DNA from: a virus
Lineage: Duplodnaviria > Caudoviricetes
IMG/VR virus record: IMGVR_UViG_3300021124_000019
Coordinates: 1-34,533 of that record
Reading direction: 5' to 3' (one strand)
Length of the DNA stretch: 34,533 nt
The position numbers and the translations under genes were made by a program. Under the pieces are notes generated by a model, which worked only from the letters and a program-made list of their open reading frames with translations, was not told where the DNA came from and did not search any database. Shown here piece by piece: positions 1 to 34,533 of this stretch; position 1 is the first letter of the stretch, and every line of letters begins with the position of its first letter.

Positions 1-7
1 TTTTATA

Positions 8-556
8 CTAGAATACTCTAGCGTATGTACATGCTGTTGCCGATGAGAAAACAAATCGGAAACAACCTTGTCCACTTGTACCTGAAGCAACAGTCATAAG
101 ACCAAATGTAGGTACACCGTAAGTTGCAACCTGAGCTACTGCTGAAGCGGTCATTCCTGAACCAGCTGTTACTGTAACTGTGTTAGCACCTGCTGTGTTA
201 TCTATGTAAAGGTCAAATACTGAACCTGCTGTTGCACCTAGCTGTGTAGCTAGAGCTGTAGCTGAAGGTAAAGTAATTCCTACTGCTGCGGCTGAAGTAG
301 ATGTAATGTATCCACTTGCAACCTGTACAGCTGTAACTGTTGCTGTAGCGTTAATAGCTACTGAAGTATGGTTTTGAGTGCTAGCACCTGATACCAATGG
401 TCCAGTAGTAGAGATACCACCAGCACCAACGCTTAGGGTAGCTGTAGAGCCACCCGCTGCGATACCAACGTTTACGTTTTTGTTAGTGTTTAAGCCATCC
501 ATTCGAACGACTTGAACGTACTTCTCTAATAGGCGATTTCTATTTGTTATTGCCAT
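8..556 (-). CDS. Virion structural protein, probable capsid accessory/decoration protein
   Basis: 182 aa, Ala/Thr/Gly-rich; AAGGAGG SD; second gene downstream of the major capsid gene. Confidence 0.55.
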   Translation of the reverse strand: MAITNRNRLLEKYVQVVRMDGLNTNKNVNVGIAAGGSTATLSVGAGGISTTGPLVSGASTQNHTSVAINATATVTAVQVASGYITSTSAAAVGITLPSATALATQLGATAGSVFDLYIDNTAGANTVTVTAGSGMTASAVAQVATYGVPTFGLMTVASGTSGQGCFRFVFSSATACTYARVF

Positions 557-579
557 AAGTACCCCTCCTTAAAAGGATA

Positions 580-1356
580 TTAGTTAATGTTCAAGAATAC
601 TGGACCACTTGATGATGCTGAAATAGCAGCGTGTGTGTATCCAATAATTGGGCTTGTTGAAGCAGTTGCTTGTCTTACAGAACCACCTACAGTTACACTT
701 TGTCCAATTGCAGTTCCAACAGCGATAGTACCAACTGCGTCGTTCTTGACGTCAACAGGTCCAGCAGTTTGTACCCAACCGTAGTTAGTTACAGAAGCTG
801 TGTTAGGAACAGGCATTACTGTTACACCTACAGGGATATCAGCTGTTCCTGATGTGTTTACTGAGCTGTAAATGCTTGGGTTTAGGTTAACTGTGTCAGT
901 ACCAGGTACTAATGCAGTTGTGTGTCGCATAGCTTCAGCTAGGTAAACTGTGAAAGTTGCACTACCAGCTGCTGCTGTGTTTCCTTTAACTCTATATAAG
1001 TATGAGCTAGTAACACCAGCTGCACCTACTAATACTTCGAGGTAACCTTCAGCAAATTGGTCTTGAGTGATTGCAGTTGAACCGTTAGTTATAACGATTG
1101 ATGTTGCACCTGTAGCTAAGTTAGCTGCAGTTTGTCCACCTGTACCAGTTGCTGTGATTGTTAGACCTTGATAACCAGCTGTTACTGCTGCAGCAACAAC
1201 TAATTGGCCTGAGTTGATTGTTGATGTACCACCGAAAGATACGTATCGATATTTTCGACCGTCTTCAGTCATTCCTGTTGCACCATACTGTACCTGCTTT
1301 GAAGTAGATAGAGTATTGATGTCTTGTTCTGTTAATGTTCTAATTCCTACATCCAT
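580..1356 (-). CDS. Probable capsid decoration/cement protein
   Basis: 258 aa, beta-rich, immediately downstream of MCP; DGRKYRYV and YGWVQTAGP motifs typical of post-capsid accessory proteins. Confidence 0.6.
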   Translation of the reverse strand: MDVGIRTLTEQDINTLSTSKQVQYGATGMTEDGRKYRYVSFGGTSTINSGQLVVAAAVTAGYQGLTITATGTGGQTAANLATGATSIVITNGSTAITQDQFAEGYLEVLVGAAGVTSSYLYRVKGNTAAAGSATFTVYLAEAMRHTTALVPGTDTVNLNPSIYSSVNTSGTADIPVGVTVMPVPNTASVTNYGWVQTAGPVDVKNDAVGTIAVGTAIGQSVTVGGSVRQATASTSPIIGYTHAAISASSSGPVFLNIN

Positions 1357-1380
1357 GATAAATAATCCTTTCTATCAAAC

Positions 1381-2469
1381 CTAGTTTGAAGTAATACCAG
1401 TTAGTTTACCGTTTCTTCGAGGTTGTCTGTGGATTAAGTTACCCATAAGAATCAATAGACCTACTTCACCATACTGGTTAACAGGAGCGATTAATTCTCT
1501 GAATTGCCATGCACTTGGGAATGAAACATCTTTGTAGAAACCTTCAGTAACTTCAACAGTTGAAGAAATCTGACGTAGGCTTGAGTCTACTAGTCTCTTA
1601 AATTCCATGTAGTATTCGTTTAGCCAGAAGAAAGTCTGTGAAGTACAGTTATCATCTGCAACTAAAGGACGTGCACGGTAGCTAATAGCGTTGAATCCAG
1701 CAAAAGCTGAAGTCTTTTCACCAGCTGGGCGAGTTTGTCCAACAGGAGTTCCACCATCTACTCGGTCGTAACCTTGTATTTGAAGAGTCTCGTATCGAGC
1801 ACTTACCATAGGCTGAATTAGACCTTCGATGTAAGTCCAGATAGTCTTAGTAGTAAGACCAATAGTAGGGCTTTCCATTGAAGAACTTGCAGCTGAAACG
1901 TTGTCAAACTCAGATGACAAGTAGTCAAGAGTAATGATTCCGTTAGTTACTGCAGTAACATCAGCGTTAATGAAGGTGTTAGTGCTTCGTGTGATACCAG
2001 CGTAAGAGCTTGAGTTAGTACCATTGTCTACAATTAGTCCAAGACCATCGAAGTCTTTTCCTGAACCTAGACCGTAAGCAATCTGACCAACAGACTGCAA
2101 AGCAGAAATCTTAGCTTCGTCAAGACGAGTCTTGAGCAACATAAGAACTTGCTTCTCGTTGTTAGCGTTTACTGCTCGTTCAATACCAGGTACTACAACT
2201 GACTGTTCGTAAGCTGCAAGATACCAAGTCATAAGACGAGTGTTGTTAGTGGCTGCCGTTGGGAAAGTATCCATACCTGAGAAAGAACCACCAGTTGTAC
2301 TGTTAGCAATTTCTATAGGTTGTGCTTCGTATACACCCTTCCAAGAACCAGGCTTGGAAAGAACACGAGCTAGGAATACGTTCGAGTTGTTGATTTGGTC
2401 AACAATTGAAGGCAGTATGTCTTGATAGGTTATGTCTGCGACCCTATCGGTGAATACCATTCCGGCCAT
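1381..2469 (-). CDS. Major capsid protein (HK97 fold)
   Basis: 362 aa after portal and scaffold; GSGKDFDGLGLIVD...YAGITRS and C-terminal GNLIHRQPRRNGKLTGI resemble capsid proteins; AAGGAG SD. Confidence 0.85.
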   Translation of the reverse strand: MAGMVFTDRVADITYQDILPSIVDQINNSNVFLARVLSKPGSWKGVYEAQPIEIANSTTGGSFSGMDTFPTAATNNTRLMTWYLAAYEQSVVVPGIERAVNANNEKQVLMLLKTRLDEAKISALQSVGQIAYGLGSGKDFDGLGLIVDNGTNSSSYAGITRSTNTFINADVTAVTNGIITLDYLSSEFDNVSAASSSMESPTIGLTTKTIWTYIEGLIQPMVSARYETLQIQGYDRVDGGTPVGQTRPAGEKTSAFAGFNAISYRARPLVADDNCTSQTFFWLNEYYMEFKRLVDSSLRQISSTVEVTEGFYKDVSFPSAWQFRELIAPVNQYGEVGLLILMGNLIHRQPRRNGKLTGITSN

Positions 2470-2506
2470 ATTATCTCCTTTATTAGTTTGTTACATCTGG
2501 CCTAAT

Positions 2507-2559
2507 AAAAAAACCCTCACAAGGAGGGCTTAATAATTTGCCTAGATAATCCTAGTATA
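2507..2559 (-). promoter_or_regulatory. Late leader motif copy 1 (upstream of MCP)
   Basis: Minus strand TATACT-aggattatct-AGGCAAA-ttatta-AGCCCTC-cttgt-GAGGGTT-TTTTT; -10 spacing deviates (TAGGAT lies 5 nt before AGGCAAA). Confidence 0.75.
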
Positions 2560-2565
2560 GTTTAT

Positions 2566-2835
2566 TTATTTTTTACTTGCAACTATTTTTTTAAGAGGTT
2601 CTTTAGACTTAAGCTTTTCTATTTCACTTTTAATAATTAATAGTTCGCTTTGTAAATTTTCCATTATATGTGTGTTTGCAAGCCTTTTTCTACCAAGTAT
2701 TGCGTGTAGCTCTTCGTAAGCTTCTTTGTATTTATCTTTGTGTATAGATAATCTAATTTGTTCAGAGATGTGCTCTGCTTCTTCACGAGTTATTAATCCA
2801 AATTCTTCTAACGCTGCTATCCACCAATTGTGCAT
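2566..2835 (-). CDS. Hypothetical protein between scaffold and MCP
   Basis: 89 aa helical/coiled-coil ORF with AAAGGA SD, co-oriented with head genes. Confidence 0.7.
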   Translation of the reverse strand: MHNWWIAALEEFGLITREEAEHISEQIRLSIHKDKYKEAYEELHAILGRKRLANTHIMENLQSELLIIKSEIEKLKSKEPLKKIVASKK

Positions 2836-2847
2836 AACTTTCCTTTC

Positions 2848-3843
2848 CTACCAATCAAGGCTATCTATTAAATTGTCTAAATCTCTACTAGTCATACCAG
2901 GTTTTACACGTGGTCTGCTAGGTGTTTGAGAATCACTTCCTTTAGCTTTAGTTGTACGCTTAGCTAGATTTTGTCTGGCTGCGTCTTCCTTTTGTAGCTC
3001 TGTGTCCATCTTATCAGGGTTTTGGTATTTGTACATACGAAATGCTTCTTCAAATCCAATGTGCTTATAAGGTCGACCAGCGTTGTACTCGTTTAAGTAT
3101 TTCTGATTAAGTTCTTCTTTAAAAGCCAAGATGTCATTTGCAAGTTTAACTCCTGGGTCATTATCAAAGTCCTTAGAGTTAGGTTGTGCTTTAAATTTAG
3201 GTAACTCACCTTTTCTTTGTAAGTCACCAATGTCTTGTCGGTCTGCGTTGTCTTCTCTTAACTTAAACTCTTGAGCTGATTTGTTAGTTTCTTGTGAACG
3301 ATAATCATTTACAAGCTTTTCAGCTTTCTGTTCGTTTAAATTATCACGTTTCATCGCAATAGTAAGTTCACTCTCGTTTTCGTATTTAAATCCAGCAGGT
3401 AACTGTTCGATTGTGTATATGTCAAATGATTCTACCTTGTCACTTCCGGGTACAGTACCTCGAACTTTAAAAGTAGATATGTTGTCTAATACAAATTGTT
3501 GTTCTGGAGTTAGTTGGTTGTTAGCTGGTGTCTCTTGTGTTGAGTTAGATGGGACTTCTTCTTCGTCTTCATCATCTTCATCTATAGAGTAACCCTCTTC
3601 AGAGTCGCTTTCTTCACTATCCTCGCCTGTTTCATCAGATTCTTCTGCGTCTTGGACTTCTTCAACTTGCTCAGTTGATTCATCCTTTTCTTCTGCAGCC
3701 TCTTCATTCTCAACTTCAGGTTTAGCATTTTTAGACTCCTCTTTTACTTCGTTAATTGGTGTTAGATTGTCATCTAAACTATCTAACTTAGCTTGTAGTT
3801 CCGGTGTAGCACTAAAACCGGGCACATTCATATCATTAGCCAT
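2848..3843 (-). CDS. Capsid scaffolding protein
   Basis: 331 aa, very acidic N-half, coiled coil, short C-terminal helix; lies between portal and MCP; AAGGAGG SD. Confidence 0.75.
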   Translation of the reverse strand: MANDMNVPGFSATPELQAKLDSLDDNLTPINEVKEESKNAKPEVENEEAAEEKDESTEQVEEVQDAEESDETGEDSEESDSEEGYSIDEDDEDEEEVPSNSTQETPANNQLTPEQQFVLDNISTFKVRGTVPGSDKVESFDIYTIEQLPAGFKYENESELTIAMKRDNLNEQKAEKLVNDYRSQETNKSAQEFKLREDNADRQDIGDLQRKGELPKFKAQPNSKDFDNDPGVKLANDILAFKEELNQKYLNEYNAGRPYKHIGFEEAFRMYKYQNPDKMDTELQKEDAARQNLAKRTTKAKGSDSQTPSRPRVKPGMTSRDLDNLIDSLDW

Positions 3844-3860
3844 AATTCCTCCTTGATGTC

Positions 3861-3869
3861 AGTATATCA
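3861..3869 (-). promoter_or_regulatory. Extended -10 promoter for scaffold gene
   Basis: TGaTATACT then 6 nt then AAGGAGG-aatt-ATG; lacks the AGGCAAA/hairpin leader. Confidence 0.55.
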
Positions 3870-3871
3870 CA

Positions 3872-6112
3872 TTAAACGGGAGGTAAAACACTAGGGTTGC
3901 CAGTGTTAGGAATTTGTGGATTGGCTGGGTTTGGTAAATTGGTTCCTGAGAATATAGAACCGCCCAACATAGCCTGTGAAGCGCCTGGAGCCATAGGTAT
4001 ATTACTCTGTGGACCCATTGGTGGCATCCCCTGTGGTGGCATACCTTGAGGTGGCATACCTTGAGGTGGCATACCAGGAGCGCTTGGTGGACCAGGATTT
4101 AACTCTTGTTCAGTAGGTTGACCGGGGTTGTAAGGCTGTAATGGTACTTTTGGACTCAAATTCATGACGTTTTCTTCGCCCATTTGGTCTAATGCCATGG
4201 TAGTTTCTAATCTGAGTAGCATTTCATCTACAAAATCAAGGTAAGCTTGCTGTTTTGTCTTGTTGAGCTTCATAAATTCGTCTCTAACCATCAATTTTCT
4301 GAGTGAAAGTACGTATTCTTTAGTTACGTGGTCAGGTTCCATTGGTTTTTTGCCATTTATAATCTCTACGTATGCTACGTAAGCCTTAGCTTCATCAATT
4401 TCATCAAGTCCATCACGTGCAAGAGCCATTGGGTCAACTTTTTGCTTAGCCCAGTTGTCGTAAAGCTTCTGTGGGTTCTGTAAATGGAGTAATTTGTAAG
4501 CATCAAGTAGTGAAATTGAAGCACCCATCTTAAGAAGTTGTAATACGACTGCTTCTTGTCGGTGATTATCAAAGGCAAGTGAGGTTCCGCCCTTTACATT
4601 GATAGCCATTCCGTTATCAATAAGGTCTCGGTGCATTGTAATATAATCAAATTCGCCATCACCACCGTTGTATACAAAGAAATGTCGTTCTGAGTACCAT
4701 ACAACCATCATCTGTACTAAGTATTGGAAGTAAGCGTTCATAAAACGGTCTATGGAACGTACATATAAGTCCTGTCGACCTGAAGCTTGATTCTTCTTCA
4801 TCATTGACTGACCTAAAGTTTCACTTGTTGTATCTCCGTCATTAGAACCAGTAAATTCAGAAGGGGTACCCATTATAGAATGGATAGTTGTACGCTGGTC
4901 CATTTTATCTTGGAATAAGAACTGTGGAATTTCAGGAGGTGGTAGTCGGAAGATTACGTCTTGTGCTCTCACGTTAGGTGGTGGAGATATAACTATTCTT
5001 TGGTTAGGGTCATCTGTAAGGTCTTGTACGTCATCTTTACTCATTCCACTCTTGGTGTCAATTACTAGAATACCGTTTGCCTTGTCAGCGACTTCCATTA
5101 ATTGTCGACCACGCTTGTTAAGAATGATTTGTACTTTGGAAGCTTGTTCTACAGAAGATGTGTAATCAATCCAGTGTTGTCCATCGTTATCAAAGTTAAG
5201 TGGGATAAATGGTTTCTTTGGTAAATCAATAAAGTTCTTTTCGTTCTTTGAATAGATGTAATGTGGGTTTCGTGATTTTTCAAGCACTAAGTTCTGAAAG
5301 TAATAGACGAGAGCTTGGTGTGGTTCAAAATCTTTATCGTAGTGAGTTAACCATACTTCTCTAACTACCATAATTTGGTCTAGCTGTTTAGAAGTACCTC
5401 GTACAATACCAGCTTCTGAATAAATAGCTTTCTTTTTCTCGGGCCAACGATTAACCATTTCATTAACTGACATTTTGACGTTCCTACAAATAAAATCAGG
5501 GTCTTCACCCATCTTGGCGTTCTTATCAATAATAACTTCTTCTGGGTTCAAAGCTATTGGAATAATCTCACCGTTCTTACCGTAGTTAGGGTCAAACTGG
5601 AAGTAAATCAAACCTAATCGTTTATTGAGTACGTTCTTAACGCTAGTTTCTAGTAATTGCTGTAGGTTTACTTTAGCTGAGTGGGCTACACATACTCTTT
5701 CAAGGTCTAAAGCGAATTGACGAGCTTGTGGTGAGTCCTGAGCTGGAGAAACTTCTGGTGATGGAGTGTTAGCTGTTAAGTAAGCTGTAATAGCTTGTTC
5801 TGCTACATAGATTTGGTTTTCTACGTAAGGTGTCTGAAACCTATAGAGTGAACGCACGTCATTTTGTTTACCTAAGTAAAAACGCATAGCTTCGTTACGA
5901 GCTTGTCTCAAATTAAAACCATCTGGTGCATCCCAATAGCCAATAGAGTCATCTATACGATTGTCTAAGTTCTTAATAATTTGATTGTCGGGAATGTCTA
6001 TTGACAAAGGAGGTAGTTGGTCTATCTGTCCACTAGGAACATCACTTAAGCGGTCTACCTTAGTGTCATTTAACGGAGGAGCGGTTTGCTCGTAATCCCA
6101 ATTATTTGCCAT
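3872..6112 (-). CDS. Portal protein (P22-like, long)
   Basis: 746 aa downstream of terminase, upstream of scaffold/MCP; Pro/Gln/Met-rich disordered C-tail. Confidence 0.85.
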   Translation of the reverse strand: MANNWDYEQTAPPLNDTKVDRLSDVPSGQIDQLPPLSIDIPDNQIIKNLDNRIDDSIGYWDAPDGFNLRQARNEAMRFYLGKQNDVRSLYRFQTPYVENQIYVAEQAITAYLTANTPSPEVSPAQDSPQARQFALDLERVCVAHSAKVNLQQLLETSVKNVLNKRLGLIYFQFDPNYGKNGEIIPIALNPEEVIIDKNAKMGEDPDFICRNVKMSVNEMVNRWPEKKKAIYSEAGIVRGTSKQLDQIMVVREVWLTHYDKDFEPHQALVYYFQNLVLEKSRNPHYIYSKNEKNFIDLPKKPFIPLNFDNDGQHWIDYTSSVEQASKVQIILNKRGRQLMEVADKANGILVIDTKSGMSKDDVQDLTDDPNQRIVISPPPNVRAQDVIFRLPPPEIPQFLFQDKMDQRTTIHSIMGTPSEFTGSNDGDTTSETLGQSMMKKNQASGRQDLYVRSIDRFMNAYFQYLVQMMVVWYSERHFFVYNGGDGEFDYITMHRDLIDNGMAINVKGGTSLAFDNHRQEAVVLQLLKMGASISLLDAYKLLHLQNPQKLYDNWAKQKVDPMALARDGLDEIDEAKAYVAYVEIINGKKPMEPDHVTKEYVLSLRKLMVRDEFMKLNKTKQQAYLDFVDEMLLRLETTMALDQMGEENVMNLSPKVPLQPYNPGQPTEQELNPGPPSAPGMPPQGMPPQGMPPQGMPPMGPQSNIPMAPGASQAMLGGSIFSGTNLPNPANPQIPNTGNPSVLPPV
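4018..4077 (-). repeat. 15-bp tandem coding repeat (GMPPQ x3 plus GMPPM)
   Basis: ggtggcataccttga-type units on + strand within the portal C-terminus. Confidence 0.8.
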
Positions 6113-6293
6113 TCTTCATTTTTCCCTTTTTAGGAGTTTTAACTTCAGATTCAGAAGATTGCATTAAGCCAGGAATACCGGGTTTAGGAATAGACAAGTC
6201 ATTATACTTGCGGTGCTGGTGTTGCTTTCCTTTATCGCTTCTTTGGACTTTGCGAATTACTTTCTGTTTCATCAAATCTTGTATTGTTGCCAT
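6102..6293 (-). CDS. Small basic protein (MATIQDLMK...)
   Basis: 63 aa Lys-rich; ATG directly follows U-tract of leader copy 2; overlaps portal start. Confidence 0.65.
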   Translation of the reverse strand: MATIQDLMKQKVIRKVQRSDKGKQHQHRKYNDLSIPKPGIPGLMQSSESEVKTPKKGKMKNGK

Positions 6294-6344
6294 AAAAAAA
6301 ACCCTTCATGAGGGCTCCTGTTTAATTTGCCTAATTTCATTATA
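6294..6344 (-). promoter_or_regulatory. Late leader motif copy 2 (upstream of small basic protein and portal)
   Basis: TATAAT-gaaatt-AGGCAAA-ttaaacagg-AGCCCT-catga-AGGGTT-TTTTTT-ATG. Confidence 0.8.
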
Positions 6345-6346
6345 CA

Positions 6347-6577
6347 TCATTGAAAAAGTATTTTATAGCGATTTTTACAAGAGTGGCAGACGATTTCAAT
6401 ATATTGTTGTGATGGTGAGTACGTATCCCAGCCAAGCCCTATGTCGTTGGAAATTGTAATTTCATGTGTGTTAGCTCTAAACAAAGTTCTACCACATCCG
6501 CACTTAAATTTTTGAGGTCTTTCGACTGGCGCAGGAAACAACTTAGCGTGAAATATCATTAAAATATTCAAAACCAT
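6347..6577 (-). CDS. Com-like zinc-ribbon protein, putative RNA/DNA-binding regulator
   Basis: CGCGRTLFRAN...IEIVCHSCKNRY parallels phage Mu Com (CxxCNKLLFKAD...IEIRCPRCK, recalled); overlaps terL stop. Confidence 0.7.
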   Translation of the reverse strand: MVLNILMIFHAKLFPAPVERPQKFKCGCGRTLFRANTHEITISNDIGLGWDTYSPSQQYIEIVCHSCKNRYKILFQ

Positions 6578-7851
6578 TCTCCCATCTCTCGCTGTTCACG
6601 AGACACACGTTTTAATATCTCTTCTAAGTCTATATGAAAAGCATCTGCAGTACCATCCTCATTTACTACGAAAGATTTTTTCTTAGCGTCTGGTGGAGCT
6701 ATTGTGACTACACCAGAAGTTCTTTCTTTAGCGTATGTGTAAGTTTCTAATGCGTAGCGTAGTGCGTCTAACAGGTGGTCGTTGCCGCCTTCTGGTTGAT
6801 TAATAATCTTGCCGTCTTTGTCAGTTTTCCATAAGTAGTTTCGATATTCCTTGAGTAAATTTGTACTCTTCTTAGTGACGGAGATACGCTGGTCTTGTAT
6901 GTATGAGATTCCTTGTAAGATAGAACCTCTACCTTTCTGAGCCGGAACAATTGGTATACCGTAACTTCCAATTTCGTCAATAGATTTAGGTTCAGCTGAG
7001 TCAGCATACACAAGCGTTTCAGGGTCGTTTGTAGAATCTAAAAAGTCAGCTATGTCTTTGTTGCTTAATCCTTTCCTGTAGAGAACTTCGTTTAATATAA
7101 GTCCTCCATTGTAGCGGTAGATATCAATAATAGCTGTAGGGTCGTTTGTATATCCAAAGTCCAATCCTCGCCTTTCGAGTTTGGCTTCGTGAGGTATGTG
7201 GTCAATAATAGCCCAGTCTTTGTAAATACGAGACTCAACTTCACCAAGCTGTCCTAGACCGTATACAAGCCACCAGTTTTTGTTGTGTTTGTGTGACTCA
7301 ATATCCTGAACAATTGAATCGTCTAATCCTTCATTGTCCTTGTAAGTAATTGTAAGAAAGTCTACGTCATAGTGTGGAAGGATTTCGGTATACCACCAGA
7401 ACTCGTTAGTAGGGTTCCAGTCTAGCCAAATAGTCTGACGGGTACGAACTCGGAGTTGGTCAAACTCTTCATACCCAATGTTGTTGGCTTCGTTCATAAA
7501 AAGCACATCACGTCTTGGTCCTCTAACTTTACCTGGCTGGTCTGCACTAAAAAATTCTATGCGTGAGCGGTTTGAGAAAGTATACGTGAAATCAGTCTTA
7601 GACCATTCATCATCTTTGTAATAGTTAGTATCCTCCATAATAGAAAGAAAGTCTCTCATAGCGCCCCTACGTAAGTGAGGAAAAGATTCTGAAACAACTG
7701 AAATAAGAATCCCAGGATTAGTCTGTGCTTGGTCTATTAAGATTTGAAGTATCGAAATAGTCTTCCCAGCTGAGGTCCCTCCGGCTATCCCCCTAATTCT
7801 TTTGTCTAGCTTAAGCAGTTTAGTTGTAGCCGATGTTTGGATGTAGTTCAT
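6568..7851 (-). CDS. terL: Terminase large subunit (PBSX-type)
   Basis: Walker A GGTSAGKT, Walker B LFMNEA, nuclease motifs GLDFGYTNDP, YADSAEPKSI, NDHLLDALRY. Confidence 0.95.
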   Translation of the reverse strand: MNYIQTSATTKLLKLDKRIRGIAGGTSAGKTISILQILIDQAQTNPGILISVVSESFPHLRRGAMRDFLSIMEDTNYYKDDEWSKTDFTYTFSNRSRIEFFSADQPGKVRGPRRDVLFMNEANNIGYEEFDQLRVRTRQTIWLDWNPTNEFWWYTEILPHYDVDFLTITYKDNEGLDDSIVQDIESHKHNKNWWLVYGLGQLGEVESRIYKDWAIIDHIPHEAKLERRGLDFGYTNDPTAIIDIYRYNGGLILNEVLYRKGLSNKDIADFLDSTNDPETLVYADSAEPKSIDEIGSYGIPIVPAQKGRGSILQGISYIQDQRISVTKKSTNLLKEYRNYLWKTDKDGKIINQPEGGNDHLLDALRYALETYTYAKERTSGVVTIAPPDAKKKSFVVNEDGTADAFHIDLEEILKRVSREQREMGEWF

Positions 7852-7893
7852 AAATTTAACCTTACACCACCAGACGACTCAATTTCAACCCCA

Positions 7894-8084
7894 AACAGGG
7901 GTAACGTCGCACAACATATAATGTACGACTAGGACTAACAGGGGTAGGCATATACTAGGCAATAGACTTGACAGTTTGCATAGGGGTAGGCTAAGACAGT
8001 TTATATAATCCCGCAATTTTCGATACCTTAACAGGGGTGCGCATAAAAGCCTATTATACCATATTATTCAGGCTTAACAGGGGT
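7894..8084. repeat. Five spaced AACAGGGGT-type direct repeats between terS and terL
   Basis: AACAGGGGT at 7894, 7937, 8030, 8076; variant CATAGGGGT at 7979. Confidence 0.75.
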
Positions 8085-8465
8085 GGCTTCAATAACCTTA
8101 TTACTAAGCCCACCTAGTATTGGCTTGACAATGTGGGTATTGTCGACCTGTTTAGAGTCCTTATACCCGTATTTATTCTTAAGTACGAATATAGCCATGG
8201 TTGTGTTGAGTTTATTAGCTAACGCCCCTGTAACTAACCTATGTTCTAAGATAGTTTCTATTCTTAGCATTGTATCTAGTACCGGCTTATTATCTAGGTT
8301 GCTAGACTTGAATTCAGACCACTTATGAGCATTTATACCTCTGTTGGCTAGCGATTGACCTATAAAAACTATGCTCTCATCTTCTAATACTTCTAATTCA
8401 ATGCTTTTTATTATTGTAGTAACATTATCAGGTAAGTATCTTCTTTTTATCTGTTGTTTGCTCAT
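8064..8465 (-). CDS. terS: Terminase small subunit (P22 gp3-like)
   Basis: 133 aa upstream of terL; GALANKLNTTMAIFVLKNKYGYKD resembles gp3-type DNA-packaging proteins. Confidence 0.8.
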   Translation of the reverse strand: MSKQQIKRRYLPDNVTTIIKSIELEVLEDESIVFIGQSLANRGINAHKWSEFKSSNLDNKPVLDTMLRIETILEHRLVTGALANKLNTTMAIFVLKNKYGYKDSKQVDNTHIVKPILGGLSNKVIEATPVKPE

Positions 8466-8473
8466 ATAGGGTT

Positions 8474-8482
8474 ATTATAGCA
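8474..8482 (-). promoter_or_regulatory. Extended -10 promoter for terS (near-leaderless)
   Basis: TGcTATAAT 8 nt upstream of the terS ATG; no SD in between. Confidence 0.6.
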
Positions 8483-8569
8483 TTTATTCTACTAATGTAC
8501 TTATCCACAATTTCTAATCTGTTATTGTATGAAACTAATATAAAAGTATCATTTTGTATATAAATAGTG

Positions 8570-8598
8570 TTGACATGTACATATCGTAGATGTATATT
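8570..8598 (+). promoter_or_regulatory. Sigma70-type early promoter
   Basis: TTGACA(8570-8575)-17 nt-TATATT(8593-8598), at the head of the plus-strand gene block. Confidence 0.75.
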
Positions 8599-8730
8599 AA
8601 TAGTATTAGCGCAAGCTAAAGCACCAACCTACAACTTAGACAACAGCCACTAGGCAAGACAGAGCTAACACAGGGTTACAGCTAAGCAAGCTAAGAAACT
8701 TAACAACTAATAAAAACAAAAAAGGGTAAC

Positions 8731-8885
8731 ATGTATATAAAACACTATACAACACCAAACAAGTACAAGTTTATAAAAATAAAAAGAGGTAATAAATGAG
8801 TAATAAATTAAAAGACAATCTAATAAATACAGGGTTAGTAATCTTATTTATAACAATGTATATAATATCAAGTTTTTGCAACTAA
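8731..8885 (+). CDS. Two tiny coupled ORFs (8731-8799, 22 aa; 8796-8885, 29 aa hydrophobic)
   Basis: Read manually; purine-rich SD-like sites and an ATGA overlap. Confidence 0.4.
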
Positions 8886-8896
8886 AGGGGTACAGC

Positions 8897-9103
8897 ATGA
8901 AGTGGATAAATTCTCAAAATGAATTAAAAGAGTTATATAAACAAAATAGAGTTATGGTTTATGACTATAAAACTTTATACCAAGTGAATTACAGCATGGC
9001 GCAACAGCAATATTATGTTACTAAGATTAAAACAACCGGCGACAATTCAAAATATACTATAAGAGGTCGCATATTAGCAGTAACACCTGAGGAAGTTAAA
9101 TAA
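8897..9103 (+). CDS. Hypothetical early protein
   Basis: Start moved to ATG 8897 after AAGGGGT SD; 68 aa. Confidence 0.7.
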   Translation: MKWINSQNELKELYKQNRVMVYDYKTLYQVNYSMAQQQYYVTKIKTTGDNSKYTIRGRILAVTPEEVK

Positions 9104-9252
9104 TTAATAAGCGTGGCTAGCGCTATATCTAGCCAGAATAGGGTTAAAATGAGTATAGAAATTAAACACATAGAAACAGTAATAAGCGCTTTTATCTTAA
9201 CTGATGATATGACCGGCGTAACTAATATAATATTTTACTAAGGGGGTAAACT

Positions 9253-9618
9253 ATGGATAATTACAAAACACTTGCTTTAGGGCTTATAAATGACCATATA
9301 GATGATGTTCAAGCGTGGGATAAAAGCAAAACTAGATTAGATATATTAAATGACTTGCTAGACGATACACAAAACGTATTTGGTAACTTAGACGGTTCAA
9401 GAACTTGCAACACGTGGGAAGCGCAACAGTTTATAAATGATAGTGGCGCAATATGGGATGATGACATTAGAGACTTATTTAATGATATAGACCAAAACTA
9501 TTTTGTTGAAACACTTGCTCGAGGTGCTGAGACTTTAGACGTTGTTATTCTTGAATTGCTAGCGCCTCAAGTTATAAAAGAAGAAATATATAATATTCTT
9601 AAAGTATTAAGCGACTAA
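9253..9618 (+). CDS. Acidic hypothetical early protein
   Basis: 121 aa, Asp-rich, GSRTCNTWEA and LDVVI motifs; AGGGGGT SD. Confidence 0.75.
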   Translation: MDNYKTLALGLINDHIDDVQAWDKSKTRLDILNDLLDDTQNVFGNLDGSRTCNTWEAQQFINDSGAIWDDDIRDLFNDIDQNYFVETLARGAETLDVVILELLAPQVIKEEIYNILKVLSD

Positions 9619-9664
9619 TTAAATAGTGCTAGGCATCACTTTAAAATGCCTAGATAGGGATAAT

Positions 9665-9880
9665 ATGAATTTATATTTAACAGTATTTGAACGAATAGAT
9701 GCCGACCCGGATTGGTTTACTTGGACTAGTGAAAATGAGCCAACAGATAATCAAGAACTAAAAAAGATAAAACAACATTTAAAAGAAAATGAGGACGAAT
9801 CAGAAATAGGCGATTATTGGACTAATAGAATATCAGAGGTAGACGGTTATAAAATTAAACTAGTAAAGGAAATAAAATAA
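9665..9880 (+). CDS. Hypothetical early protein
   Basis: Start moved to ATG 9665 after AGGGA SD and hairpin CTAGGCAT-N9-ATGCCTAG. Confidence 0.7.
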   Translation: MNLYLTVFERIDADPDWFTWTSENEPTDNQELKKIKQHLKENEDESEIGDYWTNRISEVDGYKIKLVKEIK

Positions 9881-10002
9881 TGAGTGATAGAGTCATAAGA
9901 ATTAGCGAAGAACATTATAAAAGATTAAAAGCCTACTCAATTAAAAATAAGCGTACTTTAAAAGCATGCGTAGAAATAATGATTGATAGAGTAGCGCTAT
10001 GA
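9880..10002 (+). CDS. Small ribbon-helix-helix-like DNA-binding protein
   Basis: MSDRVIRISEEHYKRLKAYSIKNKRTLKACVEIMIDRVAL (40 aa): alternating beta strand then two helices; TAATG overlap; absent from ORF track. Confidence 0.6.
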   Translation: MSDRVIRISEEHYKRLKAYSIKNKRTLKACVEIMIDRVAL

Positions 10003-10073
10003 TAATACTAGAAATATTGGGCGCTTATTTAACAGGTACTTTAATTGCTTATATTATAACTTTTAAAAATTAG
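9999..10073 (+). CDS. 24-aa hydrophobic peptide
   Basis: MIILEILGAYLTGTLIAYIITFKN; ATGA overlap with previous gene. Confidence 0.45.
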   Translation: MIILEILGAYLTGTLIAYIITFKN

Positions 10074-10080
10074 GCATCAA

Positions 10081-10112
10081 CAGCCCTTATCCCGTAGCTA
10101 GGATGAGGGTTG
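10081..10112 (+). other. 12-bp RNA hairpin at the end of the first early operon
   Basis: CAGCCCTTATCC-cgtagcta-GGATGAGGGTTG with G:U pairs on + strand; no clear U-tract. Confidence 0.55.
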
Positions 10113-10339
10113 AAATATGACTTTAATTTTAAGATAGTGGCTCTTAATGTGTAACACAGATGGCAATAGCTTCGTATTTTTAAACGCTATCCACTATCAC
10201 CATCAGCATTAGGCTAGGTTGTACATTAGGGCTATCGCACAGAGCCTAGACTTATCACACACTATAAGGCTATCCGACCGAGAGCATATCTAAAGTTTTG
10301 AATAGTGCTATAAACTATTTTATTAAAGTATTTTTCCTA

Positions 10340-10411
10340 TTGACATTTAATTTTTAGATTGCTAACATATTTATATTAAACAGTAGCAAGCCCCTAGCAA
10401 TAGGGGTTTTT
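10340..10411 (+). ncRNA. Promoter plus immediate intrinsic terminator, candidate ~35-nt RNA
   Basis: TTGACA-17 nt-TAACAT (with TG extension) then AAGCCCCTA-gcaa-TAGGGGTTTTT at 10388-10411. Confidence 0.5.
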
Positions 10412-10474
10412 CTATTATCAAACAGTAACAATAGTTAATATTTAAACTATCACAATTAAGCATTTAAGTCAATT

Positions 10475-10538
10475 AAAAAGAGCCGGTAAAATTAAGAAAA
10501 TCCGGCTCAATTATAAATAGGGGGTGTGTATGCACACA
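10475..10538 (-). ncRNA. Candidate sRNA 2
   Basis: TGtTATAAT (10544-10552), 6 nt, GTGTG-cata-CACAC hairpin, C-rich linker, GAGCCGG...CCGGCTC-TTTTT terminator. Confidence 0.55.
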
Positions 10539-10551
10539 TTCGCATTATAAC

Positions 10552-10609
10552 AAAAAAGCAAGCTCTGTAAAGAGCCTGCTAAACGAAAGACGCCTTTATT
10601 TTGAAGGCA
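10552..10609 (-). ncRNA. Candidate sRNA 1
   Basis: TGaTATAAT (10615-10623), 6 nt, GCCTT-N7-AAGGC hairpin, linker GTCTTTCGTTT, AGCAGGCTCT-ttac-AGAGCTTGCT-TTTTT terminator. Confidence 0.6.
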
Positions 10610-10732
10610 TTTAAATTATATCATAACTAGGGCTTATCGTAATAATTTAAGACTTACACCTTTAAGGTTGCGACCCTAGTAATTAAATAATAACTTATAC
10701 ACAGGTTTAGTCAATATTTAACATTATTAGTA

Positions 10733-10761
10733 TTGACATTAACGACTTGTTGTAGTAGTAT
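10733..10761 (+). promoter_or_regulatory. Sigma70-type promoter for second plus-strand operon
   Basis: TTGACA(10733-10738)-17 nt-TAGTAT(10756-10761). Confidence 0.7.
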
Positions 10762-10912
10762 GTAGTTATGGTTAAGTTAAGGCTTGACCAAGTACCAAAT
10801 ACAATTTTCCACTCCACGAAAGGGGGCTAGGCTAATTTATAGAGTTTATAGCCCCTGATTAGTCTAGTAGAGATTGAGTTAGGTAGGTGTTAAATAAACG
10901 AAAGGAGCTTTT

Positions 10913-11101
10913 ATGAAGTTGCACTATGATTTTTTCATAGGTATATTTCTAGGCATTATAATTCTTGACTATTGTAAGTTAAGAATAAATAGCTGGAAAA
11001 ATATAAAATTTAGCCACGATGCTAAAGATAAAAAAAAAATTAAGTCAATGAACAGAAAGTCAGATTTAATTTTAAGTCAGTTTGAACAGGGTTTAATATG
11101 A
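10913..11101 (+). CDS. Small membrane-anchored protein
   Basis: 62 aa, N-terminal hydrophobic helix, basic tail; AAGGAG SD. Confidence 0.65.
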   Translation: MKLHYDFFIGIFLGIIILDYCKLRINSWKNIKFSHDAKDKKKIKSMNRKSDLILSQFEQGLI

Positions 11102-11514
11102 AAATAAACGTTACATATATACCAAGTGTTCATAAAATAGAAGTAATTAAGTTTGATTGGGAAAACTTCTTTAAGACTTTAATAGAAGAAGAAATGAGAA
11201 AACGAAATGAACTCTATTGATGAAGTAAACTCTGTTATTGATGAAATACTAGAGTTGCAAACTAAACAATCAGTTTTAATAAATAGGTTATTAGATGAAG
11301 TATATAGATATGTGGAAAATTCACAGAAAGTTAGTTAAGTTAAATAAAATAGTAGAAAGTATGATAAGGGAAATAAATGAGTGATATAGCTTTTAGTTAC
11401 ATGTTTTTAGTAGGGGTAGGATTGTTTACTTTAACAGTAGCTTTAGTAGTTATATTCTTAATGTTCTGTTTTAAACTATTTAAAGTAATTTTAAGAAGGA
11501 TTGGCAAATGGTAA
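11098..11514 (+). CDS. Chain of four small overlapping ORFs (starts 11098, 11207, 11309, 11377; last is a TM peptide)
   Basis: Read manually; overlapping start/stop arrangement; each under 50 aa. Confidence 0.4.
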
Positions 11515-11563
11515 TATTCTTACTTTTAGTAATTGTTTTCTTGCTGTTTGCTATATTAGGCAA

Positions 11564-11989
11564 ATGATACAAGTAGTAAACACCGGCACCGGTGAAATTG
11601 AAGAGTACTCTGACGAAACTCCAGAAGAGATTATGGAGAGTTGGAGACTAATCACCGACCAAATTAAGATGCTAGAAAGAGCTAAAGAGAAGCTTAAAAA
11701 GAAAGTACCGGCTATTGTAGACAACAATGGTGTATATGAACATGGCAAGTACCGGTTCAAAATAAGCTCCGTACAGCGTTTTAATTACGATAAAGCAGTA
11801 ATGAGACAAGTATTTGATGAAGACCTCTTAGACACGCTCCTGAAGCCTGATAAGACCTTAATTGATACGTACATTAAAGATAACTTAGCAGATTTAGGCG
11901 AAGCATCCACTTTATTAAGGCAATCAATGTTAGAAGAAGGATTAGCTTACCAAGTTGTTAAATTAGAGAAAGTGAGTAGAGATGACTGA
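11564..11989 (+). CDS. Hypothetical protein, probably leaderless
   Basis: Better start is ATG 11564 (MIQVVNTGTGEI), 6 nt after TGcTATATT; VNxxTGEI N-terminus and coiled coil. Confidence 0.7.
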   Translation: MIQVVNTGTGEIEEYSDETPEEIMESWRLITDQIKMLERAKEKLKKKVPAIVDNNGVYEHGKYRFKISSVQRFNYDKAVMRQVFDEDLLDTLLKPDKTLIDTYIKDNLADLGEASTLLRQSMLEEGLAYQVVKLEKVSRDD

Positions 11990-12098
11990 CCAAGAGTATT
12001 TTGAGAACTTTAAGCCCGGTAATCCAGATTACTTCCAACCACCATGGGAAGATGAATTGATACCAATACCAATAAACTTGGAAGACCCACCATTTTAA
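11982..12098 (+). CDS. 38-aa acidic/Pro-rich peptide ending PINLEDPPF
   Basis: MTDQEYFENFKPGNPDYFQPPWEDELIPIPINLEDPPF; fills the gap between two genes; absent from ORF track. Confidence 0.6.
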   Translation: MTDQEYFENFKPGNPDYFQPPWEDELIPIPINLEDPPF

Positions 12099-12107
12099 AG
12101 GTTTAAC

Positions 12108-12395
12108 ATGAGAATCGGCAGGTTTACAGTAGTACAGAAGTTTGAGATATGGTCGCCTCGCTGGCATGATATGTGGGTAAATGGCGAAAAGAAAAAATCT
12201 CCAGTAATACTATTAAATAAACATAAAGTCGGTTTTCATAACGAGATAGTTTTTACTAAAACAAAAGCTGAGAGATTTAAAGGTAGCTGGTATATAACCG
12301 GAGAACACGCAAAACAATTTAATATAGGCTCGAATGGTGTAATAGAATGTTACGAAATACCATTTGACGCATTAGAACCATTAGAAAGGGTTTAA
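12108..12395 (+). CDS. Hypothetical protein
   Basis: 95 aa; EIWSPRWHD and CYEIPFDAL motifs; operon-like spacing. Confidence 0.7.
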   Translation: MRIGRFTVVQKFEIWSPRWHDMWVNGEKKKSPVILLNKHKVGFHNEIVFTKTKAERFKGSWYITGEHAKQFNIGSNGVIECYEIPFDALEPLERV

Positions 12396-12396
12396 T

Positions 12397-12582
12397 ATGA
12401 AAACATTTGTAAAGATAATAAGTTGGATAATGATGATTGTAGCAATAATAGCTTTTATTGGTTTGCTAGCATCACCAGATGACACGAGTAAAGCGCCTGG
12501 ATTGTTTTTAGGAGCGGCAATATTTATTCAATCAATATCAACAGTAATTTATTTTGAAGGAGAAGAGAATGGCAGGAACTAA
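12397..12582 (+). CDS. Two-TM small membrane protein
   Basis: 61 aa with two hydrophobic helices. Confidence 0.65.
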   Translation: MKTFVKIISWIMMIVAIIAFIGLLASPDDTSKAPGLFLGAAIFIQSISTVIYFEGEENGRN

Positions 12583-12799
12583 AGCTGGCGGACTTCGAGC
12601 CGCACAAACTAACAAAGCAAAGTATGGAGATGACTTTTACGCTAACATAGGTAAAAAGGGTGGAACTAATAGTAATACCGGTGGATTTGCTAACGACACA
12701 AAGATTGGTAAAGACGGACTAACCGGAAGACAAAGAGCAAGTATAGCCGGTGCCAAAGGTGGTAAAGTAAGTAAAAGAACTAAGAAGGAGATTAAGTAA
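12569..12799 (+). CDS. KGG-repeat (stress-induced-like) small basic protein
   Basis: MAGTKAGGLRAAQTNKAKYGDDFYANIGKKGG...TGGFA...IAGAKGGKVSKR; AAGGAG SD before ATG 12569. Confidence 0.8.
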   Translation: MAGTKAGGLRAAQTNKAKYGDDFYANIGKKGGTNSNTGGFANDTKIGKDGLTGRQRASIAGAKGGKVSKRTKKEIK

Positions 12800-13362
12800 T
12801 GCCAATATTAAACAACGTTAAAACTGTATGGGTAGGCGATGACGCTTTTGACATACCCGGAACTAACTTAACTATCTTTACTATTAAGCTAGAAGTAGAC
12901 GGAGAAAGACTTATCCACAAGACAATGAGCGATAAGATAGCCACAGAGGGTTGGACTGGAGATGTAGAAGTCTATACTAACGACAAAGGTAAAGAGTACG
13001 TAAGACAAGCCCCTAAAGAAAACACTTTTACTCCTAGTGCTGGTAAAGCATGGCAACCCAAAGATGATAAGAACATCACACTAGGATTAGTATTTAAAAC
13101 CTTTTGTACTATTGAGGGTATGCTTCCACAGAAACCAGAACACTGGAACTACATTAAGAAAGCCACTGTAAAGCTTATTGAGATTGGTAACGAACTCAAA
13201 GGCAAAGAAGAAGTAGTGGCAGAACCAGCAAAAGTATCGGGTTATGAGAAAGCTAAGCAAGTAGCAGAGACTATAAAGCAGAAAACTCCTATTGATGATT
13301 GGGGTAACATGGACATCATAGAATCGGGCGAACCCATTAATTTAAATGACATACCATTTTAG
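12799..13362 (+). CDS. Putative single-stranded DNA-binding protein
   Basis: Beta-rich (OB-like) N-terminus and acidic C-terminal tail EPINLNDIPF. Confidence 0.55.
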   Translation: MPILNNVKTVWVGDDAFDIPGTNLTIFTIKLEVDGERLIHKTMSDKIATEGWTGDVEVYTNDKGKEYVRQAPKENTFTPSAGKAWQPKDDKNITLGLVFKTFCTIEGMLPQKPEHWNYIKKATVKLIEIGNELKGKEEVVAEPAKVSGYEKAKQVAETIKQKTPIDDWGNMDIIESGEPINLNDIPF

Positions 13363-13370
13363 GAGTTAAT

Positions 13371-13529
13371 ATGGATAAGAAGAACGTAAAGAAGTTTAAC
13401 AAAATAGTTATGGGAAGTAAGATTGACAAAGCTGAATACGATAAAGAACTTGGATTATTCATAATATTTTTAGATAATGATAATGTAATAGTATTTAATA
13501 CAGGTTCAGTCGCAGTAGCAAAGAGGTAA
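13371..13529 (+). CDS. Hypothetical 52-aa protein
   Basis: AGGAG SD, MDKKNVKKFNKIVMGSKIDKAEYD...; read manually. Confidence 0.6.
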   Translation: MDKKNVKKFNKIVMGSKIDKAEYDKELGLFIIFLDNDNVIVFNTGSVAVAKR

Positions 13530-13530
13530 C

Positions 13531-13698
13531 ATGCCGAGTTATTATGAAAACTTAGTCGCAAAGATAGGCGAAGAAAAAGCCCGGGAGCAAATGAAAGCTA
13601 TCCGGGCAAATAGAAAAGTCAATAAAGGCGGTGGTTTTAATAATCCTGAAGTTATTAAGAAAGCATTAGAAACAAGGAGTAAAAAATGGAAAACATAA
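13531..13698 (+). CDS. Small basic protein with KGGGF motif
   Basis: MPSYYENLVAKIGEEKAREQMKAIRANRKVNKGGGFNNPEVIKKALETRSKKWKT; GAGGT SD. Confidence 0.6.
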   Translation: MPSYYENLVAKIGEEKAREQMKAIRANRKVNKGGGFNNPEVIKKALETRSKKWKT

Positions 13699-13770
13699 GA
13701 TGGGTAGAATTTCCAGAAGACATGGAATTTGGAGACTGCATCATACACAATGAGTTTGAAGAACGGGATT

Positions 13771-14139
13771 ATGAGTAAAGTAGAAAAACATCACGTTCTT
13801 TATCCCAATAGGTTATGGGGAGCATTTGATTCAGGCAGAAAGTTAAGACAGACTCCTGAACTTATAGTTCCTCTCTATCATGGGGCGCATCAAAGAATAC
13901 ATGCACATCTTGAGCAAGTACCAATACCAGATACTTTTACACTTGACAGGGTTGTCAGAGATTACAGACCAATACGAGATAACCCAGTGTATAGTATTTA
14001 CGCATTACAAAAGTCTATACATGAAGCAGTAAACTTTAATGCCAGAGCATCTAAGGTTGCCAGAGAAGTTGGCATGATAGCTTGTGAGGCATTAGAGATG
14101 CAAGTAACAACAATAAAAGAAGGATTAGCAACGTTATGA
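13771..14139 (+). CDS. His-rich protein, possible degenerate HNH-type nuclease
   Basis: EKHHVLY...LIVPLYHGAHQRIH spacing resembles HNH; start at MSKVEKHH. Confidence 0.5.
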   Translation: MSKVEKHHVLYPNRLWGAFDSGRKLRQTPELIVPLYHGAHQRIHAHLEQVPIPDTFTLDRVVRDYRPIRDNPVYSIYALQKSIHEAVNFNARASKVAREVGMIACEALEMQVTTIKEGLATL

Positions 14140-14168
14140 ACTTAAATAATAAATTAAAGGAGAATAAT

Positions 14169-14540
14169 ATGAGTAAAACAACTATAAATGAATTAGAAAT
14201 AAACGGACAAACTTATGTACTTAAAGGTACAGACAATAAAAAATCCGAACAATTAAATGGAATGGACTTTGTAGTAGTCCGCACCTATAGTGCTGGAGTA
14301 TTTGCAGGTTACCTTAAAAACCGAGATGGTAAAGAAGTGCATTTAGTAGACGCTATCAGATTATGGTATTGGGACGGGGCAGCTTCTTTGAGCCAATTAG
14401 CTACAGATGGAGTAAGCAAACCTAATAATTGTAAGTTTGCTGTACCAGTAAATGTAACATTGACCGAAGCAGATGAAATTATAGAAACAACTGATAAAGC
14501 ACGAGAGTCAATTCAAGGTGTAAAGTCATGGGTAGTTTAA
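14169..14540 (+). CDS. DUF6948-like phage protein
   Basis: VVVRTYSAGVFAG...RLWYWDGAASLSQLA.DGV signature; AAGGAG SD before ATG 14169. Confidence 0.75.
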   Translation: MSKTTINELEINGQTYVLKGTDNKKSEQLNGMDFVVVRTYSAGVFAGYLKNRDGKEVHLVDAIRLWYWDGAASLSQLATDGVSKPNNCKFAVPVNVTLTEADEIIETTDKARESIQGVKSWVV

Positions 14541-14761
14541 CAGAATTAAATACTGAAGATATTGCTTTTGGCTATGACTCTGGCTCTGGCTATGGCTATG
14601 ACTCTGGCTCTGGCTCTGGCAATGGCTATGGCTTTAGCTCTGGCAATGGCTCTGGCTATGGCAATGGCTATGGCTCTGGCTCTGGCTCTGGCAATGGCTC
14701 TGGCTATGGCAATGGCTATGGCTCTGGCAATGGCTATGGCAATGGCACAGGAAAAGGATAG
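14528..14761 (+). CDS. Gly-rich (Gx)n repeat protein
   Basis: GSGYGNG repeats; such ORFs commonly follow DUF6948-like genes. Confidence 0.65.
   Translation: MGSLTELNTEDIAFGYDSGSGYGYDSGSGSGNGYGFSSGNGSGYGNGYGSGSGSGNGSGYGNGYGSGNGYGNGTGKG
14570..14746 (+). repeat. Hexamer microsatellite GGC(TCT/TAT/AAT)
   Basis: About 29 consecutive 6-bp units with few deviations. Confidence 0.9.
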
Positions 14762-14768
14762 CATTACT

Positions 14769-15008
14769 ATGACTCAGAGAAGTGAACACGGTGGCGGTGA
14801 AGCTGCCATACAAAGGGAATCAATGGAGGCTTATGCCTACAATAACGAGAAGAGAGACCGCAAGCTGGGTAAAACAGCAGTTAAGCCTTATGTGGCACCT
14901 CCATTTGGAGATTTGCCATACTCAAGGGACATGTATTCACCAAGTAATCAACAAAGGGAGTATAGTCGTGAAGAAACCGACAGTAGCACAACTCAAGAAG
15001 AAAGCTGA
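14769..15008 (+). CDS. Hypothetical protein
   Basis: True start probably ATG 14769 (MTQRSEHGG) after AAGGA; upstream extension in track is a repeat artefact. Confidence 0.55.
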   Translation: MTQRSEHGGGEAAIQRESMEAYAYNNEKRDRKLGKTAVKPYVAPPFGDLPYSRDMYSPSNQQREYSREETDSSTTQEES

Positions 15009-15372
15009 TTTATACTTTAGTCGTTATATCCGGTATAGAGATTCCACCAAGCGTGGCGAAGAATACTGGGCTCAATGTATAACATGTGATAAGTGGTTGC
15101 CTGTAAAACAGATGCACGCAGGACACTTTCAGTCCAGAAGATATTCTGCTACTAGATATGATGACGAAAATGTAAACGCTCAATGTGCTGGTTGCAATAC
15201 TTACAATCAAGGGGAACAGTTTAAATACTCTAAAGCCCTTGAAATGAAGTTTGGGGATGGGACAGCAGATAAATTACAAAAAAGGGCGCAAGAGTACCAT
15301 AAACTAACTATTCAAGAGTTAGAAGACATAATTAAAGAAGCTAAATATAATATCAAGTTCTATGAATCTTAG
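14968..15372 (+). CDS. ninG: NinG/Rap-family recombination endonuclease
   Basis: FSRYIRYRD, CITC, HAGHF, ATRYDDENVNAQCAGCN motifs; GTG start after AGGGAG SD. Confidence 0.85.
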   Translation: MKKPTVAQLKKKADLYFSRYIRYRDSTKRGEEYWAQCITCDKWLPVKQMHAGHFQSRRYSATRYDDENVNAQCAGCNTYNQGEQFKYSKALEMKFGDGTADKLQKRAQEYHKLTIQELEDIIKEAKYNIKFYES

Positions 15373-15461
15373 GTTCAGATTCTAGTTTTTCGTACCTTAA
15401 TACAAATCCCTCAAGTATGTTACTCAAAATCCCGGCTAAAGCCTTTGTTCCCTTTGTTTAA

Positions 15462-15872
15462 CTACTCTATTATATCATTCATCATAATTCTTAGGACAAA
15501 TTCAGCCGCTTGTTGAGCAGGATATTTAGTGTGTATAATCATCACTTCTTCTCCGAGAGTATCTAGTAACATATCAAAGTCTTCTCCAAGTTGTCCTCTA
15601 GTCCACCAGAAGTCACCTGAATCATCTCTGTCATCTATTACTACTAAGCAATCAAAATCATCATCTGTGTCATTTAAATAGAACGCACAATTAGTTTGAT
15701 TAAGCTGTTCGCAAAACTCTCCAAGTTCATCAAATGCTTCTCCCCATACAGATAGTCTGCCTATTTCTTCTGGATGCCTTGCAAGCCATGCGTCATGCCA
15801 ATCTATACCTCCGTAGGTAGGTAGGTATTCACGAACATTGTCTTTATTCTGTCCGAATTCCATTTGACCCAC
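15462..15872 (-). CDS. Acidic hypothetical protein
   Basis: 136 aa, Asp/Glu-rich; start may be 15863. Confidence 0.65.
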   Translation of the reverse strand: MGQMEFGQNKDNVREYLPTYGGIDWHDAWLARHPEEIGRLSVWGEAFDELGEFCEQLNQTNCAFYLNDTDDDFDCLVVIDDRDDSGDFWWTRGQLGEDFDMLLDTLGEEVMIIHTKYPAQQAAEFVLRIMMNDIIE

Positions 15873-16152
15873 GAAACTTCTCCATATCTATACCTTCTTG
15901 TAACCGGTATACTTTTAACATTAAGCTCTGGACTATACCTTGATGCTTCTGTATTTGTTCAATGAGTCCATTTCTAACAATAATCATTTCGTCTATATGA
16001 GAATCTTCAAATCCCTCAAGTTGAGGTTGTACAAGTTTTTCTTTAATAAAATTAGCAGCAACATCAGGAAATTCTTGATGTACTTCTACACCAAAGTATT
16101 CATTGACTGCTCGAAATATTTCTGGGTGTTGTTCTCTATTTATGCTTTCCAT
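15844..16152 (-). CDS. Hypothetical protein
   Basis: 102 aa, C-terminal coiled coil; TAATG coupling to upstream gene. Confidence 0.65.
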   Translation of the reverse strand: MESINREQHPEIFRAVNEYFGVEVHQEFPDVAANFIKEKLVQPQLEGFEDSHIDEMIIVRNGLIEQIQKHQGIVQSLMLKVYRLQEGIDMEKFRGSNGIRTE

Positions 16153-17453
16153 TATTTTTCCTCGTTAGGGACATATATTTTACCATTAAACCTAGTTGTA
16201 TATCCATTGTGAGTTTGTATTGTAATCTGTTGAGTATCAAATGGTTTATCTCCGTCTTGGTAATACACAGCTCCGAGTCCATGTTGCCAGTTCTCGTGAG
16301 CAATAATAGGTTGGTCGGTCATTTCATCTATTCCGTTACCATAACTCGGTACAGCTCCGTCTATTCTTGCTAGGCATCCGAAGCTTTGTGCGATTATAAA
16401 CCTAGCACCCTGAAAGTTCTTAGCAGTACGGGCAGCGTATTCGTGCCTGTGAATATGTCCAAACAAAGTAGAAGTTTCATCAGCGTTTACAAGTGCGGCA
16501 GCAGTCTTTCCGGCAGGGCGTACAGTAGAACCATGTATAGCCTTGATTCTTTCGTTTAACCAATATTGTGCGGCAGGATATCCACTCTTATATTCAACGT
16601 CTATGTCAGCCAAATTAAGTAAGAATGGTATAGTCAAAACTCTTTCAGTAGTACCGGCTTGTCTGACTCCGTGTAACTTTTCAGCGTACTGCATAATGTA
16701 CTTAGATAATCTTAGTTCATGGTTCCCGGCTAGATAAACGATTTTAGTATCAGGGGCGTTAGCTCGTATTTTAGCTAGGAACGCATGAACATAATCAAGA
16801 GTTGGGTTCAGGGTTTGAGTAAACGTGGATTCCTGAGCAAATCTTCCCAACTGTGGCAGGTCTAAGTTGTCTCCATTAAGTATAACTTGGTCTGGCTTAG
16901 TATCGCGAATTATTTGTAATGCAATATCTAAAGCATTTTCATCATGTATAGGGTCAAGTGAACCATCTTCGTATTGTCTGAATCCAGCTTGAATGTCTGG
17001 TAATATGATTGCTAGTTTTTCGGCCGTAGACTTCTTTGCTGTGGATTTAATAGGTCGAATGATAGTTGGCTTAGCTTGAGAGATAAACATGTCCTCAGTA
17101 AGCTCTGTGGGTCTAGGAACGTACTGTACGCTTACTAGGTCGGTGGTTTCAAACTCACCTTCTTGGTTTTTCATATAACCTTGATACAGGTTGACACGAT
17201 TAACTCTTAAAATATCGTTAGGGTCTATACCAGAACGCTCAAAGAGTTCCGCTAACTTGTCTGTTTCCGGACTTCTTTGTTCTGGTTGTTTTTCCATCTC
17301 GATTACCTTCCTAGCTTTTGCCCTATATTTATTTCTTGTTCTTCTTATTCCTTCCCAATCTAGCCAGTAATAGTGTGACTTCAATTGTTCGTTACTCATG
17401 GTTAGGAGGTTTTTTAGGTCTTGACCATCCCAATTGACCTTATATGGCTGCAT
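16152..17453 (-). CDS. Calcineurin-like metallophosphoesterase
   Basis: Motifs PDIQ, NGDNLD, GNHE, IHG, GHIHR in canonical order. Confidence 0.85.
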   Translation of the reverse strand: MQPYKVNWDGQDLKNLLTMSNEQLKSHYYWLDWEGIRRTRNKYRAKARKVIEMEKQPEQRSPETDKLAELFERSGIDPNDILRVNRVNLYQGYMKNQEGEFETTDLVSVQYVPRPTELTEDMFISQAKPTIIRPIKSTAKKSTAEKLAIILPDIQAGFRQYEDGSLDPIHDENALDIALQIIRDTKPDQVILNGDNLDLPQLGRFAQESTFTQTLNPTLDYVHAFLAKIRANAPDTKIVYLAGNHELRLSKYIMQYAEKLHGVRQAGTTERVLTIPFLLNLADIDVEYKSGYPAAQYWLNERIKAIHGSTVRPAGKTAAALVNADETSTLFGHIHRHEYAARTAKNFQGARFIIAQSFGCLARIDGAVPSYGNGIDEMTDQPIIAHENWQHGLGAVYYQDGDKPFDTQQITIQTHNGYTTRFNGKIYVPNEEK

Positions 17454-17472
17454 AAGCCCACCTTTTTATAGA

Positions 17473-17685
17473 TTAAAGTGTTGTTATAATACTTTTAACT
17501 ACTGTGATTGCCGCAGCTAATCCTGCTGCTGCCGCTGCTACGATAGCAGACTTGCTTAATTGGTTTGGTTGTACTTGCCAGCTTGCGATGAATCCACCTA
17601 CAAATGCTGAACAAATAACCCAAATGTCGTGTTGAATCTGTTGTTTAGTTGGTTTGCTTATATTGATAAAACTTGGTAACTTCAT
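17473..17685 (-). CDS. Putative holin (2 TM)
   Basis: 70 aa, two hydrophobic helices, Ala-rich; in the lysis cluster; AGGAGG SD. Confidence 0.55.
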   Translation of the reverse strand: MKLPSFINISKPTKQQIQHDIWVICSAFVGGFIASWQVQPNQLSKSAIVAAAAAGLAAAITVVKSIITTL

Positions 17686-17696
17686 TAGTTCCTCCT

Positions 17697-18290
17697 TTAT
17701 TTATTATTTTTTCCGACAAGATGCTCTACATCAAGTTCTGTTGAGAACCTTAGTAAATTAGTCTTGTTAGTGGAAACAAAAAGTGTGTTGTTTTGAGCTT
17801 TGAAGCCCTTAGGGTTTGCAATATCAGACTTTAATGATATTCCTGTTCCTTCTCCTCCAGATGACCAATTTGTGCTTCCCTCAAAATATAAACCTTGAGA
17901 AGCGCATATACCGCCCTTTGTATGGGAGATTTGATGAGTTGCCGATTGTAATATTGTAAATGAATTGGCGAAATCGCTGGAATTTTGTTTTTCATTGGCT
18001 GCGATAATGTTTCTTTCATGAACACCTCCTGCTTGAGATTTATCTAAACTAACCTGAACATGTATGCTAGGTATCTTAAACAAATCTAAAATTGCTTGGT
18101 TTAATTCATCGTCATCATAACCAAACATGTTTAATTTGAAACTTAACTTTTCATTTCTTATTAAGTAGAGCAATATTCCATGAACATCATCACGACCAAC
18201 ATAAAATAGATATCCGTCACCATAACCTGGTGTTAATTTACCTTCAGGCGTAAATTGTGCTAGTTCTTGTAATTTAGAATCATCAATCAT
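17697..18290 (-). CDS. Single-domain phospholipase D-superfamily protein
   Basis: SHTK...EGSTNWS...QNN (HxK plus GSxN) and MFGYDDDEL; canonical Asp of HKD absent. Confidence 0.75.
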   Translation of the reverse strand: MIDDSKLQELAQFTPEGKLTPGYGDGYLFYVGRDDVHGILLYLIRNEKLSFKLNMFGYDDDELNQAILDLFKIPSIHVQVSLDKSQAGGVHERNIIAANEKQNSSDFANSFTILQSATHQISHTKGGICASQGLYFEGSTNWSSGGEGTGISLKSDIANPKGFKAQNNTLFVSTNKTNLLRFSTELDVEHLVGKNNK

Positions 18291-18553
18291 AACTTATCCA
18301 CCTTTTTATGTAATTCGTCTAATTTTTCGTGTATATCTCCGTGAGAAAGTTTCTGTTGTATTTCTTCTCTAAGAATAAGCAAAGCTACAGTAGCTGAAAC
18401 TACGTTTGTGTAATTACCACCTACAAGTTCTACTATAGGCTTTTGGAATGTCATTAAGACTACGCCTAAACAAAGAAGTCCCAGTATATGCCAGCGGTTT
18501 ACTGCAAACTTTATTACTGCAGGAAATAGCTTCTTGTCTAAGAAGGTTTTCAT
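18287..18553 (-). CDS. Membrane protein, holin/lysis accessory candidate
   Basis: 88 aa, two hydrophobic segments and C-terminal coiled coil; follows endolysin. Confidence 0.55.
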   Translation of the reverse strand: MKTFLDKKLFPAVIKFAVNRWHILGLLCLGVVLMTFQKPIVELVGGNYTNVVSATVALLILREEIQQKLSHGDIHEKLDELHKKVDKL

Positions 18554-19227
18554 CTTATTATTGCATCGGTTCCTTTAACCCAAGCGGCTACTCTACCAAA
18601 TGATTCTGTCTGAATTATGACTGCGTAATCTCCAACCCATGCTTCAATCTTGTAAGTTAGTCCACCAAATCTAGCAGGTGCTAATACACCAACTTGGTCA
18701 GTAGTGTTAGGTCGAAGTCCTGAACCCACTCGGTAAACTCTCCAGCTCTGTTCTGTTGCGGGAAAAGTAACTTGTGAACGTGCAGGTGGAGGTGTAGGTT
18801 GTGGCTGTGTACCTGACTTAGGTCGGAGAAGTCCAGCCAATCTGCTAAGTGGTAACGCTCGGTAAACTCCAACTGCGCTTCTTCCTAGTCCATCACCTGA
18901 ACCTGTAGCGTTCTGTTCTAATAGCCAGATGCCTGATGCGTCTTGGCGGTCTACGATACCAATGTGTCCGTAAGGGTTGCCAGCTAGTCCATTGAATACT
19001 GCAATATCACCTTGCTGTGCTTGCTGTCCTTGTACAATGTTGAACTGTGTAAGTAATGCAGGTGTTGGGTGATTCCAATAGTCTATTGCGTTACCCCATA
19101 CTCCTGTTGGTAGAGCGTAACATTCTTTTACATACTCTAAAATTAAATCGACACATTGAAAACCATATACATGGTCGTAATCAACTCTTCTTCCATTCCA
19201 TTCATTTTTAAAATCTATATAAGTCAT
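18550..19227 (-). CDS. CHAP-domain endolysin with C-terminal cell-wall-binding domain
   Basis: QCVDL, GNAIDYW, GDIAVF, YGHIGIV, LEQN; Pro/Gln linker; WRVY...FGGLTYKI...IQTESFGRV domain. Confidence 0.9.
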   Translation of the reverse strand: MTYIDFKNEWNGRRVDYDHVYGFQCVDLILEYVKECYALPTGVWGNAIDYWNHPTPALLTQFNIVQGQQAQQGDIAVFNGLAGNPYGHIGIVDRQDASGIWLLEQNATGSGDGLGRSAVGVYRALPLSRLAGLLRPKSGTQPQPTPPPARSQVTFPATEQSWRVYRVGSGLRPNTTDQVGVLAPARFGGLTYKIEAWVGDYAVIIQTESFGRVAAWVKGTDAIIR

Positions 19228-19240
19228 TTTGACTCCCTTC

Positions 19241-19471
19241 CTATTTATTACTTTTAATTAATACATCCCAAAGATATATTGCTGCGGTAAAAATTGCTAT
19301 GATTATTGTCACAACGTACTGTGCTGCCTTCTTAGTGACATAATTATTACTAAGGTTTTGCATTAAAGCTTTCATTTCTTTGATGTCTTGTTTGATTTCA
19401 TTGATATTGTCGGACATATTATCTTGATTTGCCTCCACCTTAGCTAATCTTTCTTTCTCATGAACAGTCAT
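19241..19471 (-). CDS. Coiled-coil plus C-terminal TM protein (XhlA-like lysis protein)
   Basis: ERLAKVE coiled coil then one TM helix; directly upstream of endolysin. Confidence 0.6.
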   Translation of the reverse strand: MTVHEKERLAKVEANQDNMSDNINEIKQDIKEMKALMQNLSNNYVTKKAAQYVVTIIIAIFTAAIYLWDVLIKSNK

Positions 19472-19677
19472 TTTTTACCTTTACGAGCCTCACTTAGAGC
19501 GATTGCAATAGCTTGTTTACGATTAGTAACTTTCGGTCCTTTCTTAGAACCACTGTGTAACATACCGCCTTTATATTCTTTCATAACCTTATGCACTTTG
19601 GAATGAGCCCCCCACATTGGCTTCTTGTGTTTATAGTTCTTAGAAGAACGACCCATCAAACTTTTAACGTCACTCAT
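19468..19677 (-). CDS. DUF6496-like small basic protein
   Basis: KVHKVMKEYKGGMLHSGS...KVTNRKQAIAIALSEARK signature. Confidence 0.75.
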   Translation of the reverse strand: MSDVKSLMGRSSKNYKHKKPMWGAHSKVHKVMKEYKGGMLHSGSKKGPKVTNRKQAIAIALSEARKGKK

Positions 19678-19775
19678 TGTGAAGATATCCCCCCGGTGTA
19701 GCCACCCATACCATTAGATACGGAACCACCCTTTTGTTTTTTTTTCTTCTTGATGATGTCTTTTACAGTAGTCAT
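19674..19775 (-). CDS. 33-aa Lys/Gly-rich peptide
   Basis: MTTVKDIIKKKKKQKGGSVSNGMGGYTGGISSQ; TAATG and ATGA overlaps at its ends; absent from ORF track. Confidence 0.7.
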   Translation of the reverse strand: MTTVKDIIKKKKKQKGGSVSNGMGGYTGGISSQ

Positions 19776-19897
19776 TATTTCCTCTTACAGTTAGAGCAAG
19801 AACAAGTACATCGCTTGTTCATTTTCTTAGTTTGCTTACAGCTATCACAGTTACACTTGCAACTAGTCTTCTTCATTAAGTCTTTTACTTTACTCAT
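19775..19897 (-). CDS. 40-aa Cys-rich metallothionein-like peptide
   Basis: MSKVKDLMKKTSCKCNCDSCKQTKKMNKRCTCSCSNCKRK; 8 Cys; coupled overlaps at both ends; absent from ORF track. Confidence 0.75.
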   Translation of the reverse strand: MSKVKDLMKKTSCKCNCDSCKQTKKMNKRCTCSCSNCKRK

Positions 19898-20190
19898 GCT
19901 GAAAATCCTTTGTGTTGCCAGTCATGTCCATCACTAGGTTTCTTCTTCATAGTAAGCATGTGGTCATAAATCTTTTTAAGTGATGCTAATTCTTTCTTAA
20001 GCTGAACCATATATTCTTTGCTGTCTACTGTATAAAGCTTGTTAAGAGAGTCTTCCAACCCTTTAGCGTGGTCTTTAATGTGATTAGAGTTGTGCTCAAT
20101 AGAACCAAGTGTGTGCTTCTTACGCATAGCTGCGTCTGCATGAGTTGGTGGTAAGTCTGCCTTGAGTAAATCTTTAACGTTTAGTGCCAT
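19894..20190 (-). CDS. His/Lys-rich small protein
   Basis: Start moved to ATG 20190 (MALNVKDLLK) after AAGGA SD; the track start at 20220 lies in the leader hairpin. Confidence 0.7.
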   Translation of the reverse strand: MALNVKDLLKADLPPTHADAAMRKKHTLGSIEHNSNHIKDHAKGLEDSLNKLYTVDSKEYMVQLKKELASLKKIYDHMLTMKKKPSDGHDWQHKGFSA

Positions 20191-20206
20191 ATTAGTTCCT
20201 TTAATT

Positions 20207-20259
20207 AAAAAAGCCCCCATAGAAGAGGGCTGCTTAGTTTGCCTTTACATATTTTATCA
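20207..20259 (-). promoter_or_regulatory. Late leader motif copy 3 (upstream of basic-protein/lysis operon)
   Basis: TGaTAAAAT-atgtaa-AGGCAAA-ctaagc-AGCCCTC-ttctat-GGGGGCT-TTTTT. Confidence 0.8.
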
Positions 20260-20272
20260 CATGGTGTATTTT
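20244..20272 (+). promoter_or_regulatory. Candidate promoter for leaderless groES-groEL mRNA
   Basis: TTTACA-17 nt-TATTTT, 7 nt before ATG 20280, no SD; overlaps divergent late promoter. Confidence 0.5.
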
Positions 20273-20279
20273 AAAAACA

Positions 20280-20540
20280 ATGAGATTAGTACCAATCAAC
20301 AAATGTGTTTTAGTAAGATTAAACGATGATTCGCAATTGATTGATGTGCCAGACAAACAGTTTGCCACACAAGCGAATGGCCTAGTAGTTAGTGTTGCTA
20401 AAGATAGTTCCGAATACGATTACTTAACTGGTAAAATTGTTTACTTTGAAGAGTACCGTGACTCAGCACAGGTTGAGTTTGATGATGAAAAATTTGCTTT
20501 TATAAAATTAGAAGATTTGAAAGGATACCAAGATGAGTAA
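20280..20540 (+). CDS. groES: Co-chaperonin GroES (Cpn10)
   Basis: LVPINKCVLVR, GLVVSV, GKIVYFEEY, FAFIKLEDL pattern; directly upstream of groEL. Confidence 0.8.
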   Translation: MRLVPINKCVLVRLNDDSQLIDVPDKQFATQANGLVVSVAKDSSEYDYLTGKIVYFEEYRDSAQVEFDDEKFAFIKLEDLKGYQDE

Positions 20541-22095
20541 AATGTCCAGACATATTTGTCATGGTGAAGAGTTTCAAGCTGCCAAAGACAAAGCAGTAGA
20601 AGCTGCTTACAACCTAGCTAAAGCTGCATACGGACCTAGTGCCGGTAACGTAGCTATTGAGAACAACTTTGGTTATCCAACTGTATCCAGAGATGGTGTC
20701 ACAAACCTTCGCAAACTATACTTGGAAGATGGTAACGAAAATATAGCTGCCCGAATTATGGTTCAGGCTAGTGAAAAGAGTAATAAGATAGTTGGAGATG
20801 GTACAACCGCTGTTGTAATACTCAGTTACCATCTTTACAAAGAAGCCATGAAGTTAATTAGCGGTGGCTACAATAGAATGATAGTCCGCAAGATGCTAGA
20901 CAACACCGCATCAGAAATGATTAAAAGAATTGATGAGTTCAAAGTAGAAGCTACACCTGAACTAGCTAGATACGTAGCTAAAGTATCTGCAAGTGACGAA
21001 GCCATTGGTGATATGGTTGCTGATGTAATTGAAAAAGTTGGTACCGAAGGAAACATTATTGTAGAAGAGTTCGATGGTATTGGAAGTTACTCAGAAGAAG
21101 TTGAAGGTTTGTACTGGAGAAAAGGTTTCAGTAATGAGTTTCTTATTAAGAACTTATCTGGACTAGAATCTCGCCTGAACGATATAGACATACTTATAAC
21201 CGAAAAGACATTACAAACTGCATCTGATATTGCTCCAATACTAAACAAGATTGTAGAGCGTGCTGGGCGTGGTGTAGACCTGCTTATAATTGGTGAGGTA
21301 GTAGAAGAAGCTTTAGCTACTCTTGCTCTTAACAAAGTAAAAGGTAACATAGACGCTACTCTAGTTGATGTAGACGTACACGGACCAATGCGAACCTTAT
21401 TCTTAGAAGACATAGCTGCTGTAACAGGTGGAAAGATATTCCCTACTGGTGCTAAGTCAAGTTCATTCAATATAGATATGCTTGGTAGTGCTGGTAAAGT
21501 TGTAGTCAACACTAGTTCGACTACCATTATGGAAGGCCACGGAGCAACAGAAGACATTGATGCACGTGTAAATGAATTACGTATACAACTAAAAGAAGCT
21601 GAAAGCTTAGTAGACAAACAAGAGATTAAGAAAAGAATATCTGCAATCACTGGTAAGATTTCAATCATCCGTGTAGGAGCACCAACAGAAGTAGACCGAG
21701 GCGAAGTCCAACTACGAGTAGAAGATGCTATAGCAGCAACACAGAGCGCTCTCAGAGATGGTATTGTTCCTGGTGGTGGTATTACTTTAGCCCGTGTATC
21801 GACTGATGATTTCAAAGACGCATTTCAAGCACCATTCCAGACCTTATTAGAAAACGCTGGCTACAATCCTAAAGAAGGTTTGTTCCGAGCACTTGCTGAG
21901 AAAGATAAATGGGCTGGATATAACTTAAGAAAAGAAATAACTGATTACAAACCTGATAATTTATTGGAAGAAGGAATCATTGACCCTGCAGAGGTTGTCA
22001 AGGAAGCTGTACGTAACGCTACTAGCGTAGTTGGTACACTGATTACTACCACAGTTGGCATTACTTATGTTGACCGTGAAGTTAAGGCCGACTAA
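20533..22095 (+). CDS. groEL: Chaperonin GroEL (Cpn60)
   Basis: YGP, SRDGVT, VGDGTT, LEDIAAVTGG, RVEDA, GIVPGGG, GIIDP motifs; 520 aa; no GGM tail. Confidence 0.95.
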   Translation: MSKMSRHICHGEEFQAAKDKAVEAAYNLAKAAYGPSAGNVAIENNFGYPTVSRDGVTNLRKLYLEDGNENIAARIMVQASEKSNKIVGDGTTAVVILSYHLYKEAMKLISGGYNRMIVRKMLDNTASEMIKRIDEFKVEATPELARYVAKVSASDEAIGDMVADVIEKVGTEGNIIVEEFDGIGSYSEEVEGLYWRKGFSNEFLIKNLSGLESRLNDIDILITEKTLQTASDIAPILNKIVERAGRGVDLLIIGEVVEEALATLALNKVKGNIDATLVDVDVHGPMRTLFLEDIAAVTGGKIFPTGAKSSSFNIDMLGSAGKVVVNTSSTTIMEGHGATEDIDARVNELRIQLKEAESLVDKQEIKKRISAITGKISIIRVGAPTEVDRGEVQLRVEDAIAATQSALRDGIVPGGGITLARVSTDDFKDAFQAPFQTLLENAGYNPKEGLFRALAEKDKWAGYNLRKEITDYKPDNLLEEGIIDPAEVVKEAVRNATSVVGTLITTTVGITYVDREVKAD

Positions 22096-22361
22096 TGGTC
22101 ACTTTAGTTATCGGTTTATTAATCGGTATCTTATACAGAACAGGTTGGGACTTTATTAAAGATACTCGTAAGCGCTTTGAAAGTGTCCGCCCAGAAGTGG
22201 GAGCCACACATGCGTCTTATGGCAGGACCAATGAGTTCAATGTCAATCAAGCCGGACCAGTTGGTCTAGTAAAACCTAAGACACCACAACAGTTAGAGTG
22301 GGAAGAATCACAGCGTTTAAGAGAAATGCAATTTAATGTTAAAATGAAACCAAGAGGATAA
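22095..22361 (+). CDS. Membrane-anchored hypothetical protein
   Basis: 88 aa, N-terminal TM; TAATG coupling with groEL. Confidence 0.65.
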   Translation: MVTLVIGLLIGILYRTGWDFIKDTRKRFESVRPEVGATHASYGRTNEFNVNQAGPVGLVKPKTPQQLEWEESQRLREMQFNVKMKPRG

Positions 22362-22362
22362 C

Positions 22363-22596
22363 ATGGGTTATATTATAGATGGCAAATACTACAAAGGTAC
22401 ACCAGACATGGCTAAATTAGCTTCACGTCAACAATCTACCTATAAACAACATGAACAGAACAGACAGCGACATGATTTCGCTAAAGAGATATTACAACCT
22501 TGGAAGGGTGGCAAACCTAATGAAGATTTTATAGGTGCATACCCAGAAGAGAGTAAAGATTATGGATTCTTACCAAAGGATGAAGATTTAAAATAA
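22363..22596 (+). CDS. Hypothetical protein
   Basis: 77 aa; GAGGA SD; ILQPWKGGKPNEDFIGAYPE. Confidence 0.7.
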   Translation: MGYIIDGKYYKGTPDMAKLASRQQSTYKQHEQNRQRHDFAKEILQPWKGGKPNEDFIGAYPEESKDYGFLPKDEDLK

Positions 22597-22605
22597 GGAG
22601 ACGTT

Positions 22606-22878
22606 ATGGGAAAGATAAAGAACGCAGACAAAGGAACACACAAACTAACAGAGAGAGAGTTTAACTATCTAAACTTACTTAACTCAGCTCTTACATTCCA
22701 CACACTTAAGGATAGAATTATAAGTGGTTACCTATACTACGTATGTACTACTAAATTTGGATACGATGAAAACGTAAACCTTCTTTTTGAAATAGATTTA
22801 GACAGTGACACTATGGAACTGAAAGTACAGGAAGTTTCTAACGAAAACCTTAAGTCTACTGACCGTAAGCCCCAATAA
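22606..22878 (+). CDS. Hypothetical protein
   Basis: 90 aa; AAGGAG SD; 3' end overlaps convergent ejection gene. Confidence 0.65.
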   Translation: MGKIKNADKGTHKLTEREFNYLNLLNSALTFHTLKDRIISGYLYYVCTTKFGYDENVNLLFEIDLDSDTMELKVQEVSNENLKSTDRKPQ

Positions 22879-24856
22879 GATTTTGTACGTTTGATAAACC
22901 AGCTCCGGCAGAACCAGGAGTTGCCATAAGTTGAGGAGTAAGCATACTTGCTTGTTGTGGATTGATTCCTAATAGCTGTGCGACTAAACCAGATGTGGCT
23001 TGTTGTTGACGGCCGTAGACGTTAGCTGGGGTACCAGGTATAACTCCTGATAGTTGTGATAGCGCGCCCATTAATGGTCCTTGTGCTCCACCAGCACCTT
23101 GATAAGCTTGACCTAAGTTTTGTGCTAATCCTGATGCAATACCTTGCTTCTGAACCATTGGTCCAAGTGCTTGTAATACTGGTCCTAATGAACTAGCAAA
23201 GTTAATTGGTGATGCTTGTTCTTGTGCAAGTAAATTACTGTATAAGCTAGCTAATTGATTTTGTTGGTCTGGCATGCCTTGTTGCATACTTTGTTGTTGA
23301 TTCATTGGTGCTCCTCCTGCTCCTTGTTGTGCTCCTGCTGCTATTAAACTTCCTGCGCCAACTGTTGTTGGTGGAATTATTTTACCTATTCTACTTAATA
23401 AACTTCCTGTTTGTTCCAATGCTTTAGGAGCTATTTTTGTTTTAGCACCTATGTCAGCTAACTGCATAGCTTTACTAATTTTACCACCACCACCGGCTGC
23501 AACCTTAACAGCATTAACAGCGTGTTGAAATAGATTCTCTTCTGGAGGTGTTAAATTACCTGGTTCAGCTATTCCACCATATCCTGCATCACTGGCTTCC
23601 ATTCTGGCACCAGCATTTTTACTTGCTGTGTTTTGCAAATCTGCTATGGCTTCTTTAGATATGTTTTTCATTTGAACACCAGTTTTTAATTGACCAGTTA
23701 AATCTTGTACAGTGTTTGCATTGTCTATTTTGTCTGCTAAAAAGTTTCCTAGTTTATCACCATATTTATCTACATAGCCAGCTCTTTCAGTAGGGCTAAG
23801 TGTTCTTGCTGCTATTGCATCATTAGCAGCTTGATGATTAACAAGTGGTTCCATTGATTTATTTACTTGGCTTAAAATACTTGAAGTGTTTTTAGCTTGT
23901 TGCATAGCATTAGGACTAGATGTTCTTTCTGCTAAGTCTTGATAACTTTTTTGAGATGTACCAATTTCTTCTCTAAGTTTTTGTAATTGACTTGGAGGTA
24001 TGTTGTTATTCATAAAATCATTAATGGTAGGTTTCCTCAGTTGTCCCGTTGCTACGTCTTTTACTCCAACGTCTGCACGATTAGCCCAAGTATTAAAGAT
24101 GTCATCAAAAGGTGTATTACTAATATCTGTCGGAAGTACTCTTCCTTCTCCTCTGTTTACTCCAAAAGCTTTGGATACGTTTTCTAATAAACCTTTAGTT
24201 TGTGCTGTGCCAACGCTATCTTGAGCAGCAGTTCTTTCAGCACCTAATGTGTCGTAAAATGCTTGTCCAGTAGCATCCATAGCGTGTGGGCTGTGGCTTG
24301 GTAACCCCATCTGGTCCATAAATGCTTGATTGTTTTTTAACATGTTAGCTTCATTTGTTTCAGGAGTTACACCGGCAAAGTTTAATTGAGTTGCTTTTTG
24401 TTTACTCATCTGTGCTAGTTTTTCAGCAGCTTGGGTTTGTGAAGTACTCAAATTTTCAAGCATTGATGAACCTTTGCTAGATAATACTTTACCTAAACCT
24501 TCTGTAACACCACCCAATACTTTACCAACTCCACCTAAAGCTGCACCTTCTACACCTGCTTTAGCTACATCTTGACTCCATGGTTTGCCTTCTAAAACAT
24601 TTTCTAAACCTTGACCAACAGCTTGTCCACCACCATATCCTGCAATTTCACTTACACCTGTTTCACCAAGTCCGGGAATCAAAGCACCACCTATACCACC
24701 AAGAATACTAGTGGCTGTAGGAATTAAATGAGTAAGGAAATTACCACTTTGTTTAGGTTGTTGCTGAGCTTGCTGAACACTTGCTTGTACAGCTTGTGGT
24801 GATTGACCACTTTTAAGCTGTTGATTTGCCCAGTCTGAGTAATTTCCATAATCCAT
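22856..24856 (-). CDS. Putative DNA ejection/internal virion protein
   Basis: 666 aa Gly/Ala/Gln-rich with glycine-zipper-like segments; last gene of tail operon. Confidence 0.6.
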   Translation of the reverse strand: MDYGNYSDWANQQLKSGQSPQAVQASVQQAQQQPKQSGNFLTHLIPTATSILGGIGGALIPGLGETGVSEIAGYGGGQAVGQGLENVLEGKPWSQDVAKAGVEGAALGGVGKVLGGVTEGLGKVLSSKGSSMLENLSTSQTQAAEKLAQMSKQKATQLNFAGVTPETNEANMLKNNQAFMDQMGLPSHSPHAMDATGQAFYDTLGAERTAAQDSVGTAQTKGLLENVSKAFGVNRGEGRVLPTDISNTPFDDIFNTWANRADVGVKDVATGQLRKPTINDFMNNNIPPSQLQKLREEIGTSQKSYQDLAERTSSPNAMQQAKNTSSILSQVNKSMEPLVNHQAANDAIAARTLSPTERAGYVDKYGDKLGNFLADKIDNANTVQDLTGQLKTGVQMKNISKEAIADLQNTASKNAGARMEASDAGYGGIAEPGNLTPPEENLFQHAVNAVKVAAGGGGKISKAMQLADIGAKTKIAPKALEQTGSLLSRIGKIIPPTTVGAGSLIAAGAQQGAGGAPMNQQQSMQQGMPDQQNQLASLYSNLLAQEQASPINFASSLGPVLQALGPMVQKQGIASGLAQNLGQAYQGAGGAQGPLMGALSQLSGVIPGTPANVYGRQQQATSGLVAQLLGINPQQASMLTPQLMATPGSAGAGLSNVQNLIGAYGQ

Positions 24857-24871
24857 AATTAAATCCTATTA

Positions 24872-25924
24872 TTATTTCATTCCAAACAAGTTACCGATAC
24901 CACCTGCAACATCAGAAAGTACTCGTTTACCTATACCTGTTGAACCTAGAGTACCACCAATTGCTCCACCTAACGGGCCAAATAAACTACCTAATCCATA
25001 TCCAGCTGTACTGCCGGCTAGATTTTGAGCAGTTTGATTCTTAGCTATATTAGATATAGGACTATTAGGTTTTGCTGTTCCAGCAGTAGTTGGAGTAGTA
25101 GATGTAGGTTGCATAGCATTATAAATGGCATTTGAATTAGCTTGATTACCTGCATCAATACCTTGTTGAAGTTGAGCTGCTTGTTTACCGTAAAACTCAG
25201 CCTGAGCATATGCTGATGCGGCTTGTGCTGCTGAAGTCATTGAATCCTGGTATCCCTGAATTATAGCAGCATAACCTTTAGCTTGGTCATTGTTTAATCC
25301 ACCTTGTTTTACAGCTAAGTCTTGGTATGCCGACATAGAATCTTGATATGATTTAGCTTGGTTAGCTGCATCTAAGTAATTGTTTTGAAGTTGTGTTTGT
25401 ACGTCTTCTTGTGACTTCAATTGAGCACCGGTAATGTTCTGAGTTCCAGTTAAAGCGTTCTGATAAGATTGGTTCATAGCAGATACGTTAGCAGCTGTGC
25501 TTTGTAGACCCTGTTGAACAGGAGCTAGTTGAGCTTGCTTATAAGCAGCAGCCTGTGATGCTGACATTCCACCTAAATTAGTTCCAGAACCTGCTTCGTA
25601 TGATTGATTAAGTCCACCCATTAATCCTTGAAGTTGTCGTGCACCTTGCATGTAACTTTGCATCAACTGTGGGTCGTAACCAGCTTGTTGCATTTGTTGA
25701 CCAACGTTTTGATTATAGATGTTTTGACCACTACCAGCACCTTTTAAGTAATCTGAATACTGACTGACTTGCTGTTGAGCTTGTCCAGCCTGTTGCTGAG
25801 CTGTATCGTATTGTGATTTGTACTGATTAGCAGTATCTATATCACTTTGATATGCTTGTTGACCTTGCTGTCTAGCTTGAGCTGCCTGTTGTTGTGCCTG
25901 TTGTTGTAATGCCGTATAATCCAT
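24872..25924 (-). CDS. Putative ejection/DNA pilot protein
   Basis: 350 aa Gln/Ala coiled coil with C-terminal glycine zipper GLGSLFGPLGGAIGGTLG. Confidence 0.6.
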   Translation of the reverse strand: MDYTALQQQAQQQAAQARQQGQQAYQSDIDTANQYKSQYDTAQQQAGQAQQQVSQYSDYLKGAGSGQNIYNQNVGQQMQQAGYDPQLMQSYMQGARQLQGLMGGLNQSYEAGSGTNLGGMSASQAAAYKQAQLAPVQQGLQSTAANVSAMNQSYQNALTGTQNITGAQLKSQEDVQTQLQNNYLDAANQAKSYQDSMSAYQDLAVKQGGLNNDQAKGYAAIIQGYQDSMTSAAQAASAYAQAEFYGKQAAQLQQGIDAGNQANSNAIYNAMQPTSTTPTTAGTAKPNSPISNIAKNQTAQNLAGSTAGYGLGSLFGPLGGAIGGTLGSTGIGKRVLSDVAGGIGNLFGMK

Positions 25925-25929
25925 AAAAT

Positions 25930-25980
25930 AAAAAAACCCTTCCTAAAGAGGGCTTGGTTAGTTTGCCTGACTTGATTATA
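25930..25980 (-). promoter_or_regulatory. Late leader motif copy 4 (upstream of ejection genes)
   Basis: TATAAT-caagtc-AGGCAAA-ctaacca-AGCCCT-ctttagga-AGGGTT-TTTTT-atttt-ATG. Confidence 0.8.
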
Positions 25981-26502
25981 CTATACACCCAAATCTTCTA
26001 CAAATACATAAACCCTTAATTTAATAATTGTACCGATGATATTAGGAGGATAAAGTGGTGATTCATCCACCGTATCGTACGCTTTAATTACATTTACATA
26101 TACATTAGTTGCATCAGCTTGCACTTGCAAAAATGCAGCATTTGCACCAGTATCAGTTGTAAGCATAATTACACCATACCCTTGATTGTAATAATCAGGT
26201 TGGGAAACAAAGCTAGTAGAAGTAGCTGCGGCACTACCAGTAAAAGAAGTAACTTCAAATAAAGACCAGATTGTAGGTATATATGAATAGCCATGTGCAA
26301 ATTTATACACTTGTGTAGTTTGAGTAAACACAGTGGTTCCATTTGGGTTAGGTGGTTCATTAAAAAACTGGATTGTAATGGTTTGAAAACTTACTTGATT
26401 TAATTTATCTAGTTTATGAAATGGATATTTATCACTGAAAGTAGTTTGATTTGTGTTAGCATTTTTTAAATTAACACCGTTGGATGATACTTGGATTGCC
26501 AT
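25981..26502 (-). CDS. Tail-associated structural protein
   Basis: 173 aa beta-rich; FAHGYSYIP motif; N-terminus resembles modules of upstream gene. Confidence 0.6.
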   Translation of the reverse strand: MAIQVSSNGVNLKNANTNQTTFSDKYPFHKLDKLNQVSFQTITIQFFNEPPNPNGTTVFTQTTQVYKFAHGYSYIPTIWSLFEVTSFTGSAAATSTSFVSQPDYYNQGYGVIMLTTDTGANAAFLQVQADATNVYVNVIKAYDTVDESPLYPPNIIGTIIKLRVYVFVEDLGV

Positions 26503-27407
26503 TAGTAGTTAACCTGCACATTCTGACTAACAAATAAAGGGTCTCGCAAACAAATCATTGTACCCATACCAGTAAAAGTTGGATTAATAGATGAACCAAA
26601 TAAAGCCATACTTATCCTTGGTTTTGGATTATCAGCATTACCACTAGTGTAAACGTACAAATGAGTTGTACCAGTAGAGTAGTAAGGAACAAATGTATAT
26701 ATCATTTCATTGTTATATAAATAATAAGAAACATTTTGATATGCTTGATAGCCAAAAGCCCATGGTATGTAGTTTTTAGGTATCAGATAACTGAGCGTAC
26801 CTCCAACAGTAGGGTCATAATTAGTTAGACTTTTTTCTGTAACAACTGATAAAACTTGTGGACTTGCTGCTCTTGAATGAAGCACAAAGCTTCTTAAATC
26901 TTTATCATTAATACCTTTGTTGTTTTTAGCTATTTTAATTCCGTATGCTGAATCATAAGGCTGTGCAATAGGAGATGGCTGTGTATATTCATATGATTGT
27001 TGATACTGTAAGTTAACATTATATACTTTCACATTGATAGATTGGCCAGCAGTCAACTTGGTTTGTGCTTGATTAGTTGACCAGTATATATCTATTACAA
27101 TCTTATTTGCATACACATCTATCGGTATACGACCTAGTTCTACTCCGTTTTGTACAAGCCAAGCTTGAGTAAAAGCAAAGAATCCAGGATTGATTGGGTA
27201 AGTAATAACATCACGTGTAACATTAAAACCTGTTGGGTCAGTGAAACTAGTTACTGTAGTACCAGTAGGATAATTGTTATAACTAAAAGTTACATCGTAT
27301 AGAATCTGTATTGAAGGCCAAGATGAACTAAATATCAAATTATAATCTGCACATTTGTTTGCGTCATAGCCTGGTTGAGCTATTTTTATTCCCGCTGTCT
27401 GAGCCAT
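26502..27407 (-). CDS. Tail-associated structural protein with internal duplication
   Basis: GIKIAQPGYD...LIFSS and GIKIAKNNKG...FVLHS modules. Confidence 0.6.
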   Translation of the reverse strand: MAQTAGIKIAQPGYDANKCADYNLIFSSSWPSIQILYDVTFSYNNYPTGTTVTSFTDPTGFNVTRDVITYPINPGFFAFTQAWLVQNGVELGRIPIDVYANKIVIDIYWSTNQAQTKLTAGQSINVKVYNVNLQYQQSYEYTQPSPIAQPYDSAYGIKIAKNNKGINDKDLRSFVLHSRAASPQVLSVVTEKSLTNYDPTVGGTLSYLIPKNYIPWAFGYQAYQNVSYYLYNNEMIYTFVPYYSTGTTHLYVYTSGNADNPKPRISMALFGSSINPTFTGMGTMICLRDPLFVSQNVQVNY

Positions 27408-27712
27408 TAGAAGCTCCCTGAACCAATTTGTACCCTTACATTACCTGTTCCGTCTGTAACGGTGTACGCACCTTGTACGTTCTGCTGACCGGTATTCTGA
27501 CCCGGTAGAATTGTAGTAGGTGCTGTTTGCTGTTGTATCTGCTGTTGGTAAACTAAAGCTTCTAAAGAAAGATAAGGTATAGTACCGTAGGTATTACTAA
27601 CTTCTCCAGTTTGAGATGGTTGTATTTGAAAGTTTAAGTTACCAAACGTAGGAGTAAATGTCGAATACATTAAAGACTGGTTTGGCATGTTTTGTGCTAG
27701 TTCTTGGTCCAT
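27407..27712 (-). CDS. Small tail protein
   Basis: 101 aa ending VTDGTGNVRVQIG; coupled in tail operon. Confidence 0.55.
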   Translation of the reverse strand: MDQELAQNMPNQSLMYSTFTPTFGNLNFQIQPSQTGEVSNTYGTIPYLSLEALVYQQQIQQQTAPTTILPGQNTGQQNVQGAYTVTDGTGNVRVQIGSGSF

Positions 27713-27720
27713 GTATCCTC

Positions 27721-29841
27721 CTAAGTGTGGTCTTTACGTATTGATGTTTCTTCTTCTCTTGGGTCTATTTCTATTGTAACACCTGTAATAGTTGGCGCTG
27801 AGGTTGCTGATGAAGAACAGGTACCGCTAAAACCTATTTGTATTTCATAGAATCTAGCGTTGTTCAACTCTACTACTATTGAGGTATCATTAACAGCTGC
27901 AGCAAATGGAGTACCAGATACGGGGTCTGCAGTAATTTGAGCGCCTCTATCTATAGAATAATAAGCATTTAATGTGGTACCAGCTGGAAGAGGCAGGAAG
28001 TTTATTTTAAGTCTGTGAGCTTTCTTATGTTTGTAACGTACTCCACCATCATATATAAGTGACTGCCAGTTGAATGTTGGTGCCGGTGTCGAACTGTTGT
28101 TTAGTATGTCTAAACCATAGCGAGTCACTGAACCTGAATCAGTGTATTGCCATGAAGTATACATAGTATCAACAAAGTTTTTAATCATACCAAGTTGCAT
28201 GTTATTAGATGCGGAATAGTTTTGACCGACTATACTAGCAAGAGATGATGCGTATGAATAACAGAATGAGTTAGGAAATGTGAGTTCTACAGAACCCCAG
28301 GAATATATACCATAGTTGAGATTAATATTAGTAGTTGTTGAAGGATAACCAATCATCAATAAGTTATATCGAATATCCATCATGTTTGGGTTGACTATTG
28401 TAGAGTCATTCGTATTTAAATAATCAGAGTTTTGGTAGGCTAGGTAACGTACTTTAATTACTTGTTGTCCACCACCCCAAGCAAATAATGAACCTGCACA
28501 TACAAAGTAAGTAATGTTATTAAGTGTCTGTAATGAGTATGGTGCACCCATTGGTATTTCAATTTTGAAGTTATAGTTTGAGTTAATGCCATCCCAGAAG
28601 TATAAGTAACCGTCTTGGAAACTCTTATTGGCATTTGTACTTCTTTTTTCTGCAGCAATAACTATGTACTGATTGTTTACTGTCATACCACATACTTCAT
28701 AACCTATATCCAAAGCTAAGATATGTCTTTGAAAACCTGATGTACCACCTGAAGGGTTTGGTGGACTTGAATCGTTTAAGAAATCATAACTAGCAACGAA
28801 ACCACCATTACCGATGTAAAGTTTGTTAGAGAATATCAAAGCAGGATGCCATGTATTGTTAGTTGTAATCAATCTATTTATAAATAATACAAAGTTAGTA
28901 CCAGTCATATCGCTTGCACTTATGGTAGCTATAGTTGTGGTGTCACTAGATACACTTGAAGTCAAATGGAAATGGTAAGAAGCATTAGCACCGGTAAAGT
29001 TAGCGTTTGGTATAACAACCACTGGTGTTGAAAAAATAAAGTTGTTCCAACCTACTACTAAGTTTGCATTAGTTATTGTCGATGTCGCTAGTGTGTTATT
29101 AAGTGAATCGTGGAATGTCAGAGTAACGTCACCTGTACCTTTGACAGGGAAGTACACAGCTATAGAATAAACTGGAGTTAGGTCTGGTATGAATGAACAC
29201 AAGTTAGTAGAAGTTTCAACTACAGTATTTGGTAATATGTATGAATTAGTGAGCGTGTTTGTAATGATGCTCGTGTAGTTAGAAGGAGTAATTGCTTGAC
29301 CAGCATAACTTACTATGTTGTTTCTAATAGTGTTGTTCTGACCATCGTAGGCACCATTGACTGTGTTGTACTGATAGATTACGTTGTTAGATACAGATGC
29401 TGATGGACCAAATTGGTCTAGCAATAGCTTAGGTGTAGCTGATGTAACACGACTATAAACCGTTACTGCATTTTGTGTAGTAATGTAAATAGAATCTGAA
29501 TACTGGTTGTACACAATACCGGCAGCACCATTAGAGTTAAGTTTACCTATTACACTGATTACACCAGATGTGTTTATTTTATAAAACCAACCTTGATTAC
29601 CTACAGCGTATCGTACACCATTAGCATCCTGACACATGCAAGTAATGAGGTCTCTAAGTGTAGATGAAACTGGACTCATCCCTGGTAAAACTGACATTTG
29701 AGATGGCTTGGAACGAAAATCAAGACCCTGTGAGTAGTAAAAAGAATTAGCTATACCATACTTATAGTCGACAGCCATACCACCTATGAATGAGTTTAAG
29801 TGGATTTTATCTTTTTCTGAATTGTGAGGACCTTTAGCCAT
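27721..29841 (-). CDS. Tail nozzle/stabilisation protein (P22 gp10-like beta-propeller)
   Basis: 706 aa, N-terminal FIGGM, beta-rich; follows adaptor gene. Confidence 0.65.
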   Translation of the reverse strand: MAKGPHNSEKDKIHLNSFIGGMAVDYKYGIANSFYYSQGLDFRSKPSQMSVLPGMSPVSSTLRDLITCMCQDANGVRYAVGNQGWFYKINTSGVISVIGKLNSNGAAGIVYNQYSDSIYITTQNAVTVYSRVTSATPKLLLDQFGPSASVSNNVIYQYNTVNGAYDGQNNTIRNNIVSYAGQAITPSNYTSIITNTLTNSYILPNTVVETSTNLCSFIPDLTPVYSIAVYFPVKGTGDVTLTFHDSLNNTLATSTITNANLVVGWNNFIFSTPVVVIPNANFTGANASYHFHLTSSVSSDTTTIATISASDMTGTNFVLFINRLITTNNTWHPALIFSNKLYIGNGGFVASYDFLNDSSPPNPSGGTSGFQRHILALDIGYEVCGMTVNNQYIVIAAEKRSTNANKSFQDGYLYFWDGINSNYNFKIEIPMGAPYSLQTLNNITYFVCAGSLFAWGGGQQVIKVRYLAYQNSDYLNTNDSTIVNPNMMDIRYNLLMIGYPSTTTNINLNYGIYSWGSVELTFPNSFCYSYASSLASIVGQNYSASNNMQLGMIKNFVDTMYTSWQYTDSGSVTRYGLDILNNSSTPAPTFNWQSLIYDGGVRYKHKKAHRLKINFLPLPAGTTLNAYYSIDRGAQITADPVSGTPFAAAVNDTSIVVELNNARFYEIQIGFSGTCSSSATSAPTITGVTIEIDPREEETSIRKDHT

Positions 29842-29844
29842 TTA

Positions 29845-30744
29845 TTACCCCGATATTACACCAGGAGGTAGCCAGAAGATGTTAAAGATATTATCTGTAA
29901 GCGGTTTCTGTACGACCCCGGTTGTTTTGTTTGCGTATGCTTGCTTGAATTGCATAAGTAAATCTTCATACAATCCTTTATATAGTGTAGCACTAGCCAT
30001 GTCATTTCGCTTCAAATAATATTGGTACGCTGCATAGTACACAAGACCTAAGTGATACTCTTCTGGGATGTCTGGTACTAAACCTATTTGACATGCCACA
30101 GCAGTTCCTGTAGGACCTTGATAATAGTTTTCAAGAGTAAGCTGTGATGCTGTAGCACCTACAATTGGGTACCAGTTACCATCTGAACCATCAGTTACTG
30201 TAAAGTACATACCATTCATATTAGTATTAAAGTTTGTACTTGGGCTTGTAACATACTGTGAACCGTTAGTAACAGTTACAGTCGTAGTGGTGACATCGTC
30301 TACGCTCATGTCAATCATACGTGGTTCGTAAGATATTATAAGACCTGCAGTTTGACTTTGTGATGGTGTAGGATACAATCCGATTTCATTTTTACCTCTG
30401 ACAAAATAGAATTGAGGCACAATTACTGTGTTAGATGGAATCACATTGAAACGGTTCCATAGTGCTTCTGAATCCACGTTAACTAGTGGCCAGTTATATC
30501 CACCAGTATTAGCACGTACTTCTGTAATACGTACCATGTCTTCTGGAAATGTGTAGTATTGCTGTCCTGCAACCAAGTTAGCTGTGACTTCTTTACGAGT
30601 CCAGTATCTCCTTGATTGGTTTTTAAATAACCTCAGAGCGTGGTTAATGTCTTGTTTTGAATTAACAAGGTCTTGAGTATCAGTTGTTGTACTGACACCT
30701 GTTATGTTTGCTACTCTGTTATATAGTTGTGTAAATGTTATCAT
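29845..30744 (-). CDS. Head-tail adaptor protein
   Basis: DINHALR, LVAGQQYYTFPED, IGLYPTP, PDIPEEYHLGLVYYAA motifs typical of podovirus adaptors. Confidence 0.75.
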   Translation of the reverse strand: MITFTQLYNRVANITGVSTTTDTQDLVNSKQDINHALRLFKNQSRRYWTRKEVTANLVAGQQYYTFPEDMVRITEVRANTGGYNWPLVNVDSEALWNRFNVIPSNTVIVPQFYFVRGKNEIGLYPTPSQSQTAGLIISYEPRMIDMSVDDVTTTTVTVTNGSQYVTSPSTNFNTNMNGMYFTVTDGSDGNWYPIVGATASQLTLENYYQGPTGTAVACQIGLVPDIPEEYHLGLVYYAAYQYYLKRNDMASATLYKGLYEDLLMQFKQAYANKTTGVVQKPLTDNIFNIFWLPPGVISG

Positions 30745-30760
30745 TGTTTATTTCTCCTCA

Positions 30761-31687
30761 TTATGTTGCACTCACTAGATAACCATCAAATATTAAAGGA
30801 ACATACATACTCGTTGTTTGGTTGTATCCGTAAGCCGAAACTGTATCTCCAATGTTTAATTGTATGAACTTTGAAAATGAATAAACGAGTGATTGTCCAT
30901 TTCCAGGTGAATAACTTGTGTAATATGTAGGTGTTGAACTAAATGAATTAACATTTATTCCCAATACTACAGTATTTGTACTTGAGGCAGAAGGACTAGC
31001 TATAAGTGAAAAATAATAAAAACCTGCTATAGGTGCGGTAAATTGAAAATTGGTTGTTATATCAAAATTATTTCCTGTATCAAAAGTTTTAGCATTAAAT
31101 TGAATTTTTGTATAAGCAGATGCAGTAACAGTTTGAGTAGTATTTCTATATACACTAAACTTGTAAGGGTTATATACTTTACTAGTATACAATCCTGCCG
31201 CAGCCACTTGCGTATTAGTTATAGATGAAGCCGTAAGGTAACTAGCATTAATACTACCAGTAGTTACAGGCACTCCGTAAATAGTACCTGAGTTGCTTGT
31301 TGTGTAACCTGTCAGTGTGTCAGCAGATATAGTTGCGTTAGTAATTGTAGGACTGTTTATTGTAGGGCTTGTAAGTGTTTTGTTAGTCAATGTTTGGCTT
31401 GTAGTTGTCTGAACTACTGTTGCAGGAAATGTAGGTGTTCCACCAATAGTATAAGTACCAGATAATGTTCCAGATAATGTTGCACCATTTATTGTTGGAG
31501 AAGTCAATGTCTTATTAGTAAGTGTTTGACTATCTGTTAATCCTACTGGTTGACTAGATAAGTTAAGATAAGTGTTTCTAGATATAGCTTGAGTAGCTGT
31601 TAATGAATTAGTGTAAATAGGAAGTAAATCATTAGTAGCATCTATGGTGGTTGCAGTTGGTAGTGAGTTTATTGTTACATTACTCAT
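30761..31687 (-). CDS. Tail fibre with C1q-like C-terminal domain
   Basis: QTLTNKTLTSPTI repeats; FSVYR...IQFN...FTAPIAGFYYFS...QLNIGDTV...FDGYLV C1q pattern. Confidence 0.75.
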   Translation of the reverse strand: MSNVTINSLPTATTIDATNDLLPIYTNSLTATQAISRNTYLNLSSQPVGLTDSQTLTNKTLTSPTINGATLSGTLSGTYTIGGTPTFPATVVQTTTSQTLTNKTLTSPTINSPTITNATISADTLTGYTTSNSGTIYGVPVTTGSINASYLTASSITNTQVAAAGLYTSKVYNPYKFSVYRNTTQTVTASAYTKIQFNAKTFDTGNNFDITTNFQFTAPIAGFYYFSLIASPSASSTNTVVLGINVNSFSSTPTYYTSYSPGNGQSLVYSFSKFIQLNIGDTVSAYGYNQTTSMYVPLIFDGYLVSAT

Positions 31688-32595
31688 GATGATTGGTAAA
31701 CCCCTTGCAAAGTAATTTGGTTAGTGTTAGCCCATGTATTTGGAACAGTTGCAGAAACTCCAGTTATTTGAACATAAGTAGGGGAAACTAAAGAAGCTAG
31801 TAATTGACATTTATTAGCACCTGTTGTGTTGTTTATTGCACCATATAAGAAATAATTACTACCTCCTGCAAAACCCCAACCTGTAGCTATCATATTTTGA
31901 GTATTACCAGTTGTTGGATAAGTAGTTGTATTGTTGTTCACTGGTAAAGTGAAGTAGGGGTTTGTTCCTACCGAAGAAGTTGTACCTAAAACTACTTGCA
32001 TAGTGAAATAAACATTTTTACCAACTGTGACGTAATAACAATTTAATGTTCCATTACCTATAGTGAAGTTTGTAAATGTTGGAGTCCAAGTAGTCCAAGC
32101 CCATGAAGAATCGGATGTTAATTTTGTTAAAGGTACACTAGATGATGTTAATGAAGAACCACTAATTGCACCACTTGTTATAGATACACCATATATTGTT
32201 CCACTGTTTGAAGTTGTATATCCAGTAAGTGTATCTGCGCTTATTGTAGCGTTTGTAATGGTTGGTGAATTAATAGTTGGACTTGTTAGCGTTTTGTTGG
32301 TTAAAGTCTGCACAACAGTGTTCTGTGTGACTGAGGAAGGAAAGGTTGGTGTACCACCTATTGTGTATGTTCCAGAAAGGGTGCCACTTAAAGTAGCACC
32401 GTTAATAGTAGGTGATGTAAGTGTTTTGTTTGTCAGCGTCTGGGAATCACTCAGTCCGACAGGCTGGGAAGCTAAATTAAGAAAAATATTTCGGTTAATT
32501 TGTTGAGTAGTATTAAGGGAATTTGTAACAATAGGAAAAGTATCCGCTGTTGCGTCAATTGTAGCTGCGACTGGTAGTGAGGTTATTGTTGCCAT
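31684..32595 (-). CDS. Tail fibre paralogue with a different C-terminal head
   Basis: Start at 32595 (MATITSLP; TAATG overlap); shares N-half with neighbour; WTTWTPT...GKNVYF...FTLPV head. Confidence 0.75.
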   Translation of the reverse strand: MATITSLPVAATIDATADTFPIVTNSLNTTQQINRNIFLNLASQPVGLSDSQTLTNKTLTSPTINGATLSGTLSGTYTIGGTPTFPSSVTQNTVVQTLTNKTLTSPTINSPTITNATISADTLTGYTTSNSGTIYGVSITSGAISGSSLTSSSVPLTKLTSDSSWAWTTWTPTFTNFTIGNGTLNCYYVTVGKNVYFTMQVVLGTTSSVGTNPYFTLPVNNNTTTYPTTGNTQNMIATGWGFAGGSNYFLYGAINNTTGANKCQLLASLVSPTYVQITGVSATVPNTWANTNQITLQGVYQSS

Positions 32596-32957
32596 TATGC
32601 TCCTGATATTGTCCACTGTGTTATGTTGCGTGGTGAGGTGTAAGTAGTATTTGTTACTAAATTATCTCCATCGTTTGTAATAATAAAACTATTACTGTTA
32701 CTTATTATATACCTAGTACCTACTGTTACAATATAGCCGTTTCCACTTGGTGGTTGCCATTTACTTCTGTTTTTAGTGCTTTGATTCCAGCTTGTAGCGT
32801 ATCTTTGTTTGTACGTCTGTGGCTGAATGTTTAGCGTGGTACCAGATTGAGTTGTTAAATTACTTAGACTTTGTGTCTGTATAGCAGCTCCGGTTGAAGG
32901 TATTGCAAAACCTGTACCGGATGGCGGGGTCCAAACTGTGGGATTCCTGACTGCCAT
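32595..32957 (-). CDS. Fibre-associated structural protein
   Basis: 120 aa with duplicated W(T/Q)PPSG(T/N)G(F/Y) module. Confidence 0.55.
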   Translation of the reverse strand: MAVRNPTVWTPPSGTGFAIPSTGAAIQTQSLSNLTTQSGTTLNIQPQTYKQRYATSWNQSTKNRSKWQPPSGNGYIVTVGTRYIISNSNSFIITNDGDNLVTNTTYTSPRNITQWTISGA

Positions 32958-32965
32958 TTAGAAAC

Positions 32966-33343
32966 CTATACTACCTTAAATTGGAAATATACTGTGTTTG
33001 TACCGCTTGAAGGCTTAAGATAAATGTTTGTCATTCTTGCACAATCAATAGTCCAAAGTGTGTTTGCAGGTATTAAAAGACCTTGTGCGTAAGATGCGTC
33101 TTCGCCTACTTGAATTGTAACTGTTGAGTTAACTGTAAACTGTACCGCATTAGTTGGTACTGTTAAAGCTACTCCTGAACCACTCATGTTGGTTTGTGGA
33201 GAAGTTACAGGTGTTCCTGTAGCATCTTGAGATACAACTGTGTTACCAGTAGTACCAGTCATTTCTACACGGTTCTGGTCCTGAACTAATGAACCAAAAG
33301 ATTGTATACCTTTTTGCCTAATAGCTGTTGGTGTATATGCCAT
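32966..33343 (-). CDS. Small beta-sandwich virion protein
   Basis: 125 aa Thr/Val-rich; AAGGAG SD; first gene after leader copy 5. Confidence 0.6.
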   Translation of the reverse strand: MAYTPTAIRQKGIQSFGSLVQDQNRVEMTGTTGNTVVSQDATGTPVTSPQTNMSGSGVALTVPTNAVQFTVNSTVTIQVGEDASYAQGLLIPANTLWTIDCARMTNIYLKPSSGTNTVYFQFKVV

Positions 33344-33362
33344 GTTTGCTCCTTATTAAATT

Positions 33363-33414
33363 AAAAAGCCCCTCAAAGAAGGGCTCCTAGGTTTTGCCTG
33401 CCTAAATTATATCA
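33363..33414 (-). promoter_or_regulatory. Late leader motif copy 5 (upstream of tail operon)
   Basis: TGaTATAAT-ttaggc-AGGCAAA-acctagg-AGCCCTT-ctttg-AGGGGCT-TTTT. Confidence 0.8.
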
Positions 33415-33642
33415 TTACTGATTTGCATTAACAATTGCTTGTTTTAGATAATCCGTAGGGTCTTCCATACCCTCTATTTCGCTAGCAGGTAAGCTCCAGC
33501 TAAATGGTTGTAAATCTAATACAGGTTCATCAGTGTTATTAGGAATATAGGTTTGTCCGTAGACACCATTAATTGAATAGATAATGTGAACTTCATCACC
33601 ATCAATCTGGTAAGCAAAGTTTGCTATATCATTTATTGTCAT
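33415..33642 (-). CDS. Acidic hypothetical protein
   Basis: 75 aa; TAATG coupling to upstream gene. Confidence 0.6.
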   Translation of the reverse strand: MTINDIANFAYQIDGDEVHIIYSINGVYGQTYIPNNTDEPVLDLQPFSWSLPASEIEGMEDPTDYLKQAIVNANQ

Positions 33643-34533
33643 TATGCCAGTGTCCTGACTATTACTTTTAGAAATACAATCGGGTTAGCTATTACTGATT
33701 CACTTAAAGTACCCACTGTCGCGGCAAATGCTCCTGTTACTGATGCTTGTGTAAATCCGTTAGTAGGAATCCATGTAGTACCTGTTGGAGTAGTTGTTGT
33801 AGCTATTGGAGGTCCAGCATATCCAGATATACCAGCAGCAGCAGATGTAGCTGTCATACATCTTTTAGTTGACGCTGTACCAGAACCTTGTTCGCACGAT
33901 GAAATGTAATACCAACCTGGTTTAACCATTTTATAAGTAGTAACTCCTAAGAATCCCGTTCCAACTGTTGAAACTGTACCAAAGTCATGAATTAAAGTGT
34001 TTGGTCCACGCCTACCACTATCTAAATCATATAACCCAAATCTACAAGTTGAAGCCGTAACACCTGTAGCAGTTACAATACAACCTACCTGTGTAATGAT
34101 ACATGTAGAAGGTATGTAAATAGGTGTGAAGAATTGTGTGTTAAAAGCACCAATAGCGTTGGCTAAGTTAGTAACCGCAGGAGCAAGAAATGAATTTTGA
34201 GAAAGACCTAACATTGGTCGTTGTCTATCATCACTGTAGTTTCCGTTACCCGTTGAAAGTGAATAGTTAGTTTGTGCTTGATATGCTTGAAAGCCTTGCC
34301 ATAACAGTTTGGCTGCAACATTCATTCCGTAAGCGTTCAAGTGCAAACAGTCACTGTTAAAAAATGAGCCATCAGATACCATTTTGCCTGATGCGTGAGT
34401 ACCAGCTGTAGTACCATCAGCACCTCTTGTGACGTTGGAAAAAGTAAATGTACCATCTCCATTGTTGACTACTGTTTTAGCAACTATACGCTCTCCTTCA
34501 ATAGAAAATGTAGAGTTTTGTGGAAGCGTAGCG
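33642..34533 (-). CDS. Partial virion protein with SGNH/GDSL-like esterase motif (5' end beyond window)
   Basis: Frame stays open from 34382 to window edge (...TRGADGTTAGTHASGKMV...); DCLHLNAYG matches the SGNH DxxH block. Confidence 0.6.
   Translation of the reverse strand, partial: ATLPQNSTFSIEGERIVAKTVVNNGDGTFTFSNVTRGADGTTAGTHASGKMVSDGSFFNSDCLHLNAYGMNVAAKLLWQGFQAYQAQTNYSLSTGNGNYSDDRQRPMLGLSQNSFLAPAVTNLANAIGAFNTQFFTPIYIPSTCIITQVGCIVTATGVTASTCRFGLYDLDSGRRGPNTLIHDFGTVSTVGTGFLGVTTYKMVKPGWYYISSCEQGSGTASTKRCMTATSAAAGISGYAGPPIATTTTPTGTTWIPTNGFTQASVTGAFAATVGTLSESVIANPIVFLKVIVRTLA

Follow-up and report, generated by a model that had tools for sequence, protein, structure and literature searches.

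How could one phage hold back and then release several late operons, each of which begins with a promoter-like site followed closely by a predicted intrinsic terminator, and which factor would let RNA polymerase through? The question is raised by a 34,533-nt stretch of DNA, hereafter the window, from the Caudoviricetes record IMGVR_UViG_3300021124_000019, a contig about 85% complete. The original prediction named five minus-strand sites of this kind, and all five were found where it had placed them. They are given here with the neighboring genes that matter below:

2507..2582, minus strand: leader 1, ahead of the major capsid gene (1381-2469); promoter-like -35 TTGCAA at 2582-2577 and -10 TATACT at 2559-2554; box 1 AGGCA at 2543-2539; box 2 AGCCC at 2530-2526; predicted terminator to 2507.
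6294..6344, minus strand: leader 2, ahead of a 63-aa ORF, the portal and a scaffold-like gene; -10 TATAAT at 6344-6339; box 1 at 6332-6328; box 2 at 6316-6312; predicted terminator to 6294.
20207..20259, minus strand: leader 3, ahead of the lysis block; extended -10 TGnTAAAAT at 20259-20251; box 1 at 20244-20240; box 2 at 20231-20227; then the predicted terminator.
25930..25980, minus strand: leader 4, ahead of two ORFs of 350 and 666 aa (putative ejection proteins); -10 TATAAT at 25980-25975; box 1 at 25968-25964; box 2 at 25954-25950; then the predicted terminator.
33363..33434, minus strand: leader 5, ahead of the tail/adaptor block; -35-like TTGTTA from 33434; extended -10 at 33414-33406; box 1 at 33399-33395; box 2 at 33385-33381; then the predicted terminator.
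6347..6577, minus strand: zinc-ribbon ORF of 76 aa, four-cysteine and Com-like; candidate antiterminator.
6568..8482, minus strand: terS-terL operon (terS 8064-8465, terL 6568-7851).
8482-8474, minus strand: TGnTATAAT promoter-like site, 8 nt ahead of the terS start.

That these leaders precede late operons holds for the capsid, portal, lysis (DUF6496, XhlA-like and CHAP endolysin) and tail genes, the latter including an SU10 adaptor, and by position only for leader 4, whose two large target ORFs are unannotated and owe the ejection-protein label to their place. Four copies directly follow the stop codon of the upstream gene, as had been noted (leader 2 begins 3 nt past that of the zinc-ribbon ORF), and the remaining copy, leader 3, is divergent from groES. 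The -10 does lie six nt ahead of AGGCAAA in copies 2-5; in leader 1, TATACT stands 10 nt upstream of AGGCAAA and TTGCAA another 17 nt upstream. The common pattern AGGCAAA-N4..11-AGCCC-N4..16-GGGYTT occurs five times in the window vs none in each of 100 dinucleotide shuffles, and a motif-blind scan of the window recovered 5/5 leaders together with one unrelated plus-strand match. AGGCAAA alone is mildly enriched (12 copies against a mean of 6.25, a count reached by 2/100 shuffles). All five leaders have a predicted hairpin and U-run of -8 to -15 kcal/mol, single-copy hairpin energies being close to those of shuffles (z 0 to -1.9). The original prediction could not place the element in a known family; Rfam gave no match at gathering score in the window or in 100 kb from three relatives, with three sub-threshold matches within 9900-11000; a literature search, mostly of open papers without supplements, found no description of it. 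GGCAAA in the leader presumably resembles the c-di-GMP riboswitch, a candidate that was rejected, there being no Rfam match and no conservation of the A-run.

Judged from its sequence, the leader of promoter plus predicted terminator is shared across a whole family of P22/SU10-like phages, which probably infect Saccharibacteria. Among 111 distinct major-capsid leaders, 94 have both a -10 and a terminator, and 85 of these 94 also have TTG at -35 spacing. The 14 closer genomes hold 91 matches to -10, box and box, 72 of them with a terminator (2-8 such leaders per genome), and 72/72 are on the capsid strand. Conservation thus favors the distributed promoter-proximal termination switch that had been proposed, and so do relatives that keep the promoters and have no terminators. 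The terminator leader with boxes was found only at the capsid gene in G014, G017, G034, G035, G038, and G040, which counts against the reading preferred below. What is conserved is not the unit first described, AGGCAAA at 6 nt, whose last two A's and spacing vary in relatives, but two boxes, AGGCA and AGCCC, separated by 2-11 nt. Between the -10 and box 1 there are 6-14 nt in 71/72 leaders, too wide a range for transcription to be reiterative, as known from pyrG, or to have a fixed +1 start, and both readings were rejected. Outside the phage family the window pattern is unspecific: a collection scan gave at least 120 loci (about 980 estimated), of which a single one among the 120 had its -10 at a distance of exactly 6 nt, most being apparently unrelated terminators with an A-run. 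One true locus came from searching the genome collection with the capsid alignment.

The two boxes suggest how the switch might work. The GGC of box 1 is able to pair with the GCC of box 2 in a 3-bp mini-hairpin exclusive of the terminator stem, and, since its computed energy is about -2.5 kcal/mol vs -8 to -15 for the terminator, a stabilizing partner would be required. Watson-Crick pairing between boxes is seen at 243/282 positions vs 232 in shuffles (0/5000 as high) and, on the 17 distinct box types, at 36 vs 29.6 (p 0.002), both shuffles ignoring relatedness; the box scoring was devised after the variants were known, and about five automatic box picks in the 94 leaders are visibly wrong. 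Changes on both sides convert GGC/GCC to GAC/GTC (L285, L292), GGT/ACC (L188), or AGC/GCT (L194), and pairing of the outer position is absent in 13/94 leaders. Box 1 is mostly unpaired in the terminator fold of 54/72 leaders. Its retention although the terminator can do without it, together with the free spacings, fits recognition of RNA rather than of DNA, and the two-box mini-hairpin is a likelier target than AGGCAAA alone. At least one box is paired inside the terminator stem in 72/72 folds; in box 2 the AGC is usually paired, which leaves just the final C's unpaired, so that an AGCCC lying entirely in the loop in some relatives is too strong a description.

A candidate for the partner is the zinc-ribbon gene placed between terL and the portal. 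It is likely co-transcribed with terS and terL from the TGnTATAAT site, where no terminator leader was found. Among 497 gene families in 40 genomes it is the best match to the leader distribution, being present in 30/31 leader-positive vs 1/9 leader-negative genomes, whereas the runner-up families show 8 mismatches. In the lone leader-positive genome scored as lacking it (G042), the gene's last codons lie at the contig end, followed by a leader. The four cysteines are invariant in 32/32 aligned homologues, and a distant homologue found from the protein alone (G139) proved to lie in a related phage, on a contig that has four leaders with boxes of a variant type. The likeness of this protein to phage Mu Com was then weighed. 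In hhalign, run against Com only, the zinc ribbon matches Mu Com with a probability of 90.8% and a 16-sequence Com alignment with 95.0% (P 3.7e-8), over 30-34 columns; the match spans an insertion of about 20 residues. Searches with the Pfam family of Com, PF10122, matched 2/28 zinc-ribbon members (best E 0.018, below the Pfam cut-off) and 1/75 further homologues (20.9 bits vs a cut-off of 22.9), and there are weak matches to other zinc ribbons too, namely eS27 and RPB12. Two AlphaFold models have pLDDT of 75 and 73; with them Foldseek gave nothing at E 0.001 and structure comparison a best Z of 3.9, the PDB sequence search nothing below E 0.001, and the ESM Atlas small unnamed clusters. All of these searches are neutral on the Com link, neither for nor against it.

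Com is a translational activator that recognizes the loop motif CC-N2..3-GAG (PMC6483171). This motif is present in 9/12 leaders of G008 and G013, the other three having N4, and the core of the Mu mom site, GCC-N3-GAGC, is the same as in these leaders; CC-N3-GAG is found in one of the five window leaders, and a Com-type regular expression gives 4-5 raw matches in G035 and G038. Both proteins are small four-cysteine zinc fingers (the phage one predicted) with a similar layout (RCxxCxxxLF...IExxCxxC), both RNAs can form a short hairpin whose loop is closed by C-G and has a purine-A as its 3' end, and in both a competing RNA structure would be switched. The phage zinc ribbon differs in an extra N-terminal strand and in the insertion of some 20 residues. 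Most window boxes are without the CC and GAG letters, and whereas Com acts on one translation-inhibiting stem, the putative targets here are several promoter-proximal terminators. No mom-like gene was found among the 53 ORFs scanned of this contig, about 85% complete.

Our preferred reading, to which we give a probability of about 0.62, is that the late-operon leaders are promoter-like sites with predicted terminators and that the Com-like zinc ribbon binds the nascent two-box RNA and prevents termination. Host sigma-70-type RNA polymerase would start at or just before AGGCA and stop by default after about 37-39 nt. The zinc-ribbon protein would accumulate from the unattenuated terS-terL operon and bind the mini-hairpin, much as Com does its own short hairpin, and the bound protein, in place of the terminator stem, would open all five operons together. 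The late timer would be the lag until enough of it has accumulated. Somewhat less firmly, at a little better than even odds, we extend this to a family of Saccharibacteria phages, in which one Com-derived zinc ribbon and a 2-3 bp mini-hairpin in each 40-nt leader may time all late operons by local antitermination, with naturally diverged box types (AGGC/AGCC, AGAC/AGTC, AAGC/GAGC) and their proteins as potential orthogonal modules of minimal antitermination.

Most known phage late switches work through a new sigma factor, through an activator that binds DNA, or through a factor riding on RNA polymerase, and in the lambda Q type a single late promoter serves the entire late operon. RNA-binding antiterminators are also known from bacteria (BglG/LicT with RAT, HutP, ANTAR proteins). 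The leaders described here would share with these a weak protein-stabilized RNA structure in a short leader, exclusive with the terminator that it overlaps (as in the BglG/RAT type, the putative site takes in the terminator 5' arm); the protein fold is another one, with no sensor domain, the stem is a minimal 2-3 bp, the proposed use is a phage timing switch without Rfam match, and no CAT/PRD, HutP, or ANTAR domain was matched by Pfam among the 53 ORFs. One source (PMC6624301) describes polymerase-riding factors as a kind of phage late switch: Xp10 P7 carries RNA polymerase past intrinsic terminators ahead of late genes, and N, Q, and gp39 are other phage antitermination factors. The parallel with lambda pR'/Q drawn in the original prediction stands for its purpose, an intrinsic terminator ahead of late genes for a phage protein to overcome, as also in Xp10. 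It fails in that at least five promoters are each followed by a terminator and a site of their own, in that the candidate site belongs to the transcript, where it overlaps the stem, and in that no Q homologue was found (PF06530 0/1 record; ORF Pfam scan), 15% of the genome being possibly missing. It is unlikely that the zinc ribbon is a polymerase-bound factor, loaded by the boxes and blocking hairpins processively in the manner of lambda N and Q, Xp10 P7, and gp39. Such a factor would have the P7 precedent at late-gene terminators (PMC6624301), would agree with the weak matches to RNA polymerase zinc ribbons, and would suit the 10-14 nt from the end of box 2 to the U-run, a tight time window for binding that counts against our reading; however, boxes at every terminator, at least one of them within the stem in all 72 folds, would be needless for it, and the missing Q match also speaks against it.

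Similarly unlikely, in our view, is that the leaders attenuate constitutively and leakily, give rise to 40-nt small RNAs, or are opened by a host factor or metabolite, with the zinc-ribbon link due to shared ancestry only. All eight genomes without the gene (8/8) lie in a single 15-genome branch, so the correlation stands on about 1-3 independent losses. There are two exceptions that count against our reading, G031 (86% complete), with the gene and no leader found, and G032, without the gene and yet with both boxes, lacking a terminator, before its capsid gene; some terminators in the 72-leader set are also weak, at -6 to -8 kcal/mol. Against this, boxes are uniform inside one genome and different from clade to clade, which suggests a co-evolving phage partner, and there is no Rfam match. 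In a sample of 301 genomes from the class of the likely host (that of G008), the pattern gave seven matches in six genomes, 0/7 followed by a terminator U-run, which also counts against this reading; the zinc-ribbon protein was found in 2/301, both copies on phage contigs. On this sampling, gene and leader motif are phage-specific.

It is improbable that the zinc ribbon binds the boxes to another effect, be it termination as negative feedback, Com-like translation control, or action on the initially transcribed DNA. Com itself activates translation (PMC6483171), and box pairs without U-run occur in some 5' leaders of relatives (portal leaders of L165, L187, and L192, and one leader in each of G014, G034, and G035), but the ribosome-binding sites of window leaders 1, 3, and 5 are outside the stem, downstream of the U-run, terminators are missing where the gene is missing, as they should be if passage required the protein, and the 2-11 nt spacers lack the helical phasing of a DNA site. 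Finally, that the conserved non-coding region 10070-10410 gives rise to a phage antisense RNA which pairs with both boxes and opens the terminators is highly improbable: its minus-strand end is complementary to one window box pair and a strong promoter-like site stands upstream of it, yet among all loci compared the region is present only in the window, G020, part of G011, and two more loci (the G047 match being marginal, 48 positions), the complementary end is not retained in L137, and most complete leader-bearing genomes lack it.

If local antitermination by the zinc ribbon is true, phage late-gene timing would have a new solution, one of different design in which every late promoter has its own copy of the switch and an RNA-binding zinc ribbon of roughly 75 residues works them. 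Mu Com, known to date as a one-gene translational activator, would thereby be connected with transcription antitermination. The parts are tiny and need just a sigma-70-type promoter and an intrinsic terminator, which makes the claim testable in E. coli, and the diverged protein-RNA pairs may yield compact orthogonal switches. For the Saccharibacteria phages, it would be the first regulatory circuit found in our literature search.

The five minus-strand leaders of the original prediction (copies 1–5; 2507–2559, 6294–6344, 20207–20259, 25930–25980, and 33363–33414) were all found in the window, where the composite pattern AGGCAAA-N4..11-AGCCC-N4..16-GGGYTT gave five matches against none across 100 shuffles. 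A scan blind to the motif (a −10, then a hairpin with a U-run, then an ORF) recovered the same five plus one unrelated match. The −10 expected 6 nt before AGGCAAA in four of the five is there in copies 2–5; in copy 1 the hexamer is TATACT, 10 nt away and accompanied by a TTGCAA −35. Taking the first A as +1, the predicted terminated RNA is 37–39 nt long; Rfam gave no match for these leaders.

Capsid-based scans of collections provided 142 related loci with sufficient upstream DNA, 111 of them distinct, among which a promoter is followed by a terminator in 94 (85 with TTG at −35 spacing) and stands without one in 17. We also analyzed 40 whole or near-whole genome records, window included. For the leader count, 14 genomes with the box type of the window were picked after inspection, and they contain 91 matches with a −10, AGGC (box 1), and AGCC (box 2). 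A terminator follows in 72, all on the capsid strand (two or three look spurious), while among the 19 others two fall in the non-coding region of the window and, in two or more, a terminator escaped the detection threshold used. In the related genome G009, one leader missed by the threshold lies ahead of structural genes encoded on the other strand, which shows that leaders go with late genes and not with a strand. Judged by sequence comparison, the leader element is real and conserved.

Box 1 is AGGCA in 64 and box 2 AGCCC in 69 of the 72 leaders, with a spacer of 2–11 nt; the trailing AA of AGGCAAA, first proposed as the conserved unit, is not kept among relatives. The distance from the −10 to box 1 is variable (6–14 nt in 71/72), and therefore box 1 would be within the transcript, yet not at a fixed position relative to +1. 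Distant genomes have their own box variants, uniform in each genome:

AAGCC-N-GAGCA, in G008
AGCCC-TCA-GAGCT, in G013
AGCC-T-GAGCC, in G015, G016, and G046
AGAC...AGTC, in G044
AGGT...AGCCG, in G047, G049, and G050

Box 1 stays largely unpaired in 54 of the 72 predicted folds, where box 2 makes the 5′ arm of the terminator; in 16 both boxes lie within a longer 5′ arm, and in two pairing is by box 1 only. Between boxes, positions 2–4 can pair at 262 of 282 positions in 94 leaders (shuffled mean 255.9), 243 of them as Watson-Crick pairs (shuffled 232.0), with shuffles that ignore relatedness. Both-side changes occur at capsid loci L285 and L292, L188, and L194; the signal stems from few events, about five box picks are wrong, and 13 of the 94 lack the outer pair. 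For the five copies of the window, the resulting two-box mini-hairpin is predicted at about −2.5 kcal/mol, versus −8 to −15 kcal/mol computed for the terminators; because GCC is common to both structures, they would be mutually exclusive on paper.

The candidate antiterminator is a 76-aa zinc-ribbon ORF at 6347–6577 (minus strand), with four cysteines invariant in 32 homologues, flanked by terL and portal in close relatives and detected in 24/27 and 16/27 records by two overlapping searches. No other of the 497 families across the 40 genomes follows leader presence as closely: the gene is found in 30/31 leader-positive and 1/9 leader-negative genomes (the next families have eight mismatches). 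In the missing positive, G042, its last codons stand at the contig end, followed by a leader; G031 (86% completeness) genuinely departs from the pattern: it carries the gene, and no leader was found in it. In the eight genomes that lack this gene, TM7 phage among them, the capsid gene and other late genes are still preceded by promoter-like sites, but no terminator stands ahead of the capsid gene. All eight sit in one 15-genome branch. With G042 scored negative the tree requires four changes, of which supported branches force two, and the Fisher value of 1e-6 therefore makes the association look stronger than is warranted. Across 301 genomes of the class of G008, the protein appeared in two phage contigs only, and the leader pattern had seven matches, none with a terminator U-run; the new contig G139 from this search has four leaders of a further box variant, located ahead of the portal, the capsid, the tail, and one more gene.

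In the terS-terL-zinc operon of the window, an extended −10 site lies 8 nt upstream of the terS start and no terminator leader was found there; in G014, G017, and G034 a separate promoter-like site lies ahead of the zinc-ribbon gene, and no terminator intervenes. Extended −10 sites 8–15 nt ahead of start codons are seen at several genes (window 8474–8482, minus strand; W01; related genomes), suggesting leaderless or nearly leaderless mRNAs. Distant homologues of about 150–170 aa (P0035, P0041, P0043, P0052, P0059, P0060, P0079, and P0091) contain the zinc-ribbon unit twice in a row, a hint that the protein with one unit may function as a dimer.

Compared with Com of phage Mu, the zinc-ribbon family reaches 90.8% probability (95.0% against the Com alignment) over 30–34 columns, interrupted by an insertion of about 20 residues. 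It falls short of the Pfam cut-off for Com and has weak matches to other zinc ribbons too; fold prediction and searches speak neither for nor against the link. The Com loop motif CC-N2..3-GAG (PMC6483171) is present in 9/12 leaders of G008 and G013, whose motif has the same core as the Mu site, while the other three have four spacer bases. The window boxes retain the closing C-G and last loop A, with the full motif in copy 5 only. The putative switch is likened to Com in recognition. In outcome we take it to be like BglG-type systems, and it is filed as a member of neither.

The window takes in an entire linear virus contig with a completeness of about 85%. It encodes a P22/SU10-like portal and adaptor, a terminase, a CHAP endolysin, and a GroES/GroEL pair. 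Further features are:

20280–22095, plus strand, phage-encoded GroES and GroEL (GroEL family in 39/40 genomes)
14528–14761, plus strand, 77-aa ORF with GSG/GYG/GNG repeats, adjoining a DUF6948 gene
9880–10002, plus strand, 40-aa ORF, which we take to resemble a ribbon-helix-helix repressor

By capsid protein the nearest named phage is TM7 phage DolZOral124_53_65 (56.7%), so the host, as derived from one phage record, is probably Saccharibacteria. PMC6509639 describes that phage as lacking an identifiable capsid protein; its gene at 18550–19626 (L313, MG269973), annotated as homeodomain-like protein, is the major capsid homologue (56.7% identity).

The stretch 10070–10410 of the window is conserved and non-coding (L145/G020 is 73% identical to it across 326 nt; L132, L137, and in part G011 have it too), without a match in Rfam. 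A strong promoter-like site (10571–10544) is directed into it, and the minus-strand consensus fold of four sequences has both-side changes in 16/54 pairs; it is probably a structured RNA not described before. Further box pairs that lack a U-run, possibly decoys or chance, lie at 10072–10115 (plus strand; preceded by a promoter-like site, with a very stable hairpin of 12 bp at −19.6 kcal/mol, z −4.25) and 10247–10229 (minus strand). Among relatives, box pairs without a terminator U-run occur in 5′ leaders after the zinc gene (L165, L187, L192, L182), before family 247 (G014, G017, G034, G035), and ahead of the capsid gene (G032), some with a longer stem, and are possibly translational control or relics.

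The sequences establish how the leaders are built, that they are conserved, that on paper the two structures exclude each other, and that the gene goes with leader presence; that the promoters are used, that transcripts terminate, that the protein binds, in which direction it acts, and when, we infer. We favor, at a probability of about 0.6, that the zinc-ribbon protein binds the mini-hairpin and blocks the terminators. That the protein acts through RNA polymerase, in the manner of Xp10 P7 (PMC6624301), is unlikely, and that it has no role slightly more so; binding with another effect is improbable. An antisense RNA opening the terminators is very improbable, since its source region, 10070–10410, is sporadic among relatives.

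Attenuation gated by a protein and late antitermination in phages are each an already known kind of control; neither the literature searched nor Rfam yielded a Com-like zinc ribbon coupled to repeated promoter-proximal terminators. With the zinc-ribbon protein as antiterminator, transcripts from each late promoter would end by default after about 40 nt, the protein would build up from the terminase operon and, once bound to the mini-hairpin, it would block the terminator at every late promoter.

Follow-up and report, generated by a model that had tools for sequence, protein, structure and literature searches.

A Com-related zinc-ribbon protein as a probable RNA-binding antiterminator of a multi-site late regulon in phages of likely Saccharibacteria hosts

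Several systems are known in which a phage or bacterial protein makes RNA polymerase ignore a terminator. Lambdoid Q, AlpA and lambda N are loaded on RNA polymerase and, from a single site, act in a processive manner, lambda pR'/tR' being a promoter with a nearby terminator, and BglG/LicT-RAT is an RNA-binding antiterminator system. ANTAR/EutV is also an RNA-binding antiterminator (PMC3369931). The Com protein of Mu binds RNA as well, and acts as a translational activator; in PMC6483171 its site is given as GAAUGCCUGCGAGCAUCCC, a hairpin with the motif CC(N)2-3GAG, and the selected Com binders have a variable stem of 3-4 nt with an invariant C-G closing pair. A 2025 review of RNA-binding antiterminators (PMC12591593) contains neither "zinc" nor "phage" as whole words, nor the Com protein, and no description of a Com-type antiterminator, or of leaders such as those presented below, was found in the literature searched, a scope that has most subscription journals and supplementary motif tables outside it.

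The DNA analyzed here, called the window from now on, is a whole stretch of 34,533 nucleotides from a tailed phage, in a record whose completeness is rated at 85%. Its 51 ORFs were scanned against PHROGs, and no match to an integrase or a polymerase was detected among them, nor to a mom-like gene, whose absence had already been noticed in an earlier sequence-only reading of the same DNA. That reading had flagged the interval 6294-6577, which is made up of a 76-aa ORF plus the leader 2 stretch at 6294-6346. The genes and promoter-like words connected with it are the following:

6347-6577, minus strand: Com-like four-Cys zinc-ribbon gene, 76 aa (C26, C28, C64, C67), predicted RNA-binding antiterminator
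6568-7851, minus strand: terminase large subunit gene terL, upstream of the zinc-ribbon gene, with a 10-nt overlap
3872-6112, minus strand: portal gene, predicted target of leader 2
1381-2469, minus strand: major capsid gene, predicted target of leader 1
8053-8058, minus strand: TATAAT, -10-like, before terL and the zinc-ribbon gene, without a leader
8474-8479, minus strand: TATAAT, -10-like, 8 nt ahead of the terS ATG, without a leader

As had been described, the 76-aa protein contains CGCGRTLFRAN, together with IEIVCHSCKNRY, and its gene overlaps the terL stop; the stop of the ORF ends at 6347 and the TATAAT of leader 2 lies at 6344-6339, in such a way that the gap between them is 2 nt. The absence of a leader before terS or terL was likewise confirmed, with plain -10 boxes being the only elements found there. 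The terS mRNA is likely leaderless, given the 8 nt between its TATAAT and the ATG, and no terminator-like site is listed on the strand of the terL TATAAT (8058-8053). A 117-aa ORF on the plus strand (6106-6459) was taken as a shadow of the minus-strand features.

Profile searches with the 76-aa protein produced 40 homologues at E<=0.001, and 44 distinct homologues were collected across the loci of the relatives. In a family of 50 sequences, C26, C28 and C67 were invariant and C64 was present in at least 90%, the four Cys forming two pairs as in the Com family. None of 10 family members matched Pfam PF10122 at E<=1, whereas Mu Com, used as the positive control, matched it at 2.7e-9, and because of this the protein is not filed as a PF10122 member. 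By contrast with this negative result, the comparison by hhalign of the family profile with an alignment of 22 Com sequences gave a probability of 96.4 and a score of 46.2 over 35 columns, with a 19-residue insertion required in the alignment; shuffled controls in which the four Cys columns were kept fixed had a mean of 14.1 and a maximum of 24.6, and 0 of 200 reached 46.2. The P2 Ogr protein, a single unrelated zinc finger and the only outside control for this homology, stayed at shuffle level (score 12.4, probability 0.9), so the similarity does not extend to the Ogr/Delta activators. On these profile comparisons the 76-aa protein is a distant relative of Mu Com, with a similarity that exceeds the Cys pattern, and the Com likeness proposed from the letters holds as remote homology but not as membership of PF10122. 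The protein resembles Com in its four-Cys ribbon, with the motifs RCxxCxxxLFK and IEIxCxxCK, and differs from it in having an extra N-terminal strand and the 19-residue insertion, in lacking the C-terminal tail, and in belonging to a family that escapes PF10122.

AlphaFold2 modeled the protein as an all-beta ribbon (pLDDT 75). Foldseek searches of viral and PDB libraries with this model gave no match at E<=0.001, the top Z in a VIA-align fold search was 2.7, a sequence search of PDB returned only weak matches to the Cys pattern, and ESM Atlas provided, only as a lead, clusters of unnamed small proteins at 0.91-0.92. Neither an ANTAR nor a CAT RNA-binding domain was found among the Pfam/NCBIfam matches of the protein. 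A tblastn match in an Agathobacter phage fell inside a 464-codon gene and was dropped. Tandem two-domain zinc ribbons of 147-163 aa were also observed (proteins P0029, P0031 and P0035).

Five leaders were found on the minus strand of the window, each with a -10-like hexamer, an AGGCAAA word (starting at 2543, 6332, 20244, 25968 and 33399), an AGCCC..GGG(C/T) hairpin and a T run:

2507-2559, minus strand: leader 1, before the major capsid gene, with a TTGCAA-17-TATACT promoter-like site, GGC[10 nt]GCC and a terminator-like hairpin
6294-6344, minus strand: leader 2, with the -10 at 6344-6339, GGC[13 nt]GCC at 6331-6313, a terminator-like hairpin and a T run at 6301-6294, followed by a 63-aa ORF and the portal gene
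20207-20256, minus strand: leader 3, before a 108-aa ORF and the downstream endolysin cassette
25930-25980, minus strand: leader 4, before 350-aa and 666-aa core genes, which likely encode virion proteins
33363-33411, minus strand: leader 5, before a 125-aa core gene and the tail-fibre cluster

The five leaders thus precede structural and lysis operons, in agreement with the multi-site regulon, rather than a single target, that had been suggested for this phage. The window has 5 occurrences of the full pattern, which was derived from these copies themselves, and none turned up in 200 Markov-resampled windows. When the leaders were folded, the terminator was the lowest-energy structure in 5/5, and a small GGC/GCC hairpin of around -2.5 kcal/mol was found to use the same GCC that forms the base of the terminator 5' arm, in such a way that forcing this hairpin removes the terminator base at a cost of 3-11 kcal/mol. 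A promoter, an intrinsic terminator and a mutually exclusive small hairpin, the components of an antiterminator-type leader, are therefore all found here. It could be argued that the protein binds the leaders with a repressive effect, for instance if it enhanced termination at a late stage of infection, but we find this hardly credible: in every leader of the window the lowest-energy fold is the terminator, and the conserved hairpin is incompatible with its base, so that stabilization of the hairpin should favor read-through.

The loops of the small hairpins in the window have 10-13 nt and are A-rich; they differ from the Com consensus, CC(N)2-3GAG being matched in none of the five, and what these hairpins share with the Com sites is just a short stem, the C-G closure and the A at the loop end. 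Nothing at the gathering score was found with Rfam in the window or in three stretches from relatives. The resemblance of the terminator stem to lambda boxB was set aside because AGCCC..GGGCT stems are common in ordinary terminators. At around 10560-10620 of the window (minus strand) a terminator-like hairpin comes after a -10 box, but the GGC/GCC element is missing; similar pairs are seen in the early regions of relatives.

The conservation of the leaders was studied in 71 regions upstream of capsid genes, chosen by position and ignoring the motif. A terminator-like hairpin with a T run was present in all of them (71/71), and a -35/-10 pair in 66/71, compared with 1.8 in shuffles. A hairpin of 3 Watson-Crick bp, closed by C-G and placed over the 5' arm or the loop of the terminator, was detected in 68/71 regions versus 69/205 ordinary terminators taken from 57 unrelated loci, and the requirement for an A at the loop end left 62/71 versus 25/205 (an earlier count of the hairpin on 65 regions gave 62/65, with nulls of 22/65 and 62/156). 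The stems were GGC/GCC in 60 cases, GCC/GGC in 3, GTC/GAC in 3, AGC/GCT in 1 and GAC/GTC in 1, and the three regions without the 3-bp C-G hairpin have two 2-bp stems and one GGT/ACC stem; further variants (TGC/GCA, GACC/GGTC and G-U) were seen by eye in other leaders. In one sub-clade the terminator stem has moved over both halves of the small hairpin, and both halves are still kept. As the 71 regions are related by descent, these counts are not independent events, and the evidence for the hairpin is a handful of double changes that preserve the pairing. The variant stems fall in basal clades of the capsid tree, for which 2 of 55 rows were left out as too short, and in one clade of the zinc protein, and for this reason protein-RNA co-evolution is not separated here from phylogeny. 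From these comparisons, what is conserved is not AGGCAAA alone but a small hairpin, GGC[loop]GCC, in competition with the terminator; the five AGGCAAA copies reported for the window are real, although this word does not by itself define the leader.

An alternative is that an RNA hairpin is not the target, and that the protein works at the promoter, on the DNA or the RNA polymerase, being loaded at the +1 AGGC in the manner of Q or Ogr. AGGC is indeed located at or just past the predicted start site in most copies, the succession of a promoter and a nearby terminator resembles lambda pR'/tR', and relatives of Com carry the database name "DNA-binding transcriptional regulator". Nevertheless, double changes preserve the pairing, whereas the spacing from the -10 ranges over 6-10 nt and the loop length over 4-15 nt; in addition, Ogr scores no better than shuffles, and Com itself is an RNA binder (PMC6483171), all of which makes an action on DNA or polymerase quite improbable in our opinion.

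Activation of translation in the style of Mu Com, through the melting of a structure that hides the ribosome site, was also considered. This would match the known activity of Com (PMC6483171), and in leader 2 the ATG comes straight after the T run. Against it, an SD-like word is located 3' of the terminator in 63/71 capsid leaders, with the capsid start codon at a median of 37 nt (minimum 11) beyond the terminator, and the stems are followed by a T run, so we regard translational activation as very improbable. The position of the SD-like words and of the start codons makes it likely that the switch is transcriptional, and not translational as in Mu, and it is in this form that the unlocking of the leaders proposed from the sequence may be retained.

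In more divergent relatives, the leaders come closer to the known Com target, and the loop motif CC(N)2-3GAG is found, or nearly so (N3-4), in G049, G384, L465 and MW202566. Two divergent relatives have 5-6 leaders that match the Mu Com site GCC-UGC-GAGCA. Six leaders of G049 carry AGCC-N3-4-GAGCA in the 5' arm of the terminator, in hairpins with only two Watson-Crick pairs, and the pattern appears 7 times on one strand versus 0.35 expected; since it was written after the six sites had been seen, this count is partly circular, whereas the match to the Mu site is not. G384 contains five Com-type leaders, with AGC/GCT or TGC/GCA stems, and one was found in L465 and another in MW202566, the latter before the capsid gene. 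Both the compensatory changes in the stems and the match to the Mu site point to the RNA as the likely target of the zinc-ribbon protein. The seventh site of G049 (L489:14654-14666, minus strand) is placed about 440 nt upstream of the zinc-ribbon gene, preceded by a -10-like word and with no clear terminator, and could represent autoregulation or chance.

To which hosts these phages belong can be judged from two observations. The capsid protein of the window phage is 56.7% identical to that of the TM7 phage DolZOral124_53_65 (MG269973), and one of the relatives sits in a 0.9-Mb genome bin, of a class with genomes of 0.4-2.2 Mb. For these reasons Saccharibacteria are the likely hosts of the window phage and its relatives. 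A search for a 16S gene in G049 found none.

The co-occurrence of the gene and the leaders was then followed across relatives. Leader-first scans of the viral collection were rejected for this purpose, as they returned mostly chance matches or ordinary terminators (76/107 loci), with a -10 in only 11 of the 122 matches of the second scan, and the test was rebuilt on relatives picked by their capsid. From 68 candidate records 50 were submitted, most of them capsid-picked, five through the gene and three through a leader. The zinc-ribbon gene was detected in 41 of the 48 records searched, including 8/8 of those at least 90% complete (7 of these capsid-picked), and in 3/5 records of a second batch. 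G385, rated as 100% complete, has leaders and no match to the gene, with a C-terminal piece ending in CNCIYRILFQ at the end of a contig, and because of the position of this piece it neither clearly confirms nor contradicts the co-occurrence. In the same genome (start of L509) terL runs into the stretch CLGYDTLI at the contig end, which resembles the start of an intein.

MG269973, a complete record, lacks both elements, in line with the co-occurrence that had been foreseen: the gene is absent, and inspection of the start regions of its structural genes by eye revealed a -10 right before the start and no hairpin. This phage retains 14 of 18 core families, and s90, g125 and x270 are also undetected in it. 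The more distant MW202566 (capsid 29% identical) has a weak homologue of the zinc-ribbon protein between terL and portal (E 8e-4), which makes this family the only one of the 18 undetected in MG269973 yet detected in MW202566, a comparison in which divergence limits detection in MW202566. A loose scan for leaders, which recovered only 3/5 of those in the window, gave 3-9 matches in the 14 genomes that hold the gene, whole or in part; MG269973 had 2, neither of them on the strand that carries its structural genes, and 10 matches came from 15 reversed genomes.

The connection with terminase proposed by the sequence-only reading is maintained only in part, since the gene overlaps terL in the window but this tie is not essential: in 10 near-complete genomes the zinc-ribbon gene belongs to the core and terL is not common to all. 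Among phages that share terL without the head module, the gene was present in 0/34, and 4 matches to the leader pattern were obtained in them versus 5 in the reversed control. In a comparison of the window with G020, G028, G034, G035, G039, G040 and G042, terL is not common to the clade, while portal, capsid and the zinc-ribbon gene are, which suggests an exchange of terL.

Gene and leaders are, however, inherited together, and it could be that the leaders are real switches, or leaky terminators that fix expression levels, worked by a host factor, by some other gene of the phage or by nothing at all, and that the zinc-ribbon gene is simply a linked gene of the head module, involved for example in packaging or assembly. 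Both are clade traits, the gene is always located between terL and portal, an interval in which accessory genes are frequent, and the leaderless TM7 phage lacks three more core families. Moreover, a terminator is missing from many of the portal promoters adjacent to the gene: none was detected in 20/52 portal upstream regions, a figure due in part to a detection limit, and in several relatives a -10 alone follows the zinc-ribbon gene. On the other side, mere linkage leaves unexplained why the leaders of G049, G384, L465 and MW202566 match the Com target beside a relative of Com, and in 301 genomes of the class to which the MAG with the G049 contig belongs the leader pattern stays close to background (15 matches versus 6 in the reversed control), none of the 15 having the terminator of the leader on inspection by eye. 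With these data in mind, we consider a merely linked gene unlikely.

The reading that we favor, and which we consider fairly probable on the sequence comparisons presented above, is that the zinc-ribbon protein is a Com-like RNA-binding antiterminator that runs a multi-site late regulon in phages of likely Saccharibacteria hosts. In this scheme, a host sigma70-type polymerase would start at each leader and stop by default after around 40 nt, while the zinc-ribbon protein would be made from the unguarded terS/terL promoters and would then accumulate. The protein would clamp the small C-G-closed hairpin in such a way that the terminator could not form and, once this promoter-proximal terminator is blocked, the polymerase would read into the virion and lysis genes, each operon being opened at its own leader and with no processive change to the polymerase.

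An antiterminator of this kind would resemble Com in RNA recognition and ANTAR/BglG in outcome, and by the tests run it belongs to neither family. As in Mu, the predicted target is a short C-G-closed hairpin, variable in its stem and overlapping with an inhibitory structure, and several relatives of the window phage also have the CC-N3-4-GAG loop; however, the competing structure is a terminator here and a ribosome-site hairpin in Mu, there are five or more targets per genome versus one in Mu, and the neighbors are terL and portal, with no mom or methyltransferase gene beside them. ANTAR/EutV and BglG/LicT have in common with the present leaders a small hairpin, predicted to be stabilized by a protein, that excludes an intrinsic terminator in the 5' leader, as well as regulons with multiple sites. 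By contrast, the zinc ribbon is an unrelated fold with no sensor or phosphorylation domain, its putative targets are phage morphogenesis genes, and a single hairpin is found here instead of the pair used by ANTAR. Lambdoid Q at pR'/tR', AlpA and lambda N/boxB would also share with this system an always-on promoter that a nearby terminator holds back until a small protein of the phage has built up, although here each operon has its own promoter and leader, and the data suggest a local RNA switch.

If this interpretation is true, the phage would turn on its late genes in a manner not described so far, without a sigma factor, a DNA activator or a polymerase-riding factor, and with only a 76-residue protein and a leader of around 40 nt per structural operon. 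It would also give a genome-wide transcriptional role to the Com family, so far studied in a member that has a single Mu gene as its target, and would represent the first regulatory circuit for Saccharibacteria phages, as far as the literature searched is concerned. The natural variants of protein and hairpin (the window type, the Com type of G049 and G384, and the GTC/GAC type) might yield very small orthogonal switches. In a wider proposal, which seems to us as apt to be wrong as right, Com-type zinc ribbons would constitute a class of RNA-binding transcription antiterminators, here with one protein running the whole late program through 5-9 promoter-hairpin-terminator switches, and the Mu Com/mom pair would be a derived use of the same protein-RNA code.

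Other features of these genomes were also detected. In G042 (L394:19819-19924) two leaders point away from each other on opposite strands, share part of their promoter regions and serve divergent genes. The window contains a block at 20280-22878 (plus strand), opposite to the structural genes, with groES, groEL and three small genes of unknown function; the groES/groEL block was found in 10/10 near-complete genomes, both genes are also present in MG269973, and groEL is present in MW202566. In MG269973 the product annotated as "homeodomain-like protein" (L513:18550-19626) is the capsid homologue (56.7% identity), encoded far from the portal block. Finally, most of a 77-aa ORF of the window (14528-14761, plus strand) consists of Gly-Ser/Tyr/Asn repeats, the source of which is a tandem array of 6-12 nt.
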